A stretch of 64,000 bases of DNA, taken from an uncultured Acidimicrobiales bacterium (lineage in GTDB: Bacteria; Actinomycetota; Acidimicrobiia; Acidimicrobiales; DATKAS01). Where the stretch lies: positions 413,938 through 477,937 of the forward strand of contig CAWDJB010000003.1 of assembly GCA_963802505.1 (NCBI GenBank), in the 5' to 3' direction. The translations under genes were made by a program, and so were the position numbers. The notes beneath the pieces were generated by a model, which was given only the letters and a program-made list of their open reading frames with translations, was not told where the DNA came from and searched no databases. Positions 1 through 64,000 of the stretch are shown one piece after another (the stretch's first letter is position 1; every line of letters begins with the position of its first letter).

Positions 1-204
1 GTCGCGACGATCGCAGAAGCGGCCGGCATCACCGTGATCTCGCCGGCCGGCAAGGTCATCGAGCACGTGGACACCGGCGACTTCCTCACCACGAACATCT
101 GCTTCGGGGGCGACGACTTGCGCACCGCTTACATCACGTGCTCGTCGAGCGGTCGCCTGCTGTCGACGGAGTGGCCTCGTCCGGGGTTGAAGCTCGCCTA
201 CTGA
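1..204 (+). CDS. SMP-30/gluconolactonase/LRE-like protein, C-terminal fragment (5' end outside window)
   Basis: Frame 1 is open from the window edge to TGA 202-204. The translation ...TNICFGGDDLRTAYITCSSSGRLLSTEWPRPGLKLAY resembles the last blade of SMP-30/gluconolactonase-type propellers. By-eye call only. Confidence 0.45.
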   Translation, partial: VATIAEAAGITVISPAGKVIEHVDTGDFLTTNICFGGDDLRTAYITCSSSGRLLSTEWPRPGLKLAY

Positions 205-1319
205 GCCCAGTCCGCGAGCACAGCCTCCACCGACGTCGGGCGGTCTCCCGCCGCCGAACGCACCGTCGCGATGCCGTCCATCGACACGGGGTTGCGGATC
301 ACGTCGAGCGCAACCATGTCGAGGTGACGAACCTGTTCGTCCGCGAACACCTCGTCCATCGCGTACACGGGTCCGCACGGCACGCCGGCTGCGTTGAGGG
401 CCTCGACCCACTCCGCGGTGGTGCGCTGCTTGAGGCGCTCGGCGATGACTTCGTTGAGATCGCGGCGATTCGCGGACCGCTTCTCCGCGCTGTCGAAGCG
501 CGGATCGGCCGGCAGGTCGGGCAGACCGATCGTCTCGCAGAAGCGGCGCAGCAAGCGGCCTGACGGACCGGCGATGTTCACCCAGCCGTCGCTCGACGGG
601 AAGCACCCCATCGGCACGAGCGTCGGGTGGTGATTCCCCTCTTGCGAGGGCACCTCACCGTCGACCGTCCAACGCACGGCCTGGAGGTCCATCATCGAGA
701 TCATCGTCTCGAGCAGCGAGGTGCGCACCCACCGTCCGACGCCGGAGCGCTCGCGTTCGTGGAGCGCGACGAGGATGCCGATCGCGAGGTGCAACCCCGC
801 GGCGAGGTCGCTCACCGGGATGCCCGCCCGCGTCGGCTCCGTGTTCGGGAGACCCGTGACGCTCATCAGCCCGCCCATGCCCTGTGCGATCTGATCGACG
901 CCGCCGCGATCTGCGTACGGCCCGTCCTGCCCGAAGCCCGAGATCGATCCGTACACGAGCCGCGGGTTGCGCGCGTGCAAGACGTCCCAGCCGATGCCGA
1001 GCTTCTGCTTCACGGAGGGACGCATGTTCTCGACGAAGACGTCGGCCTGATCGGTGAGGAGTAGCAGCTGCTCGATCGCGCCCTCTCCCTTCAAGTCGAG
1101 CGCCACCGTTCGCTTGTTGCGGTGAAGGTTGCGCGCATCGCTTCCGCCGACCCCGGCAGGGTCGGCCGGATGCTCGACGCGCACGACGTCCGCGCCCCAG
1201 TCGGCGAGCTGGCGCACGCACTGCGGCCCGGCGCGGGCGATCGTGAGGTCCACGACCCGGATGTCGTCGAGGGGGAGCGATCCTGTTCCGTCCACCGAAC
1301 CTCCATTCTCCATCCGCAT
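198..1319 (-). CDS. Family III CoA-transferase (CaiB/BaiF/formyl-CoA transferase-like)
   Basis: 373-aa ORF. The N-terminal LDDIRVVDLTIARAGPQCVRQLADWGADVVRVEHP matches the family III CoA-transferase signature region. Divergent from alpha-1 with a 42-nt spacer. Confidence 0.8.
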   Translation of the reverse strand: MRMENGGSVDGTGSLPLDDIRVVDLTIARAGPQCVRQLADWGADVVRVEHPADPAGVGGSDARNLHRNKRTVALDLKGEGAIEQLLLLTDQADVFVENMRPSVKQKLGIGWDVLHARNPRLVYGSISGFGQDGPYADRGGVDQIAQGMGGLMSVTGLPNTEPTRAGIPVSDLAAGLHLAIGILVALHERERSGVGRWVRTSLLETMISMMDLQAVRWTVDGEVPSQEGNHHPTLVPMGCFPSSDGWVNIAGPSGRLLRRFCETIGLPDLPADPRFDSAEKRSANRRDLNEVIAERLKQRTTAEWVEALNAAGVPCGPVYAMDEVFADEQVRHLDMVALDVIRNPVSMDGIATVRSAAGDRPTSVEAVLADWAQ

Positions 1320-1361
1320 CGAGTCCCCGCCGTACTTTGGACCTCGACGAGGAGGTGCACG

Positions 1362-2732
1362 ATGTCATTGACCCTCGACGGCGTCGGCAAGCTGGTCTCG
1401 CTCGAGCGGGGCGAGGTCGATCGGCGGATCTTCAGCGACCCTGACATCTTCGAGCAGGAGCTCGAGCTGATCTTCGGGCGCGCGTGGCAGTTCATGTGCC
1501 ACGAGACGCAGGTCCCGAAGGCGGGTGACTTCTTCGAGGCGCCGATCGGGCGCGACAACGTGCTCGTCGTCCGCCAGAAGGACGGCAGCCTGAAGGGTCT
1601 CCTCAACACCTGCGCCCATCGTGGCAACGCGGTCTGCCGCGCGGAGGAGGGCAACACCAAGGCCTTCATGTGCACCTATCACGGGTGGACCTACGGACTC
1701 GACGGCAGCCTCATCGGCGTCCCAGGGATGTCGGAGCTGTACCACGACGAGCTCGACCGGTCTCAGCACGGGCTCGGCGAGGTCGCGCAGCTCGACACGT
1801 ACAAGGGCTTCGTGTTCGCAACGATGGACCCATCCGCGCCGTCGCTCTTCGACTACCTCGGGACGACCTCGCGGCTCGCGATCGACCTCATGGTGCTGCG
1901 CGGCGACCTCGAGGTCGTGCCCGGCATCCAGAAGTTCGTGATCCCGTGCAACTGGAAGTTCGCAGTCGACAACCTCTTCGATTGGTACCACCCGCAGATC
2001 ACCCACATGTCTGCGAATGGGCTCATCGGCATCATGCCGGCGGAGGAGGGCACCTTCATCGACACGGGTGGCGCGACGACGCCGGACGGCAAGGACATCG
2101 ACAGCGCCGCGGGGCAACGCACGCTCGCGATGGGCTCGATGGTGGTGCTCGGTGAGTACGGCCACGCGATCGGCGGTCCGAACCGTCGAGGGATCGAGCA
2201 GATGCTCGTCGGTCCGATGGCCGCGGTGTTCTCGCAGGACTTCAGAGACACCCCCGAGGCCATCGAGGTGCTCGGCCCCGTCGGCCGCGAGGTCGCGGGA
2301 CACCCGAACATCTTCCCGAATTCGTGGATCACCAACTTGCAGCTGTCGTTGCGCGTGCCGCGCAGCCCGAACGAGACGGAGATCTGGTGGTTCACGTTCG
2401 TGCCGCGGGACATGCCGGCCGAGCATCAGGCGATGGTGATCGGCATGGCGAACCACGTGTTCGGCCCGGCCGGGTTCCTCGAACAGGAGGACGGCGAGAA
2501 CTGGGCGCAGAGCACGATGCAGACCGCCGGCTATCGCAGCAAGCAGATGCCGCACGCGCTCAGGATGAACCTCGGGAACGGCAAGGTGCTGAAGGAGCAC
2601 GGCCTCGCCCACATCGACGGGAACACCACCGAGCACGCACAGCTGTGGACGTACGCATCGTGGGAGCAATGGATGTCGGGTTGTAGCTGGGACGAGCTGC
2701 GGGCGCGCACGACGCCGCCCGACGTGATGTGA
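1362..2732 (+). CDS. Rieske non-heme-iron ring-hydroxylating oxygenase, alpha subunit (alpha-1, type A)
   Basis: Start moved from track ORF 1122 to ATG 1362, with GGAGG at 1351-1355. Rieske motif CAH-x17-CTYH and mononuclear-iron motif NWKFAVDNLFDWYHPQITH are present. A beta subunit follows 10 nt downstream. Confidence 0.9.
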   Translation: MSLTLDGVGKLVSLERGEVDRRIFSDPDIFEQELELIFGRAWQFMCHETQVPKAGDFFEAPIGRDNVLVVRQKDGSLKGLLNTCAHRGNAVCRAEEGNTKAFMCTYHGWTYGLDGSLIGVPGMSELYHDELDRSQHGLGEVAQLDTYKGFVFATMDPSAPSLFDYLGTTSRLAIDLMVLRGDLEVVPGIQKFVIPCNWKFAVDNLFDWYHPQITHMSANGLIGIMPAEEGTFIDTGGATTPDGKDIDSAAGQRTLAMGSMVVLGEYGHAIGGPNRRGIEQMLVGPMAAVFSQDFRDTPEAIEVLGPVGREVAGHPNIFPNSWITNLQLSLRVPRSPNETEIWWFTFVPRDMPAEHQAMVIGMANHVFGPAGFLEQEDGENWAQSTMQTAGYRSKQMPHALRMNLGNGKVLKEHGLAHIDGNTTEHAQLWTYASWEQWMSGCSWDELRARTTPPDVM

Positions 2733-2742
2733 GGGAGGCGAC

Positions 2743-3285
2743 ATGGCCATCGACGAGATGAAGATGACCGAGGACGTGCAGGATCAGATGCAGGTCCACT
2801 TCGAGGTCGAGCGCTTCTACTTCCAGGAGGCCAACCTCCTCGACGACCGTCTGTTCGAGGAGTGGGTCGCGCTGTTCAGCGACGACGCGCACTACTTCAT
2901 GCCCATCCGCCGCACTCGGTCGAAGCGCGAGCTCGACAAGGAGTTCACGCAGCCCGGTCAGATGGCGTTCTTCGACGACACGAAGATGCTGCTCGAAGCG
3001 CGCGTGAAGAAGATCCTGTCGGGCACCGCGTGGGCGGAGGATCCGCCGTCGCGAACCCGCCACGTCATCACGAACATCATCGTGACCGAGGATCGTGGCG
3101 ACGAGCTCGACGCCCGTTCCAACTTCATCCTGTACCGCACGCGGCTCAAGTCCGAGGAGCTCACGTGGATCGGCTCGCGACGCGACGTGCTGCGCCGCAA
3201 CGGCTCGTCGTTCCTGATCGCGAAGCGTCACATCTTCCTGGAGCAGACGCTTCTGCTCTCGCAGAACCTCAGCAACTTCTTCTGA
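2743..3285 (+). CDS. Ring-hydroxylating oxygenase beta subunit (beta-1, type A, NTF2-like fold)
   Basis: 180 aa. Family hallmarks seen: [38 protein letters not shown] and the C-terminal LSNFF. Immediately follows alpha-1. Confidence 0.85.
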   Translation: MAIDEMKMTEDVQDQMQVHFEVERFYFQEANLLDDRLFEEWVALFSDDAHYFMPIRRTRSKRELDKEFTQPGQMAFFDDTKMLLEARVKKILSGTAWAEDPPSRTRHVITNIIVTEDRGDELDARSNFILYRTRLKSEELTWIGSRRDVLRRNGSSFLIAKRHIFLEQTLLLSQNLSNFF

Positions 3286-4233
3286 TCAGCCGTTCAGGAA
3301 GTCGATGATCACCTGGGAGTACTCGTCGGGCTTCTCCCACTGGGGCCAGTGGCCGGCGTCGGCGAACTCGTAGAACTTGGCGCCGATGATGTCGGCGCAG
3401 TACTCGCCGTACTCAGGACCCTGACCGGGGTTGTGGTCGCCCCACAGCACGAGCGCCTCAGGCTTCCAGCTGTTGCGGACGTCGTCCTCGGGCCGGGCGT
3501 TCGCGAGCATCGACATGAAGTCGGGCGGAGGCTGACCGACGCCGAAGACCTGGCGCATCGCCCGATTGATCTCGGGCTCCTGATACAGCCGCTGGCGAAG
3601 CAGCACCATCTCGGGCGTGATGCGATCGGGCACCTTGACGAGCCAGTGGAGCCGCTTCGCGACGTTCTCGTAGCTCGGGTCGGTCACGGCGGCGACGGAG
3701 AGCGGGAAGAGGTCTTGCATCGGCGGCCCGGGTGACGGCGCGAAGTCCATCATCGGACGATCCGTCTTCACCATGCCGAAGCCGTTGAGGATGATCTTCC
3801 CGGCGCGCTCCGGGTACTTCAGACCGAACTCGGTGCCGATCATGGCGCCCATCGACTCGCCCTCGAAGTGCGCCCACTCGTACCCGAGCGCCTCGATGAG
3901 ATCGACGACCCCGTCGACCTGGTTCACGGCCATCTCGGCGCGGTCCTTCATGTCGGGCTTCGAGCTGAACCCGTGGTAGAGCGCGTCGACCGCGTACACG
4001 TGGTAGCCCGCGGCCGCGATCGCCGGGAGCGTCCGGGCGTAGGTCTCCGCGTGGCCCCCGATCCCGTGGTACATGAGCAGCGGGGGGCCGTCGCCCTTGT
4101 GGATCACGTGGTGGTTCCACCGCTCGCCTTTGACGACCACGGACTCGGCGCCGAGGAACTCGACGGCGATCGGCGCCCAATCCTCGAGCGGTCGCTCGTT
4201 GATCGGCTTCGACAGCTTCAGCTTCTGGGCCAT
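3286..4233 (-). CDS. Alpha/beta-fold hydrolase, meta-cleavage-product (C-C bond) hydrolase-like (H1a)
   Basis: HGIGGHAETY oxyanion region, GESMGA nucleophile elbow and C-terminal AGHWPQWE catalytic-His region. Met14 of the track ORF (4233) is chosen as the start. Paralogue of 42911-43858. Confidence 0.75.
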   Translation of the reverse strand: MAQKLKLSKPINERPLEDWAPIAVEFLGAESVVVKGERWNHHVIHKGDGPPLLMYHGIGGHAETYARTLPAIAAAGYHVYAVDALYHGFSSKPDMKDRAEMAVNQVDGVVDLIEALGYEWAHFEGESMGAMIGTEFGLKYPERAGKIILNGFGMVKTDRPMMDFAPSPGPPMQDLFPLSVAAVTDPSYENVAKRLHWLVKVPDRITPEMVLLRQRLYQEPEINRAMRQVFGVGQPPPDFMSMLANARPEDDVRNSWKPEALVLWGDHNPGQGPEYGEYCADIIGAKFYEFADAGHWPQWEKPDEYSQVIIDFLNG

Positions 4234-4310
4234 GACTCGAGTTGACAACGCGGCCGCATGCGGGGCCACCACGCTGTTCCGCGCGGCAGCACACGAGTGG
4301 CGCGGCGTGT

Positions 4311-4958
4311 TCAGAGGAGGGCGTCGATCATCGCGTCGACGATGAACCGACTGAACCGGGCGGGAGTCCAGCCGCGACGAAGGACAAGGAGCTCGTACAG
4401 CTCGGGTGCGCTGTAGGTCCAGAGCACATCAGCCGCGCGCGCGACGGTGATCCCAGCACGGAGGTGACCGGCGCGTCCGAGCCGGCGAGCGTTGTCCGTC
4501 ATGCGGCGCAGCCGGTCTTCGTCCATCTCCTCGAGCAGTGTCGCGACCTCAGGGTCACTTGCTGCAGCGGCCCGGATGAGCAGGAGGATCGGAGCGACGC
4601 GGGGGGCGACCTCCAGAGTCAGGGCACCCCACGCCTCGATGATCGTTCGACCATCGAGCTCGCGCGCCTGGAGCTCGTCGGATCTCTGCTCGGCAGGCAC
4701 CGGTCCTTCGCCTTCGAGCGCCCGTGCGCGGATGGCCCTGACTAGGCCGGGCTTGCCGCCGAAGGTCTTGTACACGGTGTCGGCAGAGACCGCCGCGTCG
4801 TCGGCGATGGCGGCGATCGTCGTCGGGCCGTACCCATCGCGGAGGAATCGCCGTTCGGCCCCGTCGATGATCCTCTCGCGGGTCTGGCGCGCCTGCTCCC
4901 GACGGCGAGCGGAGTCATACGGCCGCTTCTGCTTGACGGCGCCGCGGTGTTCGCCCAT
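4311..4958 (-). CDS. TetR-family transcriptional regulator
   Basis: 215 aa. N-terminal HTH region RERIIDGAERRFLRDGYGPTTIAAIADDAAVSADTVYKTFGGK. Divergent from the SnoaL/NmrA pair. Confidence 0.8.
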   Translation of the reverse strand: MGEHRGAVKQKRPYDSARRREQARQTRERIIDGAERRFLRDGYGPTTIAAIADDAAVSADTVYKTFGGKPGLVRAIRARALEGEGPVPAEQRSDELQARELDGRTIIEAWGALTLEVAPRVAPILLLIRAAAASDPEVATLLEEMDEDRLRRMTDNARRLGRAGHLRAGITVARAADVLWTYSAPELYELLVLRRGWTPARFSRFIVDAMIDALL

Positions 4959-5023
4959 AGTGTGATATTGATTCTAGTGAACTGGAATGAACTGTCCAGC
5001 ACCGTCGAGCATCGGAGACCGCA
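4959..5023. promoter_or_regulatory. Divergent promoter/operator region between the TetR gene and the SnoaL-like gene
   Basis: Locally A+T-rich (ATAGTGTGATATTGATTCTAGTGAACTGGAATGAACTG). Direct repeat TGAACTG at 4978-4984 and 4988-4994. Short inverted repeat CTGGA-N8-TCCAG. Confidence 0.4.
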
Positions 5024-5431
5024 ATGGATGGACCACAGGCGATGGTCGAGCGGCTTCTGCGAGCGACGAACGGCCACGACGTCGAGGGCGTGGTCGCGTG
5101 CTTCGCCGAGGACTACGAGAACGAGACGCCGCTGCATCCAGCGCGGGGCTTTCGCGGCCGCGAGCAGGTCCGCCGAAACTGGACGCAGATCTTCGCCTTC
5201 GTGCCTGACCTCAACGCGCGACTGGTGCGATCGACGTGCGACGCCGACACCGCGTGGACCGAGTGGGAGATGACCGGTACGCGCCGCGATGGCACTCCCC
5301 ACTTGATGCGCGGCGTCATCGTGTTCGGCGTGGACGACGGCGTCGCGCGCTGGGCCCGCTTCTATCTCGAACCCGTCGTCGACGACGCCGACACGGTCGA
5401 CGACGCGGTGCGACAGCAGGTCGTCCGATGA
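5024..5431 (+). CDS. SnoaL/NTF2-like small protein
   Basis: 135 aa. The general pattern (VACFAEDYENE..., WTEWEMTGT...) is typical of NTF2-like/SnoaL polyketide-cyclase-like proteins. Stop overlaps the next start (ATGA). Confidence 0.55.
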   Translation: MDGPQAMVERLLRATNGHDVEGVVACFAEDYENETPLHPARGFRGREQVRRNWTQIFAFVPDLNARLVRSTCDADTAWTEWEMTGTRRDGTPHLMRGVIVFGVDDGVARWARFYLEPVVDDADTVDDAVRQQVVR

Positions 5432-6291
5432 TCCTCGTCGCTGGCGGAAGCGGTCGTCTCGGCACGCTCGTCGTGAAGCGGCTCGCCGCCCGCGGTCTCG
5501 ACGTACGCGTCCTGACTCGCGATCCGAGCCGAACGCGCCACCTCGGCGACGCCGCGATCGACATCGTCGAGGGAGACGTGCGCAACCGTGCGAGCCTCGA
5601 ACGAGCGGTGGAAGGGGTCAGCGTCGTCGTGTCTGCGGTCCACGGGTTCGCGGGCCCTGGCCGAGTCACTCCTGCGTCAGTCGATCGTGACGGCAACGCG
5701 AACCTCGTAGACGCGGCGGCCCGTACCGGAGCCGACGTCGTGCTGCTGTCAGTCGTCGGCGCGGCCGAGGACCATCCGATGGAGCTGTTTCGCGCCAAGC
5801 ACGACGCAGAGGTGCATCTGCGGGCGAGCTCGGTGCAGTGGACCATCGTGCGCGCGACAGCCTTCGTCGAGCTCTGGGCCGACATCATGCGAAAGCCGAT
5901 CGTGTTCGGACGGGGCACGAACCCCATCAACTTCGTGTCGGTCCACGACGTGGCCGGCGCGGTCGTGCAAGCCGTCGTCGATCCGAGTCTTCGCGGCCAG
6001 GTCCTCGAGATCGGCGGCCCGCAGAACATGACGTTCAACGAGCTCGCCGCGCTCCTCGCGGAGGTGCGGGGACGACCGGCCCGTGTCCGTCACGTGCCGC
6101 GCAGCCTGCTCCGGGCCGTGGCGCCGTTCAGCCGACAGGCGAGCGCGGCGGTCGCGATGGACACGATCGACATGACCTTCGATGCAGTCTCCGCCCGAGG
6201 CCGCTTCGTCGACCTGCCGATGACCGACATGCGAAGCGCACTCGAAATCGCGAGCGGCGTGCCAAGACCAGGCGTGCAGCCCGCCCAGTAG
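5428..6291 (+). CDS. NmrA-like / atypical SDR NAD(P)-binding protein
   Basis: True start ATG 5428 gives MILVAGGSGRLGTLVVKRLAARGLDVRVLTRD (Rossmann GxxGxxG). The upstream part of track ORF 5236 is Arg-rich and non-coding-like. Confidence 0.7.
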   Translation: MILVAGGSGRLGTLVVKRLAARGLDVRVLTRDPSRTRHLGDAAIDIVEGDVRNRASLERAVEGVSVVVSAVHGFAGPGRVTPASVDRDGNANLVDAAARTGADVVLLSVVGAAEDHPMELFRAKHDAEVHLRASSVQWTIVRATAFVELWADIMRKPIVFGRGTNPINFVSVHDVAGAVVQAVVDPSLRGQVLEIGGPQNMTFNELAALLAEVRGRPARVRHVPRSLLRAVAPFSRQASAAVAMDTIDMTFDAVSARGRFVDLPMTDMRSALEIASGVPRPGVQPAQ

Positions 6292-6300
6292 CCTGACCGG

Positions 6301-7549
6301 GTGCCCCGGCAGTTCTATCTCGAGACCTTGGGCTGCCCGAAGAACCAAGTCGACTCCGACAAGATCGTCGGCACGTTGCTCGCGGACGGGATGACCGCGG
6401 CCGACTCGGCAGCCGATGCCGACCTCGTCATCGTGAACACGTGCGCGTTCATCGAAGAGGCCCGGCAGGAGTCGATCGACACGATCCTGTCGCTGTCGGC
6501 CGTGAAGCGTGACGGTGCCCGGGTAGTGGTCACCGGTTGCATGGCCGAGCGCTACGGCGACGAGCTCGCGGCCGCGCTGCCCGAGGTCGACGCCGTCAGC
6601 GGCTTCGGCGTGCCGGTGACTCTCATGACGAAGCCCCGCCCCGTGCCCGCGTTCGATCTCCTCAACTTGCCGCGGCCCCGGGCGTCGGCCCCCTGGGCGT
6701 ACGTGAAGATCGCCGAGGGCTGCGACCGCACCTGTGGCTTCTGCGCGATCCCCAGCTTCCGCGGGCCTCAGCGCAGCCGCACGCCGGAGTCGATCCTCGA
6801 CGAGGTCGAGCAGCTCGGTGCCCAGGAGATCGTGCTCGTGGCGCAGGACCTCGCCTCGTACGGGAAAGACGTCGCTGACCTGGGCGCCGGCTCCATCGTT
6901 CCCCTCGTCGAGAAGGTCGCCGCCGCCGTCCCGTGGGTTCGTCTCCTCTACTTGTATCCCTCTGACCTCTCCGATGGTCTGATCGATGTGATCGCTTCCG
7001 GGCCGGTGCCGTACTTCGACCTGTCCCTGCAGCACGTCTCGAAGCCGCTGCTCCGCCGGATGCGCCGTTGGGGCGACGGCGACCGGTTCCTCCGCCGGAT
7101 CGAAGACATCCGCACCCGCAGGCCCGACTCCGCGTTCCGCACGAACTTCATCGTCGGATATCCCGGCGAGACCGAGGCCGATCACGACCAGCTCCTGGCG
7201 TTCGTCGAGTCCGCGCAGCTCGATTGGTGCGGCTTCTTCGCGTTCTCACGGGAGGAGGGCACCTACGCCGCTGATCTCGATGACCAGGTCGACGGGCGGG
7301 CTCGTCGCCGAGCGGCTCGCCGAGCTGCGCGGCCTGCAAGACGACATCACGGCTCGACGCAGGGAAGCGCTGATCGGCTCGACGATCGAGGTGCTGGTCG
7401 ACGCGGCCGGCGTGGCTCGCAGCCACCGTGAAGCCCCGGAGATCGACGGGATCGTCGAGGTGCCGGCGTCGTTGCCGATCGGGTCGTTCGCGAACGTCAC
7501 GGTCACCGGCGCCATGGGGCCGGACTTGGTCGCAGAGGTCGCGGGGTAG
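6301..7549 (+). pseudogene. rimO: Ribosomal protein S12 methylthiotransferase RimO, reading frame broken by one extra nucleotide near 7292-7297 (possible assembly error)
   Basis: N-terminus FYLETLGCPKNQVDSD and radical-SAM CDRTCGFC lie in frame 1. The TRAM-domain C-terminus (...GLVAERLAELRGLQDDI...APEIDGIVEV) lies in frame 2 (ORF 7280-7549). Total length is 1249 nt, which is 3n+1. Confidence 0.8.
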
Positions 7550-7551
7550 CC

Positions 7552-8109
7552 ATGGCCACGAGCTTCGGCCCCTCGGCACTCGCCACTCCCGCGAACGGCG
7601 TGACCGTCGCTCGTCTGCTCGCCGCGCCCTTCCTGATCGTGATGATCGATGGCAAGGAAGGATCGTGGGCAGCGTTCGTGCTTTGGTTCGCGCTCTGCGC
7701 CACCGACGGAATCGACGGGTTTCTCGCTCGCCGTCATGGCACGACTCGGTCGGGCGCGTTCCTCGATCCGCTCGCGGACAAGGTGCTCGTCATCGGCGCC
7801 ATGTTCGCCTTGGTGAAGCAGGGCGTGTTCTGGTGGCTGCCGGTTGCGCTCATCGCCGCACGTGAGATCGCGATCAGCATGTACCGCAGCATGGCCGGCC
7901 GTCAGGGGATCACGATCCCGGCCCGGCAGGGCGCGAAGGTCAAGACCGTGTGCCAGCAGTTCGCGGTCGGCTTCGCGTTGCTGCCATGGTCGGCCGATGC
8001 GCCGTGGCTGTTCAACGGGTTCCTCTGGGTGGCTGTGGTCCTGACCCTCTTCACCGGCGCGCAGTACCTGCTGGACGCGCGCCGAGTCGCTCGCACACAG
8101 CGCGCGTGA
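7552..8109 (+). CDS. pgsA: CDP-diacylglycerol--glycerol-3-phosphate 3-phosphatidyltransferase
   Basis: 185 aa. CDP-alcohol phosphatidyltransferase motif DGIDGFLARRHGTTRSGAFLDPLADK. Confidence 0.85.
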   Translation: MATSFGPSALATPANGVTVARLLAAPFLIVMIDGKEGSWAAFVLWFALCATDGIDGFLARRHGTTRSGAFLDPLADKVLVIGAMFALVKQGVFWWLPVALIAAREIAISMYRSMAGRQGITIPARQGAKVKTVCQQFAVGFALLPWSADAPWLFNGFLWVAVVLTLFTGAQYLLDARRVARTQRA

Positions 8110-9359
8110 GCCTCCGCTGCGAGGTCGTCGCGGTCGGCACCGAGCTCCTGCTCGGGCAGGTCGTCGACACCAACTCATCGTGGATCGGCGAGCAGCTCGC
8201 CCTCTCGGGGATCGACTCGCACTTCCAGACGAAGGTCGGTGACAACCGCGCTCGAATCGTGGCGGTGCTGCGCCTTGCTCTCGATCGCAGCGACGCGGTG
8301 ATCGTGTGCGGCGGCCTCGGTCCGACGCACGATGACATCACCCGCGAGTGCATCGCCGAGGTCATGGGAGTCGAGCTCGAGCGCCACGACGACATCGCCG
8401 AGCGCATCACCCAGATGTTCTCGAGCCGAGGCAGGCGCATGGCCGAGAACAACCTGCGCCAAGCCGACGTCCCCGCTGGGGCGACGGTCATCCCGCAGGT
8501 CCGGGGCACGGCTCCCGGGCTGGTATGCCCGGTGGGCGACAAGGTCATCTACGCGGTGCCGGGAGTGCCGCACGAGATGAAGGAGATGGTGACGCGGGCG
8601 ATCCTGCCCGACCTGCGTGAACGCTCGGGCGAGACGGCGGTCATCGTGAGTCGCACGCTCCGCACGTGGGGAGAGAGCGAGTCGGGCCTCGCCGAGATCT
8701 TGGCCCCGCTGATCGATCGCCTCGACGAGACCGGCAACCCGACCCTCGCGTTCCTCGCGAGCGGCATCGAAGGCTTGAAGGTGCGGCTCACCGCGAAGGC
8801 CGAGTCACACGACGCGGCGGCGAAGGTGCTCGCCGCCGAAGAGGAGTCCGTGCGAGCCATTCTCGGCTCACTCGTGTTCGGCATCGACGACGAGACGATG
8901 GAGAGCGCGGTGCTCGAGATCCTCCGCGGCCAAGGTCGTTCGCTCGCCCTCGCCGAATCGGTGACGGGCGGCCTCGTTGCCGCGCGACTCACCTCAGTGC
9001 CGGGCGCATCTGACGTGTTCAAGGGTTCGGTCGTGTCGTACGCGACCGAGGTGAAGCAGGACATCCTCGGTGTTCCCGAGGGTCCGGTCGTCAGCGAAGC
9101 CGCGGCAATCGCGATGGCCGAGGGCGCCTGCCGCGTGATGGACGCCGACGTCGGCCTCGCGCTCACCGGTGTCGCGGGCCCCTCGGAGCAGGACGGCCAA
9201 CCGGTCGGCACGCTGTTCGTCGGGTTGTGCATCGACGGCGCCTGCGAGGCGGCGCACCTTCGGCTTCCGGGCGATCGCGACCAGATGCGGCAGTTCGCAG
9301 TGATCTCCTCGCTCAACATGATGCGACTGCGACTGCTCGAGCGGAACGGCGCCGGCTGA
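8106..9359 (+). CDS. cinA: CinA-family protein (MoCF-binding domain plus PncC-like nicotinamide-nucleotide amidase domain)
   Basis: GTG 8106 overlaps the pgsA stop (GTGA). N-terminus VAVGTELLLGQVVDTNS. C-terminal domain has AESVTGGL. Confidence 0.85.
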   Translation: MSLRCEVVAVGTELLLGQVVDTNSSWIGEQLALSGIDSHFQTKVGDNRARIVAVLRLALDRSDAVIVCGGLGPTHDDITRECIAEVMGVELERHDDIAERITQMFSSRGRRMAENNLRQADVPAGATVIPQVRGTAPGLVCPVGDKVIYAVPGVPHEMKEMVTRAILPDLRERSGETAVIVSRTLRTWGESESGLAEILAPLIDRLDETGNPTLAFLASGIEGLKVRLTAKAESHDAAAKVLAAEEESVRAILGSLVFGIDDETMESAVLEILRGQGRSLALAESVTGGLVAARLTSVPGASDVFKGSVVSYATEVKQDILGVPEGPVVSEAAAIAMAEGACRVMDADVGLALTGVAGPSEQDGQPVGTLFVGLCIDGACEAAHLRLPGDRDQMRQFAVISSLNMMRLRLLERNGAG

Positions 9360-9853
9360 GCGAGCGTCTTTTCATCGCCGCCTGGCTCCCGGACGATGTG
9401 CTCGACGCCATCGCCGCGCTGCCACGGCCGTCGATGTCACACGTGCGGTGGACGACTCGTGATCAGTGGCACGTCACGCTGCGCTTTCTGGGTGACGCTG
9501 CCGCAGACGAGGTGATCGCAGCGCTCAGCCGAGTCACGGCGCCCCCGACTGACGCGGTGCTCGCGACCCGCACCCAGCGCCTGGGTCGCGGGGTGCTTTG
9601 CGTCCACGTCTCAGGGCTCGACGATCTCGCCGCGGCCGTGCTCGCCGCGACAGCGAGCCTCGGCCGCCCGCCCGAACACCGCGCCTTTCGGGGTCACGTC
9701 ACCCTGGCGCGGGTCGATGGCCGGACGAAGCCCCCGCTCACCGACGTGCCGGCGCTCTCTTGGCCGGTTGCTACGTTCGCCCTCGTGCGCAGTCATCTGG
9801 GAGGCGGCCCCGCCCGCTACGAGACGGTGGCCACATGGCCGCTCCAGCCATGA
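9356..9853 (+). CDS. thpR: RNA 2',3'-cyclic phosphodiesterase (2H phosphoesterase, ThpR/LigT-like); start uncertain
   Basis: Two HxT motifs (HVTLRFLG and HVTLARV). No ATG/GTG lies near the homologous N-terminus (LFIAAWLP). CTG 9356 overlapping the cinA stop is a guess. Confidence 0.65.
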   Translation: MSERLFIAAWLPDDVLDAIAALPRPSMSHVRWTTRDQWHVTLRFLGDAAADEVIAALSRVTAPPTDAVLATRTQRLGRGVLCVHVSGLDDLAAAVLAATASLGRPPEHRAFRGHVTLARVDGRTKPPLTDVPALSWPVATFALVRSHLGGGPARYETVATWPLQP

Positions 9854-10341
9854 GCGATCCCCACGCCGACGTCGTCGCGGCCCTCGACGCGCGTGGCGTC
9901 GACTACGAGGTGATGGACTGCGACCCTGACTTCGCCGACACCGCCGCGTTCTGCGAGAAGTACGGCATCTCGCCCGACGAGTCGGCCAACACGATCCTCG
10001 TCGTCGGCAAGTCAGAGCCGCGGCGCTATGTCGCCTGCGTCGTGCTCGCCACCACGCGACTCGACGTGAACGGCATCGTGCGGCAGCGCCTCGGCGTGAA
10101 GAAGGCGTCGTTCGCCTCCGCCGACGAGACCCGCGACATGACCGGCATGTTGATCGGCGGCGTCACGCCGATCGCGCTGCCTGACGGCGTTCCGATCTGG
10201 GTCGACGCCGCGGTGATGACGCCCGCGTCGATCGTGCTCGGCGGCGGCGACCGGTCGACGAAGCTGCGGATGACGCCGGCCGCGCTCGTGTCTCTGCCGA
10301 ACGTCGAGGTCGTCGACGACCTGGCCAAGTCCGTCACCTGA
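9850..10341 (+). CDS. YbaK/EbsC-like aminoacyl-tRNA editing domain protein
   Basis: ATG 9850 overlaps the thpR stop (ATGA). 163 aa with ...MLIGGVTPIALP... typical of YbaK-type deacylases. By-eye call. Confidence 0.6.
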   Translation: MSDPHADVVAALDARGVDYEVMDCDPDFADTAAFCEKYGISPDESANTILVVGKSEPRRYVACVVLATTRLDVNGIVRQRLGVKKASFASADETRDMTGMLIGGVTPIALPDGVPIWVDAAVMTPASIVLGGGDRSTKLRMTPAALVSLPNVEVVDDLAKSVT

Positions 10342-10345
10342 CACT

Positions 10346-11575
10346 TCACGCCGCGCGCCTTCGCGGCGGCCCGGTTGTCATCACTTCCCCGTTCGGCAGT
10401 GTGACCACGAGGATGCGGTTGGGCGCGAGCTCGACTACCCACCCGGCGTCATGGATCGCGGTGTGGTGCCGCGCGCACACGGGCAAGAGGTTGTCGAGGT
10501 CGGTGCGCCCGCCGTGTCGCCACCAGCGGACATGGTGGACCTTGCAGTGATCGAACCGCACGGGGCAGTCGGGGATCGCGCAGGTCGGGTAGATCGCTCG
10601 GAGTGCTCTTCGTTGGGCGGCGTTGGCGAGCCGGGTGGTGCGACCCAAGTCGAGCCGGCCGGGCGCGTGCACGATCGCGCCGTCACGGACCACGACCGTG
10701 TGGACGCCGGCGGTTGGCGCCATCTCGGTGAGCACGCTGATGGGGAGCTCGACGGGGATACCCCAGTCGACCGTGGGACCGCGATCGTCGCTGGCTCGGG
10801 TATCGACCACGACGATCATCTCGGGTCGCCCGGCTCGCCCGGCGCCGCGTTCGCAGAGGTCGAGCAGGGCGAGGGCCTGCAAGTACGCGTTCTTCTCGAC
10901 GGGGTCTGTGGGGCAGCCGTCGGGGGTCTTGTCCGCGAACAGCTCGGACATCCGTGCCTTGAGCCGGTTGAGGAACCCGAGACCGCGCAGCGGGTCGAGC
11001 TTGCCCCAGAACTCGACCATCCCCGACGCCGGGTCGACGCGATGGTTGAACCGGATCGCTCGCTGCTGACGCTCGAGGCGTGCCTTGCCGTCGTCGCCGG
11101 CGAGGCGCTCTGCCTCGGCGCGCACCATCCGCCCGAACTCCTCGGCCGACGTGCGGGCCGCGGCCTCGGCGAGCGCGTCGATGCGCTCGGCCAGCTCTTT
11201 GCGCTTTGCTCCTTCAGCGTTGCGTAGCGCCTTGCCCGCGGCGTCGACGTGCTCGCCCGAGACCTCGCCGTTGTCGAGCGCGCTCGCGAGCTTGGGTGTC
11301 TCGTTCAGCGCCTCTTGGCGTCGCAACGCCCTCTTTGCCGACCGTTGAGAGCTCCGCGCCGCCTTGGCCATCGGCTTCTCGGGGACCGGGCTGTGCCGGC
11401 GCATGAACCCCGCGAGCGCGACCTCCCGCCCGTCGCACCACCGCCGGATCGCCGCGAGATCGGCGACCGCCTGCACGACCCGACTGCGATCGCTCGACTC
11501 GTCGACCGACTCGACCGACCGCACCAGCCCCACGACTTCGTCGACCCGCACTTCCACCTCCCGCGCGCCTACCAA
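10346..11575 (-). CDS. DUF222 / HNH endonuclease domain protein (REP13E12-like family)
   Basis: C-terminal HNH region CAIPDCPVRFDHCKVHHVRWWRHGGRTDLDNLLPVCARHHTAIHDAGW. The long helical N-terminus is typical of actinobacterial DUF222 proteins. Stop lies 4 nt after the ybaK stop. Start is TTG 11575 or GTG 11551. Confidence 0.8.
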   Translation of the reverse strand: MVGAREVEVRVDEVVGLVRSVESVDESSDRSRVVQAVADLAAIRRWCDGREVALAGFMRRHSPVPEKPMAKAARSSQRSAKRALRRQEALNETPKLASALDNGEVSGEHVDAAGKALRNAEGAKRKELAERIDALAEAAARTSAEEFGRMVRAEAERLAGDDGKARLERQQRAIRFNHRVDPASGMVEFWGKLDPLRGLGFLNRLKARMSELFADKTPDGCPTDPVEKNAYLQALALLDLCERGAGRAGRPEMIVVVDTRASDDRGPTVDWGIPVELPISVLTEMAPTAGVHTVVVRDGAIVHAPGRLDLGRTTRLANAAQRRALRAIYPTCAIPDCPVRFDHCKVHHVRWWRHGGRTDLDNLLPVCARHHTAIHDAGWVVELAPNRILVVTLPNGEVMTTGPPRRRAA

Positions 11576-11601
11576 ACCGACACAACGAGGGAAGTGAGAT
11601 C

Positions 11602-11625
11602 ACCCTACAGAGGGGGTGTGACATT
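11602..11625 (-). promoter_or_regulatory. TGTCACAC-N8-TAGGGT promoter-like element upstream of the HNH gene (copy 1 of the 20-nt inverted repeat)
   Basis: The minus strand reads AATGTCACACCCCCTCTGTAGGGT. The first 20 nt are identical to 45788-45807 upstream of recA. Confidence 0.45.
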
Positions 11626-11662
11626 AAGTCCGAGATCGAGTGGCGAAGAGTGAAGCAGTCTC

Positions 11663-12208
11663 CTAGAAGAAGGTGCTGAGGTTGCGGGCGAGGAGCACGG
11701 TCTGCTCGAGCAAGATCACGCGCTTCGCGATCTTGAACGAATCGCCGTCGCGGCGCAGCGTGTCTTGACGGCTGCCGACCCATGCGTCTTCTTCCGACTT
11801 CAACCGGGTGCGGTAGATGTGGAAGTTCGACTCGATGTCGAGCTCGTCGCCACGGTTGTCGACGACCCGCACGTTGTGCACCATGTGCCGCGTGCGTGAC
11901 GGCGGGTCCTCGGCCCACGACGTGCCCGATGCGAACTTCAGCGCACGGCCGTTGAGCATCATCTTGTCGTCGTCGAAGTAGGCCATCTCGCCCGGCTTCG
12001 TGAACTCCTTGTCGAGCTCGCGCTTCGAGCGAGTGCGGCGGATCGGCATGAAGTAGTGGGTGTCGTCGGCGAAGAGCTCGACCCACTCCGCGTACTTGTG
12101 TGCGTCGAGCAGCGCCGCTTCCTCGTAATAGAACTGCTCGACCTCGTACTGCGTCACCAGCTTGGCCAGCAGCCGGGGGTCGACCATCGCTTCCTGATCA
12201 ATCGCCAT
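11663..12208 (-). CDS. Ring-hydroxylating oxygenase beta subunit (beta-2, type A)
   Basis: 181 aa. [30 protein letters not shown] and C-terminal LSTFF. Downstream of alpha-2 on the minus strand. Confidence 0.85.
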   Translation of the reverse strand: MAIDQEAMVDPRLLAKLVTQYEVEQFYYEEAALLDAHKYAEWVELFADDTHYFMPIRRTRSKRELDKEFTKPGEMAYFDDDKMMLNGRALKFASGTSWAEDPPSRTRHMVHNVRVVDNRGDELDIESNFHIYRTRLKSEEDAWVGSRQDTLRRDGDSFKIAKRVILLEQTVLLARNLSTFF

Positions 12209-12235
12209 GTCGATCGCTCTCCTCGGTCGGATCGG

Positions 12236-13600
12236 TCACATGTACTCGCCGGGGGTGGTGTTCGCCCGGAGAGTCTCCCAGTCGCTGCCCTTCATCCACT
12301 CTGCCCACGCGGCGTAGGTCCACAGCTGCGCGTGCTCGTTCGTCGTGCCCTCGATGCGGGCGCGACCCTGTTCGTCGCGGAGGATCTTTCCGCGGCCGAG
12401 ATCCATGCGCAGCAGCTGCGGGATACGCCGGCTCGCCATGCCGCGCGTCTGCATCGTGCTCTGCGACCAGTTCTCTCCGTCTTCCTGCTCGAGCAGGCCG
12501 GCGGGGCCGAAGATGTGGTTCGCCACCATGACGTCGACGGCTCGCCGTTCGGGCGGGTTGTCTCGGTCGGTGAAGCTGTACCACCAGATCTCGGTCTGGT
12601 TCGGCGAGCGGGGGATGCGCAACGAGAGCTGCGTCGTGCCGGTCGCGACCCAGCTGTTCGGGAAGATGTTCGGGTGACCGGCGACCATCGCACCGACAGG
12701 GCCGAGCGCTTCCTGGATGTGCGGCCGGTCCCGCCACGAGTGGTCGATGAGACCACCGGCATCGCCGATGCCCTTCACGTTCGGCCCGCCGATGGCGTGT
12801 CCGTACTCGGCGACGAACGTCATCTCGTCGATGCCCGACCCACCGAGCCCCGCGGGGATCGGAAGCTCTTCACCCGTCGTCGTCTGCGCGCCGCCGACGT
12901 CGACGGTCACGCTCGGATCGGGCGGTATGATGCCCGACGCCATCGCCGACATGTGCGTGACCTGCGGGTGGTACCAGTCGAAGAGGTTGTCGACCGCGAA
13001 TTTCCAGTTGCAGTCGATGATGAACTTCTGGATGCCGGGGATGACCTCGATGTTCCCCCGCAGCGCGATCAGGTCGATGCCCAGCCGGCCGGTCGGGCCG
13101 AGGTAGTCCTCGAGCCGAGGGGCCGTCGGGTCGAGCGTCGCGAAGACGAAGCCGTGGTAGCTCTCGAGCTGCGCGACCTGACGAAGGCCAAGTTGGCTCA
13201 TGTCGAGATCGCCCTTGTAGAACTTGTCGATCCCGGGGACGCCGATGAGGTTGCCGCCGATGTCGTACGACCACCCGTGGTAGGTGCACATGAAGGCTTT
13301 GGTGTTGCCTTCGTCGGCTCGGCACACCGCGTTGCCGCGGTGCATGCACGTGTTCAGGAGGCCCCTGACGCTGCCGTCCTTCTGCCGGACCGCAAGGACG
13401 TTGTCGAGCCCCATGGGTGTCTCGACGAAGTCGCCGGCCTTGGGGATCTGCGACTCGTGGCAGAGGAACTGCCACGCTCGGCCGAAGATGAGCTCCATCT
13501 CGGCATCGAAGATGTCGGGATCGCTGAAGATCCGGCGGTCGATCTCACCACGCTCGACCGACACGAGACCCTCGACGCTGAACGTTTCGGTGATCGCCAT
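12236..13600 (-). CDS. Rieske ring-hydroxylating oxygenase alpha subunit (alpha-2, type A)
   Basis: 454 aa. CMH-x17-CTYH Rieske motif and NWKFAVDNLFDWYHPQVTH iron motif. Close paralogue of alpha-1 and alpha-5. Confidence 0.9.
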   Translation of the reverse strand: MAITETFSVEGLVSVERGEIDRRIFSDPDIFDAEMELIFGRAWQFLCHESQIPKAGDFVETPMGLDNVLAVRQKDGSVRGLLNTCMHRGNAVCRADEGNTKAFMCTYHGWSYDIGGNLIGVPGIDKFYKGDLDMSQLGLRQVAQLESYHGFVFATLDPTAPRLEDYLGPTGRLGIDLIALRGNIEVIPGIQKFIIDCNWKFAVDNLFDWYHPQVTHMSAMASGIIPPDPSVTVDVGGAQTTTGEELPIPAGLGGSGIDEMTFVAEYGHAIGGPNVKGIGDAGGLIDHSWRDRPHIQEALGPVGAMVAGHPNIFPNSWVATGTTQLSLRIPRSPNQTEIWWYSFTDRDNPPERRAVDVMVANHIFGPAGLLEQEDGENWSQSTMQTRGMASRRIPQLLRMDLGRGKILRDEQGRARIEGTTNEHAQLWTYAAWAEWMKGSDWETLRANTTPGEYM

Positions 13601-13679
13601 GAGCGCACGATCTCACGAGACGCGGCGCCGATGCGGCACCGCCGTTCCCCTAGATGAGACGGATTCCAGCCGGGACCAG

Positions 13680-14366
13680 CTACCGGCGGTACGGCATCTT
13701 GGCCGAGTTGGCCTTGCCCTCCTCCCAGTGCTCCCAGTGCAACACCTCGGACAGCGGCCGGCGGGTGGTCGGGCCGTAGCGCTGCTTGTCGGGGTAGCCG
13801 AGCGGGATGAACGCCACCGGCTCGATCTCGTCCGGGATCCCGAGGATCTTCTTGGTGGCGTCGACCGACGGGCCACCGAGCAGGCCGGTGAGCACGGCGC
13901 CGAGGCCGACACCGCGCGCGGCGAGCAGCAGGTTCTGGACAGCCGGCCAGATCGACCCGTAGGCGCCTGGGCTTCCCGGCATCGTCAGGCACGCCACGAT
14001 CCACACCGGGACGTCCTCGATGTGCTCGACCATCACCTTGAGCTTCGGAAACGGGGACGGGTCGCCGGGTTGGGCCCGGCTCACCGCCGCTTGATACATC
14101 CCGTCGAAGTTCCTTCGGGCGATCGCCGAGAGCTCCGCCCTCGTCTCGGCATCACGCACCGCGACGAACGCCCAGGGCTGGCTGTTGCCGCCACTCGGTG
14201 CCTTCGTCGCGGCTTCGATCACCTTCTCGATGAGATCGTCGGGCACCGGATCGGGCTTGAAGCTCCGAATCGCGCGCTGGCTGTAGATCGCGTCGAAGAG
14301 CCCGATCTCGTCCATGGTGTCAATGAAGATGCCATCGTCCCTCCGGTCAACGGAGAGGTGCCGCAC
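13680..14366 (-). CDS. Nitroreductase-family flavoprotein
   Basis: AIYSQRAIRSFKPDPVPDDLIEKVIEAATKAPSGGNSQPWAFV is a typical nitroreductase N-terminus. Met18 (14315) is an alternative start. Confidence 0.75.
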   Translation of the reverse strand: MRHLSVDRRDDGIFIDTMDEIGLFDAIYSQRAIRSFKPDPVPDDLIEKVIEAATKAPSGGNSQPWAFVAVRDAETRAELSAIARRNFDGMYQAAVSRAQPGDPSPFPKLKVMVEHIEDVPVWIVACLTMPGSPGAYGSIWPAVQNLLLAARGVGLGAVLTGLLGGPSVDATKKILGIPDEIEPVAFIPLGYPDKQRYGPTTRRPLSEVLHWEHWEEGKANSAKMPYRR

Positions 14367-14398
14367 TGCAGAACGTCGGCGCGCGGTCCCGATGCGGG

Positions 14399-15403
14399 AT
14401 GCGGCACAGTGCTCTCGTGCCGCTCGAACCGGAGGAGATCGCGGCGTTCGTCGACCTCGAACGCGGCACCGTCGCCGGACGAGCGTTCACGGACGACCTC
14501 GTCTACGACATCGAGCTCGAGCGAGTGTTCGCCCGCGCGTGGTGCTTCCTCTGCGACGCGGAGGGATTCACCACACCAGGTCAGTTCGTGAGCACGTTCA
14601 CGGGCGAGGATCCGGTGACGGTTGTGCGGCAGACCGATGGCACCTCGAAGGTCATGTTGAACTCATGTCGCCATCGCGGCTTGCCGGTATGTGGGCCCGC
14701 CGGCGAGGCGCAGCGGCTCACCTGCGGCTACCACGGATGGACCTACGACCTCGACGGGCGGCTCGTGGGCGTGCTCGACGGGGACGAGGACTTCCGACGA
14801 TGGGCGCAGGACCGACGGCTCGCGCTGATCCCGATCACTCGCACCACGGAGGTGGGCGGGCTCCTGTTCGGCACGTGGGATGCGGGTTGGGCGCCGTCGC
14901 TGGAGGCTGAGGGTTCAGCGCTTGCGGACGCGATCGGGGCCGTCCGCGCCGCGGGGCCGCTCGAGCGCCTTCCGAAGCCAGTCCGGCTCGACGAGAACTG
15001 GAAGGTGGCGGTCGAGTCGCTCGGCGCAGTTGCCGAGAGCGAAGACGGCGTGACCCTGTTTCCCTCGTTTTTCGCATTGCCTTCCCGCGGGCTCGTCGCC
15101 GCGGTGCACCCGAAGGGACCTCACGCGTGCGAGGTCGCGCTCTGGGCGTCCGCGCAGGCACCGTTCGACGCGAGCGATCGTCTTCGCTCCGTGATCGAAA
15201 CGGAACTGGAACCGAAGGGTCCGAGGACCGTCGTGCTCAACCTGAAGCCTCGCGCGACGGAGATCGATGGGTGCCCGGCGGAGGACATGCCGGTCGCACG
15301 GCCTCCGAGACACATCGATGCTCGGGCGACTGCAGACCTCTACCGCGCGTGGATCGAGCACATGGTCGACGACAGTCCGTTGGCGGGGCTGATCACGACA
15401 TAG
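14399..15403 (+). CDS. Rieske-domain oxygenase-alpha-like protein with a degenerate catalytic domain
   Basis: Intact Rieske motif CRH-x16-CGYH. The position aligned with NWKF..D..D.YH....H reads ENWKVAVESLGAVAESEDG, with no His ligands. Only 334 aa and no adjacent beta subunit. Confidence 0.7.
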   Translation: MRHSALVPLEPEEIAAFVDLERGTVAGRAFTDDLVYDIELERVFARAWCFLCDAEGFTTPGQFVSTFTGEDPVTVVRQTDGTSKVMLNSCRHRGLPVCGPAGEAQRLTCGYHGWTYDLDGRLVGVLDGDEDFRRWAQDRRLALIPITRTTEVGGLLFGTWDAGWAPSLEAEGSALADAIGAVRAAGPLERLPKPVRLDENWKVAVESLGAVAESEDGVTLFPSFFALPSRGLVAAVHPKGPHACEVALWASAQAPFDASDRLRSVIETELEPKGPRTVVLNLKPRATEIDGCPAEDMPVARPPRHIDARATADLYRAWIEHMVDDSPLAGLITT

Positions 15404-15480
15404 CTGACGATGCGGGCCCTGATTCCGTTCAGCAGAACCAGACCATTGGCCCGTTTCTCGCCCAGCGGTACACAGACACG

Positions 15481-15505
15481 GTCGGCAGACACTGTCGGCA
15501 GACAC
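15481..15505 (+). repeat. Tandem direct repeat GTCGGCAGACAC x2 (13-nt period) in the spacer upstream of the Liv-type ABC operon
   Basis: GTCGGCAGACAC at 15481-15492 and 15494-15505, separated by one T. Lies about 20 nt upstream of the predicted GTG 15524 start. Confidence 0.8.
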
Positions 15506-15523
15506 CCGGGGGGACAACGACAC

Positions 15524-16306
15524 GTGAGCTCGAACGCGATCGAGGTCACAGGGATGAGCGTGCGATACGGCACGCTCACCGCGCTCGCCGACTTCGACTT
15601 CGTCGCTGCGGACCGTTCGGTCACCGCGGTGATCGGCCCGAACGGCTCGGGCAAGACGACGTTCCTGAACGCGCTGACCGGCGCGGTTCCATATCAGACC
15701 GGTCGCGTCTCGATTCTCGGCGACTACATCGAGAAGGCGACACCCGGCGTGATGCACCGCGCTGGTCTCAGCCGTACCTTCCAGAACCTCGACCTCATGG
15801 ACGATCTCAGTGTCGAGGACAACGTGCGTCTCGGGGCAGCGTGCGATTCGCGGGCCACGCTCATCGAGGCCGCGCTGGGCCTTCCGCGCTCACACACAGA
15901 GACGCGCCAGCGCAAGGCGAACGCGAGGGCCGCGCTCGAGCAGCTCGACATCGCCAACCTGTCGCGCCTCGCGGTCAGCGAGCTCTCCTACGGCATGCGC
16001 CGGCGCGTCGAAGTGGCTCGCGCGCTGGCGAGCTCGCCCCGGATCCTGCTGCTCGACGAGCCCACCGCGGGCATGGGTCCGAACGAAAGCGCCGAGTTCG
16101 CGGCGCTGGTGCTGCACCTCCGCGACGAGCTCGGCCTGACGGTCGTCTTGATCGAGCACGACATGAGCGTCGTGCGCGCCACTGCGCAGCAGGTGTATGT
16201 GCTGTCCGCGGGGCGAGACATCGCTCACGGCGTTCCGGGCATCGTGCTCGACGAGCCGGAAGTGAAGCGCGTGTACCTCGGGGACTTCGAGGTGGCCAGT
16301 GCTTGA
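15524..16306 (+). CDS. Branched-chain-amino-acid-type ABC transporter ATP-binding protein (LivG-like)
   Basis: Walker A GPNGSGKTT, signature LSYGMRRRVEVARAL, Walker B ILLLDEP. Start placed at GTG 15524, preceded by a G-rich RBS. Confidence 0.8.
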   Translation: MSSNAIEVTGMSVRYGTLTALADFDFVAADRSVTAVIGPNGSGKTTFLNALTGAVPYQTGRVSILGDYIEKATPGVMHRAGLSRTFQNLDLMDDLSVEDNVRLGAACDSRATLIEAALGLPRSHTETRQRKANARAALEQLDIANLSRLAVSELSYGMRRRVEVARALASSPRILLLDEPTAGMGPNESAEFAALVLHLRDELGLTVVLIEHDMSVVRATAQQVYVLSAGRDIAHGVPGIVLDEPEVKRVYLGDFEVASA

Positions 16307-17003
16307 GGTGAGCGACCTTTCCATGGCGTACGGACCGATCGAGGTCGTGCACAACCTCTGCCTGACCGTTGGCGACGGCGAGATCGTCACGATCCTCGGG
16401 CGCAACGGCGCCGGCAAGACCACCACCCTCAACGGCATCGCGGGAATCGTGAAGCCGAAGAGCGGTCAGATCAGCCTCGACGGCAAGTCGCTCGCCAAGC
16501 AGAAGGTGAGCGGCATCGCCCGCCTCGGAGTGGCCTACGTGCCCGAAGGTCGGGGCGTTTTTCCCACCCTCACTGTCTGGGAGAACCTCGCGTCGGCGGC
16601 CTATGGACACGGGCTCGGTCGGCGCGCGGCAGGGACGGAGATCAAGAGGGCGGCCGCGTACTTCCCGGTGCTCGAAGAGCGCATGAAGCAGCGCGCCGGA
16701 ACGATGTCAGGCGGCGAGCAGCAGATGCTCGCCCTCGCACGTGCGCTCGTGTCGCGGCCGCGTCTGCTGCTCATCGACGAGCCCGGCCTCGGCCTCGCGC
16801 CAGTGCTCGTCTCACGGCTCTACGAGAACCTCGTGCAGCTCAACCAAGACGGCCTCAGCATCCTGCTGGTCGAGCAGTACGTGGACCTCGCGATCAACAC
16901 GGCAAAGCGTGCCTATGTGCTCGAGAAAGGGCGTGTCGCGCACGAAGGCGCATGCGAAGCAATCAAGGCAAGCAAGGAGCTGGTCAGCGCGTACATCGGC
17001 TGA
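16299..17003 (+). CDS. Branched-chain-amino-acid-type ABC transporter ATP-binding protein (LivF-like)
   Basis: MLEVSDLSMAYG..., GRNGAGKTT, MSGGEQQMLALARAL, LLLIDEP. 8-nt overlap with the LivG-like gene. Confidence 0.85.
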   Translation: MLEVSDLSMAYGPIEVVHNLCLTVGDGEIVTILGRNGAGKTTTLNGIAGIVKPKSGQISLDGKSLAKQKVSGIARLGVAYVPEGRGVFPTLTVWENLASAAYGHGLGRRAAGTEIKRAAAYFPVLEERMKQRAGTMSGGEQQMLALARALVSRPRLLLIDEPGLGLAPVLVSRLYENLVQLNQDGLSILLVEQYVDLAINTAKRAYVLEKGRVAHEGACEAIKASKELVSAYIG

Positions 17004-17011
17004 CCCCAACC

Positions 17012-18475
17012 ATGGGGGGAACATTGCGTAGACGTCCAGCACGGCGTACCGCCTCGAGGGGCGTTGCCATCGGGTCAGTGCTGTTGTCGGTCGGTTTGCT
17101 CGCCGCTGCGTGTGGTGACGACAGCGACAGCGGGGCAACCGCGACGACAGCCGCGGCCTCTGCCACGACTGCAGCGGGTGCCGCGACGACCGCGGCGACG
17201 GCGGGCGCCGGGTCGACGACGACCGTCTCGATCGATCCCACGACTCTCACGAACGGCCAAGGAGTCACCGACGACACGATCACCATCGGCGTGACGATGG
17301 ACCAGAGCGGGCCCTTCGCGATCCTCGCCGGCCCGATCAAGGCAGCGTTCGACGCCAAGATTTCGTTCCTCAACGACCAGGGCGGCGTGCTCGGTCGTCA
17401 GATCAAGATCATCTACTACGACGACAAGAGCGATCCCGCGCAGGTGCTGCAGAACTTCAAGCGTCTGTGGGAGCAGGACAAGGTGTTCGGCATCTACGTC
17501 GCGAACATCGTCGGTCCGCCGCTCGACTACGTCGCGCAGAAGAACGTCGCCACGACGCTGCTCGGCGGCCCGCCGGCAGTGTTCTCGTCGAAGTACCCGA
17601 CGATCTTCCCGACGGGCTCGATCACCCCGGCATGGAACGCGCAGGCGGACTACGCGGTGGTGAACGTGCTCGGCATGAAGCCGAAGGTCGTCGCCGTGAG
17701 CTACTTGCCCTACGAGGAGCCGGTGCTCGACTTCATCGAGAACGCGTGGAAGACGCTCGGCGCCGAGACGGTGATCATGGATCCATGGCCCGGCGGTCCC
17801 GCTGATCCCTGCGACGCCTTCGTCCTGAAGTACAAGGACGCCAACGTCGACTACTGGGACATGCACGCGACGAACTTCTTGAGCTGCATCCCGGCCGAGG
17901 TCAAGGCGGGTTGGTCGCCGCCCATGGGCCAAGGCGGTCCGAGCACGAGCTCGCTCGACCTGTCCTCATTCATCGGGAAGCCGATGGCCGACCTGGGCGT
18001 CATCGCCGGCGCACCGACGACGCAGGCCGACGGCAGCCCGGTGCACACCTCGCCGACGCCGGCGACGAAGGAGTACGTCGACTCGATGACGAAGTACCAG
18101 GCGGAGTTCACGAACTCCCACGACATCAACGACTGGGCCCCGCAGCTCGCCTACATGGGCGGCACGTGGTTCGCCGACGGGATCGTGGGATCCGCGCAGC
18201 TCACCGGAGGCATCAGCCCTGAGGGTCTGATCCAGTGGGCCCAGACCGTCAAGAACTGGGACCCGGGCCTTGCGGAGCCGGTGAAGAGCATGGCGCCGGA
18301 TTGCAAGACCGGAAACGACTCGACGGTGTGGGGCAAGTGGACGTGGGACGAGGCGAACCAGCGCCTGAAGATGGTGCCGTTCGCGCCGAGCCCAGGGGAG
18401 CCGATGATCAACAGCGACTTCCTCGGTGTCGACGAGTGCTACCTCACGCAGATGGCGGACGAGTTTTTCTCGTAG
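17012..18475 (+). CDS. Liv-type (periplasmic binding protein type I) ABC substrate-binding lipoprotein
   Basis: Signal and lipobox LLSVGLLAAAC, followed by a Thr/Ala-rich linker. ATG 17012 is chosen. Operon context with the Liv-type ATPases and permease. Confidence 0.75.
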   Translation: MGGTLRRRPARRTASRGVAIGSVLLSVGLLAAACGDDSDSGATATTAAASATTAAGAATTAATAGAGSTTTVSIDPTTLTNGQGVTDDTITIGVTMDQSGPFAILAGPIKAAFDAKISFLNDQGGVLGRQIKIIYYDDKSDPAQVLQNFKRLWEQDKVFGIYVANIVGPPLDYVAQKNVATTLLGGPPAVFSSKYPTIFPTGSITPAWNAQADYAVVNVLGMKPKVVAVSYLPYEEPVLDFIENAWKTLGAETVIMDPWPGGPADPCDAFVLKYKDANVDYWDMHATNFLSCIPAEVKAGWSPPMGQGGPSTSSLDLSSFIGKPMADLGVIAGAPTTQADGSPVHTSPTPATKEYVDSMTKYQAEFTNSHDINDWAPQLAYMGGTWFADGIVGSAQLTGGISPEGLIQWAQTVKNWDPGLAEPVKSMAPDCKTGNDSTVWGKWTWDEANQRLKMVPFAPSPGEPMINSDFLGVDECYLTQMADEFFS

Positions 18476-18574
18476 TCAGCCACCAAGTCGAGCGGCCTGG
18501 GCGCCCCCACCACCGCCCAGGCCGCTCCTCGATCAAGAGCTCAATCGATCGGCGATCAACGGAGAGAGGAGCGC

Positions 18575-20575
18575 ATGGACCTCTACAGGGCAGCCATCGT
18601 CAGCGGCATCGCCGTCGGTGGCACCTACGCGCTCGTCGCGGTCGGCATCACGCAGATCTTCTCGGTCACGCGTGTCCTGAACTTCGCCCACGCGGGGTTC
18701 ACGCTGTGGGGTGCGTACCTCTACGCGCAGTTCACCTATGAGTGGGGCTGGCCGGTGGGATGGTCAGCGGCGCTGACGATCGCGCTCGTCGGGATCATGG
18801 GCCTCGCGTCCGAGCTGTTGGTCTTCCGGTACGCGAACCGTGCGACGCCGGTCAACCGGATCATCCTCACGTTCGGGCTGTTCCTGCTCTTGAGCGCGCT
18901 CGCGGCCAAGGTCTGGGGCTTCGAGGTCAAGGCCGCAGTGCCTCTCTTCCCCACCGGCAGCTTCTCGGTGCTCGGCACGAACGTCAGCTGGCAGCAATTC
19001 GCCAACCTGTGCGCCGTGGTGCTCGTCGTCGTGGGCATCGGGGCATTCCTCAGGTTCACGCGTCTCGGCCTGCAGACCAGGGCGATGGCCGAAGACAACA
19101 CGGTCGCCGAGCTCATGGCGATCTCGAAGAACCAGATCGGCATGTTGAACTGGGGCCTCGCCGCCATGGTGGGTGGCATGGCCGGCGTGCTCGCAGCGTC
19201 GTTGCAGCCGTTCACGGGCTCGGTCTTCCTCCAGTACTTCCTGATCGCCCTGACCGCGACCCTCGTCGGCGGGCTGCGGTCCCTGTGGCTGACTGCGGTC
19301 GGCGGCCTCGCGATCGGCGTGATCCTGAGCGTGACGCAGGTGTGGAGCAGCACGATCGGGTTGGGCACGCTCTTCGTGTTCCTCGGCGTCGTGGCGCTCG
19401 TGCTCTTGCGGAAGCACTGGCCGTCGGAGCTCTCGAAGATCGGCTGGTCACGTCCTCAGATCAGCAAGGCGAACCCCGGATGGATGGTCGCGCGCTTCGT
19501 GCTGCTGGGCGGCTGGCTCTGGCTCATCCTCGCGATCTACCGTGCCGACTTCTGGGGCCAGACCGGTGCATTGATCCTCGTGTACACGGTGGCGGTGTTC
19601 TCGCTCGTCCCGTTGATCGGATGGACGGGCCAGGTGAGCCTTGCGCAAGGCGGCTTCATGGCGCTGGGCGCGCTCGCGATGAACGAGGCGTACGACTACT
19701 ACCACCTCCCCATGGCGGTGGCGGTACTGATCGCGATCCTCGTCGGCACGTTCGGCGGAGCGCTGGTCGGACTGATCTGCTACCGGCTCTCGTTCGTGCA
19801 GACCGCGATCGTCACGCTCGCGTTCACCGGCGTTGTCACGCAGTGGTTCATGTACTCCCATTGGTTCCATGCGCCTTCGGCGCGCGTGAGCATGCTCGTG
19901 CCCACGTTCCTCGACTCTGGGCGCAGCCTCTTCCTCGGCTTCGTGGTCGTGACCCTGCTCGTGATGATCGTCCTCTACAACGTGCGGCGATCCCAGTGGG
20001 GCATCTCGTTCATCGGCGTGCGCACCGCGCCGAGCATGGCCAAACACTTCGGTCTCAACCCGCCCGTCGTGCGCATCATGGCCTTCTCGCTGTCGGGTGC
20101 GATCGCCGCTGTCGCGGGGGTGCTCTACCTCGCGCTCGTCGGCATCACCGACGCCTCCTCGTTCGGAGTCGGGTTGTCGCTCCAGGTGCTGCTGTATGCG
20201 GTCGCCAGCGGGGTCGGCAGCCTCGTCGGTCCGCTGATCGGCCCGCTCGCGTTCCTGGCCATTCCGCAGGCGCTCAACCTGCAGAAGTACGGCTCGACGG
20301 TGTGGCCCGACATCCTCGGCGGCCTCGCGATCATCCAGCTCATGGCGACGCGGCCCGACGGCATGCTCAGCATCTTGCGGCGCCCGCCGCACCTACCCGA
20401 GACCCGCGTCGAGCGCGCGCTGCACCACGTGACGCGCTACGTGCCGTTCGTCAGCCACGGCGGGCCCGAGTCGCCGCCACCGCCGCCCGAGGCCGTGGCT
20501 GACGCCGATGACATTCCTGAACCCACCCGGGAGGAACACGAAGATGTCGACGATCTCGTCGTTGGTCCGCGCTGA
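18575..20575 (+). CDS. Fused LivH-LivM-type ABC permease (two permease domains in one 666-aa polypeptide)
   Basis: Highly hydrophobic throughout. The first ~290 aa are LivH-like, the rest LivM-like. An acidic/Pro-rich C-terminal tail of about 60 aa overlaps the alpha-3 start by 32 nt. Confidence 0.75.
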   Translation: MDLYRAAIVSGIAVGGTYALVAVGITQIFSVTRVLNFAHAGFTLWGAYLYAQFTYEWGWPVGWSAALTIALVGIMGLASELLVFRYANRATPVNRIILTFGLFLLLSALAAKVWGFEVKAAVPLFPTGSFSVLGTNVSWQQFANLCAVVLVVVGIGAFLRFTRLGLQTRAMAEDNTVAELMAISKNQIGMLNWGLAAMVGGMAGVLAASLQPFTGSVFLQYFLIALTATLVGGLRSLWLTAVGGLAIGVILSVTQVWSSTIGLGTLFVFLGVVALVLLRKHWPSELSKIGWSRPQISKANPGWMVARFVLLGGWLWLILAIYRADFWGQTGALILVYTVAVFSLVPLIGWTGQVSLAQGGFMALGALAMNEAYDYYHLPMAVAVLIAILVGTFGGALVGLICYRLSFVQTAIVTLAFTGVVTQWFMYSHWFHAPSARVSMLVPTFLDSGRSLFLGFVVVTLLVMIVLYNVRRSQWGISFIGVRTAPSMAKHFGLNPPVVRIMAFSLSGAIAAVAGVLYLALVGITDASSFGVGLSLQVLLYAVASGVGSLVGPLIGPLAFLAIPQALNLQKYGSTVWPDILGGLAIIQLMATRPDGMLSILRRPPHLPETRVERALHHVTRYVPFVSHGGPESPPPPPEAVADADDIPEPTREEHEDVDDLVVGPR

Positions 20576-21899
20576 CGAAGGCCTCATCGATCGTCGGATC
20601 TTCTCCGACGAGGCGATCTACGAGCAGGAGCTCGAGCAGATCTTCGCTCGGTGCTGGCTGTTCCTCTGCCACGAGAGCCAGATCCCCGAGGCCGGCGACT
20701 TCTTCTCCACGACGATGGGGGAGGACCCGATCCTCGTCGTGCGCCAGAAGGACGGCACGGTCGGCGCGTTCCTCAACTCGTGCCGCCACCGCGGCATGAA
20801 GGTCTGCCGGGCTGACCTCGGCAACACCAAGGGCTTCACGTGCACGTACCACGGGTGGTCCTACGGCATCGACGGCGCACTCGTGTCGGTGCCCAACCTC
20901 GAGGACGGCTATTACAACGAGCTCGACGTCGCTCAGTGGGGCCTCGTGCCGGTCACCCAGGTGGACAGCTACAAGGGCCTCGTCTTCGCGTCGTGGGATC
21001 CGACCGCGCCGCCGCTGCTCGAGTACATCGGAGACTTCCGCTTCTACTTCGACGCGATGTTCGACCGCGATCCACTCGGCACCGAGGTGATCGGCGGTGT
21101 GCACAAGTGGGTGTTCAAGGGGAACTGGAAGTTCGCCGCCGAGCAGTTCTGCTCGGACATGTACCACGCGCCGATCAGTCATGCCTCTGCGGTCATGGCG
21201 ATGGCCTCCGACGCGGAGCTCACCCCCGAGGAAGCCGCAGATACCTGGACGCCTGGCGGTCGCCAGTTCACGTCGGCGAGCGGCCACGGCACGGGCTTCT
21301 TCATCAGCCCGATGGAACGCAATGGCGGCGTGCGGTTCATGGAGAAGACCTTGCGGGACTACTACGTGAGCAGCCAAGCGCGCTACGCAGAGCGCCTCGG
21401 CGAGGCGCGCGTGCAAGGCCCGATGAACGCGCACGCGACGTTGTTTCCGTCGTTCTCCTATCTGCCCGGCACCAACACGCTGCGGGTGTGGCATCCCCGG
21501 GGACCGGGGCAGATGGAGGTCTACTCGTGGATCATCGTCGAGAAGTCGATGCCACCCGAGGTGAAGGAGGCGCAGCGCCTCTTCACGCTGCGCACCTTCT
21601 CCCCGTCGGGACTGCTCGAGCAGGACGACGGTGAGAACTGGGGTGAGATCCAGAAGGTGCTGAAGGGCACCGTGCAGCGGCGGTACGCGTTCAACTACCA
21701 GATGGGCCTCGGCCACGAGCGCGAAGACGTCGAGCACTACCCGGGCCGCCTGAGCTACGTGATGAGCGAGGGTGCAGCGCGGGGCTTCTACCGTCGGTAC
21801 ACCCAGCTCATGGACTCCGACGTGTTCCCGAGCGATCTCCCCACGCGTCCCGCGCTGAACGACAAGGAGCTCACGCCGATGCCCAGCCCGGCGGGGTGA
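20544..21899 (+). CDS. Rieske ring-hydroxylating oxygenase alpha subunit (alpha-3, type B, biphenyl/naphthalene-family-like)
   Basis: Start at ATG 20544 ([13 protein letters not shown]). CRH-x17-CTYH and [20 protein letters not shown]. No adjacent beta subunit. Confidence 0.9.
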   Translation: MSTISSLVRADEGLIDRRIFSDEAIYEQELEQIFARCWLFLCHESQIPEAGDFFSTTMGEDPILVVRQKDGTVGAFLNSCRHRGMKVCRADLGNTKGFTCTYHGWSYGIDGALVSVPNLEDGYYNELDVAQWGLVPVTQVDSYKGLVFASWDPTAPPLLEYIGDFRFYFDAMFDRDPLGTEVIGGVHKWVFKGNWKFAAEQFCSDMYHAPISHASAVMAMASDAELTPEEAADTWTPGGRQFTSASGHGTGFFISPMERNGGVRFMEKTLRDYYVSSQARYAERLGEARVQGPMNAHATLFPSFSYLPGTNTLRVWHPRGPGQMEVYSWIIVEKSMPPEVKEAQRLFTLRTFSPSGLLEQDDGENWGEIQKVLKGTVQRRYAFNYQMGLGHEREDVEHYPGRLSYVMSEGAARGFYRRYTQLMDSDVFPSDLPTRPALNDKELTPMPSPAG

Positions 21900-21900
21900 C

Positions 21901-22863
21901 GTGAAGCAGCGGTCGCTCGGCTCATCGGGCATCTCGGTCTCGGTCGTCGGACTGGGGGGGAACACGTTCGGCCCGCCGCGCATCGACGAGGCAGCCACAG
22001 TCGAGGTCATCCACGCTGCGCTCGATCTCGGCATCAACTTCGTCGACACTGCGATCGTGTACGGGCAGGGCGAGTCCGAGCGCTACATCGCGACAGCGCT
22101 GAAGGATCGGCGCGACGAGATGGTGCTCGCCACGAAATTTCACCTGATGGGCCTCGGCGACGAGAAGCCCGCCGATCGCATCCGCGCGCACGTCGACGAG
22201 AGCCTGTCGAAGCTGGGGACCGATCGCATCGAGCTGTATCAGATCCACATGCCGAACCCGGCTGTGCCCGCCGCGGAGATCCTCGGGACGCTCGCAGAGC
22301 TCGTCGCCGCGGGCAAGGTGCGCGAGATCGGGTGCTCGAACTACACCTCGTGGCGGCTCGTCGAGTCGTGCTTGGAAGCCGATCGGCTCGGTGTGCCGCG
22401 ATTCGCGACGGTGCAGAACCACTACAGCCTCCTGAACCGCCAGAGCGAGCAGGAGCTGGTGTCCGCGTGCCGTGCGTACGGCGTCGGGTTGATCCCGTAT
22501 CACCCGCTCGCCGGAGGGTTCCTCACCGGCAAGTACCGCAAGGGTGAACCGCCACCGCCGGGCACCCGGGGAGCCGCGGGCAGCCCGATCGTCACGAAGA
22601 TGAGCAACGACCGCAACTGGGAGATCGTCGCCTCACTCGAGGAGTGGGCCGCCGATCACGGTCACACCGTGGGCGAGCTCGCGATCGCATGGCTCGTCGC
22701 GAACGAGGTCGTGACGTCGGTGATCGCCGGGGTGAGCAACGTCGCCCAGATCGAGGCGAACGCTGCCGGAGGGGGATGGGAGCTGACTGAGGCCGAGAAG
22801 GCCGAGGTCGACGCGCTCGCGACGACGGGCCTCGAGGAGCCGGTCGAGCCGCCCGCGCGGTAG
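21901..22863 (+). CDS. Aldo/keto reductase (AKR-1)
   Basis: 320 aa. GINFVDTAIVYGQGESE, LGTDRIELYQIHMPN, IGCSNY, IPYHPLAGGFLTGKY. Confidence 0.85.
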   Translation: MKQRSLGSSGISVSVVGLGGNTFGPPRIDEAATVEVIHAALDLGINFVDTAIVYGQGESERYIATALKDRRDEMVLATKFHLMGLGDEKPADRIRAHVDESLSKLGTDRIELYQIHMPNPAVPAAEILGTLAELVAAGKVREIGCSNYTSWRLVESCLEADRLGVPRFATVQNHYSLLNRQSEQELVSACRAYGVGLIPYHPLAGGFLTGKYRKGEPPPPGTRGAAGSPIVTKMSNDRNWEIVASLEEWAADHGHTVGELAIAWLVANEVVTSVIAGVSNVAQIEANAAGGGWELTEAEKAEVDALATTGLEEPVEPPAR

Positions 22864-22930
22864 CGGCCGAGGTTCCGCCTAACGGACTCCCGCTGTGGGT
22901 CGCTCGTGCGAAAGTGCGGATACTGAGCCG

Positions 22931-24262
22931 ATGACGATCTCGTCGCTGGTCCGCGCGGACGAAGGGCTCATCGATCGCCGGATCTTCTCGGACCAAGACA
23001 TCTACGAGCAGGAGCTCGAGCGGATCTTCGCCCGGTGCTGGCTGTTCCTCTGCCACGAGAGCCAGATCCCTGAGCCCGGCGACTTCTTCGCCACGACGAT
23101 GGGCGAGGACCCGATCCTCGTCGTCCGGCAGAAGGACGGCACGGTCGGGGCGTTCCTCAACTCGTGCCGCCACCGCGGCATGAAGGTGTGCCGGGCTGAC
23201 CTCGGCAACTCGAAGGGCTTCACGTGCACCTATCACGGGTGGGCGTACGGCATCGACGGCGCACTCGTGTCGGTGCCCAACCTCGAAGACGGGTACTACA
23301 ACGAGCTCGACGTCGCCCAATGGGGGCTCGTGCCGGTCACCCAGGTCTCGAGCTACAAGGAGTTCGTCTTCGCGACGTGGGACCCGACCACGCCGCCGCT
23401 CGAGGAGTACCTCGGCGGCTACAGGTTCTACTTCGACGCGTTCTGCGATCGGATGCCGGGAGGCAGCGAGGTCATCGGCGGCCTCCACAAGTGGATCTTC
23501 AAAGGAAACTGGAAGTTCGCCGCCGAGCAGTTCTGCTCGGACAACTACCACGCGCCCATCAGTCACGCCTCGGCGTTCATGGCGATGATGATGGACATGT
23601 CGCCCGAGGAGATGGCCGAGGCGGCGGCTGGCCTCCAGCACATCGAGGGCTTGCAGTACTCCGACCCGAACGGACATGGCACCGGGTTCCTGGTCGAGGA
23701 CTTCCTCAACAGCTTCTTCACCAAGACGCTGCCGCCGAAGCTCGTCGACTACTACCGCGAGGTCATGCCGACGATGATCGAGCATCTCGGCGCGGACCGC
23801 GCCGGCGGGCCGATCACCGCTCACGCGACGATCTTCCCGAACACGTCGTTCCTGCCGACGACGAACACGCTGCGCGTGTGGCATCCCCGCGGGCCGGACG
23901 CGATGGAGGTCTACGCGTGGATCATCGTCGACAAGGCGATGCCGCCCGAGGTGAAGGAAGCGCAACGGCTGCAGACGATTCGCACGTTCTCGCCCTCGGG
24001 TCTGCTCGAGCAGGACGACGGCGAGAACTGGGGTGAGATCCAGAAGGTGCTGAAGGGCACCGTGCAGAAGCGGTACGCGTTCAACTACCAGATGGGTCTC
24101 GGACACGACCGCGTCGACGATCGCTATCCGGGTGACCTCGGATACGTGATGGGCGAGAAGGCGTCGCGCGGCTTCTACCGCCGGTACGCCCAGCTGATGG
24201 ACAGCGACGTGTGGCCGAACGAGCTGCCCGTCGCCGACGAGCAACCAGCAATGGTGAAGTAA
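22931..24262 (+). CDS. Rieske ring-hydroxylating oxygenase alpha subunit (alpha-4, type B; close paralogue of alpha-3)
   Basis: Start ATG 22931 ([12 protein letters not shown]). CRH-x17-CTYH and [20 protein letters not shown]. The N-terminal ~210 aa are nearly identical to alpha-3. Confidence 0.9.
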
Positions 24263-24288
24263 GAGACCGACGCAGAGGGGGAGACACA

Positions 24289-25296
24289 GTGTCGTTGACC
24301 GACGAGGGCATCATCGAGGTCCCGGGGATGATGAGCCGCTGGGTGCGGCTCACGACGGGTGCCAAGGCGCACTACATGACATCGGGCGAGAGCGGCCCGG
24401 CGGTCGTGCTGCTGCACGGCGGCATCATCGGCTCGTCGGGCACCGCGGGCTGGCGCTTCATGGCGCCGTTTCTCGGCGCCAACGGCTTCCGGGTGTACTG
24501 CCCCGACATGCCGGCGTTCGGGCTCACCGAGGACCCATACGACGCGTACGCGTTCGGCGAGGGCGGCCATGCCGACTTCGTGCACGACTTCGTGAACGCG
24601 GTGTGCATCGACCAGTTCCACGTCTCGGGCAACTCGATGGGGTGCTCGAACGCGGTGAACTACGTGACGGCGCATCCGGAGCGCATCCTCAGCTACGCGC
24701 TCATCGCCGGTGGCATCGGCGACATCGTGCCGATGGCCCAGATGATGGCGGCGGATCCGCGACCCGCCGACGCGCGTCCGAACATCATGCAGTTCGACGG
24801 CACTCCCGAGTCGATGCGGGCGATGATGGAGGCGATCATCCATCGCGGCGGCGCGATCAGCGACGACCTCATCACGATGCGCACTTCGGCGGCCAACCAT
24901 CACCGCGAGGCCTACACCAAGCGGATGCAGATGATGATGGCCGAGAACGGACCCGGCGGCACGCCCGACACGAACAAGGCAGCCCGCATGAGCACGAAGG
25001 GTCGCTTCGACAAGATGACGATCCCCGGCATCTACATGTACGGGCGCCAGGACGTGCTGATCTCGCACGAGGCCGGCTACCTCCAGGAAGACGCTCTCCC
25101 CAACGTGCAGTTCTTCTATCCGGACGAGACCGGTCATCAGGGCCAGACCGATCAGCCCGACCTGTTCAATCAGGTCTTCCTCGAGTTCTTCCGCGACGGC
25201 AAGGTCTCGTGGGAGACGGCGCAGGCCGCGGGCATCTCCGATCGCCGTGCCCCGAACCCCGATCTCGTCGCCGTCCCGGCCGGCGTGTCGGCCTGA
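24289..25296 (+). CDS. Alpha/beta-fold hydrolase, meta-cleavage-product hydrolase-like (H2)
   Basis: GTG 24289 preceded by GGGGGA. LLHGGIIGSS, nucleophile elbow GNSMGC, His region ETGHQGQ. Sits between alpha-4 and beta-3. Confidence 0.8.
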   Translation: MSLTDEGIIEVPGMMSRWVRLTTGAKAHYMTSGESGPAVVLLHGGIIGSSGTAGWRFMAPFLGANGFRVYCPDMPAFGLTEDPYDAYAFGEGGHADFVHDFVNAVCIDQFHVSGNSMGCSNAVNYVTAHPERILSYALIAGGIGDIVPMAQMMAADPRPADARPNIMQFDGTPESMRAMMEAIIHRGGAISDDLITMRTSAANHHREAYTKRMQMMMAENGPGGTPDTNKAARMSTKGRFDKMTIPGIYMYGRQDVLISHEAGYLQEDALPNVQFFYPDETGHQGQTDQPDLFNQVFLEFFRDGKVSWETAQAAGISDRRAPNPDLVAVPAGVSA

Positions 25297-25305
25297 GGAG
25301 TCGCC

Positions 25306-25890
25306 GTGTCCATCGATCAGGAAGCCGTACAGGAAGCACCCGCGATCCCCAGGGTCGTGCTCGAGGTCGACGCCGGCCTCCAGTTCGAGATCGAGCAGTT
25401 CCTCTATCTCGAGGCTCGGCTCCTGGACGATCGAAGGTTCGACGACTGGCTCCTTCTCTTCGCGGACGACATCCACTACTGGATGCCGACTCGGTACAAC
25501 CGCCTCCTCCGCGAGCTCGACAAGGAGCTCGCGGCGCCGAACGAGGTCGCGAACTTCGACGAGGACAAGCGCTCGCTCGCGCAGCGTGTCTTCCGCATCA
25601 ACACCGGCATGGCGTGGGCGGAGGATCCCCCCTCGCGGACGCGACACCTCGTGTGCAATGTCTGGGTGCGGCCGACGGAGGCTGGCCCCACCGAGAGAGG
25701 CGAGGAGTACGACGTGCAGTCGGCGTTCCTCACCTACCGCAACCGCGGCGACACCGAAGTCGACGTGTGGGCAGGCCGCCGCGACGACCTGCTTCGGCGC
25801 ATCGCTCCCGGCACGTGGCAGATCGCCCGCCGCAAGATCACGATCGACCAATCGACGATCCTGTCCAAGAACCTCAGCGTCTTCTTCTAG
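25306..25890 (+). CDS. Ring-hydroxylating oxygenase beta subunit (beta-3, type B)
   Basis: 194 aa. [42 protein letters not shown]-terminal LSVFF. Confidence 0.85.
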   Translation: MSIDQEAVQEAPAIPRVVLEVDAGLQFEIEQFLYLEARLLDDRRFDDWLLLFADDIHYWMPTRYNRLLRELDKELAAPNEVANFDEDKRSLAQRVFRINTGMAWAEDPPSRTRHLVCNVWVRPTEAGPTERGEEYDVQSAFLTYRNRGDTEVDVWAGRRDDLLRRIAPGTWQIARRKITIDQSTILSKNLSVFF

Positions 25891-25921
25891 TTCTCAGATC
25901 CAGCAGCCTGGAGGAACTCAC

Positions 25922-26800
25922 ATGGCCTCAGTCAACGCCCTCGCCTACCTCGGCATCACCGGTCCCGACATCGACGCGTGGAAGACCTACGCAACGAACG
26001 TCCTCGGACTGCAGGTGAGCCCGTCCTCCACTGACGACAAGCTCCTGCTTCGCATGGACGACCGCGTGTATCGCTTCTTCGTCGAGAAGGGCGACCCCGG
26101 CTTCTCGGCGATCGGCTTCGAGGTCAAGACCCGCGGTCAGCTGGACGAGCTCGGGAGCGAGCTCGAGGCAGCCGGGATCGCGGTGAAGGAGGACGCCGCG
26201 CTCGCGAAGGAGCGGCAGGTCGTCGCGCTGCTCCGCACCAGCGATCCGGCCGGAAACGCGATCGAGCTGTCGTTCGGCCAGCGCACGGATCACGATGCGT
26301 TTGCATCGCCCAAGGGCCACCGCTTCGTCACTGGCGACATGGGCCTCGGGCACATCTTCATGATGGTGCCCGACCAGAAGGAGGCCTTCGACTTCTACGT
26401 CGGCCAGCTCGGCTTCCTCGAGAGCGACACGATCGAGCTGATGCCCGGGCTCAACGGGCAGTTCCTCCACTGCAACCCGCGCCATCACACACTCGCGTTC
26501 GCCGCGGTGCCGGGGATGAACATCAGCGGCGTGCAGCACATGATGGTCGAGGTCGAGTCGCTCGACCACGTGGGCCGCGCGTTCGACATCGTCGACGCGG
26601 GTGCCGCACCCGCGAGCACGTCGATCGGCATGCACACGAACGATCACATGATCTCGTTCTACATGCAGACACCGTCGGGCTTCGACTGCGAGTTCGGCAC
26701 CGCGGGCCGGATGATCGACGACTCGGTCTGGTCGGTCGGTCACTACGAGGCCGCGAGCTACTGGGGTCACAAGCGCCTCCGCGAAATGCCCATCGGCTGA
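25922..26800 (+). CDS. Type I extradiol (vicinal-oxygen-chelate) dioxygenase, BphC/HsaC-like
   Basis: Start ATG 25922 (MASVNALAYLGITGPDIDAW). LGHIFMMVPD, HCNPRHHTLAF and MHTNDHMISFYMQTPSGFDCEFG are typical of 2,3-dihydroxybiphenyl-type dioxygenases. Confidence 0.85.
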   Translation: MASVNALAYLGITGPDIDAWKTYATNVLGLQVSPSSTDDKLLLRMDDRVYRFFVEKGDPGFSAIGFEVKTRGQLDELGSELEAAGIAVKEDAALAKERQVVALLRTSDPAGNAIELSFGQRTDHDAFASPKGHRFVTGDMGLGHIFMMVPDQKEAFDFYVGQLGFLESDTIELMPGLNGQFLHCNPRHHTLAFAAVPGMNISGVQHMMVEVESLDHVGRAFDIVDAGAAPASTSIGMHTNDHMISFYMQTPSGFDCEFGTAGRMIDDSVWSVGHYEAASYWGHKRLREMPIG

Positions 26801-26822
26801 CGCTGACGGTCCTTCCCCCCGC

Positions 26823-28363
26823 ATGACGAGCGAGTCCGGTCCACTCACACACGCGCGCGTCCTCGCGGTCCTCGCGGGCGTGATGCTCGGCCTGCTCCTC
26901 GCGTCGCTCGACCAGGCGATCGTCGCCACCGCGCTCCCCACCATCGGCGGTGAGCTCGGTGGGATCGGCCACCTCTCGTGGGTCGTCACCGCGTACCTCC
27001 TCACCGCGACCGCGGCGACACCGATCTTCGGGAAGCTGAGCGACCTCTACGGCCGGCGACCGACCTTTCAGGTCGCGATCGTCATCTTCATCGTGGGGTC
27101 CGCCCTGTGCGCGACGTCGTCGTCGTTGTGGGCGCTCGTCGCGTTTCGGGCTGTCCAGGGCGTCGGCGCCGGTGGCTTGCTGAGCCTGGCCTGGGCGATC
27201 GTCGGCGATGTCGTGCCGCCTCGGGAGCGTGGCCGCTACCAGGGCTATCTCTCGGCCGTGTTCGCGACCGCGAGCGTCGCGGGGCCGCTGCTCGGCGGGC
27301 TGTTCGTCGATCACCTCTCCTGGAGGTGGGTGTTCACGATCAACATCCCGTTCGGCATCGTCGCGTTCGTGGTCACGACGGTGTCGCTCAAGGTCCCGTT
27401 CGTGCCGACTCGCCACAAGATCGACGTGCTCGGCGCGTTGCTGCTCGTCGCGGCCGTGACCTGCGCGCTGCTCGTCGCGGTTTGGGGCGGCGAGGAGTAC
27501 CCGTGGACGTCCGCGCCGATCCTGTTGCTGGCGATCGCATGGGCGGTGCTCGGCGTGCTCTTCATCGCACAGGAGCGGCGCGCCCCGAGCCACTGTTGCC
27601 GCTCCGCCTTTTCCGCGACAAGACGTTCGTGCTCGCAGTGTCGATCAGCGTGGTCGTGGGCATCGCCGTCTTCGGGCTCGTCGTCTACATGCCGCTCTAC
27701 TTCCAGGTGGTACGCGGTTCGAGCCCGACCGTGTCAGGTCTCCTCACCGCGCCGTTGCTCCTCGGCATCTTCGTGTTCTCACTCGTCTCGGGACGGATCA
27801 TCACGAAATGGGGGCGCTACCGCGCGTTCCCGATCGCGGGCACGGTGTGCATGGCACTGGGTCTTGCCACTCTGTCGTTCGCCGTGGTCGGCGACCAGAG
27901 CATCGCGGTGCCGATCTCACTGGCCCTCGTCGGCGCCGGACTCGGCATGTCGATGCACGTGATGATGCTTGCCGCGCAGAACGCCGTGTCGAAGCGCGAC
28001 CTCGGTGTCACCAGCTCAGCGGTCTCGTGCTGCCGCTCACTCGGCAGCGTGTTCGGCGTCGCCTACTTCAGCGCGGTGCTCAACGCTCGCATCCTCGACT
28101 ACCTCGACGAGCTGCAGCAAGTGCCCGGCGCGGGCGACGCGATCGATGCCGCGCTCCACGGCCAGCCAGCGGATCTCGACGGTCTCCCACCCGCCGCGCG
28201 CGATGGCGTCGTCGACGTGTTCGCGCACGCCTACCAGACGACGCTGCGGTGGTGCGTGCCGATCGCCGCGGTCGCGGTGGTGCTCGCCCTGCGTCTTCGA
28301 GACGTCCCGTTGCGCGACAGCCTCGACGAGGACGTGGGCCTGGAGGCGGTCGCCGTGCTCTAG
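26823..28363 (+). pseudogene. MFS transporter (EmrB/QacA DHA2-like, 14-TM type), frame broken by an apparent 1-nt deletion at about 27584-27587
   Basis: The N-half (…LDQAIVATALPTIGGELGG…GKLSDLYGRR…) lies in frame 3 up to FIAQERRAP. The C-half (EPLLPLRLFRDKTFVLAV…) lies in frame 2. Length is 1541 nt (3n+2). The break sits in GCCCCGAG. Confidence 0.8.
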
Positions 28364-28425
28364 GGCGTTCCGGCACACGAAACGCGGTCTTCGTCGTCGG
28401 CACTGCCCGCGCCCATCGTTGCGAC

Positions 28426-29447
28426 ATGGACTACGTGTTGGTCGGACGAACGGGCATGCGGATCTCTCGCATCGCGCTGGGCACCGCTGTGCTCGGCCTC
28501 GCGCCGCCGGAGGAGGGCGTCGACGCGTTGATCGGGGCTGCGCTCGACGCCGGCATCAACCTCTTCGACTGCGCGAACACCTACGGCAGCCGAGCCTCGT
28601 TCGATCGCGATGGCCTGCCCACAGCGAGCGAGCGCAAGCACGCGGAGGAGCTGCTCGGACGGGCGCTCAAAGGCCGTCGCGACAATGTCGTGCTGTGCAC
28701 GAAGGTCTCGGAGCCCGTCGGCGAAGGGCCGAACGACGGCGGCATGATCCTGCGGGGACTCGGCGGGAAGGGTGGTGGGCTCAGCCGCTACCACATCATG
28801 CGAGAGGTCGAGCAGAGCCTGCGCCGCCTCGGCACCGACCACATCGACATCTACCACCTGCATCATCCCGACCTCGAGACCGCGATCGAAGAGACGCTCC
28901 GCGCGACGGACGATCTCGTGACGCAGGGCAAGGTTCGCTACGTCGGCCTGTCGACCTACAACGGATGGCAGCTGACGCAGGCCGTGATGACGGCGGATCA
29001 CCTCGGGCTCGCGCGCCCGGTGTTGAACCAGGTGCCCTACAGCCTCGTGAACCGGTGGCCCGAACCCGAAGTGCAACCCGCAGCGGTCGAGCTCGGCCTC
29101 ACGCTCACCTGCTTCAGTCCCCTCGCGGGGGCGCGCTCGCCGGCGCCGCCGTGATGGATCGCCCGTACAGCGGGCTCAGGCGTTGGGGGATGCCGTTCGA
29201 CTACCCGCCCGAGCAGAAGCAGGCCGCGCTGGAGCTCGACGCTCTCGCGACGGCGTGGGGCCACAAGCCCGCTCACCTCGCGCTTGCGTGGTTGCTCTCG
29301 CGGCCGGCGGTCGGAGCCGCGATCATCGGCCCCGAGACCCCTGACGAGCTGCTCGAGAACATCGGCGTCTTCGACCTGCAGCTCGACGACGCTCAGCTCG
29401 CCGAGCTCGACGCCATCGGCCGGCCCCCGATGAGCCTCCCGATCTGA
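28426..29447 (+). pseudogene. Aldo/keto reductase (AKR-2), frame broken by an apparent 1-nt deletion in the G5 run 29127-29131
   Basis: Frame 1 reads up to ...CFSPLAG. Frame 3 continues GALAGAAVMDRPYSG...ALAWLLSRP. It is colinear with paralogue AKR-3 (FSPLAGGLLAGSAVLERSVSG). Length is 1022 nt (3n+2). Confidence 0.8.
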
Positions 29448-29508
29448 CCGTTCCGGCGCTCGGCACGCGAGGGCACGCCCTGCCCCCAGCGGGCCTTAAC
29501 GTCCTGTC

Positions 29509-30348
29509 ATGACCGCACTCACGCCCGAGAGCACCAGCCAGTTCGTCACGACCAAGCTCCACAAGCTGCACTACTACGGCGCCGGTGAGGGGCAGCCCAT
29601 CGTGATGCTCCACGGCAGCGGGCCCGGCGCGACGGGATGGAGCAACTTCAGCCCGAACATCGCCGCCCTCTCCTCTGCCTTTCGGGTGATGGCGTTCGAC
29701 ATGCCCGGCTGGGGCGAGACCGAGGAGCTCGACCCGACCGGCGACCGGGACCATGTCGAGGCGCTCGTCCTCGCGCTCGACGAGCTCGGCATCGAGAAGG
29801 CCGCGATCGTCGGCAACTCGATGGGCGGGATGACCGGCATCAGGTTCGCGATCGAGCATCCCGACCGGATCTCGCACCTCATCCCCATGGGCGCTCCATG
29901 CCCGGGCATCAACACGTTCACGCCCGGCGGCGGCATGTCGGAGGGACTCAAGATCCTCATCGCGGCCTACGAAGACCCGAGCCCCGAGAACTTCAAGAAG
30001 CTCGTCTCGGTGATGGCGTTCGACCAGTCGTTCGCCACCGATCAGCTCGCCGAAGAGCGCTCGCGGAACGCGCTCAAGCACCCGGAGCATCTCGCCAGCT
30101 GGGGCTCGATGATGCGCTCCGCTCCCGCGTTCTTCGCGCTCGCGAACCGCGTGCAGGAGATCACCGCTCCGACCATGGTGATCCACGGCCGCGACGACCG
30201 CACGGTCCATTTCGAGAACGGGCTGCGGCTCGTGTCCGCGATCCCGAACTCGCGGTTGGTGCTGTTCAACCGGTGTGGCCATTGGGCCCAGCTCGAGCAC
30301 GCCGCGGAGTTCAACCGTCTCGTCGAGCAGTTCATCGTCAACAGCTGA
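29509..30348 (+). CDS. 2-hydroxy-6-oxo-dienoate (meta-cleavage product) C-C hydrolase, BphD/HsaD/MhpC-like (H3)
   Basis: 279 aa. MLHGSGPGATGWSNF, nucleophile elbow GNSMGG, RCGHWAQLEH. Directly upstream of alpha-5. Confidence 0.85.
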   Translation: MTALTPESTSQFVTTKLHKLHYYGAGEGQPIVMLHGSGPGATGWSNFSPNIAALSSAFRVMAFDMPGWGETEELDPTGDRDHVEALVLALDELGIEKAAIVGNSMGGMTGIRFAIEHPDRISHLIPMGAPCPGINTFTPGGGMSEGLKILIAAYEDPSPENFKKLVSVMAFDQSFATDQLAEERSRNALKHPEHLASWGSMMRSAPAFFALANRVQEITAPTMVIHGRDDRTVHFENGLRLVSAIPNSRLVLFNRCGHWAQLEHAAEFNRLVEQFIVNS

Positions 30349-30363
30349 ACGATCGGAGTTGCC

Positions 30364-31720
30364 ATGTCCGTCGACTTGGACCGGATCGACGACCTCGTCT
30401 CGGTCGAGCGCGGTGAGATCGACCGCCGCATCTTCTCGGACGACGAGGTCTTCGAGCGCGAGATGGAGCAGATCTTCGGCCGCGCGTGGCTGTTCCTCTG
30501 CCACGAGAGCCAGCTGAAGAAGCCCGGCGACTTCTTCGAGGCGCCGATGGGCCGCGACAACGTGCTCGTCGTGCGCCAGAAGGACGGCGGCCTCGAGGCC
30601 TTCCTCAACACGTGTATGCACCGAGGCAACGCGGTCTGCCGCGCCGAGGAGGGCAACACCAAGGTCTTCATGTGCACCTACCACGGCTGGACCTACGGCC
30701 TCGACGGCAGCCTCATCGGCGTGCCCGGGCTCGAGCAGTTCTACAAGAACAGCCTCGATCGCTCGGAGTACGGGCTCAAGCACGTCGCGCAGCTCGACAC
30801 GTACAAGGGCTTCGTCTTCGCGACGATGGACCCGACCGCACCACCCCTCCCCGAATTCCTCGGCGCGGCCGGGCGTCTGGGCATCGAGCTGATCGCGGCG
30901 CGCGGCGACATGGAGGTCGTGCCGGGCATCCAGAAGTTTGTCATCAACTGCAACTGGAAGTTCACCGTCGACAACCTCTTCGACTGGTACCACCCGTCGA
31001 TCACGCACATGTCGGCGTTCAACTCGGGCATCCTCCCCGGTGCGAACCCCGAGACGATCGATCCGAGCGAGACCATCCGCCCCGACGGAGCGGCGACGCC
31101 TGACGGGACCGAGATGTCGATCCCCGGTGGTGGCGCAGTCGACTCGGTGACCGTGCTCGGCGAGTACGGGCATGCCATCGGCGGCCCGAAGGTGAGCGAT
31201 CGGCCGGGGCCGTTCGACAACACCTGGCGCGAGCGTCCCGAAGCCCGCGAGGCGCTGGGACCGCGTCGGCATGATCGTCGGCGGCCACCCGAACATCTTC
31301 CCGACGGCCTGGATCGCGGTGAGCGTGCAGCTCTCGCTCCGCGTGCCCCTGAGCCCGAACCAGACCGAGATCTGGTGGTTCACGTTCGTCGACAAGAGCT
31401 CGCCGCCCGAAGCGCAGCAGATGCAGGTGTTCATGGCGAACCACGTCTTCGGCCCTGCCGGCATCCTCGAGCAGGAAGACGGCGAGAACTGGACGCAGAG
31501 CACGAAGCAGACCCGTGGCTACGCCAGCAGCAAGATCCCCCAGATCCTGAAGATGGACTTGGGCGAGGGCAAGATCATCAAGGAAGACGGCATCGCCCGC
31601 ATCGAGGGCGCCACCAGCGAGCACGGTCAGCTCTGGACCTACAACGCGTGGGCCGCGTACATGCGCGGCGACAGCTGGGACGAGATCAAGGCCGCCACGA
31701 CGCCTGGCGACTTCTTCTAG
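30364..31720 (+). pseudogene. Rieske oxygenase alpha subunit (alpha-5, type A), frame broken by one extra nucleotide at 31262-31264
   Basis: Frame 1 is good to ...RPEAREALGP. Frame 2 then reads VGMIVGGHPNIFPTAW..., aligning with alpha-1 EALGPVGREVAGHPNIF and alpha-2 EALGPVGAMVAGHPNIF. Length is 1357 nt (3n+1). Confidence 0.85.
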
Positions 31721-31738
31721 GCCGAGACAGGAGCCGAC

Positions 31739-32278
31739 ATGTCTCTCGATCAAGACGTTCACGCTGACCTCGACTACGAGATGCACACGCAGTTCGAGGT
31801 GGAACGCTTCCTCTACAGGGAGGCGAGGCTGCTCGACCGCAAGGAGTTCGACCAGTGGCTCGACCTCTTCACGGACGACGTCCACTACTTCATGCCGCTG
31901 CGGCGCACCCGCACGAAGCGCGAGCTCGATCAGGAGTTCACGCAGCGAGGTGAGATGGCCTGGTTCGACGACAACAAGATGGTGCTCGCCGGTCGCGTCG
32001 CGAAGCTCGCGACGGGCACGGCGTGGGCGGAGGACCCTCCGTCGCGGACCCGCCACATCATCACGAACGTGCTCGTCGTCGAGGACCGCGGCGACGAGCT
32101 CGACGTCGAGTCGAACTTCCTCCTCTACCGCACTCGCTTGAAGTCGGAGGAGTACACCTGGATCGGCTCGCGCCAGGACACGCTCCGCCGCGTCGACGGC
32201 GCGCTGAAGATCGCGAAGCGCACGATCCTCCTCGAGCAGACCGTGTTGCTCACGGCCAACCTGAGCAACTTCTTCTGA
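31739..32278 (+). CDS. Ring-hydroxylating oxygenase beta subunit (beta-4, type A)
   Basis: 179 aa. [31 protein letters not shown]-terminal LSNFF. Confidence 0.85.
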   Translation: MSLDQDVHADLDYEMHTQFEVERFLYREARLLDRKEFDQWLDLFTDDVHYFMPLRRTRTKRELDQEFTQRGEMAWFDDNKMVLAGRVAKLATGTAWAEDPPSRTRHIITNVLVVEDRGDELDVESNFLLYRTRLKSEEYTWIGSRQDTLRRVDGALKIAKRTILLEQTVLLTANLSNFF

Positions 32279-32282
32279 CCGC

Positions 32283-32332
32283 ACCGTTTGCTCACTCGAC
32301 CACGTCTGAGGTGGGTCCCGTGAGCAAACGGT
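32283..32332 (+). other. Perfect 13-bp inverted repeat (stem-loop) spanning the beta-4 / E1-alpha junction
   Basis: ACCGTTTGCTCAC (32283-32295) and GTGAGCAAACGGT (32320-32332), with a 24-nt loop. The right arm contains candidate start GTG 32320. The loop contains GAGGTGGG and GTG 32311. No U-tract follows. Confidence 0.7.
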
Positions 32333-33327
32333 CCGGCGGACGGGTCTGGGAGGATGCGGACATCACCGACGCCGCCCTGCTCCGACGGATCTACGACATC
32401 GCGCTGGTCACGCGCGCCGTCGACGAGCGGCTGTGGATCCTGACCCGCCAGGGCCGCGCCGGCTTCGTGCTGACGGCCCGCGGGCACGAGATCGCGCAGA
32501 TCGCGAGCGCCGTGGCGCTGCGCGCGGGGCAGGACAGCGCGTGGCTCTACTACCGCGACCTCGGCGTGGGGCTCGCGCTCGGAGTCACGCCGTACGACCT
32601 GTTCCTCGGAGCGCTCGCCCGTGCCGACGACCCGCACAGCGGCGGACGCCAGCTGACGGCGCACCTCTCCGACAGCGCGCTCCGCATCGGCAGCGTCTCC
32701 AGCGAGGTCGGCGCGCACGTGCCCCACGCCGTGGGCGCTGCGTACGCGGCCCGCGTCAAGGGCGAAGACTCCGTTGCGGTCTGCTGGTTCGGTGACGGCG
32801 CCGCGTCCGAAGGAGGCGTGCACGAGGCGATGAACCTCGCCGGCGTGCACAAGCTCCCGGTCGTCTTCCTCTGCGAGAACAACGGCTGGGCGATCAGCGT
32901 ACCGCTCGATCAGCAGATGGCGATCACGACGATGGAAGCCCGAGCCGCCGCGTACGGCTTCGCGGGAGAGTCCGTCGACGGATGCGACGCAGAGGCCGTC
33001 TACGAAGCCACGACCGCAGCAGTCACGCGTGCCCGCAGCAACGAGGGCCCCACCCTGATCGACATGAGCGTCCCTCGCATCGTGCCCCACTCGTCGCAGG
33101 ACGACGACGCGTACCGCGACGCCGACGAGAAAGCCGCCGCTGCCGCGCGAGACCCGATTCCTCGTCTCCGCCAAAGGCTGATCGAGCTGCACGCACTCGA
33201 TCCGGAGGACGACGAGGTCACGCGCAAGACGATCGAGGCCGACGTGCTCGCCGCGGCCGAGCTGGCATTCGCGCAACCCGAACCCACGGCCGATCGTGCC
33301 CGAAAGCACCTCTACGCCGATGGCTGA
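32311..33327 (+). CDS. TPP-dependent 2-oxoacid/acetoin-type dehydrogenase E1 component, alpha subunit
   Basis: TPP motif GDGAASEGGVHEAMNLAGVHKLPVVFLCENNGWAIS. Start is GTG 32311 or 32320. Confidence 0.85.
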   Translation: MGPVSKRSGGRVWEDADITDAALLRRIYDIALVTRAVDERLWILTRQGRAGFVLTARGHEIAQIASAVALRAGQDSAWLYYRDLGVGLALGVTPYDLFLGALARADDPHSGGRQLTAHLSDSALRIGSVSSEVGAHVPHAVGAAYAARVKGEDSVAVCWFGDGAASEGGVHEAMNLAGVHKLPVVFLCENNGWAISVPLDQQMAITTMEARAAAYGFAGESVDGCDAEAVYEATTAAVTRARSNEGPTLIDMSVPRIVPHSSQDDDAYRDADEKAAAAARDPIPRLRQRLIELHALDPEDDEVTRKTIEADVLAAAELAFAQPEPTADRARKHLYADG

Positions 33328-33345
33328 GCTCCATGGCTGAGCTCC
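33320..33345 (+). repeat. Tandem 13-bp duplication ATGGCTGAGCTCC x2 at the E1-alpha stop / E1-beta start
   Basis: Copy 1 is 33320-33332 and contains TGA 33325-33327. Copy 2 is 33333-33345 and supplies the in-frame E1-beta ATG 33333. Confidence 0.95.
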
Positions 33346-34313
33346 GGCTCATCGAAGCGATCTGCGAGGCGCTGCACGAGGAGATGGCTCGCGACGACGA
33401 CGTCGTGCTGATCGGCGAGGACGTCGGAGTGAAGGGCGGCGTCTTCGGCGCGTCGAAGGGCTTGCTCGACGCCTTCGGCGCGAACCGGGTGCTCGACACG
33501 CCCGTCTCCGAGATCGTCATCGCGGGGGCGGCGATCGGCGCAGCGATGATGGGACTGCGGCCCGTCGCCGAGTTCCAGTTCGCGGACTACATGCATCCCG
33601 CGTACGACCAGATCATCAACCAAGCCGCGACGATCCGGTGGCGCAGCGTCGGCGGGTTCGGCGTACCAGCGGTGTTTCGCGCGCCGTTCGGTGGGGGAGT
33701 GAAGGGCGGCGTGTACCACTCACAGAGCATGGAGGCCGCGTACTGCCACGTGCCCGGCCTCAAAGTCGTCGTGCCGGCGACACCCGCTGACGGCAAGGGC
33801 CTGCTCAAGTCCGCGATCCGCGACGACGACCCTGTGGTGTTCTTCGAACCGAAGCGCGCCTACCGCCTCGCGCCCGAGCCCGTGGGAGGGGCCGACGACC
33901 TCACGCCGATCGGCGTCGCCCGCGTTGATCGCACCGGCGACGCCCTCACGATCGTCACCTATGGCATCGGGCTGTACATCGCCCGTGAGGCTGCCGCGAC
34001 GCTCGCCGACGAAGGCATCGAGGTCGAGATCGTCGACCTTCGCACGCTCGTCCCGATGGACAAGGACGCGATCGCGAGGTCGGTCTTGAAGACCAGTCGC
34101 CTTCTCGTCCTGCACGAGGCGAACAAGACGATGGGGTTCGGCGCGGAGGTTGCTGCGTTCGCGGCCGAAGAGCTCTTCTACGACCTCGACGCGCCGATCG
34201 TCAGGGTCGCGGCCGACGACTGCCACCTGCCGTACAACGGCGCCGAGGAGGAGGCGATCATCCCGATGCCGTCGGACGTCGTTGCTGCGGCGCGCGCCCT
34301 GGCAGACTCCTGA
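33333..34313 (+). CDS. TPP-dependent dehydrogenase E1 component, beta subunit
   Basis: MAELRLIEAICEALHEEMARDDDVVLIGEDVG..., EFQFADYMHPAYDQIINQAA, and a C-terminal transketolase-C-like region. Confidence 0.85.
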   Translation: MAELRLIEAICEALHEEMARDDDVVLIGEDVGVKGGVFGASKGLLDAFGANRVLDTPVSEIVIAGAAIGAAMMGLRPVAEFQFADYMHPAYDQIINQAATIRWRSVGGFGVPAVFRAPFGGGVKGGVYHSQSMEAAYCHVPGLKVVVPATPADGKGLLKSAIRDDDPVVFFEPKRAYRLAPEPVGGADDLTPIGVARVDRTGDALTIVTYGIGLYIAREAAATLADEGIEVEIVDLRTLVPMDKDAIARSVLKTSRLLVLHEANKTMGFGAEVAAFAAEELFYDLDAPIVRVAADDCHLPYNGAEEEAIIPMPSDVVAAARALADS

Positions 34314-34390
34314 CCGTGCTGGCCTGGGCCGATCCGCCCTGCGGAACGAGCATCTGGTGATCGGCGTCGCCGAGCCCGCACTCTGACGTC

Positions 34391-34702
34391 ATGGCCTGGG
34401 TGAAGGCGTGTGACGAAGGGGCGCTCAGTGACGGCGAAGCCGTCGTCGTCGACGTCGACCCGCCGATCGCCGTGTTCAACGTCGACGGCGAGTACTACGC
34501 CATTGACGACACGTGCACCCACGACAAGTACTCCCTGGCCGACGGATACATCGATGACGACGTGGTCGAGTGCGCGTTGCACATGGCCAAGTTCTCGATT
34601 CGCACCGGCAAGGCGTTGAGCCTCCCCGCCACCCGTGACCTCTCCGCGTATCCGGTGAAGGTCGAAGGCGGCCAAGTGCTCGTCGATGTGAGCCGGGAGT
34701 AG
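34391..34702 (+). CDS. Rieske-type [2Fe-2S] ferredoxin component of ring-hydroxylating oxygenases (BphF-like)
   Basis: 103 aa with CTH-x16-CALH. Confidence 0.85.
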   Translation: MAWVKACDEGALSDGEAVVVDVDPPIAVFNVDGEYYAIDDTCTHDKYSLADGYIDDDVVECALHMAKFSIRTGKALSLPATRDLSAYPVKVEGGQVLVDVSRE

Positions 34703-34722
34703 CGGTACCTGAGGAGGACCCA

Positions 34723-36048
34723 ATGATCACCGACGTCACGAAGCTCGTCGACTCCGAGAACGGCCTGCTCGATCCGAGGATCTACACCGACCCCGATCTC
34801 TACGAAGCCGAGCTCGAGCACGTCTTCGGTCGCTGCTGGCTCTTCCTCGCCCACGATTCGATGATCCCGAAGGCCGGCGACTTCATCCAGATGTACATGG
34901 CCGAGGATCCGGTGCTCGTCGTGCGTCAGGCCGACGGCTCGGTGAAGGCATTTCTCAACCAGTGCCGCCACCGCGGCATGCGCATCTGCCGCGCGGACCT
35001 CGGGTCGACGAAGACCTTCACCTGCTCGTACCACGGGTGGGCCTACGACATCGCGGGGCGCCTGATCAACGTCCCCCACGAGGCCGACGGGTACCACAGC
35101 GAGATCGACAAGGCCGAGTGGGGACCAATCCAGGTTGCGCAGGTCGAGAGCTACAAGGGCCTGATCTTCGGGACGTGGGACCCGACCGCTCCCTCACTCG
35201 AGGACTACCTGGGCGACTTCAAGTGGTATCTCGACTCGTTCTGGGATCGTTGGCCCGGCGGCACCCAGGTGATCGGCGGCGTGCACAAGTGGGTCATCAG
35301 GTGCAACTGGAAGTTCGCCGCGGAGCAATTCGCGAGCGACATGTACCACGCGGAGATCAGCCACGCGTCGGCGATCATGGCGCTCGCGCCGCAACGCCAG
35401 GTGAGCGTCGAGGAGCAGGCCGAGCGGCGCATGCAAGGCGGACGTCAGGTCTCGTCACCCAACGGGCACGGCATGGGCTTCTTCACCACCGAGAACTTCG
35501 ACCAGGACGGTCCGCTCGCGCGCGATTGGGTGCTCTCCAATCGCGAGATGCTCGAGGAGCGCCTCGGTGAGTCGCGCATGCGCTACGTGCGGGGCCACCA
35601 GACGGTGTTCCCGAACTTCTCGTACCTTTCGAACGGGACGATGCGCGTGTGGCAGCCGCGCGGCCCGGGCGAGATCGAGGTGTGGGCATGGGGCGCCGTG
35701 CCGGCGATGGCTCCTCCCGAGGTCAAAGAGGCGCTTCGCGTCAACATCCTGCGCACGTTCAGCCCCTCGGGTCTGCTGGAACAGGACGACGGCGAGAACT
35801 GGAACGAGATCCAAAAGGTGCTCCGCGGCCGAGTCGCGCGGAGCCATCCGCTCAACGCCCGCATGGGCCTCGGGCACGCGAACCACGACCTCGGCGACTA
35901 CCCCGGGCGCACGAACTACGTGTTCGGCGAGGAGGCCGCACGAGGTCTCTACCGGCGCTGGGCCGACCTCATGACCGGAAAGAGCTGGGCCGAGCTGGCC
36001 GAGCTCCAGGCCGCTCGCGAGCCCGAACAGGTGGCCGCAGGAGTGTGA
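34723..36048 (+). CDS. Rieske ring-hydroxylating oxygenase alpha subunit (alpha-6, type B)
   Basis: 441 aa. CRH-x17-CSYH and [20 protein letters not shown]. No adjacent beta subunit. Confidence 0.9.
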   Translation: MITDVTKLVDSENGLLDPRIYTDPDLYEAELEHVFGRCWLFLAHDSMIPKAGDFIQMYMAEDPVLVVRQADGSVKAFLNQCRHRGMRICRADLGSTKTFTCSYHGWAYDIAGRLINVPHEADGYHSEIDKAEWGPIQVAQVESYKGLIFGTWDPTAPSLEDYLGDFKWYLDSFWDRWPGGTQVIGGVHKWVIRCNWKFAAEQFASDMYHAEISHASAIMALAPQRQVSVEEQAERRMQGGRQVSSPNGHGMGFFTTENFDQDGPLARDWVLSNREMLEERLGESRMRYVRGHQTVFPNFSYLSNGTMRVWQPRGPGEIEVWAWGAVPAMAPPEVKEALRVNILRTFSPSGLLEQDDGENWNEIQKVLRGRVARSHPLNARMGLGHANHDLGDYPGRTNYVFGEEAARGLYRRWADLMTGKSWAELAELQAAREPEQVAAGV

Positions 36049-36066
36049 ACGCCGACTGACAAAAAT

Positions 36067-36095
36067 CGGAAACGGAACCTTGTCTTCCATTTCCG
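36067..36095. promoter_or_regulatory. Imperfect inverted repeat CGGAAACGGAA-N7-TTCCATTTCCG in the A+T-richer spacer upstream of the IclR gene
   Basis: 10 of 11 positions are complementary. GGAA/TTCC occurs six times within 36061-36130. Confidence 0.35.
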
Positions 36096-36144
36096 GGGGG
36101 CATACGCTCCGTTCCGGAGAGCGGAATCGGGGGGATCCCGCTCG

Positions 36145-37017
36145 ATGTCAGCCAGGGGGGAAGGCATGGCAGTCGCTCAGCGGTCTCGTCGTAGCCCGAC
36201 GGCCACCGATCCGGCAGTCGTCGATGAGGTGCTCGACGACGGCGCCGAAGACGTCGAGGCCGGTCCATCAGGCGACCTCGACACCTCGGTCGGCAAGGCG
36301 CTCGCCTTGCTCGAGGCGTTCCGCACCAGCTGCCGGCCGATGGGTGTCACCGAGCTCGCTCGGCTGGCGCACCTACCCAAGTCGACTGCGTACCGGTTGC
36401 TCGCGATCCTGCGCCAGTGGAACCTCGTCGAGCGATCCGGCTCTGACTATTGCCTGGGCAAGCACCTGTTCGAGCTCGGCAACCTCGTGCCCTACTGCCA
36501 GCCTCGAGGGCTCCGCGACGTCGCGCTGCCGTACCTGATGCGCCTGTACGAGGCCAGCCACGAGACAGTGCACCTTGCGGTGCTCGATGGCACCGACGTG
36601 CTCTACATCGAGAAGATCTACGGCCACAACCCGTGCAAGGCGCCGACCTACGTCGGTAGCCGCATGCCGGTCGAGTGCGCGGCGCTCGGCAAGGCGATGC
36701 TCGCGTTCTCCGACAAGGAAGCAGTGCTGCGAGTGCTCTCGCGTGGGCTGCAGCGCGTGTCGCCCTACACGATCGTCCAGCCTCAGCACTTCGTCGATCA
36801 GCTCGGCACCATCCGCCAGGAAGGCGTCGCCTTCGATCGGGAGGAGTCGACGATCGGGCTCACCTGCGTCGCAGCCCCCGTGCTCGGCCCCGGAGGCAAG
36901 GCGATCGCGGCCGTGTCGCTCGCGGGCCCGACCTACCGTTTCAAGCCTGATGAGTTTGCGGGGCGGGTCCGTGAAGCAGCGGTGGGGATCGCGCAGGACT
37001 TCCAGGCCGTCAATTGA
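36145..37017 (+). CDS. IclR-family transcriptional regulator
   Basis: SVGKALALLEAFRTSCRPMGVTELARLAHLPKSTAYRLLAIL (wHTH) plus a C-terminal IclR effector domain (HLAVLDGTDVLYIEKI...). ATG 36166 is an alternative start. Confidence 0.8.
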   Translation: MSARGEGMAVAQRSRRSPTATDPAVVDEVLDDGAEDVEAGPSGDLDTSVGKALALLEAFRTSCRPMGVTELARLAHLPKSTAYRLLAILRQWNLVERSGSDYCLGKHLFELGNLVPYCQPRGLRDVALPYLMRLYEASHETVHLAVLDGTDVLYIEKIYGHNPCKAPTYVGSRMPVECAALGKAMLAFSDKEAVLRVLSRGLQRVSPYTIVQPQHFVDQLGTIRQEGVAFDREESTIGLTCVAAPVLGPGGKAIAAVSLAGPTYRFKPDEFAGRVREAAVGIAQDFQAVN

Positions 37018-37607
37018 ACCCGGCAGCAACACCGCTCCGCTCTGACGCGCGCCGCAACCGTGACCGTATCCTCGTCGCGGCAGCCGAGGTGTTCGCCGAG
37101 TGCGGCGTCGACGCGCAGATGACGGACATCGCGGCTCGCGCGGAGGTCGGCATCGGCACGCTGTATCGCCACTACTCGACCAAGGAAGAGCTCATCTACT
37201 CGGTCGTCAACGCCTGGTTCGAAGACCTCCTGGTCGCGACCGAAGAGGCGGCGACGATCGCCGACCCCGCCGTGTCGTTTCGCACGTTCTTCGAGCAGAT
37301 GTGCGTCCGCGTGGCGAGCGCAGCGACGCTTGCTCGCGCGCTCCACACGCCGTTCACGACGATGCCGCGGCCGGTGCCCGCAGAACGCCGTGTCGTCGAG
37401 ATCATGTGTGAGCTCGTCGATCGCGCGCAGGTCGCGGGAACGCTGCGGCGCGACATCGTCGCCGAGGACCTGCCGCCACTGCTCGCGACGATCGCGGAGG
37501 CGTCACACGACGACTTCTACGCGCATCGCAACTGGAAGCGCTACATGGAGCTCATCCTCGACGGGCTCTGCACACCGGTACCGAGCCGGCTCGCGCCCCG
37601 CAGCTAG
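37014..37607 (+). CDS. TetR-family transcriptional regulator (TTG start overlapping the IclR stop)
   Basis: RRNRDRILVAAAEVFAECGVDAQMTDIAARAEVGIGTLYRHYSTKEEL HTH. The only start upstream of helix 1 is TTG 37014, which overlaps TGA 37015-37017. Confidence 0.75.
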   Translation: MNPAATPLRSDARRNRDRILVAAAEVFAECGVDAQMTDIAARAEVGIGTLYRHYSTKEELIYSVVNAWFEDLLVATEEAATIADPAVSFRTFFEQMCVRVASAATLARALHTPFTTMPRPVPAERRVVEIMCELVDRAQVAGTLRRDIVAEDLPPLLATIAEASHDDFYAHRNWKRYMELILDGLCTPVPSRLAPRS

Positions 37608-37625
37608 CGCGCGCAGCTCGAGCGC

Positions 37626-38456
37626 TCAGCTCGATTCCGCGGCCATCGACGCCATCATCGCCTGCATCGCCGACTTCAGGGCGATGCCGATCCCGCCGTC
37701 GCAGTTGTGGACCGTGCCCGTCGCAGTGCGCGCATCGCGACGGTTGGCGAGCAACACGAAGTGGCCGACGTAGTCGTTTGCCTCAGGCATGAAGCCGAGC
37801 GGCATGAACGACTTCGCCATCTCTGGATCCATGACATCGCCGATCTTCATGTCGCCCATGCCGAGTGACGGCACGCCGCGGAGGTCGGTGATCATCCCGC
37901 CCGGGGCGACGCCGTTCACGCGGATGTCGGGAGCGAGATCCCACGCGAGCTGCTTGACCATGCCCATCACTGCGTGCTTCGAGGTCGTGTAGAGCACGCC
38001 CCCGCCCCCCGGGTAGAAGCCGGCGTTGGACACCGTGAAGATCATCGAGCCTTTCGACGCCTTCAGCGCAGGAACGGCAGCGCGCGCCGCCAAGACGTAG
38101 CCCTTCACGTTCACGCCGAACAGCTCGTCGAAGGCCGACGCGAGGTTCTCGAGCGGCACGTCGGCGATGTTGACGTTGAAGTCCCAGATGCCGGCGTTGC
38201 CGACGAGGCAGTCGAGCTTGCCGAAGGCCGCCACGGTGTCGTCGACCGCTCGCTGGTTGTCGTCGGCGACGGTGACGTCGCCCACGGTCACGCTGACCTT
38301 GTCGCCGAGCGCGGAGTCGAGGTCGGCAGCCTTGTCCTTCGACTTCTCGAGCACGCCGACTCGCGCGCCTTCCTCGATGAACCGCTCGACCACGGCACGG
38401 CCCAGGCCGCTTCCCCCACCGGTGACCAGCGCGACCTCTCCATCCAGCTGACCCAT
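37626..38456 (-). CDS. bphB: cis-2,3-dihydro-2,3-diol dehydrogenase (classical SDR), BphB-like
   Basis: Start ATG 38456 with GGAGGGGG 6 nt upstream. [49 protein letters not shown]. By-eye colinear with BphB sequences I recall. Confidence 0.85.
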
Positions 38457-39556
38457 GACGTCCCCCTCCGTTGACCGAACCTCGAGCGCGACGCGCTGAC
38501 AGCGTGCCCGTTGGCGATCTCGACGGCGACGTCGATGATCTGATCTTCCTGGCCGCCGACCAACTTGCGCTCGGCGCATCGCAACAGGATCTCGGCGCCG
38601 GACACGTCGTAGCGCTCGGCCGCGCGGTAGGCGTGCTTGAGGAAGCTCGAGTACACGCCCGCGTAGCCCATGATGAGCGCGAGCCGATCGAGCAGGCACT
38701 CGCCGTCCATCACCGGACGCACGATGTCCTCGGCGACGTCGATCAGCGCGAGCACGTCGACGCCGGTCTCGATGCCGAGCCGATCGCACACAGCCGCGAG
38801 CGCCTCGCACGGAGTGTTTCCCGCCCCTGCGCCGAAACGTCGTGTCGAACCGTCGATCTGCACCGCGCCGGCACGGTGCGCGACCAGGCTGTTCGCGACC
38901 CCGAGCGCGAGGTTCTCGTGGCCGTGGAAGCCGACCTGGGCGTCGTCGCCAAGCTCTGCGACGAGAGCAGCGACGCGCTCGCCGACCTGGTCGAGGATCA
39001 GCGCGCCCGCGGAGTCGACGACGTAGACGCACTGGCAGCCGGCGTCGGCCATGATCCGAGATTGCACCGCCAGCGAGTCCGGGTCGCTGGTGTGCGCCAT
39101 CATCAGGAAGCCGACGGTCTCGAGGCCCAGCTCGCGGGCGAGGCCGAAGTGCTGGATGGAGATGTCGGCTTCGGTGCAGTGGGTCGCGACACGCACGATC
39201 GACACGCCCGCGTCGGCGATGTACTTGATGTCGTCCTTGGTGCCGACGCCCGGAAGCATCAGCGCGGCGATCTTGGCGGTGTCGGCGACCTTCACCGCGG
39301 TCGCCATGAGCTCGCGCTCGTCGGTGAGCGAGAAGCCGTAGTTGTAGGAGGACCCGCCGAGGCCATCGCCGTGCGTCACTTCGATCACCGGCACGCCCGC
39401 GGCATCGAGCCCCGAGACGATGTCGCGGACATGGTCGGTGGTGAAGCGGTGGCGCTTCGCGTGGGACCCGTCGCGGAGGCTCGTGTCGGTCAGCCGGAAG
39501 TCGAGCGTGTCCGAGTACTGCCGCGCTCCGTACTTCGCGGTCGAGGGTGCATCCAT
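38288..39556 (-). CDS. 4-hydroxy-2-oxovalerate aldolase (DmpG/MhpE/BphI/HsaF family) with an unexpected 61-codon 3' extension
   Basis: [58 protein letters not shown]. The frame does not stop until 38288, overlapping the bphB-like gene by 169 nt. Confidence 0.85.
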
Positions 39557-40347
39557 CAGGGGGTCTCCTCCGGGCTGATGATCGCTCGGACGGAACCGAG
39601 CCCTTCGATGGTCACTTCGGAGCGCTGACCGGCGGCGATCGGCGCCATGCGGCCGAGAGCGCCGCTCATGATCACGTCGCCCGCGCGCATCGGTGTGCCG
39701 CGCGTGGCCATCGTCCGTGCGAGCCAGAGCGCCGCGTTCAGCGGGTGCCCGAGGCACGCCTCGCCAACGCCTTCGGAAACCACGTCACCGTCAACGGTGA
39801 GCTGCATCTTGCAGGACCGGAGGTCGACATCGGGCAGGCGCACGGGTCGGTTGCCGAGCACGAACGCACCTGAGCTCGCGTTGTCGGCGATCGTGTCGAC
39901 GATGCTGATCTGCCATCCGCTGATGCGCGACGCGACGACTTCGATCGCGGGCACGACGAAGTCCACCGCGGACATCAGCTCGACGATCGTCGTGTCCGGA
40001 TGGGGGAGGTCGCGAGCGAGCACGATCGCAACCTCGCCCTCGACGCGAGGTTGCGGCACCTTCCGAGCGGGGATCGGCTCGGCGTCGCCGTAGCAAGTGT
40101 CGGCGAACAGCGCGCCGAAGTCGGGCTCGTACACACCGAACTGCTCTTGCACCGCGAGTGACGTCAGGCCGATCTTGCGGCCGATCAGCCGACGGCCGAG
40201 CGAGAGCGATCGAGCGGTGTTGATCAGCTGGACCTCGTACGCAGCTTCGACGTCGCCCTCTTTGAGGTCGCCGAGCAGCGGGTCGATCGTCACCGCGTTC
40301 TGCTCGGCCTCCCAAAGGCGGTCTGCCAGCGCTTGTGCCGTCGTCAT
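39556..40347 (-). CDS. 2-oxopent-4-enoate (2-keto-4-pentenoate) hydratase (MhpD/BphH/HsaE family)
   Basis: 263 aa. [34 protein letters not shown], and a FAH-fold C-terminus. TGATG overlap with the aldolase start. Confidence 0.85.
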
Positions 40348-41240
40348 CGGGCCCCTTCCAGCAGGTGCCGCGCGATCACCTCGCCCACCTTCGTCGCGGC
40401 GGCGGTCATGATGTCGAGGTTCCCAGAGTACGAGGGGAGGAAGTCACCCGCCCCCTCGACCTCGAGGAAGATCGCCACGCGGCCGAGGTCACCGAACACA
40501 CCGGGCGGATCGAACTGCGGCTCCGAGCGCAGGCGATAGCCCGGCACGTACTGCTGCACCTCGGAGACCATGTCGACGATCGAAGCGCCGATCTTCTCCT
40601 CGTCGACGTCGGTGGGCAGCGAGCAGAAGATCGTGTCTCGCATGATCAGCGGCGGCTCGGCGGGGTTGAGGATGATGATCGCCTTGCCCCGCTGCGCGCC
40701 ACCGATCGCCTCGACCGCCGACGCCGTCGTGCTCGTGAACTCGTCGATGTTCGCTCGCGTGCCGGGGCCCGCCGACTTCGATGCGACCGTCGCGACGATC
40801 TCCGCGTAGGCGACAGGGACACAGCGCGAGACCGCGTAGACCATCGGGATCGTCGCCTGGCCGCCGCAGGTCACCATGTTCACGTTTGGTTCCGAGATGT
40901 GCTCGGACAGATTCACCGGCGGGATCACGTAGGGGCCGCGGGCTGCGGGCGTGAGGTCGATCGCCCGGATGCCGGCCTCTCGGTAGCGAGGCGCATTGCG
41001 CACGTGGACGTACGCAGAGGTCGCTTCGAACACCATGTCGGGCTTCTCGGGCCGGGCGAGCAGCCAGTCGAGTCCCTCATGTGATGCCTCGACTCCCGCC
41101 GCGCGCGCCCGAGCCAGCCCTTCGGACTCGGGCTCCACGCCGACCATCGCCACTGGCTCGATCCAGTCCGAGCGCAGGAGCTTGTAGAGCAGGTCGGTGC
41201 CGATGTTGCCCGATCCGACGATCGCCGCGGTCGCCTTCAC
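40344..41240 (-). CDS. Acetaldehyde dehydrogenase (acylating) (DmpF/MhpF/BphJ/HsaG family)
   Basis: GTG 41240 gives [24 protein letters not shown]. An internal [11 protein letters not shown] motif is present. 4-nt overlap with the hydratase start. Confidence 0.85.
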
Positions 41241-41307
41241 CGAGGGAGCGTCCCTCGTAGGGCGTGACGAGGGAAGAGTCGGGTTCCACCCGACGAAACC
41301 CGTCACG
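41241..41307. promoter_or_regulatory. Palindrome-rich divergent spacer between the lower-pathway operon and beta-5
   Basis: CGAGGGA-GCG-TCCCTCG (41241-41257). Nested repeats CGTGACG (41263-41269) / CGTCACG (41301-41307), enclosing GTCGGG (41278-41283) / CCCGAC (41289-41294). Confidence 0.3.
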
Positions 41308-41341
41308 TGCGCAGATCGCACCCGGCGCGCACACTCGACCC

Positions 41342-41887
41342 ATGGCCGTGGAGGCGTCGAAGACCCGCGTCCGGGTAGATCCCGAGACGTACTACGACAT
41401 CGAGCAGTTCCTTCTCGACGAGGCGGACCTCCTCGATGAGCGCCGATTCGAGGAGTGGATCGAGCTCATGGCCGACGACGTCCACTACTGGATGCCGACG
41501 AGAGCGAACCGCCTGGCGCGTGAGCTCGACCGAGAGATCTCGGCTCCGGACGAAGCCGCGTTCTTCGACGAGACCAAGGAACATCTGCAGCAGCGTCTGT
41601 TCCGCTTGCAGACGGGCATGGCGTGGGCTGAGGATCCGCCGTCTCGCACACGGCATCTCGTGACGAACCTCCGCGTCTACCCGACTGACGACCCCAACGA
41701 GTACGACGTCGAGACGTCGTTCTTGCTCTATCGCACCCGGCTCGAGCGCGAGATGGACCTCTTCGTGGGCAAGCGGTTCGACCGCTTGCGTCGCGCCGAC
41801 AACCCCTACGGTTGGCAGATCGCGAAGCGCAAGATCATCCTCGACCAATCGACGCTGCTGGCGAAGAACCTCAGCTCGTTCTTCTGA
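41342..41887 (+). CDS. Ring-hydroxylating oxygenase beta subunit (beta-5, type B), not adjacent to any alpha subunit
   Basis: Start ATG 41342. [42 protein letters not shown]-terminal LSSFF. Confidence 0.85.
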
Positions 41888-41893
41888 GCGGCG

Positions 41894-42907
41894 GTGCAGT
41901 ACCAGACGCTGGGGCCCTCGGGTCTCTATGTCTCGCGCATCTGCATCGGGAGCGCGACGTTCGGCGCCGGCCCCCTGGCCGACGAGGCCGAGCGGATCGT
42001 GCACCGCGCACTCGACCTCGGGATCAACTTCTTCGACACGGCGAACTCCTACGGCAACCAGCCGAGGTTCGACCGTCCGGGCGCACCTCCGGCGGCCGAG
42101 CGGGCGAGCGCCGAGGAGATCATGGGGAAGGCCCTGCGGGGCGTCCGCGACGAGATCGTCCTGGCCAGCAAGCTCTCGGAGGCGATCGGCCCCGGCCCGA
42201 ACGACGGACGCGTCCCGGGACCCAAAGCGGTGAACCCGGGTGGCGGCCTGTCGCGCTACCACATGCTCCGCGAGGTCGACCGCAGCCTGCAGCGGCTCGG
42301 CACCGACCACCTCGACATCCTCTACGCGCATCATCCCGACCCGACGACGCCGCTCGAGCAGACGATGCAGGCGTTCGACGACCTCGTGCGGGCGGGGAAG
42401 ATCCGCTATGGCGCGCTCTCGACGTTTCCCGCGTGGCAGATGGTCGAGGCGCTGTGGGTGTGCGACCGGCTCGGGCTGGGGGCGCCGATCTGCAATCAGG
42501 TGATGTACAGCATGCTGAGTCGGGAAGTGGAGCGCGAGATCGTGCCCGCGTGCCTTCGCACCGGGATGACGCTCACGGCGTTCAGCCCCCTCGCTGGCGG
42601 GTTGCTCGCGGGCTCCGCGGTGCTCGAGCGGTCGGTGAGCGGATGGCAGCGCTTCGGGTCGGCGCGCACGTACCCGCCCGAGCAGATCGAGACGGCGCGT
42701 CGGGTCGAGACGCTCGGCGCGGAATGGGGGATCGAGGCGGCACAGCTGGCGTTGGCGTGGCTGCTGTCGCGGCCCATGCTCACGAGCGCGGTCGTCGGAC
42801 CCGAAGTCGTGGCGGAGGTGGACGCGAACGTCGGCGCGGTCGACGTGCAGCTCGACGCCGTGCAGCTCGCGCAGCTCGACGAGGTGTTGGGGCCGGTCAG
42901 CCCTTGA
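41894..42907 (+). CDS. Aldo/keto reductase (AKR-3, paralogue of AKR-2)
   Basis: 337 aa. GINFFDTANSYG, GGLSRYHMLREVDRSLQRLGTDHLDILYAHHPD, FSPLAGGLLAG. Confidence 0.85.
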   Translation: MQYQTLGPSGLYVSRICIGSATFGAGPLADEAERIVHRALDLGINFFDTANSYGNQPRFDRPGAPPAAERASAEEIMGKALRGVRDEIVLASKLSEAIGPGPNDGRVPGPKAVNPGGGLSRYHMLREVDRSLQRLGTDHLDILYAHHPDPTTPLEQTMQAFDDLVRAGKIRYGALSTFPAWQMVEALWVCDRLGLGAPICNQVMYSMLSREVEREIVPACLRTGMTLTAFSPLAGGLLAGSAVLERSVSGWQRFGSARTYPPEQIETARRVETLGAEWGIEAAQLALAWLLSRPMLTSAVVGPEVVAEVDANVGAVDVQLDAVQLAQLDEVLGPVSP

Positions 42908-42910
42908 CGC

Positions 42911-43858
42911 TCAACCCTTGATGAACTCGATGAGCACCTGGTCGTGCTCCTCGGGCTTCTCCCACTGCGGCCAGTGCGCCGCGTCGAGCATGTTGTAGAA
43001 GCTCGCGCCGGGGATGAGGCTCGCGCAGTACTCGCCGTAGTCAGGTGCCTGGCCGGGGTTGTGTTCGGTCCAGAACACGAGGGACTCGGGCTTGAAGGTC
43101 GCCACGTCGTCCTCGGTGAAGCGCAGCTTGCGAGTCCACGGCCGACCGATGCGATACACCTTCTGCATCGACTCGTAGATCTCCAGGAACGAGTACAGGC
43201 GCAGCCGGATCTCGACCATCTCGTCGGTCATGCGCTCCGGGCTCGCGACGAGCCACTCCATGCGCTTGCGAACGTTCTCGAACGTGGGGCTGACGACCGA
43301 CTGCTGCGACAGCTCCTGGAGCGTCGAGCCGCCGCCCGGGTTCTCCTTGAAGTCCTTCTTCTTCAGGTCGACCGGGCCGAACCCGGTGTTCATGATCAGC
43401 TTCCCCGCGAGCTCGGGATGACGCATGCCGAACTCGAACGTGATCGCGCCCCCCATCGACTCGCCCTCGATGTGGGCGTAGTCGTGGCCGAGCGCTTGGA
43501 TGAGGTCGGCGAGGGCGTCGGCCTGCAGCTCGGTCCAGTGCTCCTCGTCCCAGCCGTCCTTCTGGCTGAAGCCGTGGAACAGGGCGTCGATCGCGTAGAC
43601 GTGGAATCCGTGGTTCGCGAGGTTGTGGAGGCTGCGGGCGTACGTCTCGGCATGACCGCCGATGCCGTGGATCAGGATCAGGGGCTCGCCGGTGCTGTCG
43701 CCCGCCTCGATGACACGGTGGTACGAGTGCTTCCCTTGCACGATGCGGGTCTGCGTGCCCAGCAGCTCGACAGCGACGGATTGCCACTCGTCGAGCGGCT
43801 TCGCCTTGGGCGTGTTGTTCAGCGTCAGCACCTTGGTCATGACACGACTCTGCGCCAC
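42911..43858 (-). CDS. Alpha/beta-fold hydrolase, meta-cleavage-product hydrolase-like (H1b, paralogue of H1a)
   Basis: IHGIGGHAETYARSL, GESMGG, AAHWPQWEKPEEH. Met7 (43840) is an alternative start. Confidence 0.75.
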   Translation of the reverse strand: MAQSRVMTKVLTLNNTPKAKPLDEWQSVAVELLGTQTRIVQGKHSYHRVIEAGDSTGEPLILIHGIGGHAETYARSLHNLANHGFHVYAIDALFHGFSQKDGWDEEHWTELQADALADLIQALGHDYAHIEGESMGGAITFEFGMRHPELAGKLIMNTGFGPVDLKKKDFKENPGGGSTLQELSQQSVVSPTFENVRKRMEWLVASPERMTDEMVEIRLRLYSFLEIYESMQKVYRIGRPWTRKLRFTEDDVATFKPESLVFWTEHNPGQAPDYGEYCASLIPGASFYNMLDAAHWPQWEKPEEHDQVLIEFIKG

Positions 43859-43917
43859 GTTCGGATTCGCGTCGCCCGCGCTGTTCCCCTGAGTTGAACA
43901 CCTGCTAGTACGGCCGA

Positions 43918-44820
43918 GTGCCAGCGGTCGAAGTCAGTGGCCTGAAGAAGGCGTACGGCCCGCTCGAAGCGGTGCGGGGCATCGACTTCACCGTGGAGCA
44001 GGGCGAGGTGTTCGCTCTCTTGGGCCCGAACGGCGCGGGCAAGACGACCACGCTCGAGATCCTCGAGGGATTTCTCGCCAGGAGCAGCGGCACCGTGCGC
44101 GTGCTCGGCGTCGACCCGGCCGACGCGGATCGACCGTGGCGAGAGCGCGTCGGCATCGTGTTCCAGGGTGCAGTGGTCGAGCCCTACCTCAAAGTGCGCG
44201 AGGTGCTCGAACGCAACGCGGGCTACTACCCGAAGCCTCGGGGCGTGGAGGAAGTGCTCGAGCTCGTCGGGCTTCGGGAGAAGGCGGACGCGCGCGCGAA
44301 GACGCTCTCGGGTGGACAGCAACGGCGCCTCGACGTCGCTCTCGGCATCATCGGCGCGCCGGAGCTTCTCTTTCTCGACGAGCCCACGACGGGCTTCGAT
44401 CCGACTGCACGGCGAGGGGCATGGGAGCTCGTCGACCGGCTCCGCGACGAAGGCGCGACGATCATCCTCACGACCCACTACATGGACGAGGCCCAGCACC
44501 TCGCCGACCGTGTCGTCGTCATCAACCAGGGCGAGATCGTCGCGTCGGGCACTCCCGAGACCATCGGCGGGCGCGCGGAAGCGGCGGTGCGCATCCGGTT
44601 CGGGCTGCCGGCTGATGTCGATGCCGACTCGATGCCGATGGCGGGCACCCGTGACGGTCATGGCATCTACGTCATCGAGACGACCGACGAGGTGCGCGTC
44701 TTGCACGCGTTGACCTCATGGGCGCTCGACCGGGGGATCGACCTCGTCGGGCTCACAGTCGACCGGCCGTCCCTCGAGGACGTCTACATCGAGCTGACAT
44801 CTGCGGAGGTCGTGGAGTGA
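43918..44820 (+). CDS. ABC transporter ATP-binding protein (ABC-2/DrrA-like)
   Basis: GPNGAGKTT, LSGGQQRRLDVALGI, LLFLDEPTTGFD. Confidence 0.85.
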   Translation: MPAVEVSGLKKAYGPLEAVRGIDFTVEQGEVFALLGPNGAGKTTTLEILEGFLARSSGTVRVLGVDPADADRPWRERVGIVFQGAVVEPYLKVREVLERNAGYYPKPRGVEEVLELVGLREKADARAKTLSGGQQRRLDVALGIIGAPELLFLDEPTTGFDPTARRGAWELVDRLRDEGATIILTTHYMDEAQHLADRVVVINQGEIVASGTPETIGGRAEAAVRIRFGLPADVDADSMPMAGTRDGHGIYVIETTDEVRVLHALTSWALDRGIDLVGLTVDRPSLEDVYIELTSAEVVE

Positions 44821-45593
44821 ACGCTGTCGCGCTCTCGGCCCATCAGCTCCGCTACGAGCAGAAGAGCTACTGGCGGAACCCCGCATCGGCCGTCTTCACG
44901 TTCGCGTTCCCCGTGGTCTTCCTGCTGCTCTTCGGATCACTGAACACCGGCAGCACCATCGACTTCCTCGGCGGACTGAAGTGGAACCAGTACTACATCG
45001 CCGGGATCTTGTGCTTCGGCGTGATCAGCGCATCGTTCACGAACCTCGCGATGACGGTCTGCATCCGTCGCGACGAGGGGGTGCTGAAGCGACTCCGGGG
45101 GACACCGCTGCCGGCGACGTCGCTGTTCGGGGGACTGCTGTTGAACTCGCTCGTGGTCGCGGCCGTGCTGACTGCGATCTTGCTGAGCATCGCGGTCGCG
45201 TTCTTCGACGTGACGTTCCCTGGGCACTGGGGCGCCCTCGTGGTGTCGCTGATCGTCGGTACGGCTGCGTTCTGCGCGCTCGGCGTCGCCGTGGCAGCAG
45301 TCATCCCTCACGCTGACGCCGCGCCGGCGATCGTGAACGGGATCCTCTTTCCGATCCTGTTCGTCTCGGGTGTGTTCTTCCCCGTGCAGGACGACTCGGT
45401 CCTGACCAGGATCGGTGACATCTTCCCGGTGCGGCACTTCGTCAACGCGGTGTTCTCTGCGTTCGACCCTCGCATCGCGCACGGCCTCGCCCATGGGTGG
45501 AACTGGGGCGACCTCGCGATCGTCGCGGCGTGGGGCGTCGCCGGGGCGATCGTCGCCGTGCGCAAGTTCCGCTGGGATCCCCGCCGCGGTTAG
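44817..45593 (+). CDS. ABC-2 type transporter permease
   Basis: GTG 44817 overlaps the ATPase stop (GTGA). Six hydrophobic segments. YEQKSYWRNPASAVFTFAFPVVFLLLFG is a typical ABC-2 N-terminus. Confidence 0.75.
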   Translation: MNAVALSAHQLRYEQKSYWRNPASAVFTFAFPVVFLLLFGSLNTGSTIDFLGGLKWNQYYIAGILCFGVISASFTNLAMTVCIRRDEGVLKRLRGTPLPATSLFGGLLLNSLVVAAVLTAILLSIAVAFFDVTFPGHWGALVVSLIVGTAAFCALGVAVAAVIPHADAAPAIVNGILFPILFVSGVFFPVQDDSVLTRIGDIFPVRHFVNAVFSAFDPRIAHGLAHGWNWGDLAIVAAWGVAGAIVAVRKFRWDPRRG

Positions 45594-45716
45594 GGCCTCG
45601 CCCGGATCCCGGGACCCCCGGGACGGCTCCGGCTTTCTGTGTTGCAAAGTGCGCCAGATGTGGCGCGTTCTGCAGCAGAGAACGGGGTGGGCGGAGGCCT
45701 GAGAGGGCCCCAATCC

Positions 45717-45745
45717 TTGACCGAACAGCTGTTCGAAACTACAGT
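45717..45745 (+). promoter_or_regulatory. recA LexA-controlled promoter: TTGACC (-35), SOS box CGAACAGCTGTTCG, TACAGT (-10)
   Basis: -35 at 45717-45722, box at 45722-45735 (a perfect CGAAC-N4-GTTCG palindrome), -10 at 45740-45745, 17-nt spacer. Confidence 0.7.
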
Positions 45746-45787
45746 CATGTGAGTCCGGCGCAGGAGCCCGAACGACCCTCGGCAGGG

Positions 45788-45811
45788 AATGTCACACCCC
45801 CTCTGTACGGT
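45788..45811 (+). promoter_or_regulatory. Second recA promoter-like element TGTCACAC-N8-TACGGT (copy 2 of the 20-nt inverted repeat)
   Basis: AATGTCACACCCCCTCTGTACGGT. The first 20 nt are the exact reverse complement of 11606-11625. About 60 nt upstream of recA GTG 45871. Confidence 0.45.
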
Positions 45812-45870
45812 CGCCTTCCAAGCAAACGAGCGGCCGCCGGGGGGCGGTTGGCGAGACGAAAGGACGGCGC

Positions 45871-46929
<1,059 letters not shown>

Positions 46930-47055
46930 CCGCGTTCCTCGCACCGCGCTCCGCGTTCTGGCATGCTCGCCCCGAGGGGGTGGCGCATGGTTGACTGTGT
47001 GTCGAGCGGAGTACCCGGCCAGACCGGTCGGTTCGGCGACACGACGCGACGGTGA

Positions 47056-47454
47056 ATGGAAACGCTCAAAGTCTCGACCCGATCACATCCGAACTCGGTA
47101 GCGGGAGCGATTGCGGGGCTGCTTCGACGCGAGGGCGTCGCCGTTCTGACTGTCGTCGGCGCAGGGGCGCTGAATCAGGCCATCAAGGCACTCGCGATCA
47201 CGCGTGATCACGTCTTGGGGGAGGGGATCGACCCGGTGTGCATCCCCTCCTTCACCGAGGTCGACATCGAGGGTGTGACTCGCACTGCCATTCTCTTGCG
47301 CGTCGAGGATCGCTCACGTGGCGTCGCGGCCGTCACTCGGCCCGACGTCATCGATTTGCGCGATCACCTCAGTGAGCTCGCCGGCGACCCGAGCGCCGAC
47401 TACGACGATGCCGCGTCCCCGCACCCGCCTCACGGAGCGGTCGCGGCGGGCTGA
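47056..47454 (+). CDS. SpoVS-like protein with a ~45-aa C-terminal extension
   Basis: The first ~87 aa (METLKVSTRSHPNSVAGAIAGLLRREGVAVLTVVGAGALNQAIKALAITRDHVLGEGIDPVCIPSFTEVDIEG..RTAILLRVE) are colinear with Bacillus SpoVS as I recall it. Confidence 0.8.
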   Translation: METLKVSTRSHPNSVAGAIAGLLRREGVAVLTVVGAGALNQAIKALAITRDHVLGEGIDPVCIPSFTEVDIEGVTRTAILLRVEDRSRGVAAVTRPDVIDLRDHLSELAGDPSADYDDAASPHPPHGAVAAG

Positions 47455-47474
47455 CCGGCGCCTAACCTGAGCGG

Positions 47475-48890
47475 GTGAGCCGCTCGTACTTCGTGCGCAC
47501 CTTCGGGTGCCAGATGAACGAGCACGACTCCGAGCGGATCGCCGGGCTTCTCGAGGCCGATGGCCTCGTCGCGGCGGCCGATGCCGAGCAGGCCGATGTC
47601 GTCGTCCTCAACAGCTGCTGCATCCGAGAGAACGCCGACAACAAGCTCTACGGAAACCTCGGCGTTCTGAAGGCCGTGAAAGATCGCCGCCCCGGCATGC
47701 AGATCGTGGTGAGCGGGTGCCTGGCGCAGAACGAGGGCGACGCGATCCGCGCGAAGGCGCCGTGGGTGGACGTCGTCTTCGGCACCCACAACGTCCATCG
47801 CGCCGCGGACCTCATCGAGCTGTCGCGAGCGCAGGGGCCGATCGTCGAGGTGCTCGAGGCGGCCGCTGCCGATGACGCGACTGCGTTCCCAACGGCGCTC
47901 CCCGCCCAGCGCGAGCAGGGCCACAGCGCGTGGGTCACGATCCAGGTCGGATGTGACAACTCGTGCGCGTTCTGCATCGTCCCCGCAGTCCGTGGTCCGG
48001 AGATCAGCCGACCGTTCGCCGCGCTCGTCGCCGAGGTCGAGGCGCTCGCGGCCGAAGGCGTCACCGAGGTCACGTTGCTCGGGCAGAACGTCAACTCCTA
48101 CGGCCGCGACCTGACGCTGGCAGCGCGGCGCACCGGCGCGACCGGCTCCGTACGCCCTCTCTTCGCCGACCTCTTGCGTGCCGTCGGTGAGGTCGACGGC
48201 ATCCGCAGAGTTCGGTTCACGAGCCCGCACCCGAAGGATCTGCGACCCGACGTGATCGAGGCGATGGCGACGACGAGCGCAGTGTGCGAGCACCTGCACC
48301 TCCCGCTGCAGTCGGGCAGTGACCGCACGCTCGCGGCGATGCATCGGGGCTACAACGCGGCGCGCTACCTCGATCGGCTCGCGGCGGCGCGTGCGGCGGT
48401 CGACGACCTCGCGGTCACCACCGACCTCATCGTCGGCTTCCCCGGCGAGACGGACGACGACTTCGAGCGCACTCTCGAGGTGGTCGCGGAGGCGCAGTAC
48501 GACAGCGCCTACACCTTCATCTTCTCGCCGCGGCCCGGCACCGAGGCCGCGGGCATGGTCGATCAGTTCGTCGCGCCCGAGGTGTGCGCGGAACGGTTCG
48601 ATCGGCTGCGGGTCGTGGTCGAGCGGTCGGCGCTCGCCCGGCACGTTGCGCGCGTCGGACGCGACGAGGAAGTCGTCGTCGAAGGACCGAGCAAGCGCGA
48701 TCCCTCGGTGACGACGGGGCGCACCCGGCAGAACAAGCTCGTGCACTTCGCGCCGCCGTCGCCGATCCGGCCGGGCACCTACGCCCGGGTGCACGTCACG
48801 AGCGCGGCGGCGCATTACCTCCACGGCACGTTTGTCGAGCTGCTCGAGCCGGCGCGGCACCGCACCCGCATCCCGGTGGTCGCGCACTGA
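47475..48890 (+). CDS. miaB: tRNA-2-methylthio-N6-dimethylallyladenosine synthase
   Basis: YFVRTFGCQMNEHDSERIAG, radical-SAM CDNSCAFC, and a C-terminal TRAM domain. Confidence 0.9.
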   Translation: MSRSYFVRTFGCQMNEHDSERIAGLLEADGLVAAADAEQADVVVLNSCCIRENADNKLYGNLGVLKAVKDRRPGMQIVVSGCLAQNEGDAIRAKAPWVDVVFGTHNVHRAADLIELSRAQGPIVEVLEAAAADDATAFPTALPAQREQGHSAWVTIQVGCDNSCAFCIVPAVRGPEISRPFAALVAEVEALAAEGVTEVTLLGQNVNSYGRDLTLAARRTGATGSVRPLFADLLRAVGEVDGIRRVRFTSPHPKDLRPDVIEAMATTSAVCEHLHLPLQSGSDRTLAAMHRGYNAARYLDRLAAARAAVDDLAVTTDLIVGFPGETDDDFERTLEVVAEAQYDSAYTFIFSPRPGTEAAGMVDQFVAPEVCAERFDRLRVVVERSALARHVARVGRDEEVVVEGPSKRDPSVTTGRTRQNKLVHFAPPSPIRPGTYARVHVTSAAAHYLHGTFVELLEPARHRTRIPVVAH

Positions 48891-49816
48891 GCACGGACGC
48901 ACCGGCTCCGTTCGCGATCGTCGGATCGACCGGCACCGGCAAGTCGGCCCTCGCGATGGCCGTCGCGCGAGTGGTGCCGGGCGTCGAGATCATCTCGGTC
49001 GATTCGATGCAGGTGTACCGGGGGATGGACATCGGCACCGCGAAGCCGACGCCCGCCGAGCAGCGAGCGATCCCGCATCACCTCATCGACGTCGCCGATC
49101 CGTCGGAGGACTACACGGTCGTCGCGTTCCGCCGGAGCGCTGATGCCGCTCTCGCCGACATCGAGCAACGCGCGCACCGCGCGTTGCTCGTGGGCGGCAC
49201 CGGCCTCTACCTCAGGGCGGTCGTCGATCGTCTCGAACCACCGGGTGAGTGGCCGTTGATTCGCAAGGAGCTCGAGTGGGAACGCGACGTCGCCTCGCTC
49301 CACGCTCGGCTCGACGCGATCGATCCGGTCGCCGCCTCGCGGATGACGCCGACGAACCGGCGCCGGGTGATCAGAGCGCTCGAGGTGTCGCTCGGCAGCG
49401 GACGCCCTTTCTCGTCGTTCGGACCTGGGCTCATGAGCTACGACACGACCGAGGTCACCCAGATCGGCCTGCGCGTGCCTCGAGCGGTCCTCACCGAGCG
49501 CATCCGCGAGCGGTTCGACGCGCAGATGGCGGCCGGGTTCCTCGACGAAGTCGCCGCGCTCGCCACGAGACCGGGCGGCCTCTCTCGCACCGCGTCACAA
49601 GCACTCGGCTATCGCGAGCTGCTCGCGCATCTGCGGGGTGACATCGGTCTCGACGACGCGATCGCTCTGGCGATCACGCGCACCCGCCAATTCGCCGTGC
49701 GGCAAGAGCGCTGGTTCCGCCGCGACCCCCGGATCACGTGGCTCGACGAGACCGAGCTGGCGAATCAGGTGGAGTCGGTGCTGAGCATCCTGGGAGACTC
49801 GGCTCAATGCACCTGA
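48887..49816 (+). CDS. miaA: tRNA dimethylallyltransferase; start uncertain
   Basis: FAIVGSTGTGKSALAMAVA (P-loop), ISVDSMQVYRGMDIGTAKPT, HHLIDV. No ATG/GTG lies near the N-terminus. CTG 48887 is a placeholder. Confidence 0.85.
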   Translation: MSTDAPAPFAIVGSTGTGKSALAMAVARVVPGVEIISVDSMQVYRGMDIGTAKPTPAEQRAIPHHLIDVADPSEDYTVVAFRRSADAALADIEQRAHRALLVGGTGLYLRAVVDRLEPPGEWPLIRKELEWERDVASLHARLDAIDPVAASRMTPTNRRRVIRALEVSLGSGRPFSSFGPGLMSYDTTEVTQIGLRVPRAVLTERIRERFDAQMAAGFLDEVAALATRPGGLSRTASQALGYRELLAHLRGDIGLDDAIALAITRTRQFAVRQERWFRRDPRITWLDETELANQVESVLSILGDSAQCT

Positions 49817-50604
49817 GCAAGCACCACGGGCTCGGCAACGACTTCCTCGTGCTGTTGCCCGACGACAACGTCCCGATGCCGGACGATGTCGCTGCCGCGC
49901 TCGCGCGCCGGCTCTGCCATCGCACGCGTGGCATCGGTGCGGACGGTCTCATCATCGGCGGTGCACCGGTGCGACGCATCGCCTGTGACCTCCAGATGTG
50001 GCTCTACAACGCGGACGGCTCGCATGCGGAGATGAGCGGCAACGGCATCCGCTGCCTCGCCCACGCGGTGCTGCGCAAGCGAGGGCTGACCGAGGCCACG
50101 CTGGCGATCTCGACCGACGCGGGGCTGCGGCGGGTCGACATCAAGGTCACGGGTCCTGCCGAGGCGTGGGCGAGCGTCGACATGGGCGCGATCGCCCCGG
50201 CCGATCCGCCTGATGGGTGGCACCGGCTCGATCTCGATTCGTCCCGACCGGTCGCGCACGTGTCGGTTGGCAACCCGCATGCGGTCGTCCTGGTCGACGA
50301 CGTGGACGGAGTCGACCTCGTCGCGGCCGGCACTGCCGTCCCCGACGTGAACCTCGAGATCATCGAGCCGGGCCCCGAGGCGAACGCGATCACGATGCGA
50401 GTGCACGAGCGAGGGGTCGGGATCACAGAGGCTTGCGGCACCGGCGCCTGCGCCGCGGCGTGGGCAGCGCGGGAGTGGGGGATCGCCGGCCATCGCGTTG
50501 TCGTGCACATGCTCGGAGGCGACGGCGAAGTCACGATCGACGGTGAGGGTGTCACCCTCGCCGGTCCCGCAGTCCACATCGCAGAGATCGAGGTGAGCGC
50601 GTGA
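49807..50604 (+). CDS. dapF: Diaminopimelate epimerase
   Basis: MHLSKHHGLGNDFLVLL, SGNGIRCLAH, ACGTGACAAA. Confidence 0.85.
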   Translation: MHLSKHHGLGNDFLVLLPDDNVPMPDDVAAALARRLCHRTRGIGADGLIIGGAPVRRIACDLQMWLYNADGSHAEMSGNGIRCLAHAVLRKRGLTEATLAISTDAGLRRVDIKVTGPAEAWASVDMGAIAPADPPDGWHRLDLDSSRPVAHVSVGNPHAVVLVDDVDGVDLVAAGTAVPDVNLEIIEPGPEANAITMRVHERGVGITEACGTGACAAAWAAREWGIAGHRVVVHMLGGDGEVTIDGEGVTLAGPAVHIAEIEVSA

Positions 50605-51869
50605 GTCTCATCGAGCGCGCGATACGTGAGCGCATCGTCCTCGTCGGCGTCACCCTGCCGCCGGCGCGTCTCGACGACACCGAGTCGAGCCTCGACGAGC
50701 TGTCACTGCTCATCGACACCGCGGGCGCGGAGGAAGCGGCGCGCATCGTCTCGCGCCGCGACCGTCCTGACCCGGCGACGTTCCTCGGCAAGGGGAAGGT
50801 GCAGGAGCTGCTCGAGGTCTGCCTGGAGGTCGACGCCGACACCGTCGTCTTCGACAACGAGCTCACGCCTGCTCAGCAGTTCAACCTCGAGAAGCTGCTC
50901 GGGCGCACGGCGATCGATCGCACCGCGGTGATCCTCGACATCTTCGCCCAGAACGCCCACACCCTCGAGGGCAAAGCCCAAGTCGAGCTGGCGCTCTTGC
51001 GCTATCGACTGCCTCGCCTGCGGCGCGGCCGCGCCGGAGGCCTCTCGCAGCAGGCGGGTCGCATCGGCACGAGAGGTCCTGGTGAGACGCAGCTCGAGAC
51101 CGACCGCCGTCGTCTGCAACGACGTATCACCAAGCTCGAGCAAGACCTCAAGTCCCTCGGCAAGACGCGCCACACCCAGCGCAAGGCGCGCACCCGCAGC
51201 CGGATGAGCGAGATCTCGATCGTCGGGTACACCAACGCGGGCAAGTCGACGTTGCTCAACCGGCTCACCGACGCAGGTGTGCTCGTCGAGAACCGCCTCT
51301 TCGCCACGCTCGACCCGTCCACGAAGCGACTGGAGCTCCCGGGCGGAGAGCCGGTGCTCGTGTCCGACACCGTCGGGTTCGTCCGCAAGCTGCCGCATCA
51401 GCTCGTCGAGGCGTTCAAGTCGACGCTCGAGACCGTCGCGTCCGCGGACCTGCTCGTGCACGTCGTCGATGCGTCCTCGCCCGATCCCGATGGCCAGATC
51501 GACGCCGTTCGGGTCGTGCTGCGGGAGATCGAAGGCGATCGGGTGCCCGAGCTGATCGTGTTCAACAAGGTCGACATCGCCAAGGACGCCGACCATCTCG
51601 TCGAGTCCCACCCGGGCTCGGGGGCGATCTCGGCCAAGACCGGCGAGGGGATCGATCACCTCCTGCTCACGATCAGCGACCGGCTGCGGGCCATGTCGGC
51701 GGTCGTCGAGCTCGTGATCCCGTACGAGCGCGGTGATGTGCTCGCCGAGCTCCATCGAGAAGGGGAGATCGTCTCCGAGTCGCACGACGACGACGGAGTG
51801 CGGGTGCGGGCTCGCCTCGATGCTGCCGCTCAGGGCCGGCTCGCCGAGTTCGCAGCGAGCACTCCGTGA
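50601..51869 (+). CDS. hflX: GTPase HflX
   Basis: The N-terminal HflX domain has GKGKVQEL and DNELTPAQQFNLEKLL. G-domain has VGYTNAGKSTLLNRLT, DTVGF, NKVD. Confidence 0.9.
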   Translation: MSLIERAIRERIVLVGVTLPPARLDDTESSLDELSLLIDTAGAEEAARIVSRRDRPDPATFLGKGKVQELLEVCLEVDADTVVFDNELTPAQQFNLEKLLGRTAIDRTAVILDIFAQNAHTLEGKAQVELALLRYRLPRLRRGRAGGLSQQAGRIGTRGPGETQLETDRRRLQRRITKLEQDLKSLGKTRHTQRKARTRSRMSEISIVGYTNAGKSTLLNRLTDAGVLVENRLFATLDPSTKRLELPGGEPVLVSDTVGFVRKLPHQLVEAFKSTLETVASADLLVHVVDASSPDPDGQIDAVRVVLREIEGDRVPELIVFNKVDIAKDADHLVESHPGSGAISAKTGEGIDHLLLTISDRLRAMSAVVELVIPYERGDVLAELHREGEIVSESHDDDGVRVRARLDAAAQGRLAEFAASTP

Positions 51870-52969
51870 CTGAGCCCTACGTCCCGCCGGCGTACCCCTA
51901 CGACCGGCTCGACGAGGTCGCCGCAGTCGCCGAGCGCCACGAAGGTGGCATGGTCGACCTGTCGGTCGGCACGCCCTGCGACCCTCCACCCGAGTCAGTC
52001 GTGCGCGCGCTCGCGTCGTCTGGCGCCGAGCGCGGCTATCCGCCCTCGATCGGCAGCCCTGCGCTGCGTGCTGCGGCGAGCAAGTGGATCGCCCGACGTT
52101 TCGATGTCGACGAGCCGCCCGCGCTCGCCGCGTGCATCGGCACCAAGGAGTTCGTCGGCACGCTTCCGCAGTGGTTGCATCTCCGTCGACCCGACCGCGA
52201 CACCGTCCTCTATCCGGCGGTGTGCTACCCGACGTACGAGATGGGCGCGATCTTCGCCCGCTGCCGCGCGGTGCCCGTGCCGGTCGACGACGCCTGGCGG
52301 CTCGACCTCAGCGCGATCGACGAAGCCGACGCAGCGCGCGCTCTGTGCTTGTGGGTGAACTCGCCGAGCAACCCGACGGGCGCGCTCGACGACCTCGCCG
52401 CCGCGGCAGCGTGGGGTCGTGCCCACGGCGTACCGGTGTTCAGCGACGAGTGCTACGCGGAGTTCACGTGGGACGGTCCGCCGCGATCGATCCTCGAGCA
52501 CGGCACCGACGGGCTCGTCGCGGTGCACTCGCTCTCGAAGCGATCGAACCTCGCGGGCGTGCGAGTGGGCTTCTACGCCGGTGACCCCGATCTCGTCACC
52601 TACCTGAGCGAGGTGCGCAAGCACGTCGGGATGATGGTGCCGGGGCCCGCGCAGGCGGCTGGCGTCGCGGCGCTCGAAGACACCGAGCACGTCGAGGTGC
52701 AGCGCGCTCGCTACCTCGCGCGTCTGGAACGCCTCGCGAAGGTGCTCTCCGATTGGTCGGGCGCGTCGGTGTCACTCCCGCCGGGCGGCTTCTACCTCTG
52801 GGTGAAGGCGCCCGACGGCGACGGCTGGGCGTTCACGCGTGCCATCGCCGAAGCCGCGGGCGCGCTCGTGAGCCCGGGCGACTTCTACGGTGCGCCTGAC
52901 CACGTGAGGATCGCGCTCGTGCAACCAGATGACCGAATCGAGCTCGTCGCTCAGCGGCTGAGCAGGTGA
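51866..52969 (+). CDS. dapC: PLP-dependent aminotransferase, probably succinyldiaminopimelate aminotransferase
   Basis: Class I aminotransferase pattern (NSPSNPTG, SLSKRSNLAGVRVG). The dap assignment is inferred from neighbourhood with dapF/dapD/dapE. Confidence 0.65.
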   Translation: MTEPYVPPAYPYDRLDEVAAVAERHEGGMVDLSVGTPCDPPPESVVRALASSGAERGYPPSIGSPALRAAASKWIARRFDVDEPPALAACIGTKEFVGTLPQWLHLRRPDRDTVLYPAVCYPTYEMGAIFARCRAVPVPVDDAWRLDLSAIDEADAARALCLWVNSPSNPTGALDDLAAAAAWGRAHGVPVFSDECYAEFTWDGPPRSILEHGTDGLVAVHSLSKRSNLAGVRVGFYAGDPDLVTYLSEVRKHVGMMVPGPAQAAGVAALEDTEHVEVQRARYLARLERLAKVLSDWSGASVSLPPGGFYLWVKAPDGDGWAFTRAIAEAAGALVSPGDFYGAPDHVRIALVQPDDRIELVAQRLSR

Positions 52970-52990
52970 CGTTGGGGTAACTTCACCGGC

Positions 52991-53416
52991 TTGCGGCCCC
53001 GGCGGATCGTCCTCCTTCTTGTCGTGCCGCTCTTGCTCGTGTTGGCGGCGTGCAACCCGGTCATGCAGCTCGACGCGATCACTCGCGTCAACGAGACGCG
53101 CACCGCGCTCGGTCGTCCTCCGCTTCGGGTCACTGATGAGCTCACCCGGAAGGCCCTGCTCGTCGCCGATCATCTCGCCGAGATCGGCCGCCTCGAGCAC
53201 TCGCCCGACTTGGCGGCCGGGATCACCGGACCGTATGGGCGCCTGGGTGAGAACGTGGGCTACGGAAGCTCGGTGGAGCAGATCCACACGATGCTCCTGC
53301 ACTCACCTGAGCACTTCTCGATCATGATCGACCCGCGCTACACCGAGATCGGCATCGGCATCACGGTCGGCGCGGACGGCACGGTGTACGAGGTCCAGGA
53401 GTACAAGGCTCCGTGA
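52991..53416 (+). CDS. CAP/SCP (PR-1-like) domain lipoprotein
   Basis: Lipobox LVLAAC. GENVGYG and LLHSPEHFSIMIDPRYTEIGIG are typical of CAP domains. TTG start. Confidence 0.6.
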   Translation: MRPRRIVLLLVVPLLLVLAACNPVMQLDAITRVNETRTALGRPPLRVTDELTRKALLVADHLAEIGRLEHSPDLAAGITGPYGRLGENVGYGSSVEQIHTMLLHSPEHFSIMIDPRYTEIGIGITVGADGTVYEVQEYKAP

Positions 53417-53457
53417 TCCCCGGGTCTCCCGTCGCGCTTCGCCGCTAGCCTGCGCGG

Positions 53458-54279
<822 letters not shown>

Positions 54280-54291
54280 CGAGGATGTCGC

Positions 54292-55362
54292 ATGGCCGAC
54301 CTTCTCGCCCTGACCGCTGAGCTTGTCGGCATCCCGTCGGTCAGCCACGACGAGGGAGCGATCACCGAGCGGATCAGAGGCGAGCTCTCGGCGACCCCGT
54401 GGCTGACCGTCGATGAGCTCGGCCACAACCTCGTCGCTCGCACCGATCTCGGCCGCTCGCTGCGTCTGGTGATCGCGGGGCACACCGACACCGTGCCGAT
54501 CAACGCCAACGGCGAGGCGAAGATCGAAGGCGACACGCTGTGGGGATGTGGGGCGTCCGACATGAAGTCGGGTCTGGCCGTGATGCTCGAGCTCGCGCGC
54601 TCGGTCTCAGACCCCGCCGTCGACCTCACGTTCGTCTTCTACGAGGCGGAGGAGGTCGACGCGATCCACAACGGGCTCGCGCGGCTGTTTCGCGATCGTC
54701 CCGACCTGATGGCTGGCGACGTCGCGCTTCTCGGCGAACCGACCGACGGCACGATCGAGGCCGGGTGCCAGGGCACGATGCGCGTCGAGCTCACCCTGGC
54801 CGGTGCCCGCGCCCACACCGCTCGTCCCTGGATGGGACGCAACGCCATTCACCGGTTGGGTCCGATCCTTCGACGGCTCGAATCGTTCGAGGAGCGCCGG
54901 CCCGTCATCGACGGTTGCGAGTACCGCGAGGCGGTGCAAGCCGTGTTCGTCGACGGGGGCGTGGCCGGCAACGTCGTGCCCGACCGAGCGCGGCTGCGGG
55001 TGAACCATCGCTTCGCACCTGATCACTCGGCGGTCGACGCCGAGGCGATGCTTCGCGAGCTGCTCTTCGTCGACGCAGATGACGGCGACACGTTCGAGGT
55101 TCTGGACTTCGCGGAGGGTGCGCCGCCTTCGCTCACGCACCCTTTGGTCCGAGCGCTGATCGAGAGGAACGGGCTCGAGGTGCGCGCCAAGCTCGGCTGG
55201 ACCGACGTTGCTCGCTTCGCCGCTCACGGCATCCCGGCGGCGAACTTCGGTCCGGGCGACGCCACTCTGGCGCACACTCGAGACGAGCATGTGCGCCGTC
55301 AGCCGATCGAGGCGACGTATGCCGCGCTGTACGACCTCGTGACGACGGGCTTGCCCGCATGA
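54292..55362 (+). CDS. dapE: Succinyl-diaminopimelate desuccinylase (M20 peptidase)
   Basis: GHTDTVP, GCGASDMKSGLA and HTRDEH are typical of the M20/DapE family. Confidence 0.8.
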   Translation: MADLLALTAELVGIPSVSHDEGAITERIRGELSATPWLTVDELGHNLVARTDLGRSLRLVIAGHTDTVPINANGEAKIEGDTLWGCGASDMKSGLAVMLELARSVSDPAVDLTFVFYEAEEVDAIHNGLARLFRDRPDLMAGDVALLGEPTDGTIEAGCQGTMRVELTLAGARAHTARPWMGRNAIHRLGPILRRLESFEERRPVIDGCEYREAVQAVFVDGGVAGNVVPDRARLRVNHRFAPDHSAVDAEAMLRELLFVDADDGDTFEVLDFAEGAPPSLTHPLVRALIERNGLEVRAKLGWTDVARFAAHGIPAANFGPGDATLAHTRDEHVRRQPIEATYAALYDLVTTGLPA

Positions 55363-58300
55363 TCGAGAGCGGCACGTGGAGCGTCCTGTTCACCGACATC
55401 GTCGGGTCCACCGAGGTGCGCAGCCGGCTCGGTGACGACGCTGCTGATGTCCTGTTCAGCAGGCTCGACGCGGCGGTGTCGAGCGCGATCGACGCGCATC
55501 AAGGCGTGCTCGTCAAAGGCCTCGGGGACGGGCACATGGCTGCGTTCCGAGGCGCGGCCGACGCGATCGGCGCCGCGGTCGAGATCCAGCAGGCGGCGTG
55601 CCGCGAGCAGCTGATCGTGCTCCGCGTCGGCATCAGCGCCGGTGACGCGCGGGCCGAGGGTGACGACCTGTTCGGCACGCCGGTGGTCGAAGCGGCGCGG
55701 TTGTGCTCGGCGGCGAACGGCGGGCAGATCGTCGTCGCGGCACTCGTGCGGCAGCTCGCCGGAACTCGCGGTGGCTATGAGTTCGATCCCATCGGGGCGC
55801 TCTCGTTGAAGGGCCTGTCCGATCCGGTCGAGGCGTGTGTGGTGCGCTGGGAGCCGCTCACCGCGGTGAGCTCGATCGCCGCCCTGCCGCTTCCTCGAGC
55901 CCTCGGATCCACTGAGCAGTTCGCGTTCGTGGGGCGAGCCGACCCGCTCGAGCAGCTGACCGCGGCGTGGAAGATGGTCACCGGGGACGATCCCCATGCC
56001 CGTCTCGTCCTCCTCGCCGGTGAGCCCGGCATCGGCAAGACCCGTCTCGCGACGCAGCTCGCGCGACAGGTCCATCATGAGGGTGCGGTCGTGCTGCTCG
56101 GTCGATGCGAGGAGGAGCTCGGAGTTCCCTACCAGCCGCTCGTCGAGGCGCTCCGGTTCACGATCGACCACGTCGAGCCCGGCGCGCTGCCGAACCTCCT
56201 CGGGCGCTACGGCGGCGAGCTCGCGCGCCTCCTGCCCGAGATCTCGTCGCTCGTGCCCGACCTTCCGCGGCCGACGCGCTCCGATCCGGAGACCGAGCGG
56301 TACCGGCTGTTCGACGCGGTCGTGGAATGGCTGGTCGCGATGAGCAGGGAGCGACCGTTGCTCGTGCTCGTCGACGATCTGCAATGGGCGGGACGGCCGA
56401 CGCTGCTCCTCCTGCGACACATCGTCACGTCAGTGCCGCCGATGCGGCTGCTCATCGTCGGGACATACCGAGACACCGACCTGCAGCGTGGCGACCCCCT
56501 CGCCGACATGCTCGCCGACTTCAGGCGGGTCGAACGCGTCGAGCGGGTTGCGCTGCAGGGGCTCACCACCGACGACGTCGTCGACTTCTTCGAGTGGACG
56601 TCCGGGCAGAAGCAGGGTCGCCGGGGGCGCGACCTCGCCCGCGTCGTGCGCGACGAGACCGAGGGGAATCCGTTCTTCATCGGTGAGGTGCTCCGTCACC
56701 TCGCCGAGACGGGTGTGCTCGTCGAGAGCGAGGGGCGCTGGGCGACGTCGATGCCGCCCGACTCGATCGGTCTCCCCGAAGGCGTGCGCGAGGTCGTCGG
56801 CCGCCGGCTCAGCCGGCTCAGCACCGAGGCAAACGAGGTGCTGCGGGTGGCCGCGGTCATCGGTCGTGAGTTCGATCTCGACGTGCTCGGGCCTGCCTCC
56901 GGGATGCCAGAAGACGACGTGCTGCTCGCGCTCGGCTCCGCGGTGCAGGTGCGTCTCGTCGACGAGGTGACGCTCGACCGGTGGCGCTTCTCTCACGCGC
57001 TCGTGCGCTCCACCCTGTACGACGAGCTCGGCACGAGCCGGCGCGTGCGGCTTCACCGCGCGGTCGCTCAGATCATCGAGGAGCGCCGACCCGACGATGT
57101 GTCCGCGCTCGCTCGTCACTATGGAGAGGCGGCGGTCGCGGGCACCACGGAACAAGCGGTGCGCTACGCGTTGGCGGCCGGTGACCGCTCGCTCGCACAG
57201 CTGGCGAACGACGAGGCCGTGACGTTCTATGCGGGCGCGCTCGACTTGCTCGAAGAGGGCGCCCCCCAACGGGTCTCTGTTCTCGCTCGCCTCGGCGACG
57301 CGCAGCGGCGCGCGGGCGATCCCTCCTACCGGGAGACCTTGCTCGCTGCGGCTGCAGGTGCCCATGACACGGGCGACACGGCGACGGAGGTCGAGGCGGT
57401 GCTCGCGACCAGCCGCGGGTTCTTCAGCGTCGCGGGTCAGCGGGATGACGAACGGGTGAGCGCGCTTCGCGCCGCGCTCGACTCGATCGGGCCGCACGAC
57501 AGCGTGGAGCGGGCGAACCTCCTCGCGACGTTGGGCGCCGAGCTGCTGTTCACGGCCGATCTCGATCAGAGCAAGGCGCTGCTCGGCGACTCTGTGGCCA
57601 TGGCGCGTCGTCTCGGCGACGACGCCGTGCTCGCCCGGACGCTCAACTTCTTCACCGCGGTCCAGGCCGACGTCTTCGACTTGGAGAGCATGCGTTCCAT
57701 GGCGCGGGAGGCCTTGGAGATCGCGGAGCGCACCGGCGATCCTGCGCTGGCCACGATGGCAGCGTCGGGTCTCCACATCCTGGCGTGTCGCGCCGGTGAT
57801 CGAGTCGAGGCCGACGCGGCGCTCGGGCGGCAGATCGAGCACACCGAACGCGCCCGTCAGCCGCTTCTCGTCTTCCTGCTCGCGAATGCGCTCGCGCTTC
57901 GGGCGATCGGAGAGGGGCGACTCGACGAGGGCGAGCGGCTCGCCGAGGACATGTTGGAGGTGGGCTCGGAGTCAGGCCAGCCCGACGCTCTGGTGTTCAT
58001 GTCGGCGCACATCGGACTGCTCTGGGAGGAGGGCCGTCGCGCCGAAGAGGCGTACGCGCTGTACAACGCGGCGGCGACCGTGTTGCCGACCGTCGGCGCG
58101 ATACTCGTCCACGCGCTCGCGGAGCTCGGTGACACCGACCGGGCGCGCGAGCTCTGGCGGGACCTGACCGCGAATGGGGTGCCCGACCTCCCGACCGATC
58201 TGTTGTGGAGCTTCGGCATGTCGTCGTTCGCTGCGGCGTCGTGGTTCCTCGACGATCCGACGTATGCCGCCGAGCTCGGAGGGCAGCTCGAGCGGCTGGC

Positions 58301-58634
58301 CGGTGAGCTGACCTGTTCCGGAGCCGGCTTCCACGGCGCGGTCGACCACTACCGAGGCCTCCTCTCGGCGCTCCGAGGCGAGTACGACCGCGCGGAGGAG
58401 TGCTTTGCGGCGGCAGAACGGCTCGAGAGCGGGATGGACCACGCGCCACGGGTCTGTCGAACCCTGATGGCGTGGGCCGAAGTGATCCAACGCCGCTCGC
58501 CCGACGATGCGGACGTCCAGCGGCGTGCTCTCGACCTGCTCGACCGGGCGGTCGCGCTGGCTGCCGAGCGCGACCTTCCCCGAACACTCGCCCGAGCGGT
58601 CGCGCAACGTGCGGCCCTCGTCGGGTCGGAGTGA
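55359..58634 (+). CDS. Class III nucleotidyl-cyclase-like domain / STAND (AAA_16-type) ATPase / TPR-like repeat protein
   Basis: N-terminus LFTDIVGSTEVRSRLGDD...GLGDGHMAAF...GTPVVEAARL. P-loop LLAGEPGIGKTRLA. About 600 aa of helical repeats. No C-terminal HTH recognised. Confidence 0.8.
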   Translation: MIESGTWSVLFTDIVGSTEVRSRLGDDAADVLFSRLDAAVSSAIDAHQGVLVKGLGDGHMAAFRGAADAIGAAVEIQQAACREQLIVLRVGISAGDARAEGDDLFGTPVVEAARLCSAANGGQIVVAALVRQLAGTRGGYEFDPIGALSLKGLSDPVEACVVRWEPLTAVSSIAALPLPRALGSTEQFAFVGRADPLEQLTAAWKMVTGDDPHARLVLLAGEPGIGKTRLATQLARQVHHEGAVVLLGRCEEELGVPYQPLVEALRFTIDHVEPGALPNLLGRYGGELARLLPEISSLVPDLPRPTRSDPETERYRLFDAVVEWLVAMSRERPLLVLVDDLQWAGRPTLLLLRHIVTSVPPMRLLIVGTYRDTDLQRGDPLADMLADFRRVERVERVALQGLTTDDVVDFFEWTSGQKQGRRGRDLARVVRDETEGNPFFIGEVLRHLAETGVLVESEGRWATSMPPDSIGLPEGVREVVGRRLSRLSTEANEVLRVAAVIGREFDLDVLGPASGMPEDDVLLALGSAVQVRLVDEVTLDRWRFSHALVRSTLYDELGTSRRVRLHRAVAQIIEERRPDDVSALARHYGEAAVAGTTEQAVRYALAAGDRSLAQLANDEAVTFYAGALDLLEEGAPQRVSVLARLGDAQRRAGDPSYRETLLAAAAGAHDTGDTATEVEAVLATSRGFFSVAGQRDDERVSALRAALDSIGPHDSVERANLLATLGAELLFTADLDQSKALLGDSVAMARRLGDDAVLARTLNFFTAVQADVFDLESMRSMAREALEIAERTGDPALATMAASGLHILACRAGDRVEADAALGRQIEHTERARQPLLVFLLANALALRAIGEGRLDEGERLAEDMLEVGSESGQPDALVFMSAHIGLLWEEGRRAEEAYALYNAAATVLPTVGAILVHALAELGDTDRARELWRDLTANGVPDLPTDLLWSFGMSSFAAASWFLDDPTYAAELGGQLERLAGELTCSGAGFHGAVDHYRGLLSALRGEYDRAEECFAAAERLESGMDHAPRVCRTLMAWAEVIQRRSPDDADVQRRALDLLDRAVALAAERDLPRTLARAVAQRAALVGSE

Positions 58635-59602
58635 GCGTCTCGCGGCGGGTGGCGGCTGCGCTCCTCGTCCTCACGGGTTGCTCCGTCACGTCAGGCGCCT
58701 CGGTGACCACGACCACCACCGGTCCCGCGGTCGTGACGACAGCGACGATCACAACGGCCACGCCGCCCGCTCGACCGCGCGCGCCGACCGGTGACTCGGT
58801 CGAGACGATCACGCACGACGGCATCGAACGGCGCTATCTGCTGCATGTCCCCACTGACCTTCCGGTCGACCGGATGGTGCCGCTCGTGCTCGTGCTCCAC
58901 GGCGCGGGTGGGGATCCCGAGGACATCGAAGCCGGCTCGGGCTGGAACGCGGTCGCCGACGAGCGGGGCATGGTCGTGGCCTACCCGGAGGGCGATGGCG
59001 GGGATTGGAACGCGGGCGCGTGCTGCGGGAGTGCTGTCCGCGAGAACCACGACGACGTGGGCTTCCTCGACGCGCTCATCGATCATCTCGACGGCTTCGC
59101 GCAGATCGATCCGGCGCGCGTCGTGCTCGTCGGTCATTCGAACGGCGGGATGATGGCCTACCGGCTCGCGTGCGATCCGGACTCGACGGTGTTCGGCGTC
59201 GCGTCGGTGGCAGGTACGAACATGGCGGGCTGCCCGCCGGCGCACCCGCTGTCCTTCCTCGAGATCCACGGCACCGCGGATCGCGTGGTGCCATTCGGGG
59301 GCGGCTCGACGACCGAGAGCGAGGCCGCCGGCCTTCCCCCGCTCACTCCGGTGGAGGTCTCGGTGACGTGGATGGTGCAGGCGCTCGGATGTGAGACCAC
59401 GCCCGAGGAGGTGACGGTGTCGAAGACGACGACCCAGACCTGGTCGCAATGTCGGGACCGCGTGAAGGCCGGGTTCATCACGTTGACCGGATCGGGTCAT
59501 TCGTGGCCGACCGGGCGGTCGTTCGACGCGACGTCGGCCATCGCGGATTTCTTCTTTGGCGACCTAGGCTCGGCGGAGGCAACGACTACGACCACCGGCT
59601 GA
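58631..59602 (+). CDS. Secreted esterase lipoprotein (PHB-depolymerase / LpqC-like esterase family)
   Basis: GTG 58631 overlaps the upstream stop (GTGA). Lipobox LVLTGC, Thr-rich linker, LVLVLHGAGG, nucleophile elbow GHSNGG. Confidence 0.7.
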   Translation: MSVSRRVAAALLVLTGCSVTSGASVTTTTTGPAVVTTATITTATPPARPRAPTGDSVETITHDGIERRYLLHVPTDLPVDRMVPLVLVLHGAGGDPEDIEAGSGWNAVADERGMVVAYPEGDGGDWNAGACCGSAVRENHDDVGFLDALIDHLDGFAQIDPARVVLVGHSNGGMMAYRLACDPDSTVFGVASVAGTNMAGCPPAHPLSFLEIHGTADRVVPFGGGSTTESEAAGLPPLTPVEVSVTWMVQALGCETTPEEVTVSKTTTQTWSQCRDRVKAGFITLTGSGHSWPTGRSFDATSAIADFFFGDLGSAEATTTTTG

Positions 59603-59620
59603 TCCGAGGAGAACATCGAG

Positions 59621-60082
59621 ATGGCGATCGCGATCGGCGCAGAGGCGCCCGACTTCACGCTGAAGGATCAGGACGGCAACGACGTGACCCTGTCGAGCTT
59701 CCGCGGCCAGAAGAACGTGGCGCTCGTGTTCTTCCCGTTCACGTTCACCGGCGTCTGCCAGGGCGAGCTCTGCGAGCTTCGCGACGACCTGTCGAAGTAC
59801 GAGCGGGCCGAGGTGCAGGTGCTCGCATGCAGCTGCGACAGCCGGTTCGCGCAGAAGAAGTGGGCGGACGAGCAGGGCTACACATTCCCGGTGCTCGCCG
59901 ACAACTGGCCGCACGGCAAGGTGGCGCAGGCCTACGGCATCTTCAACGAGGCCGTCGGCGCGGCGAACCGAGCCACCTTCATCATCGACAAGAACGGCAT
60001 CGTCGTCGACGAGTTCGAGTCGGAGAACCTGGGCACCCCGCGCGGCAAGGCGTCGTACGAAGCCGCGCTCGCGAAGCTCTAG
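59621..60082 (+). CDS. Peroxiredoxin (AhpE/Bcp-like)
   Basis: APDFTLKDQDGNDVTLSSF...VALVFFPFTFTGVCQGELC, a thioredoxin-fold peroxidatic Cys motif. Confidence 0.85.
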   Translation: MAIAIGAEAPDFTLKDQDGNDVTLSSFRGQKNVALVFFPFTFTGVCQGELCELRDDLSKYERAEVQVLACSCDSRFAQKKWADEQGYTFPVLADNWPHGKVAQAYGIFNEAVGAANRATFIIDKNGIVVDEFESENLGTPRGKASYEAALAKL

Positions 60083-60711
60083 AGCCGACGCATCACCGTG
60101 ACGACCTTGCCGAAGATCGTCACGTCTTCAGGGTCGAACGGCATCGGCGCGAGCCGCGAGTTCGCGGGCAACAGCACGACCTGGCCGTCTTTGCGCGTGT
60201 AGGTCTTCACTGTCGCTTCCTCGCCCGGGATTCCGGCGACGACGATGTCACCGGTGCGTGCGACGTGCTGGCGGCGGGCGACCACGTAGTCACCGCTCAA
60301 GATGCCGGCATCGATCATCGAGTCGCCGCGCACACGCAGCATGAAGACGTCGCCGTCGCCCGTGAAGTCGGCGGGCAATGGAAGGAGCTCCTCGACGTTC
60401 TCCTGCGCCAGCACATCGGTGCCAGCGGCCACGTCGCCGACGAGGGGCACGTGGCGAGTCGGACGGCGTTCGATCGCCGCGTCGGACGACGAGTCCCACC
60501 GCACCTCGATCGCTCGAGGCTTCGTCGGGTCACGTCGCAGGTAGCCGAGGCGCTCGAGCGTGTTGAGGTGAGAGTGGACGGTCGACGGTGACGTGAGCCC
60601 GACCGCCTCGCCGATCTCGCGCACAGACGGCGGATAGCCCCGGGCCCGCATGTGCTGCTCGATCACCTGGAGGATCTCGCGCTGGCGGTCGGTGAGGACG
60701 ATCTCCGTCAT
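60079..60711 (-). CDS. lexA: LexA repressor
   Basis: LTDRQREILQVIEQHMRARGYPPSVREIGEAVGLTSPSTVHSHLNTLERLGYL, and a C-terminal S24 peptidase domain (VRGDSMIDAGI...). Confidence 0.95.
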   Translation of the reverse strand: MTEIVLTDRQREILQVIEQHMRARGYPPSVREIGEAVGLTSPSTVHSHLNTLERLGYLRRDPTKPRAIEVRWDSSSDAAIERRPTRHVPLVGDVAAGTDVLAQENVEELLPLPADFTGDGDVFMLRVRGDSMIDAGILSGDYVVARRQHVARTGDIVVAGIPGEEATVKTYTRKDGQVVLLPANSRLAPMPFDPEDVTIFGKVVTVMRRL

Positions 60712-60717
60712 GGCGGC

Positions 60718-60759
60718 ATCGTACGGATGTTCGGCCGATCAGGTCAAACACCCGTTCGA
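60718..60759 (-). promoter_or_regulatory. lexA promoter with two imperfect SOS boxes; probably leaderless
   Basis: The minus strand reads TCGAACGGGTGTTTGACC-TGATCGGCCGAACATCCG-TACGAT-GCCGCC-ATG. Box 1 (60759-60744) overlaps -35 TTGACC. Box 2 CGAACATCCGTACG (60733-60720) overlaps -10 TACGAT. Only 6 nt separate the -10 from the ATG. Confidence 0.55.
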
Positions 60760-60785
60760 CCAGGGCCGATGCATGCTGGTTAGCG

Positions 60786-61084
60786 GTGAGCGAAACCGAG
60801 AACGCAGCACCGCCGCCGGCGGTCGAGCGCTGGGTGGTGAGGTTCGGGGTCACGCTGCCGATCCTGGGTTTCGCGACGATCGTGGCGATCAACCTCACAG
60901 GGCACCGCTGGTGCCCGCCGTGGCGCTCTTCGGAGTCGCGTTGATGGTGGGCGTGCTCGTGCTCATCGAGGCCCACGAGCTGCACATCTCGCCCGCGGCG
61001 GCGTGGCGTCGCCAACGCCACCGGGTGAAGGCGAACACGCGCCTGCCTCGATGGGCCCGACGACGGCGGCGGTCGGCTCCGTGA
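60786..61084 (+). pseudogene. Hypothetical small two-TM membrane protein, frame apparently broken by a 1-nt deletion in GGG at about 60899
   Basis: GTG 60786 gives VSETENAAPPPAVERWVVRFGVTLPILGFATIVAINLTG in frame 3. Frame 2 continues APLVPAVALFGVALMVGVLVLIEAHEL...RRRRSAP. Length is 299 nt (3n+2). No family recognised. Confidence 0.3.
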
Positions 61085-61248
61085 GCATCGTCGGGCGGAC
61101 GTACCTCGAGCGGGGCGAGCCGGTCACGGTGCTCGCACAGTGGCGCACCGGTGACGGCACTCGGCCGATCCGCAACGTCCTCATCAGGAGGGCGAGCGGG
61201 GAGCTGGTCGTCCGGCCGTTCCGGGGTCTGCGCAAGCCTCGGCAATGA
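61081..61248 (+). CDS. Hypothetical small protein (55 aa from GTG 61081)
   Basis: GTG overlaps the upstream TGA (GTGA). Strong G/C third-position bias by eye. VSIVGRTYLERGEPVTVLAQWRTGDGTRPIRNVLIRRASGELVVRPFRGLRKPRQ. No family recognised. Confidence 0.35.
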   Translation: MSIVGRTYLERGEPVTVLAQWRTGDGTRPIRNVLIRRASGELVVRPFRGLRKPRQ

Positions 61249-61404
61249 CTGCGCCGACCTCCGTCGCCGAATCAGACGGGGAATTGGTGCGTCATCGGCC
61301 GTCAGGGGACCGCTCCCGCGCCAATTGCGGCGGGCAGCGAACGCGCGGCGGTGTTCGGGGCCTGTCCGGGGCCTCCGGGGCGTCGGCCGGATGTGACGGA
61401 CGGC

Positions 61405-61464
61405 TCGAACACCCGTTCTTGACAGCGAACAGACGTTCGTGCTTGCATGACGAACGCATGTTCG
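61405..61464 (+). promoter_or_regulatory. Array of three LexA (SOS) boxes upstream of and overlapping the LysM-gene start
   Basis: TCGAACACCCGTTCTT (61405-61420), CGAACAGACGTTCG (61426-61439), CGAACGCATGTTCG (61451-61464, contains ATG 61458). A TTGACA hexamer lies at 61419-61424. Confidence 0.7.
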
Positions 61465-61823
61465 TGACGACCTCGCCCGTCCCTGTTCCTCTCTACATCG
61501 CCCCTCGCCGCGACCTCACGCTGGTGTACCGACGCCGTCGGCTCGCGGCGCTCGTGCTGCTCGTCGTGCTGGTCGTGGCACTTGTCCTCGCCGTGCGTTC
61601 CGTCACGGCGACCCTCGGGGGCGTCCCTGCCTCCGCCCCCGAGGGCACCATCACCGGCCCCCCGGCCCGCGTCGTCGTCGTGCAGCCAGGCGACACCGTG
61701 TGGACGATTGCCCACGCGGTGCAGCCCGACGGCGACGTGCGGCCGTTGGTCGACGCGTTGCTCGCCGATCATCCGGCGCCGCTGCAGCCGGGTGATCGAT
61801 TGCTCGTTCCCTTGCAAACCTGA
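61458..61823 (+). CDS. Membrane-anchored LysM-domain protein (positional counterpart of the mycobacterial SOS-induced LysM gene next to lexA)
   Basis: TM segment LAALVLLVVLVVALVLAV. C-terminal LysM VVVVQPGDTVWTIAHAV...LQPGDRLLVP. Located between lexA and nrdR. Confidence 0.75.
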   Translation: MFVTTSPVPVPLYIAPRRDLTLVYRRRRLAALVLLVVLVVALVLAVRSVTATLGGVPASAPEGTITGPPARVVVVQPGDTVWTIAHAVQPDGDVRPLVDALLADHPAPLQPGDRLLVPLQT

Positions 61824-61837
61824 CCACTACCGTCGCG

Positions 61838-62329
61838 GTGGTGCGGTGTCCGAATTGCGCTTCTCTCGATGACAAGGTCATCGACTCGCGCACCGCGGAC
61901 GATGGCTCGGCGATCCGCCGACGCCGTGAGTGTCTTGCCTGTGGCAGCCGGTTCACGACCTTCGAGCGACTCGAGGAGCTCCCGCTCATGGTCGTGAAGC
62001 GCTCAGGTGAGCGCGTGCAGTTCGAGCGGTCGAAGGTCGTCGAAGGGGTGCTCGCGGCGGCCAAGGGCCGTCCGGTGTCCCTCGATCAGATCGAGTCGCT
62101 CGCGGGCGAGGTCGAAGAGGGGTTGCGCCTCGAGGGCGGTGGCGACGTCGCGACCGAGCGCATCGGGCTCGCGGTCCTCGACCGGCTGCGGGTGCTCGAC
62201 GAGGTCGCGTACGTGCGCTTCGCGAGCGTGTACAAGAGCTTCGACGAGGCCGACGACTTCGCACGCGAGCTCACGCTGCTGCGCAAGAGCACGGAGCCGA
62301 AACGCTCCTACCGCGACCCCGACGCCTGA
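61838..62329 (+). CDS. nrdR: Transcriptional repressor NrdR
   Basis: Zinc ribbon MVRCPNCASLDDKVIDSR...RRRRECLACGSRFTTFE, followed by an ATP-cone. Confidence 0.95.
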   Translation: MVRCPNCASLDDKVIDSRTADDGSAIRRRRECLACGSRFTTFERLEELPLMVVKRSGERVQFERSKVVEGVLAAAKGRPVSLDQIESLAGEVEEGLRLEGGGDVATERIGLAVLDRLRVLDEVAYVRFASVYKSFDEADDFARELTLLRKSTEPKRSYRDPDA

Positions 62330-62997
62330 ACGACGTATCGAAAGAAGAGCGACTCGTCTTCTTCGAGGACGTGCACGAGCGACAAACGCTTGAACGCAGT
62401 GAGCGCGCCGTGCGCGACCCGTGACGAAGTGCCCGCGACGAGAGCGGGTGACAAGGTGAGTGCGAGCTCGTCGACGAGGTCGTGTGCGATCAGCTGGCCG
62501 TTGATCGATGGTCCGCCCTCGGCCATGACGATGTTCGCTCCGAGACGATGCAGCTCCGTGAGTGCTGCGGCGAGGTCGACGTCGTGTTCGCCAGAGCGGA
62601 TCGTGGGGATGTGATCGGGCACCGTGCCCGCGGTCTGCGTCGTGACGATCAGCACCTGCCCGCTCGTCATGAGCGGCGAGGCCCAGTCGATCTCGAGCGA
62701 GCGGCTGATGATCGCGATGCGGAGGTCGGCCCGCTTGGGAGGCCCGTAGTGCTCGGCCCGTGCCGTGCCGGCACCGACGAGCACCATGTCGGCGTGCTCG
62801 CGCATCGTGGCGAAGACGGCCTTGTCGCCCGGACCCCCGAGTGGTCCCGACACGCCGTCGACCGCGGTGGCGCCATCGGCGCTCGCGATCATGACGAGGT
62901 ACACCCACGGCCGCCCGTCGTGCGCAGCGCGGCTCGAGTCGGCGTACGCGTCGGCGACGCTCACAGACTCGACCGGATCGGGATACAGGCGGCGCAT
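62308..62997 (-). CDS. RibD C-terminal domain / dihydrofolate-reductase-like pyrimidine reductase family protein
   Basis: VMIASADGATAVDGVSGPLGGPGDKAVFATMREHADMVLVGAGTARAE...MAEGGPSINGQL. 22-nt convergent overlap with nrdR. Confidence 0.7.
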   Translation of the reverse strand: MRRLYPDPVESVSVADAYADSSRAAHDGRPWVYLVMIASADGATAVDGVSGPLGGPGDKAVFATMREHADMVLVGAGTARAEHYGPPKRADLRIAIISRSLEIDWASPLMTSGQVLIVTTQTAGTVPDHIPTIRSGEHDVDLAAALTELHRLGANIVMAEGGPSINGQLIAHDLVDELALTLSPALVAGTSSRVAHGALTAFKRLSLVHVLEEDESLFFRYVVQASGSR

Positions 62998-63021
62998 CTC
63001 AGGGTGATCTTGGCAGGACGG

Positions 63022-64000
63022 TCACGTCGGTGTCGCGAAGAGGATCGTGAGTACGCGGTCCGCGGCCCACTCCCCGGTCTCCTTGGTGAAGTGCATTCCG
63101 TCGGGCCGCACCCACATCCCGTCTACCTCGGTCGGGCATGGCGGACCGGCGTGACAGACGATGTTGGCGAAGTCGATCAGCTGCACTCGGTCGGCATTCG
63201 CGAAGGCGAACTCGACGATGATCGAGTTGAGATGCTCGATGGCCGCGCGCCCCTCCGGCACCGGTCGTCCGTCCATCCGGTCTCCTCGTGGAGGAAGGGT
63301 GAGCATCACGAGGCGCGCGCCGCCGGCGGTGACGCGGTCGAGTGTCTCCCTCATGCCTCGGAGAATCGCGGCGTCGGCTTCGGGCGTGCCGAAGTGCACC
63401 CGCGTTCCTGCGACGAGTCGATCGCTCGTCTCCCACGAGCTCAACCAGAGGACGACGTCGGGTCGGAGCTGGCTGATCAGCTGCTGTTGGATCTCCGGCA
63501 CCGCGGTGACGCAGTCGTCGGACCACGAGAAGGCGTTGCCCTGGTCGTCGAGTGAGAACGCGTCGGTCGCGCCACAGCCCGGGATCGCCGCGCCCGCGAC
63601 GGCGGCGCCTCGGCGCGCCGCCGCGGCTTCGAGTCCCGGAATGAGGCTGGCAGCGACCGAGTCTCCGACGATGCCGATCACTTGGGGAGGTGGAGGAAGT
63701 TCCGATGAAGTGGGTGATCGGTCGACGCGGCTCGTCGCTGTGCTCGAGATCGGGCTCGACGGCGCGACGGTCGACAACGTGACCGACGCGGCGCTGACGG
63801 GTGTGGCGAAGGCGAGGACCGGCGACGTCGCAGCGGTCGCCATCACGAGGGCCGCGGCGAGACTCCCCGCGATCGCGGCGGCGCTCGGGAGTGCGATCGC
63901 GGCCCGGAGCGTCTTGCCTCGTCTGATCGGCAGCTCGACCGCGTAGTAGGAGGCGGTCGCGCACGCGACGGTGACGGCGATGCGGGTCGCGTCGAGCTCT
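63022..64000 (-). CDS. Acyltransferase-3 (OafA/YrhL-like) membrane protein with C-terminal SGNH hydrolase domain; 5' end outside window
   Basis: The frame stays open to the window edge (…ASYYAVELPIRRGKTLRAAIALPSAAAIAG…). The C-terminus has GIVGDSVAASL and further SGNH blocks. Confidence 0.7.
   Translation of the reverse strand, partial: ELDATRIAVTVACATASYYAVELPIRRGKTLRAAIALPSAAAIAGSLAAALVMATAATSPVLAFATPVSAASVTLSTVAPSSPISSTATSRVDRSPTSSELPPPPQVIGIVGDSVAASLIPGLEAAAARRGAAVAGAAIPGCGATDAFSLDDQGNAFSWSDDCVTAVPEIQQQLISQLRPDVVLWLSSWETSDRLVAGTRVHFGTPEADAAILRGMRETLDRVTAGGARLVMLTLPPRGDRMDGRPVPEGRAAIEHLNSIIVEFAFANADRVQLIDFANIVCHAGPPCPTEVDGMWVRPDGMHFTKETGEWAADRVLTILFATPT

Follow-up and report, generated by a model that had tools for sequence, protein, structure and literature searches.

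The known buprofezin/biphenyl (Bfz) pathway is represented on plasmid pYLC1 by bfzBA3A4A1A2C, in which genes for an aldo/keto reductase (AKR), a ferredoxin, a reductase, an alpha subunit, a beta subunit and a VOC protein follow the published bfzB-A3-A4-A1-A2-C order. The role of BfzB reportedly comes from a genetics study. BfzB has been described as a dehydrogenase whose step follows dihydroxylation, and as a BLAST query it retrieves an aldo/keto reductase; the authors doubted that an AKR can dehydrogenate, none having been shown to do so (PMC10718449).

The window analyzed here (a 64-kb stretch of DNA) derives from an uncultured soil Acidimicrobiales bacterium and carries a chromosomal aromatic-degradation cluster of 35-45 kb, inserted at the cinA-recA locus, whose gene order is kept in at least four related MAGs. 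The dense multi-oxygenase inventory reported in an earlier note was borne out by Pfam, NCBIfam and PDB searches, which placed every listed feature at its coordinate: six alpha subunits, five beta subunits, one Rieske ferredoxin, four meta-cleavage-product (MCP)-type hydrolases, three AKRs, one extradiol dioxygenase, one SDR diol dehydrogenase and one lower pathway. Seven Rieske alpha-type genes within 43 kb are far above chance, and the array is also found in independent assemblies. Identities to the pYLC1 proteins amount to 59-63% (type A alpha), 63% (type A beta), 58% (ferredoxin), approximately 50% (AKR2 and AKR3) and 45% (extradiol dioxygenase/VOC). Since the AKRs match the dehydrogenase of the Bfz pathway, the cluster belongs to a known kind; it is a composite of Rieske dioxygenases of two kinds already described and not a new system. 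We consider it likely that this is a catabolic super-cluster for aromatic compounds, in which several upper modules feed one lower pathway.

The division of the alpha subunits into types A and B, also proposed earlier, is real as judged by pairwise identities: 60-64% among type A and 54-74% among type B, versus 38-40% between the types. The Rieske motif CxH-x17-CxxH, the iron-site motif DxxHxxxxH and the Asp motif further downstream are intact in all six. Type A alphas are 59-63% identical to BfzA1, and their betas 63% identical to BfzA2, of Rhodococcus qingshengii YL-1. All three lie next to a type A beta, and they would thus form three Bfz-type pairs (alphaA1/beta1, alphaA2/beta2 and alphaA3/beta4):

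1362..2732, + strand, alphaA1, Bfz-type Rieske alpha subunit of 456 aa (Pfam Rieske and Ring_hydroxyl_A; 59% to BfzA1)
2743..3285, + strand, beta1, partner of alphaA1 (Ring_hydroxyl_B, 151 bits; 63% to BfzA2)
11663-12208, - strand, beta2 (Pfam; 63% to BfzA2)
12236-13600, - strand, alphaA2, forming the second Bfz-type pair with beta2 (Pfam; 59% to BfzA1)
30364-31720, + strand, alphaA3, 451 aa once a +1 insertion at 31263 is repaired (63% to BfzA1)
31739-32278, + strand, beta4, forming the third Bfz-type pair with alphaA3 (Pfam)

The alphaA2-beta2 pair is kept in the related loci L003-L005 and L173.

With HcaE and BphA1 the type B alphas share 46-53% identity, and these three would be served by two beta subunits:

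20544-21899, + strand, alphaB1, Hca/Bph-type alpha without a beta of its own (Pfam; PDB 1uli 458 bits, 8k0a 446 bits)
22931-24262, + strand, alphaB2 (Pfam)
25306-25890, + strand, beta3 (Pfam)
34391-34702, + strand, HcaC/BfzA3-like Rieske-type ferredoxin, the only one in the window (passes NF007422, 127 vs 113; 58% to the pYLC1 ferredoxin)
34723-36048, + strand, alphaB3, Hca/Bph-type alpha (HcaE model 555 bits vs a cut-off of 830; 52-53% to HcaE and BphA1)
41342-41887, + strand, beta5 (Pfam; 59% to beta3)

AlphaB1 is 49% identical to both BphA1-RHA1 and HcaE; as it is 74% identical to alphaB2, beta3 presumably serves both. The partner assigned to alphaB3 by gene order is beta5, because their orthologues lie side by side in L013, L016 and L020. 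All of the alphas scored below the NCBIfam equivalog cut-off (323-555 bits vs 830); biphenyl-, phenylpropanoid- or flavonoid-like compounds are their likely candidate substrates.

We infer that the oxygenases share the electrons of the one ferredoxin, and the reductase supplying them would be encoded in another part of the genome. The absence of a ferredoxin reductase, remarked upon earlier, holds for the 64-kb window: tblastn with a GR-type query gave a best E of 0.75, and Pfam annotation revealed no reductase among the GC3-supported genes. The electron chain is thus incomplete within the window. A reductase was found in none of the Acidimicrobiia loci examined, versus 60 of 79 related loci.

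Four enzymes are candidates for the oxidation of dihydrodiols:

21901-22863, + strand, AKR1, starting 2 nt past the alphaB1 stop (Aldo_ket_red, 250 bits; 60% to the second pYLC1 AKR)
28426-29447, + strand, AKR2, BfzB-like, 340 aa once repaired (Aldo_ket_red halves in different frames)
37626-38456, - strand, SDR cis-dihydrodiol dehydrogenase of the HcaB/BphB type (passes NF004849, 390 vs 330)
41894-42907, + strand, AKR3, BfzB-like (Pfam; 50.5% to the pYLC1 bfzB-position AKR)

The SDR scored 375 bits with the HcaB model and 349 bits with BphB_TodD; both it and the ferredoxin lie above the curated NCBIfam cut-offs (HcaB-type and HcaC, respectively). AKR1 has the catalytic D-Y-K-H positions and a dN/dS of 0.08. 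AKR2 shares 50% identity with AKR3 and 51% with the bfzB-position AKR, and AKR3 starts 7 nt past the beta5 stop. The cis-dihydrodiols would be re-aromatised by the SDR and, as BfzB analogues, by the AKRs, and it is by this analogy that we infer AKR activity on dihydrodiols. The earlier note had described AKRs as non-standard in bph/nah/tod clusters, which is true of those clusters, but an AKR belongs to the Bfz-type cluster. Its suggestion of an alternative redox step for dihydrodiols gains support from the approximately 50% identity of AKR2 and AKR3 to the bfzB-position AKR. RHO genes adjoin four of eight sampled AKR3 homologues (55-60% identity; the other four are in unrelated contexts) and none of 40 generic AKR loci.

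It is conceivable, though rather unlikely, that the AKRs instead reduce carbonyls (side-chain ketones or aldehydes, or catechol-derived o-quinones) and that the SDR performs all of the re-aromatisation. Such a role would agree with their closest solved relatives, which are carbonyl reductases such as MtmW, DepB, aryl-alcohol-dehydrogenase-like enzymes and YghZ, with the presence of a bona fide HcaB-type SDR approximately 3 kb from AKR3, with the statement that no AKR has been shown to dehydrogenate (PMC10718449), and with the four AKR3 homologues lacking RHO linkage. However, the bfzB position of a functional bfz operon is occupied by an AKR that shares 50% identity with AKR2 and AKR3, and an SDR is absent from compact operons of the alpha-beta-AKR (L083, L166) and EDO-hydrolase-alpha-beta-reductase-AKR (L011) types. 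Moreover, AKR and local SDR are anticorrelated, being nearly mutually exclusive across 79 alpha-centred loci (8 with an AKR only, 59 with an SDR only and 1 with both). The AKRs are, by analogy, probably additional dihydrodiol dehydrogenases, and the candidate diol dehydrogenases, AKRs included, number up to four, not one.

The resulting catechols would undergo ring opening by the one BphC-type extradiol dioxygenase, the ring-fission products cleaved by four module-specific MCP-type hydrolases, and 2-hydroxypentadienoate handled by one set of hydratase, aldolase and acetaldehyde dehydrogenase:

3286..4272, - strand, h1, divergent MCP-type alpha/beta hydrolase (full-length PDB matches to BphD, HsaD, CumD and MhpC, 62-83 bits)
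24289-25296, + strand, h2, hydrolase (best PDB matches CarC, CumD and BphD, 62-70 bits)
25922-26800, + strand, BphC/HsaC-like extradiol dioxygenase of type I, with no second one in the window (BphC_D1 and Glyoxalase)
29509-30348, + strand, h3, canonical MCP hydrolase (BphD TIGR03343 239 bits, HsaD 232 bits; GNSMGG and H-W motifs)
38288-39556, - strand, DmpG-type aldolase, its stop lost via an insertion at 38484 (Pfam)
39556-40347, - strand, 2-keto-4-pentenoate hydratase (Pfam; NF008461 330 bits vs a cut-off of 350)
40344-41240, - strand, acetaldehyde dehydrogenase, DmpF (Pfam)
42911-43858, - strand, h4, divergent MCP-type hydrolase, paralogue of h1 (Pfam; HsaD 91 bits, BphD 69 bits)

Each hydrolase lies within an oxygenase module of its own, and the best full-length matches of all four are MCP hydrolases (in PDB or NCBIfam for three, in NCBIfam for the fourth). 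A close BphD/HsaD match (239 bits) is confined to h3, while h1, h2 and h4, at 69-91 bits, are only distantly MCP-like. In h1, which is 50% identical to h4, the Ser, His and Arg190-equivalent are kept and the nucleophile motif is GESMG. A 72%-identical homologue of h4 adjoins an alpha-AKR-beta-ferredoxin array in Pseudonocardia acidicola (L006), and the module EDO-h2-alpha-beta-reductase-AKR is also found in Streptomyces (L009-L011). The extradiol dioxygenase scored 290 bits with TIGR03213 (cut-off 366) and is 45% identical to BfzC; further extradiol genes may be present elsewhere in the genome.

HsaD is the top NCBIfam match for h1, h2 and h4, and the extradiol dioxygenase scored 252 bits with HsaC, as might be expected of an Hsa-like cluster degrading steroids or bile acids instead of mono- or bi-aryl compounds. 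We regard this as highly improbable: the HsaD and HsaC scores fall well short of the cut-offs (400-450), matches of these proteins to BphD and BphC are as good or better, Pfam annotation revealed no KshA, KstD or HsaAB-type genes in the window, and all of the alphas group with Hca/Bph/Bfz.

The inventory had been called unbalanced, which overstates the case, although one extradiol dioxygenase still stands against six oxygenases. The imbalance is smaller than it first appeared because the AKRs probably add further dihydrodiol dehydrogenases, alphaB1 and alphaB2 are paralogues, and absence of the reductase is common to all of the Acidimicrobiia loci examined.

Uptake of substrates would be the task of an ABC importer of the Liv type and an MFS transporter, and regulation that of IclR and TetR proteins. 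The genes for these proteins and the remaining ones are as follows:

4311-4958, - strand, TetR regulator, accessory to the alphaA1 module (Pfam)
5024-5431, + strand, SnoaL-like protein, accessory to the alphaA1 module (Pfam)
5428-6291, + strand, NmrA-like NAD(P)-binding protein, accessory to the alphaA1 module (Pfam)
13680..14366, - strand, nitroreductase-family flavoprotein (Pfam Nitroreductase; dN/dS 0.13)
14399..15403, + strand, R334, alpha-like Rieske protein without the catalytic iron site (Pfam, Rieske domain only)
15410..20575, + strand, Liv-type ABC importer comprising two ATPases, a Peripla_BP_6 binding protein and a fused permease (Pfam)
26823..28363, + strand, MFS transporter, 513 aa once repaired (Pfam MFS_1 halves in different frames)
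~32320-33327, + strand, E1 alpha of the 2-oxoacid-dehydrogenase type (E1_dh; best PDB match Thermus 2-oxo acid dehydrogenase 1um9, 217 bits)
33333-34313, + strand, E1 beta (Transket_pyr and Transketolase_C; passes NF006667, 337 vs 321)
36145-37017, + strand, IclR regulator (Pfam)
37014-37607, + strand, TetR regulator (Pfam)

The earlier list had not included the importer, the nitroreductase, the E1 pair, the frameshifts or the cinA-recA insertion. The importer is kept in L003-L005 and L014, and less similar versions of it adjoin alphaB3-like genes in L016 and L020; the MFS gene is missing from L003-L005. In the sister MAG L173 the whole 1362-6291 stretch is missing between the CoA-transferase and RimO genes. 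The E1 genes, with no E2 or E3 gene nearby, are conserved in L002-L005 and L012 only, and their role falls outside the proposed route. The nitroreductase gene stands first in the alphaA2-beta2 operon, points away from R334 and encodes a protein 80-83% identical in L003-L005 and L173.

R334 had been noted as a degenerate alpha-like protein. Its iron site is indeed lost (through deletion of the DxxHxxxxH and Asp regions), but its CxH and CxxH ligands are invariant and its dN/dS is 0.23-0.32. Homologues of 323-348 aa occur in approximately 20 clusters at 52-96% identity, the next matches being full-length alphas at no more than 40%. By sequence comparison, R334 thus represents a conserved small family under purifying selection that has kept the Rieske cluster and lost the iron site.

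In alphaA3, a GC3 frame switch and split Pfam matches revealed that, owing to the insertion at 31263, the open reading frame 30364-31767 is out of frame beyond residue 300, the true end being at 31720; L002 has an intact copy of the gene (451 aa), and in L001 a different indel lies at 31351. AKR2 has a deletion at 29127 (G5 in the window, G6 in both L001 and L002) and the MFS gene one at 27583 (C4, versus C5 in L001). None of these single-base indels occurs in 97%-identical assemblies, which makes long-read errors their probable cause. The clustering of four such indels, including that at the DmpG stop, within 26.8-38.5 kb, together with the missing iron ligands of the truncated R334, could also mark a decaying, pseudogenising remnant. 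This appears improbable, as L001 (97% identical) has other indels (at 28903, 31351, 32530 and 32715), the C-terminus of AKR2, like alphaA3, is intact in L002, two of the window's indels fall within runs of G or C, genes are split at random places in related nanopore-era MAGs, and one-base repairs restore full-length proteins. Furthermore, dN/dS is well below 1 in neighbouring genes (0.06-0.15) as in R334, whose length is kept down to 52% identity.

The many paralogues, the long-read metagenome source and the scattered indel errors might suggest an assembly artefact, in which oxygenase operons of several genomes were collapsed or concatenated. This is scarcely credible, since assemblies made independently from different samples show the same order: L001 (1.41-Mb contig), L002, L003/L173 (545-kb contig), L004 and L005 (1.17-Mb contig), with matching core-genome flanks. 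Gene order is the same in L001 and L003-L005, the L012/L014 contig carries a rearranged version, and AKR1, alphaB2 and the importer's binding protein have dN/dS values of 0.06-0.15.

Genes in the window, whose G+C content is 65-70%, were called by third-position GC, and each supported open reading frame was annotated with Pfam. This annotation recovered, in its place, every feature listed in the earlier note:

six Rieske oxygenase alpha subunits (Pfam Rieske and Ring_hydroxyl_A)
14399, R334, an alpha-like Rieske protein of 334 amino acids (Pfam Rieske domain only)
five beta subunits (Ring_hydroxyl_B, 142-157 bits)
34391, one Rieske ferredoxin
3286, 24289, 29509 and 42911, four alpha/beta hydrolases (h1 to h4, of the meta-cleavage-product, MCP, type)
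25922, one BphC-type extradiol dioxygenase (EDO)
37626-38456, reverse strand, one SDR
approx. 38.3-41.24 kb, reverse strand, the DmpG, hydratase and DmpF set
21901, 28426 and 41894, three aldo/keto reductases (AKR1 to AKR3)

It also revealed several features that had been overlooked:

15410-20575, Liv-type ABC importer
26823-28363, MFS transporter
approx. 32320-34313, 2-oxoacid-dehydrogenase-type E1 alpha/beta pair
13680-14366, reverse strand, nitroreductase-family gene
36145-37607, IclR and TetR regulators
10346-11575, reverse strand, HNH-domain gene (409 aa) at the cluster's left edge

The division of the alphas into type A (alphaA1-A3) and type B (alphaB1-B3) proved to be genuine: identities are 60-64% within type A, 54-74% within type B and 38-40% between the types, and the betas group as the alphas do (beta1, beta2 and beta4 are 63-65% identical, beta3 and beta5 59%). 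The Rieske motif (CxH-x17-CxxH) is present in all six alphas and in R334, while the mononuclear iron site (DxxHxxxxH and a downstream Asp) was found in six of six alphas, in alphaA3 after a one-base repair. Promoter and terminator scans were uninformative (counts did not exceed the shuffle expectation). An inverted repeat at 36067-36095 (11-bp arms with one G-T pair, CGGAAATGGAA...TTCCGTTTCCG), located after the alphaB3 stop codon and ahead of the IclR gene, could act as a terminator for the long operon or as an operator.

Three genes (alphaA3, AKR2 and the MFS gene) each contain a one-base break, visible as a switch of the GC3 frame and a split Pfam match. An exact-protein look-up with beta4 identified two further assemblies approx. 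97% identical to the window: L001, a 1.41-Mb ENA contig, and L002, an NCBI metagenome contig. At 27583 the window has four C residues and L001 five (the position lies outside L002), at 29127 it has five G residues against six in both L001 and L002, and the surplus G at 31263 occurs in neither. L001 carries indels of its own at other sites (28903, 31351, 32530 and 32715). Single-base repairs restore full-length products (alphaA3, 451 aa; AKR2, 340 aa; MFS protein, 513 aa), and genes split at random places are also found in related MAGs. Taken together, these observations indicate that the frameshifts are most likely long-read indel errors. Pseudogenization was rejected, as alphaA3 is unbroken (451 aa) in L002 and the L001 indels lie elsewhere. 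A further surplus base relative to L001, at 38484, removes the stop codon of DmpG, so that the reading frame extends as far as 38288, overlapping approx. 170 nt of the SDR gene; this explains why the earlier note placed the start of the lower pathway at 38288.

Placement of the alphas against PDB and NCBIfam, a check proposed in the earlier note, put both types within the toluene/biphenyl/Hca group of Rieske ring-hydroxylating oxygenases (RHOs). In PDB, type B alphas scored 446-458 bits against HcaE (8k0a) and Rhodococcus jostii RHA1 BphA1 (1uli), with 46-53% identity, and type A alphas 254-295 bits. The scores against the HcaE equivalog model NF042946 (type B, 498-555 bits; type A, 323-325 bits for alphaA1 and alphaA2, the two scanned) lie below its cut-off of 830 bits, and the alphas are classed here as relatives, not as equivalogs. 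The resemblance to hca systems extends to the SDR, which exceeds the HcaB-type cut-off NF004849 (389.7 vs 330 bits), to the ferredoxin, which exceeds the HcaC cut-off NF007422 (127 vs 113), and to the MhpD-, DmpG- and DmpF-like lower-pathway genes. The latter form one operon (Pfam FAA_hydrolase; HMGL-like and DmpG_comm; AcetDehyd-dimer), in which the hydratase falls slightly under its equivalog cut-off (330 vs 350 bits). In contrast to hca and bph clusters, alphaB3 and beta5 are 5 kb apart, with regulators and lower-pathway genes between them, and the HcaD-type reductase is absent. The extradiol enzyme is a BphC-like, type I protein, whereas E. coli MhpB is of another extradiol type. Steroid catabolism was also considered and rejected.

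A second relationship emerged from searches of a plasmid collection, in which AKR1 and AKR3 both matched pYLC1 of Rhodococcus sp. YL-1. The annotated gene order of this plasmid (IclR, AKR, HcaC-like ferredoxin, TetR, FAD reductase, Rieske alpha, beta, VOC, second AKR) is that of the published bfzB-A3-A4-A1-A2-C. According to PMC10718449 (after Chen et al. 2017), bfzBA3A4A1A2C is the buprofezin/biphenyl upper-pathway cluster of R. qingshengii YL-1 on pYLC1 (NZ_CP017300.1), in which BfzA3A4A1A2 is the dioxygenase and BfzB, which yields an aldo/keto reductase in BLAST, the dehydrogenase of the following step.

Homologues of five component kinds (BfzA1, A2, A3, B and C) are all present in the window. 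BfzA1 shares 59-63% identity with the type A alphas and BfzA2 63% with the type A betas; for the ferredoxin and BfzA3 the figure is 58%, and for the EDO and BfzC 45%. The AKR that occupies the bfzB position is matched by AKR2 and AKR3 at approx. 50% identity, and the second AKR, just downstream on pYLC1, by AKR1 at 60%. As in the Bfz system, the oxygenase is accompanied by an AKR rather than an SDR. The differences are that the window lacks a BfzA4-type reductase, has three alpha/beta copies instead of one, and is chromosomal, in another class (Acidimicrobiia); moreover, components that form a single operon on pYLC1 are scattered over 40 kb, in another order, with the E1 alpha/beta genes and genes for Hca/Bph-type oxygenases, hydrolases and transporters lying among them. 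The function of BfzB itself is reportedly dealt with in the 2017 study by Chen and co-workers. The second pYLC1 AKR (L170 24114-25775; pYLC1 249113-250774) is annotated as 553 aa, of which just the first 284 residues match AKR1, and the 1.35 kb between it and bfzC contains no listed gene.

The three AKRs belong to the aldo/keto reductase superfamily (PF00248; AKR1 and AKR3, 215-250 bits; the AKR2 halves, 147 and 53 bits), and alignment showed that all of them keep the catalytic tetrad Asp-Tyr-Lys-His. AKR1 falls in another clade of AKRs (33% identity to AKR3), and its role may differ from that of the BfzB-like AKR2 and AKR3. In 79 alpha-centred loci taken from GTDB genomes, the majority of actinobacterial relatives show an AKR-free operon comprising alpha, ferredoxin, beta, hydrolase and SDR genes, and this canonical gene set occurs in approx. 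59 actinobacterial loci. An AKR alone was found in 8 of the 79 loci, an SDR alone in 59, both in 1 and neither in 11 (Fisher's exact test, p = 2e-5, the nine AKR loci representing only about four lineages). These nine comprise the Acidimicrobiales loci, Pseudonocardia acidicola (L006) and Streptomyces (L009-L011), and eight of them have no local SDR; the operon of one Streptomyces locus (L011) consists of EDO, h2-type hydrolase, alpha, beta, reductase and AKR.

The association was also detected from the opposite direction. Among AKR3 homologues sampled regardless of context (55-60% identity), RHO genes adjoin four of eight, two of these four being minimal alpha-beta-AKR operons; no RHO linkage was seen at 40 generic AKR loci (35-51% identity), a background set from a metagenome scan with AKR3 that returned almost exclusively generic AKRs, of 35-40% identity. 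The earlier note had tentatively proposed that the AKRs provide an alternative dihydrodiol redox step, and the characterised Bfz precedent, the RHO linkage, the AKR/SDR counts and the intact tetrad support such a predicted role. A literature search on AKR and Rieske clusters returned nothing directly relevant. The little-known Bfz-type arrangement, in which an AKR-family dehydrogenase accompanies a Rieske dioxygenase, is widespread (Pseudonocardia, Streptomyces, metagenomic contigs and, in part, Burkholderia), and AKRs adjoining Rieske oxygenases offer a testable annotation rule. In Burkholderia cenocepacia (L085; CP007783.1, 2175510-2190493) an AKR3 homologue (56% identical) lies in an array of LysR, AKR, orphan Ring_hydroxyl_B protein, BphC-like dioxygenase and hydrolase that adjoins a LigXa-type Rieske oxygenase, which extends the AKR-Rieske association to proteobacteria.

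The cluster is a composite that brings together two system types already known (Bfz and Hca/Bph) in a new lineage; it does not overturn current understanding. A literature search on aromatic catabolism in Acidimicrobiales found marginal treatment only, with almost no such catabolism described, and the gene content places a large and conserved predicted aromatic-degradation capacity in uncultured soil members of this order.

The earlier note had described the oxygenase inventory as unbalanced, which is an overstatement. Every type A alpha adjoins a type A beta (A1/beta1, A2/beta2, A3/beta4). As for type B, the partner of alphaB3 is beta5 (orthologues of the two adjoin each other in L013, L016 and L020), and alphaB1, a paralogue of alphaB2 (74% identical), has no beta of its own. 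Instead of one diol dehydrogenase, there are up to four candidates if the AKRs are counted. Each of the four hydrolases lies in one oxygenase module. Invariant residues in h1-h4 are the Ser nucleophile, the His and the counterpart of Arg190; the complete GNSMGG / H-W signature occurs in h3 alone (h2 has GNSMGC, with H-Q replacing H-W, and h1 and h4 have GESMG), and all four score below the curated MCP hydrolase cut-offs (69-239 vs 400-462 bits).

The single EDO, ferredoxin and lower pathway fit a funnel architecture, a familiar layout in sphingomonads, Rhodococcus and mycobacteria; shared electron carriers with one lower pathway and several isofunctional hydrolases occur in sphingomonads, Rhodococcus RHA1 and Mycobacterium PAH clusters, and Sphingobium sp. 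PNB reportedly has many alpha/beta pairs with few or single ferredoxin and reductase genes. The window resembles these multi-oxygenase clusters in having many alpha/beta pairs on few electron-carrier genes, one lower pathway and several hydrolases. It differs from them in its lineage (uncultured Acidimicrobiales), its mix of Bfz and Hca/Bph oxygenases, its AKR-type dehydrogenases, a catalytically dead alpha-like Rieske protein and the E1 alpha/beta genes. Overall, the observation made in the earlier note was confirmed and its interpretation supported in part.

The E1 alpha/beta genes (32320-34313), located between beta4 and the ferredoxin gene, are closest to the Thermus branched-chain E1 (PDB 1um9) and are conserved in this Acidimicrobiales lineage only; Pfam annotation of the window detected no E2 or E3 gene near them.

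The reported lack of a ferredoxin reductase was borne out within the 64 kb (best tblastn E = 0.75, with the GR-type reductase of a related Streptomyces locus as query). Since a reductase is present in none of the eight Acidimicrobiia loci as against 60 of all 79 loci, its absence from the locus is probably a lineage trait.

R334 (14399-15403, forward strand) had been regarded as a degenerate alpha. It is indeed alpha-like and has lost the iron site, its deletions taking out the DxxHxxxxH motif and the Asp region, and thus it does not belong to the RHO group as an oxygenase; however, its Rieske ligands are invariant and it is retained under purifying selection (dN/dS 0.23-0.32, relaxed relative to its neighbours, clearly below 1). 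Searches brought to notice a small family of such alpha-like Rieske proteins without the iron site, found in approx. 20 clusters (323-348 aa, 52-96% identity), the next matches being full-length alphas of at most 40% identity. In every case the R334 gene is transcribed away from the nitroreductase gene and stands first in the importer/oxygenase array. An AlphaFold2 model from a 17-sequence alignment (mean pLDDT 52.6) was too poor for a fold search.

One improbable reading, to which we give little credence, is that the conserved, divergent pair of nitroreductase (13680-14366, reverse strand) and R334 (forward strand) constitutes a non-canonical electron entry or, failing that, that R334 is a catalytically dead subunit assembling with the active alphas. 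Electrons would pass from NAD(P)H to the FMN protein, then to the large Rieske protein R334 and on to the oxygenases; R334 would be an alpha-subunit relic that has kept the Rieske cluster alone. If true, this would give these Acidimicrobiales a substitute for the absent ferredoxin reductase. The nitroreductase-family flavoprotein gene heads the alphaA2-beta2 operon. On an unrelated metagenomic contig, a distant nitroreductase homologue (L166 2404-3075; 36% identity) lies approx. 1.2 kb from an alpha-beta-AKR operon.

The nearest genomes are three uncultured Acidimicrobiales MAGs (L003-L005; alphaB2 identity 90-92%), which we take, from their MFD-prefixed isolate names, to come from the Microflora Danica survey. 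They share the order alphaA2 and nitroreductase (both reverse strand), R334, ABC importer, alphaB1, AKR1, alphaB2, h2, beta3 and EDO, followed by AKR2, h3, alphaA3, beta4, E1 alpha, E1 beta, ferredoxin and alphaB3, the MFS gene being the sole variable gene. A less closely related MAG (L012/L014) carries the cluster in rearranged form, with the right-hand block (alphaB3, IclR, TetR, SDR, DmpG, hydratase, DmpF, beta5, h4 and the ABC-2 transporter) included. The dN/dS values of AKR1, alphaB2, the binding protein and the nitroreductase (0.06-0.15) indicate purifying selection.

The cluster is flanked by core actinobacterial genes: RimO, (PgsA), CinA, LigT and YbaK on the left (CinA, the LigT-like 2'-5' RNA ligase and the YbaK-like protein at 7950-10341), and RecA (45871-46929), SpoVS, MiaB, MiaA, DapF and HflX, then LexA and NrdR, on the right. 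The left junction is the same, minus the HNH gene, in a sister MAG (L173, on the same contig as L003), which places the cluster within the cinA-ligT...recA locus. This locus is normally contiguous, and a 35-kb catabolic block appears to have been inserted into it. An assembly chimera was considered and rejected. When 25 kb were compared with plasmids by Megablast, the matches were short and weak only, so the region is not a known plasmid. An exact look-up with the RecA protein gave no record.

The alphaA1 module (alphaA1, beta1, h1, TetR, SnoaL and NmrA; 1362-6291) has no counterpart between the CoA-transferase and RimO homologues of the sister MAG, which directly adjoin (L173 2114-4482, compared with 198-6291 of the window). 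The module therefore differs between species and is a species-specific insertion. The HNH gene (10346-11575, reverse strand) behaves like a mobile selfish gene; it is not at this site in L173, and L005 has an 81%-identical copy between beta4 and E1 alpha.

In a 1091-aa protein encoded at 55359-58634, an adenylate/guanylate cyclase domain occurs together with an AAA_16 NTPase domain of the STAND type. Between recA and miaB, where recX is expected in actinobacteria, the window contains a SpoVS-family gene (47056-47454).

Follow-up and report, generated by a model that had tools for sequence, protein, structure and literature searches.

The interval between ybaK and recA in an uncultured soil Acidimicrobiales bacterium is probably a flexible genomic island, lodged in an insertion-tolerant cinA/thpR-to-recA gap of a conserved backbone and exchanged by homologous recombination. 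The window (the whole stretch of 64,000 nucleotides that was analysed) was compared with congeners and other Acidimicrobiales through surveys of 81 cinA loci and of 19 non-congeneric Acidimicrobiales loci. Genes were called by GC3-based frame segmentation and annotated with Pfam, and further searches covered NCBIfam, PDB, Rfam, tRNAs and repeats.

Conserved backbone and size of the interval

Gene calls and Pfam matches reproduced the flanking order pgsA-cinA-thpR-ybaK ... recA-miaB-miaA-dapF-hflX ... lexA-LysM-nrdR, which had been proposed in an earlier, sequence-only reading. Indeed, a plus-strand backbone operon (6301..10341) is composed of rimO (6301-7549, broken in the window by a 1-nt indel near 7293), pgsA (7552-8109), cinA (8106-9359), LigT/thpR (~9350-9853) and a gene for a YbaK-type editing domain (~9832-10341). 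After 35 kb of catabolic genes, the backbone resumes with the plus-strand genes recA (45871-46929), spoVS, miaB (47475-48890), miaA, dapF and hflX (together 45871..51869), whose order is conserved in outgroup loci. Past hflX, it continues with dapC/D/E-like genes, lexA (60079-60711, minus strand), a weakly matched LysM protein (61245-61823) and nrdR (61838-62329), and so reaches position 62329. The rimO-to-thpR operon is kept in all 81 cinA loci, with ybaK as a genus-specific exception. In other Acidimicrobiales families, cinA-(thpR)-recA-spoVS-miaB-miaA-dapF-hflX are contiguous. Since recA lies only 41-4855 bp past cinA in the 19 non-congeneric loci, versus 36.5 kb in the window, the ybaK-recA interval is expanded in the window, and the roughly 35 kb of accessory genes reported earlier between the two genes are real. 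The earlier statement that integrases, transposases, tRNAs and att repeats are missing was also borne out: Pfam annotation of the window gave no integrase or transposase domain, the tRNA scan and Rfam search gave no match, and the repeat scan found no flanking repeats, the long repeats being paralogous oxygenase genes only.

Gene content of the interval

About 37 genes fill positions 10346-45593. They encode six Rieske oxygenase (RHO) alpha subunits, five beta subunits and one Rieske ferredoxin; a BphC-type extradiol dioxygenase and four alpha/beta hydrolases; three aldo-keto reductases (AKR), an HcaB/BphB-like SDR and a nitroreductase; a DmpG/DmpF/hydratase lower-pathway trio; a Liv-type ABC importer, an MFS transporter and an ABC-2 exporter; and E1 alpha/beta, IclR, TetR and one HNH protein. 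What had been read as one 35-kb block resolves into three modules specific to a long form of the interval (A, B and C, ~28.5 kb summed), two later single-gene insertions, a separate HNH element, and segments (32341-34313, 36145-37017 and 43918-45593) that also occur in a short form, IclR excepted in L007 and L009.

Module A (11663..32278, 20.6 kb, both strands), delineated from Pfam, NCBIfam, long-versus-short synteny and inverted repeats, encodes in order RHO beta2/alpha2 and a nitroreductase (minus strand), a Rieske-only protein, a LivG/LivF/SBP/LivHM importer, RHO alpha3, AKR1, RHO alpha4, a hydrolase, RHO beta3, the BphC-type extradiol dioxygenase, the MFS transporter, AKR2, a BphD-like hydrolase, RHO alpha5 and RHO beta4, and has at its ends paralogous alpha/beta pairs in opposite orientation (inverted repeats I2, I4 and I5). 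The gene for the DHA2-like MFS transporter (26817..28441, plus strand), which a homopolymer indel near 27587 splits in the window, was inserted (1.6 kb) only in the species to which the window belongs: the conspecific L082 has it, and L084, L085 and L086 do not. Module A is followed by the plus-strand genes of a TPP-dependent 2-oxoacid dehydrogenase, E1 alpha (32341-33327) and E1 beta (33333-34313), present in both forms and recognised by Pfam E1_dh, Transket_pyr and Transketolase_C. Module B (34391..36048, plus strand), again limited to long forms, consists of the Rieske ferredoxin (34391-34702) and RHO alpha6 (34723-36048), and precedes the IclR (36145-37017) and TetR (37014-37607) regulators, both on the plus strand. 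Module C (37626..43858, 6.2 kb, long forms only) encodes a cis-dihydrodiol dehydrogenase-like SDR, a DmpG-type aldolase, a 2-oxopent-4-enoate hydratase-like protein, a DmpF-type acetaldehyde dehydrogenase, RHO beta5, AKR3 and a hydrolase, all on the minus strand except RHO beta5 and AKR3. The AKR3 gene (41886-42910, plus strand) is a second species-specific insertion, missing from L084, L085 and L086. Lastly, the ABC-2 type exporter (43918..45593, plus strand; ATPase 43918-44820, permease ~44817-45593) is found immediately 5' of recA in all congeners.

Predicted function of the cargo

Domain content suggests that the cargo encodes an Hca/Bph-type dioxygenase and meta-cleavage pathway. This assignment is made at class level only, because the window encodes no ferredoxin reductase and every oxygenase scores below its NCBIfam equivalog cutoff. 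The best NCBIfam matches of the cargo are HcaE, BphC/HsaC and BphD/HsaD, and the SDR reaches 389.5 bits against NF004849 (cutoff 330 bits). In PDB, the oxygenases come closest to the alpha subunits of phenylpropionate and biphenyl dioxygenases; RHO alpha6 has its best match in that of 3-phenylpropionate/cinnamate dioxygenase (8k0a, 8e-150). Aromatic substrates could be taken up by the Liv-type importer and the MFS transporter, and dihydroxylated by several Hca/Bph-class two-component Rieske dioxygenases sharing one Rieske ferredoxin. The SDR would then re-aromatise the product, the BphC-type enzyme would perform extradiol cleavage, the C-C hydrolases would handle the ring-fission product, and the hydratase, aldolase and acylating aldehyde dehydrogenase would yield pyruvate and acetyl-CoA, with IclR and TetR as the likely regulators.

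Long and short forms among congeners

The long form is collinear, with identical junctions, in at least seven species-level lineages, namely the window and its conspecifics L001/L082, L002 with L084 (on the same contig), L005 with L085, L006, L039, L086 and L087. The short form, found in six congeneric genomes (L003, L004, L007, L008, L009 and L088), usually reads ybaK-E1a-E1b-IclR-(TetR)-ABC-recA, with an interval of 5-7 kb and a cinA-to-recA spacing of 5.8-6.9 kb. In all six, E1 alpha/beta adjoins ybaK, and synteny places no module B between E1b and IclR. TetR is retained by L004 alone, an RTX-like gene replaces IclR in L007 and L009, and the short-form IclR differs by 22-31% in nucleotides from the long-form copies.

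An assembly or binning artefact, in which catabolic DNA and housekeeping genes were joined solely in a chimeric metagenomic contig, is extremely unlikely. The window does contain several 1-nt homopolymer frameshifts, errors typical of long-read assemblies, and its congeners are mostly MAGs from long reads, any one contig of which could be a binning or assembly chimera. However, the same ybaK/RHOb2 and ABC-2/recA junctions, and the same gene order within, turn up in assemblies made independently from separate samples (ERZ25039492, ERZ25039566, ERZ25039488, ERZ25039490 and ERZ1823576, with contigs of up to 1.4 Mb; one long-form genome is an Illumina-style soil scaffold), and these assemblies are 3-16% diverged from one another and therefore not copies of a single error.

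These long-form relatives also largely refute the reading that a 35-kb catabolic island entered the ybaK-recA gap from a foreign donor in one fairly recent horizontal transfer, which is very unlikely. The length of the interval, ~30 kb over that of the short-form congeners and at least 31 kb over that of other families, would be expected of such an insertion, but the collinear block recurs with the same junctions and with backbone-like divergence across the lineages, and it is accompanied by neither a tRNA nor att repeats nor, HNH apart, any mobility gene. Moreover, E1a/b, IclR and ABC-2 occupy the same position in the short forms, so that at least three separate segments differ. Thus, the interpretation as an insertion stands as an accessory expansion of a conserved interval, varying in presence among congeners, and fails as a single, recent and foreign block: many close relatives carry it with the same junctions by vertical descent, and others have the 5-7 kb version.

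Probable exchange of the interval by homologous recombination

A rooted backbone tree of 12 genomes (L086 and L087 were left off, as their backbone sequence is lacking) requires at least four changes between the long and short forms. The root of the genus separates one long-form genome, L039, from the long forms of clades I and III and L002, and long-ancestral and short-ancestral scenarios take at least four events each. Within it, the long-form L002 is nested among short forms, (L088,(L008,(L003,L002))), with bootstrap values of 98-100%. L003 and L008 share 92-95% identity with L002 through the end of ybaK; past it, their identity to L084 falls to 81% in E1 and to 72% in IclR, and that of L008 climbs back to 92% at the ABC-2 genes. 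Overall, L002 differs from its short-form sisters by ~6% (5-8%) in the backbone versus 19-30% in E1 and IclR, and the jump is sharp and located at the ybaK stop. Together, the nesting of L002 and this jump point to whole-interval exchange by homologous recombination. Furthermore, over the left portion of module A, L002 is closer to L005 (0.148) than to the window (0.167), whereas the backbone reverses that order (0.192 and 0.175, respectively); this excess similarity to clade III is limited to the left of module A and E1, and is not seen in module C.

Vertical inheritance with deletions only, in which the genus ancestor had the long form and the short forms arose by independent deletions with no recombination, is unlikely. 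It would fit the occurrence of the long form on both sides of the root and the variation among short forms, which is as independent decay would give, and remnants of HNH genes show that deletions occur at the locus. Yet three precise deletions (A, B and C) would be required for each short form, L002 sits within three short-form genomes, and the sharp divergence of E1 and IclR between L002/L084 and L003/L008 makes pure deletion insufficient.

The evidence favours exchange via the conserved flanks as the probable mode of acquisition, which the sequence-only reading had left open. The gap would first have gained ybaK, the orphan E1 alpha/beta, IclR and the ABC-2 exporter, giving the short form of ~5-7 kb, and modules A, B and C would have been added later. 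The long form would have a single origin, because all carriers have identical junctions, and would then have been passed down vertically in several species, while the whole interval was also lost or gained between congeners. Crossovers would lie in ybaK/cinA on the left and ABC-2/recA on the right, and such exchange would need no integrase, transposase or att site. Later small events would include the insertions of the MFS and AKR3 genes and of a DUF222-HNH endonuclease gene that moves between sites.

The HNH gene at the left edge

The DUF222-HNH unit (10346..11625, minus strand; identified by Pfam HNH, 25.1 bits versus a cutoff of 21.4, and synteny) measures 1.28 kb and comprises a 409-aa ORF (10346-11575) and a conserved 50-nt leader. 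Its stop (10346-10348, plus-strand coordinates) does lie 4 nt from the ybaK stop TGA (10339-10341), but the tightness of this left edge results from a separate insertion and does not mark an edge of the block. Indeed, the HNH gene is a free-standing, strain-variable mobile insertion, separate from the catabolic cargo: the 96-97% identical strain L001 is devoid of the unit, with ~27 nt left behind, and orthologues (78-82% amino acid identity) lie between RHOb4 and E1a in L084, L086 and L087, where L085 keeps a remnant.

It is quite improbable that this gene drives the mobility of the cargo, either by breaks at module boundaries whose repair from a donor co-converts it, or through HNH direct repeats that move module A. 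Every copy or remnant in the region does sit, on the same strand, exactly at one of the two module A boundaries (ybaK/RHOb2 or RHOb4/E1a), and by our own count the chance is ~0.03 that two sites drawn from ~35 intergenic ones would each coincide with any of the six module boundaries. Nevertheless, no genome examined holds both copies, a search of the short-form ybaK/E1a junctions gave no HNH remnant, ybaK abuts RHOb2 with no HNH trace in the long forms L002, L005, L006 and L039, and the two sites differ in how the HNH gene is oriented with respect to the adjacent beta-subunit gene. Insertions of any kind may simply be tolerated where convergent or unrelated transcription units meet.

The accessory segment upstream of rimO

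Pfam agrees with the second catabolic segment (198-6291) described just 5' of rimO, which encodes a family III CoA-transferase (198..1319, minus strand; PF02515, 3e-103), a 3-kb module on both strands (1365..4272) with Rieske oxygenase alpha1 (1365-2732, plus), beta1 (2743-3285, plus) and a meta-cleavage-type hydrolase (3286-4272, minus), a TetR regulator (4311-4958, minus) and an NmrA-like NAD(P)-binding protein (5236-6291, plus). The CoA-transferase is carried by all congeners and missing from outgroups, where SGL adjoins rimO. The TetR-NmrA layer is found in the window, L001, L002, L003, L008 and L088 and is missing by synteny from L004-L007, L009 and L039. Congeners either have or cleanly lack the 3-kb module, which is found in L001, L002 and L088; in L003 and L008, ~9 nt stand for L002 positions 3202-6209, between flanks that are 92-95% identical. 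The segment probably grew in the same manner as the island, as nested layers: an ancestral SGL/rimO adjacency would have received the CoA-transferase first, TetR-NmrA next and RHOa1-RHOb1-hydrolase last.

Age and composition of the block

The long-form genes are diverged to the same degree as the backbone (84-90% nucleotide identity); between clades, per-gene identity is 80-93% in the block versus 69-88% in the backbone, and between-lineage distances are 0.11-0.19 versus 0.17-0.23. The total GC of the block, ~2.4 points below that of the backbone, and its differing codon usage (0.031, compared with a permutation null of 0.019) would be in line with a single foreign insertion, but the GC deficit stems from codon positions 1 and 2, and GC3 is slightly above that of the backbone (0.895 versus 0.860), so that the compositional check suggested earlier speaks against a foreign origin. 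The difference in codon usage probably reflects gene class.

In summary, the block is an old, mosaic accessory region, native in GC3, rather than a fresh mobile-element insertion; some related species carry the island and others lack it, and they probably swap the whole interval through homologous recombination.

Gene content of the region

The GC content of the window (about 68%) makes raw ORF lists useless, and coding frames were instead segmented by codon-position GC before annotation of the segmented ORFs with Pfam. The left backbone encodes RimO (6301-7549), PgsA, CinA (8106-9359), a phosphoesterase of the LigT/ThpR type and a YbaK-type editing protein whose gene ends at 10341, and the right backbone encodes RecA (45871-46929), a SpoVS-family protein, MiaB, MiaA, DapF, HflX, the products of dap genes, LexA, a weak LysM protein and NrdR. 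This is the gene order that had been claimed in the sequence-only reading. Some 35 kb of DNA with accessory genes separates ybaK from recA. This interval encodes (i) six Rieske oxygenase alpha subunits, five beta subunits, one Rieske ferredoxin and a BphC-type extradiol dioxygenase, (ii) four alpha/beta hydrolases, three aldo-keto reductases (AKR1-3), an SDR, a nitroreductase, a hydratase/DmpG/DmpF trio and an orphan E1 alpha/beta pair, and (iii) a Liv-type ABC importer, an MFS transporter, an ABC-2 exporter, IclR and TetR regulators and one HNH gene. The segment upstream of rimO (198-6291) is catabolic as well, as had been proposed. The SpoVS-family gene (47056-47454) comes after recA here and in many other Acidimicrobiales, at the place held by recX in the Mycobacterium neighbourhood used earlier for comparison. 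The E1 alpha/beta pair (32341-34313), which belongs to the TPP-dependent 2-oxoacid dehydrogenases, has no E2 or E3 gene nearby, and in the related locus L082 it is called as a single fused protein of 615 aa.

Four 1-nt indels (7293, 27587, 29127, 31257) split rimO, the MFS transporter gene, the AKR2 gene and the fifth Rieske alpha subunit gene, respectively, into two frames each. Two of the four clearly sit in homopolymer runs of C or G, and for every site there is at least one relative in which the frame is uninterrupted. A decaying island would also accumulate frameshifts, and this explanation was rejected on account of the read-through in relatives and of the indel in the housekeeping gene rimO. 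The indels probably stem from long-read assembly and not from pseudogene formation, which is explained by the provenance of the nearest relatives: these are long MAG contigs from soil and sediment, many of them belonging to the Microflora Danica Nanopore project (PMC12313526). The ORF of the DmpG-type aldolase overruns its expected end by about 70 codons and runs into the beginning of the SDR gene (38288-38500); this is probably a further homopolymer error, L082 differing by a 1-nt indel at 38461. A chimeric assembly of block and backbone was also considered, and was rejected as the arrangement recurs in independent assemblies.

Comparison with related loci

CinA homologues place the source organism in an uncultured Acidimicrobiales lineage. 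An exact search with the window's RecA (GTG start at 45871) gave no match, owing either to a different start codon or to a genome outside the collection searched, and one with RHOb2 gave a strain other than that of the window. A CinA scan with one genome per species yielded 80 loci with 10-kb flanks, onto which all window proteins were mapped; relatives were compared as loci of at most 21 kb each. In 19 loci outside the genus, recA is located 41-4855 bp past cinA and is followed by spoVS (in most of them), miaB, miaA, dapF and hflX. The Mycobacterium-like neighbourhood cited in the sequence-only reading also holds in several Acidimicrobiales families, and the cinA-recA spacing of 36.5 kb in the window is therefore a real expansion. 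In most loci titled Ilumatobacteraceae, and in several others, recA is not within 10 kb of cinA. The left side is expanded too, since the SMP-30/gluconolactonase gene (SGL) abuts rimO in outgroups and is separated from it by 6 kb in the window. CinA proteins 63-69% identical to that of the window were also found on contigs assigned to MAGs of Beta-, Gamma- or Alphaproteobacteria or of Bacteroidota (L011, L013, L014, L018-L020, L028, L048, L051, L059, L069), which are most likely mis-binned Acidimicrobiia contigs.

Within the genus (CinA 76-91% identical), two forms of the interval are present. The short form is carried by L003, L004, L007, L008, L009 and L088, with a cinA-recA spacing of 5.8-6.9 kb and the order ybaK-E1a-E1b, IclR, ABC-2 ATPase, permease, recA, to which L004 adds a TetR gene. 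The E1 alpha/beta pair is conserved and adjoins ybaK in short and long congeners alike. In clade IV (L007, at 14279-15946, and L009), a secreted protein of 555 aa with RTX-like GGxGxD repeats replaces IclR between E1b and the ABC-2 genes, which indicates that the same gap accepts unrelated cargo. The long form, which is that of the window, additionally has three segments: module A (11663-32278, 20.6 kb) between ybaK and E1a, module B (34391-36048; ferredoxin and RHO alpha6) between E1b and IclR, and module C (37626-43858) between TetR and the ABC-2 genes. The single 35-kb catabolic block described earlier hence does not hold as a unit: about 6 kb of it is also present in short-form congeners, and the part specific to the long form is divided in three. 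Two further genes, those of the MFS transporter (26817-28441) and of AKR3 (41886-42910), are insertions peculiar to the window's species, being present in the conspecific L082 and absent from L084, L085 and L086. The left segment is also layered, with a base layer SGL-CoA-transferase-rimO in L004-L007, L009 and L039, the addition of TetR-NmrA in L003 and L008, and the further addition of RHOa1-RHOb1-hydrolase in the window, L001, L002 and L088; in this segment, L002 differs from L003 and L008 by a clean indel of 3 kb.

Inverted paralogous alpha/beta pairs of about 1.9 kb bound module A (11665-13578 versus 30386-32276, about 75-80% nucleotide identity), and the inverted pairs RHOa1b1 and RHOb2a2 stand in the same way on either side of the rimO-ybaK operon (1381-3283 versus 11665-13578). 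These oxygenase pairs could act as substrates for inversion; no inversion at them was seen in the relatives examined.

Age and composition of the block

Gene order is collinear and the outer junctions are identical among the long forms of the window, L001, L082, L002 together with L084 (same contig), L005 together with L085, L006, L039, L086 (a Chinese farmland scaffold) and L087. Conspecific strains share 96-97% (L001, over 391-22208) and 95-96% (L082, over 24674-45953) nucleotide identity with the window. Between clades, nucleotide identity is 80-93% for block genes and 69-88% for backbone genes, and the distances are 0.11-0.19 for the block and 0.17-0.23 for rimO-ybaK. The total GC content is lower in the block (66.5% versus 68.9%), which could be taken as a sign of foreign origin, but the deficit lies entirely in codon positions 1 and 2, and GC3 is higher in the block (0.895) than in the backbone (0.860), so that this explanation was rejected. 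The oxygenase paralogues share 36-73% amino acid identity, the six alpha subunits forming two old paralogue families. A homologue of RHOa6 (P0122, 76%) was considered as a clue to the origin of the island and set aside, as it sits in an unrelated MFS-RHOb-RHOa context (L083). The 334-aa protein encoded at 14399-15403 has an N-terminal Rieske domain with no detectable Ring_hydroxyl_A catalytic domain; it is kept in long-form relatives but is fast-evolving (55-62% amino acid and 70-76% nucleotide identity).

With the same junctions in many relatives, a backbone-like divergence and a native GC3, the block is old rather than a recent import, and a recently inserted, foreign block is not supported. 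In the sequence-only reading, the same block in all close relatives, at this position and with backbone-like composition, would have pointed to an ancient, vertically inherited arrangement; this is half borne out, as many relatives carry the block, but others have the short form.

Probable exchange between lineages

A rooted neighbour-joining tree was built from rimO-pgsA-cinA (2990 columns, 100 bootstraps, five outgroups). In this tree, the long-form L002 is nested among short-form loci as (L088,(L008,(L003,L002))) with 98-100% support, the long-form L039 is sister to the short-form L007 and L009, and at least four long/short changes are required on 12 genomes. The alternative contents are found at small backbone divergence, namely 6-7% between L002 and L003/L008 and about 10% between L039 and L007/L009. 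From SGL through the last codons of ybaK, L003 and L008 share 92-95% identity with L002; past the ybaK stop codon, identity to L084 falls to 81% in E1 and 72% in IclR, and that of L008 is back to 92% at the ABC-2 genes. A simple deletion of the modules from a long form cannot yield this step, because the E1 and IclR genes shared by both forms have diverged while the adjacent backbone is 92-95% identical. This pattern points to one lineage having received the whole interval from a diverged congener via crossovers in the conserved flanks.

Clade III was evaluated as the donor of the long form of L002. Over the leftmost 8.8 kb of module A, the distance of L002 is indeed 0.148 to clade III and 0.167 to the window, whereas the order is reversed in the backbone (0.192 to clade III, 0.175 to the window). 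Only this part of module A and E1 lean that way, and clade III is no more than a candidate donor. In the distance comparison, module C shows no such affinity of L002 to clade III, so that the import would be mosaic or its donor unsampled.

Mobility machinery and the HNH gene

As had been stated in the sequence-only reading, the region is devoid of site-specific recombination machinery. Indeed, no integrase or transposase Pfam domain was detected in any ORF called in the 64-kb window, ARAGORN predicted no tRNA or tmRNA gene in it, and no family was matched in an Rfam scan. The search for att sites or IS ends recovered only paralogous oxygenase genes among the repeats of at least 24 nt, none of which flanks the block.

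The very tight left edge of the interval is real in the window, but it is due to a separate HNH endonuclease unit of 1.28 kb (10346-11625) and not to the catabolic block. This unit is absent from L001, a strain 96-97% identical to the window, which has, in place of window positions 10345-11659, some 22-27 nt that resemble the 3' end of the HNH ORF. Orthologues (78-82% amino acid identity) are located between RHO beta4 and E1a in L084 (7594-8877), L086 (6962-8243) and L087 (7157-8440), and L085 keeps an 88-nt remnant (8847-8934) between the same two genes. Homology among the copies begins exactly at the stop codon and extends to about 50 nt before the start codon, the conserved 50-nt leader ending in GGGGGTGTGACATT. 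Given its different intergenic sites across genomes and the short remnants, the unit behaves as a mobile selfish gene. In L086, two small ORFs adjoin the HNH gene (8245-8980), one of them with a weak Barstar (nuclease-inhibitor) Pfam match, suggestive of a nuclease/immunity pair.

The window copy matches Pfam HNH PF01844 with 25.1 bits (cutoff 21.4). DUF222 is matched by the 82%-identical L084 orthologue (41.1 bits, cutoff 24.4), with no match in the window copy up to E = 1 and none in L086. Through the L084 match, the family can be tied to the REP13E12/DUF222/HNH repeated genes of Mycobacterium tuberculosis (PMC10589994, which cites Gordon et al. 1999). Like these repeats, the window gene is actinobacterial and free-standing, encodes about 400 aa with a C-terminal HNH motif, varies in location and leaves decayed remnants. 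Unlike them, the window copy is below DUF222 significance, a single copy with sharp ends is found per locus, and the kinship is at the domain level only.

In the loci compared, HNH copies and remnants are all located at the two ends of module A, a placement that is suggestive. Two HNH copies could have served as direct repeats for the deletion of module A; this is improbable, since nhmmer detected no remnant at the short-form junctions and no genome with both copies was found among those examined. The HNH gene or remnant at either boundary, together with the inverted oxygenase pairs that bound module A, also evokes an integrase-less mobile catabolic cassette, spread between species by HNH breaks at the empty site and repair from the carrier allele. 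We consider such a cassette very improbable; if it existed, it would represent homing-type co-conversion of large metabolic cargo in bacterial chromosomes.

Predicted catabolic functions

The six alpha subunits carry PF00355 and PF00848 and the five beta subunits PF00866. The nearest PDB structures of the alpha subunits are 8k0a, 1uli and 2xr8, and all tested alpha subunits fall in the phenylpropionate/biphenyl/benzene dioxygenase class (NCBIfam, PDB), far below equivalog cutoffs. In NCBIfam, scores are 323-555 bits for HcaE (cutoff 830), 290 for BphC (366), 252 for HsaC (450) and 239 for BphD (462). The sole match above cutoff is that of the SDR, with 389.5 bits against NF004849 (cutoff 330), the 3-(cis-5,6-dihydroxycyclohexa-1,3-dienyl)propanoate dehydrogenase model. 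A lower meta-cleavage trio is encoded at 38.5-41.3 kb (FAA_hydrolase; HMGL-like and DmpG_comm; Semialdhyde_dh and AcetDehyd-dimer), and a meta-cleavage route would be completed by the BphC/HsaC-like and BphD/HsaD-like enzymes and this MhpD/E/F-like trio. A single Rieske ferredoxin (34391-34702) is present for the six alpha and five beta subunits, and no FAD/NAD ferredoxin reductase domain was detected by Pfam in the 64-kb window, so that the reductase is presumably shared or encoded elsewhere in the genome.

These genes resemble the hca/mhp (3-phenylpropionate/cinnamate) and bph (biphenyl) clusters, which encode an upper and a meta-cleavage lower pathway, in their alpha/beta Rieske dioxygenase, ferredoxin, HcaB/BphB-like cis-dihydrodiol dehydrogenase, BphC-type extradiol dioxygenase, BphD/MhpC-type hydrolase and MhpD/E/F-like hydratase, aldolase and acetaldehyde dehydrogenase. 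They differ from these clusters in that the oxygenases, BphC and hydrolases are all well below equivalog cutoffs, in that six alpha subunits are accompanied by one ferredoxin and no reductase, and in the additional aldo-keto reductases, nitroreductase, orphan E1 alpha/beta pair and Liv-type importer. Judging from these domain and family assignments, the region is a putative multi-substrate aromatic catabolic supercluster.

Comparison with known genomic islands

Classical tRNA-linked, integrase-bearing genomic islands and ICEs carry catabolic genes, as in the clc and bph-sal elements. The block shares with them a size of tens of kb, an accessory and catabolic content and a patchy distribution among relatives. 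It differs from them by the absence of integrase, relaxase and conjugation genes, of a tRNA target and of att direct repeats, by its native third-codon-position composition and by its backbone-like divergence.

A closer parallel can be drawn with the flexible genomic islands (replacement or additive) of aquatic prokaryotes, which are swapped by homologous recombination (PMC4033161, Front Genet 2014). As in these islands, all long and short forms have a fixed place between core genes, here ybaK and recA, close relatives have alternative contents in the absence of integrase or transposase, divergence rises abruptly at the border and the trees of island and core disagree. The cargo is nevertheless different, being here a large aromatic-catabolism supercluster and there cell-surface glycosylation genes, and the short variant is contained in the long one instead of being a fully non-homologous replacement for it. 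Furthermore, the exchange occurs here between species-level lineages (about 6-20% nucleotide divergence) of uncultured soil Acidimicrobiales, with loci alone being compared.

Taken together, these comparisons describe the region as an ancient, mosaic accessory island, apparently exchanged by recombination, within an insertion-tolerant gap, and not as a single recent 35-kb insertion. They suggest that genes accreted in layers in a gap beside recA that tolerates them, and that related species swap whole alleles of the interval through homologous recombination. This is a known kind of genome architecture, of which the example is new and comes from a little-studied lineage. It also calls for caution: a large accessory block amid conserved genes can be something other than a recent horizontal insertion, even where its GC is slightly lower. 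The long/short polymorphism could be tracked in soil metagenomes against aromatic or lignin-derived substrates. For the biology of these organisms, the finding would mean that an uncultured soil actinobacterial lineage builds and shares a large set of aromatic-degradation genes without classical mobile-element machinery.

Follow-up and report, generated by a model that had tools for sequence, protein, structure and literature searches.

The two copies of a 20-nt sequence (AATGTCACACCCCCTCTGTA) that lie in inverted orientation around a catabolic gene block are, with a probability of roughly 0.85, each the Acidimicrobiia version of the PafBC (RecA-NDp) promoter, a predicted element of the damage-regulon class with the form nGTCACACCCC-N5-TAsGGT. 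The element is of a known kind (PafBC/RecA-NDp promoter) in a class-specific variant, predicted here both at recA and at a mobile 13E12-like HNH cassette, and the bracketing of the block by the two copies is incidental. Both copies are found in a 64,000-nt stretch of DNA from an uncultured Acidimicrobiales bacterium, an origin with which the recA identities agree; the whole stretch is called the window throughout. The features on which the argument rests are the following (L081 and L204 are loci of relatives).

45788..45811, plus strand: candidate PafBC-type (RecA-NDp-like) recA promoter, from its sequence and its conservation before recA in relatives
11602..11625, minus strand: candidate PafBC-type HNH promoter, the first bases of the mobile HNH cassette, from its sequence and the relatives L204 and L081
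45717..45745, plus strand: canonical sigma-70 recA promoter, TTGACC-17-TACAGT, LexA-controlled, from a sigma-70 scan and an SOS-box match
45871..46929, plus strand: recA, an open reading frame sharing 82-85% identity with the recA genes of Aquihabitans and Ilumatobacteraceae
10346..11551, minus strand: HNH endonuclease gene, assigned to the DUF222-HNH (13E12-like) family through its homologues (Pfam HNH, E 2e-5; homologues with PF02720 and PF01844)
10346..11625, minus strand: HNH cassette of 1.28 kb (promoter, 5'UTR and ORF), from blastn against L204 and L081
32279..32344, no strand: empty cassette site, intergenic, filled in L081 and L204, from blastn flanks (32345 onward, 32278 downward)
9854..45640 (approximate), no strand: block of about 36 kb between thpR and the recA promoters, absent there in relatives, from synteny

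The window holds two exact copies of the 20-mer, one at 45788-45807 on the plus strand and one at 11606-11625 on the minus strand; no third copy was found in the window at up to three mismatches, and none arose in 100 shuffles. A repeat finder extends the pair to 24-nt arms (11602-11625 and 45788-45811, 96% complementary), both of which end in a TAnGGT hexamer, TACGGT (45806-45811) and TAGGGT (11607-11602). Comparison of both flanks revealed no similarity between the arms outside these 24 nt. The arms are the sole short near-perfect inverted repeat of the window, the remaining long repeats being diverged paralogous dioxygenase genes, and a search for the promoter motif within the window returned these two sites only. 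The recA start codon (GTG 45871) lies 63 nt past the 20-mer; on the other side, the first possible HNH start (TTG 11575) lies 27 nt past the hexamer and the database start (GTG 11551) 51 nt past it. The original prediction had been made from the letters of the window, and its description of a 20-mer with an exact reverse complement, of a TAnnnT hexamer following each copy, and of distances of about 60 nt to recA and about 30 nt to the HNH gene agrees with these measurements.

The published PafBC motif is tGTCgg(N10)tA(N3)T, in which GTC alone is near-invariant (PMC8635444). This triplet is read by Arg46 and Arg50 of PafB, in an element at -23 to -28 of a promoter that has a SigA-type -10 and no -35 (PMC8635444), and promoters of this class are activated by “sigma adaptation” (PMC8635444, PMC6789036, PMC8223512). 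Both arms read TGTCAC-N10-TA-NNN-T, that is, GTC, then 12 nt, then TAnnnT, and a sigma-70 scan gives no -35/-10 pair at either of them. In the recA arm, GTC (45791-45793) is followed by a C-rich spacer and the -10 hexamer TACGGT (45806-45811), with a predicted start at about 45817-45819 that would leave a 5'UTR of about 53 nt; in the HNH arm, GTC (11622-11620) is followed by the -10 hexamer TAGGGT (11607-11602), with a predicted start at about 11596-11594. The geometry of the arms is exactly the published PafBC geometry, and the mismatches are confined to weakly conserved published positions. The bases that follow GTC in the arms (AC ACCCC) do not match the mycobacterial GG (GGTG in an older consensus), but conservation at the positions following GTC reaches 50% at most in published PafBC sites, so that these bases do not strictly define the motif (PMC8635444).

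The arms share with the Actinomycetes PafBC promoters (PMC8635444, PMC6789036, PMC8223512) a bipartite structure without a -35, in which GTC near -26 is separated by 12 nt from a SigA-type TAnnnT. Likewise shared are the position before recA and many repair genes, the frequent overlap with the LexA regulon and the presence of a PafB/PafC pair in the clade. The two forms differ in their consensus, which is TGTCACACCCC-(CTnCG)-TAsGGT here and tGTCgg-N10-tAnnnT in mycobacteria, so that the upstream element has about 11 conserved bases in Acidimicrobiia and about 6 in published PafBC promoters. The published PafBC alignments do not extend to Acidimicrobiia.

The LexA-controlled recA promoter precedes the right 20-mer by about 45 nt and has a perfect LexA/SOS box (CGAACAGCTGTTCG) at 45722-45735 within the spacer of TTGACC-17-TACAGT. 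An equivalent LexA box and promoter were seen in six recA upstream regions (L010, L011, L012, L014, L015 and L017). In M. tuberculosis, recA has a LexA-regulated promoter and a RecA/LexA-independent promoter. The window resembles this arrangement in having the LexA-box promoter upstream (45717-45745) and the PafBC-type promoter nearer the gene (45788-45811), and differs from it in spacing and sequences. Control of recA by both the LexA and the PafBC pathways has been described (PMC8223512).

The element is conserved upstream of recA across the class. We took recA loci from 80 species, among which 17 Acidimicrobiia loci have readable upstream sequence; in 16 of these 17, nGTCACACCC(C/T)-N5/6-TAsGGT is found 50-145 nt upstream of recA. 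At the same recA position, the loci of Streptomyces, Micromonospora, Mycobacterium and further Actinomycetes have TGTC(A/G)G(T/A)(G/C)-N8-TA(G/C)CGT, in short form TGTCRGTG-N8-TAGCGT, which is the known PafBC/RecA-NDp promoter. The Acidimicrobiia version and that of the Actinomycetes are joined by intermediates upstream of Actinomycetes recA (TGTCGGACCC and TGTCAGACCC). The Firmicutes recA loci among the 80 species have no such element upstream, and the element also stands before recA orthologues in at least 20 metagenome contigs. In the comparison of the same positions in relatives that had been suggested along with the original prediction, the recA element is kept in relatives without the block.

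A scan of metagenomes with the pattern TGTCACACCCCNNNNNTANGGT, i.e., TGTCACACCCC-N5-TAnGGT, matched at least 120 contigs, of which about 114 are high-GC (60-78% GC). Among the matches listed, a downstream ORF in the right orientation was present in 107 cases on high-GC contigs, and 68 of these 107 ORFs encode DNA-acting products. The predicted regulon genes among the matches listed are recA (20 cases, 75-87% identical to the window recA), DUF222-HNH (12), ComM-like (5), rpsF/ssb (5), PD-(D/E)XK nucleases (4), radA (3), DNA methylase (3), uvrC (2), UvrD-HRDC helicase (2), RmuC (2) and SbcD-like (2), with one case each of ligA, recN, recC, xseA, tag, radC, a DnaQ-like exonuclease and a helicase. 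Again among the matches listed, the start codon falls 6-8 nt past the hexamer in 38/107 and 4-10 nt past it in 44/107. Since 6-8 nt is the position expected for leaderless transcripts, these cases are strong indirect evidence for the predicted start site.

Because the metagenome pattern fixes 16 bases, a logo drawn from its matches is biased. A rescan of 0.92 Mb of Acidimicrobiia loci with GTC-N12-TAnnnT alone found 19 of 44 additional matches to be at most two mismatches from ACACCCC, where shuffles gave 2.6, and the five free spacer positions favour C-T-n-C-G. The “spacer” is therefore partly conserved class-wide, as CCCC followed by C-T-n-C-G. Two features that the original prediction had singled out as odd for a promoter lose their oddity: the identical 8-nt spacer reflects this partial conservation of a C-rich tract across the class, and the three deviating upstream bases all fall where the published consensus is weak. 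It had also set a motif spread over repair genes against one confined to two sites, and more than 100 unrelated metagenome contigs, mostly with repair genes, speak for the former.

Three further observations come from the same scan. Two families of small proteins (about 75-95 aa) that have no Pfam match are encoded directly behind the motif, one in L162, L110, L146, L098 and L121 and the other in L123 and L168, and both families may be members of the damage regulon. The motif also precedes a gene for a DUF1883-TIR protein (L091) and genes for DrrA-like ABC ATPases (L120 and L175).

Candidate regulators are present in the clade. The search for pafB used a PafB sequence as a seed only, and the match was then checked independently by Pfam, solved structures and database homologues. 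L138, a motif-bearing, Ilumatobacteraceae-like contig, carries a tandem pair in which gene 11794-12717 has WYL and WCX domains (PafB-like) and gene 12687-13664 has HTH_PafC, WYL and WCX domains (PafC); the pair recurs in the 2.6-Mb contig L202, which is likewise motif-bearing and Ilumatobacteraceae-like. Among solved structures, the PafB-like protein matches best with M. smegmatis PafB of the RNA polymerase complex 7P5X (E 3.6e-18, full length), and the homologues found in databases bear the label Ilumatobacteraceae or “proteasome accessory factor B”. Eleven Acidimicrobiia sequences were compared, and all of them have the arginines that correspond to R46 and R50, with one additional residue between the two in the recognition helix of the Acidimicrobiia PafB. 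The neighbouring gene, convergent with pafBC in both L138 and L202, encodes a DnaQ-like exonuclease and has a TGTCACACCCC..TAnGGT site of its own. The look for WYL-domain pafBC genes that had been proposed earlier thus ended with an HTH-WYL-WCX pair in the clade, and the window's own organism presumably carries pafBC as well.

In neither L138 nor L202 do pafA or proteasome genes lie beside pafBC, unlike in the reviewed Actinobacteria, where pafBC is adjacent to pafA (PMC8223512). The pafB-pafC loci (L138 11794-14242, L202 8001-10450) adjoin PGI or a SAM methyltransferase, and a WhiB gene is near pafBC in L202. A literature search found no published description of PafBC in Acidimicrobiia.

The left arm belongs to a mobile unit. 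The HNH gene has its database start at GTG 11551 and encodes 401 aa (P0001), the longest ORF beginning at TTG 11575. Pfam finds no DUF222 domain on the window HNH protein even at E up to 5; DUF222 is recorded on its 82%-identical orthologue and on many homologues. The L204 orthologue (78% identical) is headed by the identical 20-mer and the L081 orthologue (82% identical) by the near-identical AATGTCACACCCCCCTCGTACACT. In blastn, L204 3928-5209 corresponds to window 11625-10346 and L081 9924-11208 to window 11634-10350, so that in L204 the homology starts with the first 20-mer base, in L081 it starts 9 nt before that base, and it stops at the stop codon or at most 4 nt from it. L081 and L204 are collinear with the window over 20.7-41.9 kb, with the HNH unit placed between window coordinates 32345 and 32278. 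From these homology limits and the difference in sites, it follows that the left arm is the 5' end of a 1.28-kb cassette that occupies different sites in relatives. These comparisons show that 13E12-like HNH cassettes carry a predicted damage promoter inside the mobile unit.

The M. tuberculosis 13E12/REP13E12 genes are damage-inducible via RecA_NDp and/or LexA and have been described as insertion elements (PMC3381160). The cassette resembles them in the DUF222 and HNH family of its homologues, its unit of about 1.3 kb, its varying genomic sites and its damage-type promoters (a PafBC-type motif in the window, LexA boxes in L205 and L206, two more distant homologues); it differs in that the window HNH protein falls below the Pfam DUF222 threshold. 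In these two homologues (63-71% identity), a LexA-box promoter (CGAACTAGTGTTCG and CGAACTAACGTTCG; L205 3925-3960, L206 3945-3975) stands where the window, L081 and L204 copies have the PafBC-type motif, which suggests that one gene family switches between two damage regulons.

The surroundings of the cassette offer some minor observations. The HNH ORF ends 2-4 nt from the stop of a convergent gene (window 10342-10345, L081 11216-11218, L204 5210-5211), which is ybaK-like in the window but in L081 and L204 encodes a dioxygenase beta subunit; on its promoter side, the window cassette is separated by 38 nt from the stop of a paralogous gene for such a subunit (11663). This arrangement may reflect a target preference or rearrangement through paralogues. 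Within the empty site, after the stop of the dioxygenase beta-subunit gene and before the start of the E1 dehydrogenase gene, there is a hairpin whose stem measures 12 bp (CCGTTTGCTCAC ... GTGAGCAAACGG), and at the same spot in L204, upstream of the cassette, there are an extra barstar-like gene and a 115-aa gene (3191-3926). Within the HNH 5'UTR, a conserved CACTTCCC(C) is complementary to the Shine-Dalgarno sequence GGGAGGTG (window 11551-11596 on the minus strand, L081 9961-10000, L205 3950-4000), with an additional C:G pair in L205. A possible Shine-Dalgarno-sequestering hairpin in this 5'UTR (CACUUCCC/GGGAGGUG) appears in minimum-energy folds, but the folds are no more stable than those of shuffled sequences (z values of -0.9 to +0.9).

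On the left flank lie rimO, pgsA, cinA, thpR and a ybaK-like gene, followed by the HNH gene on the minus strand; the region 11663-45593 holds ring-hydroxylating dioxygenases, a nitroreductase, meta-cleavage genes, IclR/TetR regulators and ABC transporters; and to the right lie recA, spoVS, miaB, miaA, dapF and hflX, then lexA and nrdR. In eight relatives, rimO-pgsA-cinA-(thpR) is less than 2 kb from recA, from which it follows that about 36 kb have been added here, comprising the ybaK-like gene, the HNH cassette, the aromatic-catabolism and transport block and an ABC exporter. The GC content of the block (0.65-0.69) is like that of its flanks and gives no sign of foreign origin, and a terminator-like hairpin lies at 45618-45632. 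The repeats do not sit exactly at the insert ends, as terminal inverted repeats would; the left one is internal and the right one lies beyond the LexA promoter. The statement in the original prediction that the copies bracket the catabolic block consequently stands only roughly, and not for the exact ends, as the insert reaches about 1.3 kb beyond the left copy and stops about 70-150 nt short of the right one.

Several alternative accounts of the repeat can be weighed against this evidence. In one of them, insertion or inversion of a catabolic island left the copies behind as terminal inverted repeats or as recombination relics (the latter raised with the original prediction), devoid of a regulatory role, and the inverted orientation, the perfect 20-nt match and the position near both ends of a segment of about 36 kb that is missing there in relatives would all suit such an origin. 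We nevertheless regard it as exceedingly improbable, for it is contradicted by recA conservation and by the cassette mapping: the right copy is kept upstream of recA in relatives without the block and lies downstream of the native LexA recA promoter, hence outside the insert, whereas the left copy is embedded in the insert, about 1.3 kb from its end, and moves with the HNH gene to another site in L081 and L204. More than 100 unrelated contigs moreover have the motif upstream of repair genes, and the block genes scanned belong to catabolic, transport and regulator families only, with no integrase or transposase among them. An inversion between the 20-mers was also considered and rejected, as the mapping of L081 and L204 is collinear and the difference is the position of the HNH cassette. 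A less remote, though still improbable, alternative accepts a damage-regulon promoter and assigns it to a factor other than PafBC, such as an alternative/ECF sigma or a different WYL-family activator. WYL damage-response activators (DriD and SiwR) do exist, the extended conserved ACACCCC tract is without a mycobacterial counterpart, and in neither L138 nor L202 is pafBC linked to the Pup-proteasome genes. However, the element is positionally homologous to the proven recA PafBC site, to which the intermediates TGTCGGACCC and TGTCAGACCC connect it, its spacing and SigA-type -10 are identical to the PafBC geometry, PafB/PafC homologues with the GTC-reading arginines are present, and the pafBC neighbour gene has the motif.

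The remaining alternative concerns the identity of the arms: both would be working promoters, and the 20/20 match would come not from independent selection but from an exchange of sequence between recA and the HNH cassette, which lie 34 kb from each other and inverted, by gene conversion or promoter capture. Given 15 fixed motif positions, a chance match at the 7 free positions has a probability of about 1.5e-3. The “AA” prefix occurs in only 4/114 cases and is missing from 35/36 other recA orthologues; it is present in the L204 and L081 HNH orthologues and is typical of the HNH lineage, which suggests that the window recA promoter resembles the cassette promoter. Against an exchange, the common tract is 20-24 nt only and has no flanking similarity, a chance identical pair is not very unlikely if 30-50 regulon promoters per genome are assumed, and the recA relatives compared include none above 87% identity. 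We consider an exchange unlikely, if less so than a factor other than PafBC. Equally speculative is a broader idea, which we would bet against: that DUF222-HNH is a selfish damage-triggered cassette whose first base is that of a PafBC-type promoter, that this promoter has been exchanged with that of recA, that the cassette joins the host regulon by copying or overwriting promoters, and that the family switches between PafBC and LexA.

Altogether, the geometry, the conservation, the regulon, the start positions and the pafBC homologues back the original prediction of a shared PafBC/RecA-NDp-type promoter for recA and the HNH gene, and we infer from homology and context that PafBC is the factor at these predicted promoters. 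Binding by PafBC, induction by damage and the precise start points of transcription are expected at both arms by analogy. As in mycobacteria, DNA damage would lead an ssDNA-loaded PafB-PafC heterodimer to bind the GTC-containing element centred near -26 and to bridge to region 4 of the housekeeping sigma, while sigma region 2 would read the TAnGGT -10, and transcription would begin 6-7 nt past the -10 hexamer. At recA, the gene-proximal PafBC-type promoter would work beside the upstream LexA-repressed sigma-70 promoter. The second 20-mer copy would be the built-in promoter of the 1.28-kb 13E12-type DUF222-HNH cassette, which probably landed at the edge of the block of about 36 kb between thpR and recA, and the outward-facing promoters would be an accident of that landing.

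PafBC “sigma adaptation” has so far been studied almost solely in mycobacteria and a few other Actinomycetes, and the motif evidence indicates that the same promoter logic may operate in the deep-branching, mostly uncultured class Acidimicrobiia. The longer and sharper Acidimicrobiia element, TGTCACACCCC-N5-TAsGGT, should permit damage-regulon prediction in genomes and MAGs, and the many leaderless examples fix the expected start site. The changed element and the changed PafB recognition helix together would form a natural variant pair for the reading of DNA by PafB. Within the window, the repeat is no longer suspected as a mark of an island boundary.

Some other features of the window were observed along the way. 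It contains at least five diverged paralogous dioxygenase alpha/beta sets as well as duplicated hydrolase genes, at 62-93% identity (1122-4272 versus 11663-13600, 20532-24262, 30364-32278, 34714-36048 and 41264-43858). Since some of the dioxygenase paralogues lie outside the block, the catabolic genes are not confined to the “island”. A SpoVS-family gene (47056-47454) comes right after recA, as it does in L001 and L017; in other Actinobacteria, recX is expected at this position. Directly upstream of lexA (60079-60711, minus strand) are two SOS-box-like sites (60720-60758), and about 650 nt off, three tandem boxes (CGAACACCCGTTCT, CGAACAGACGTTCG and CGAACGCATGTTCG) surround a TTGACA at 61406-61464, ahead of that portion of ORF 61245-61823 in which a weak LysM match lies. 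This layout of the lexA region resembles that of M. tuberculosis lexA/Rv2719c (PMC3381160).
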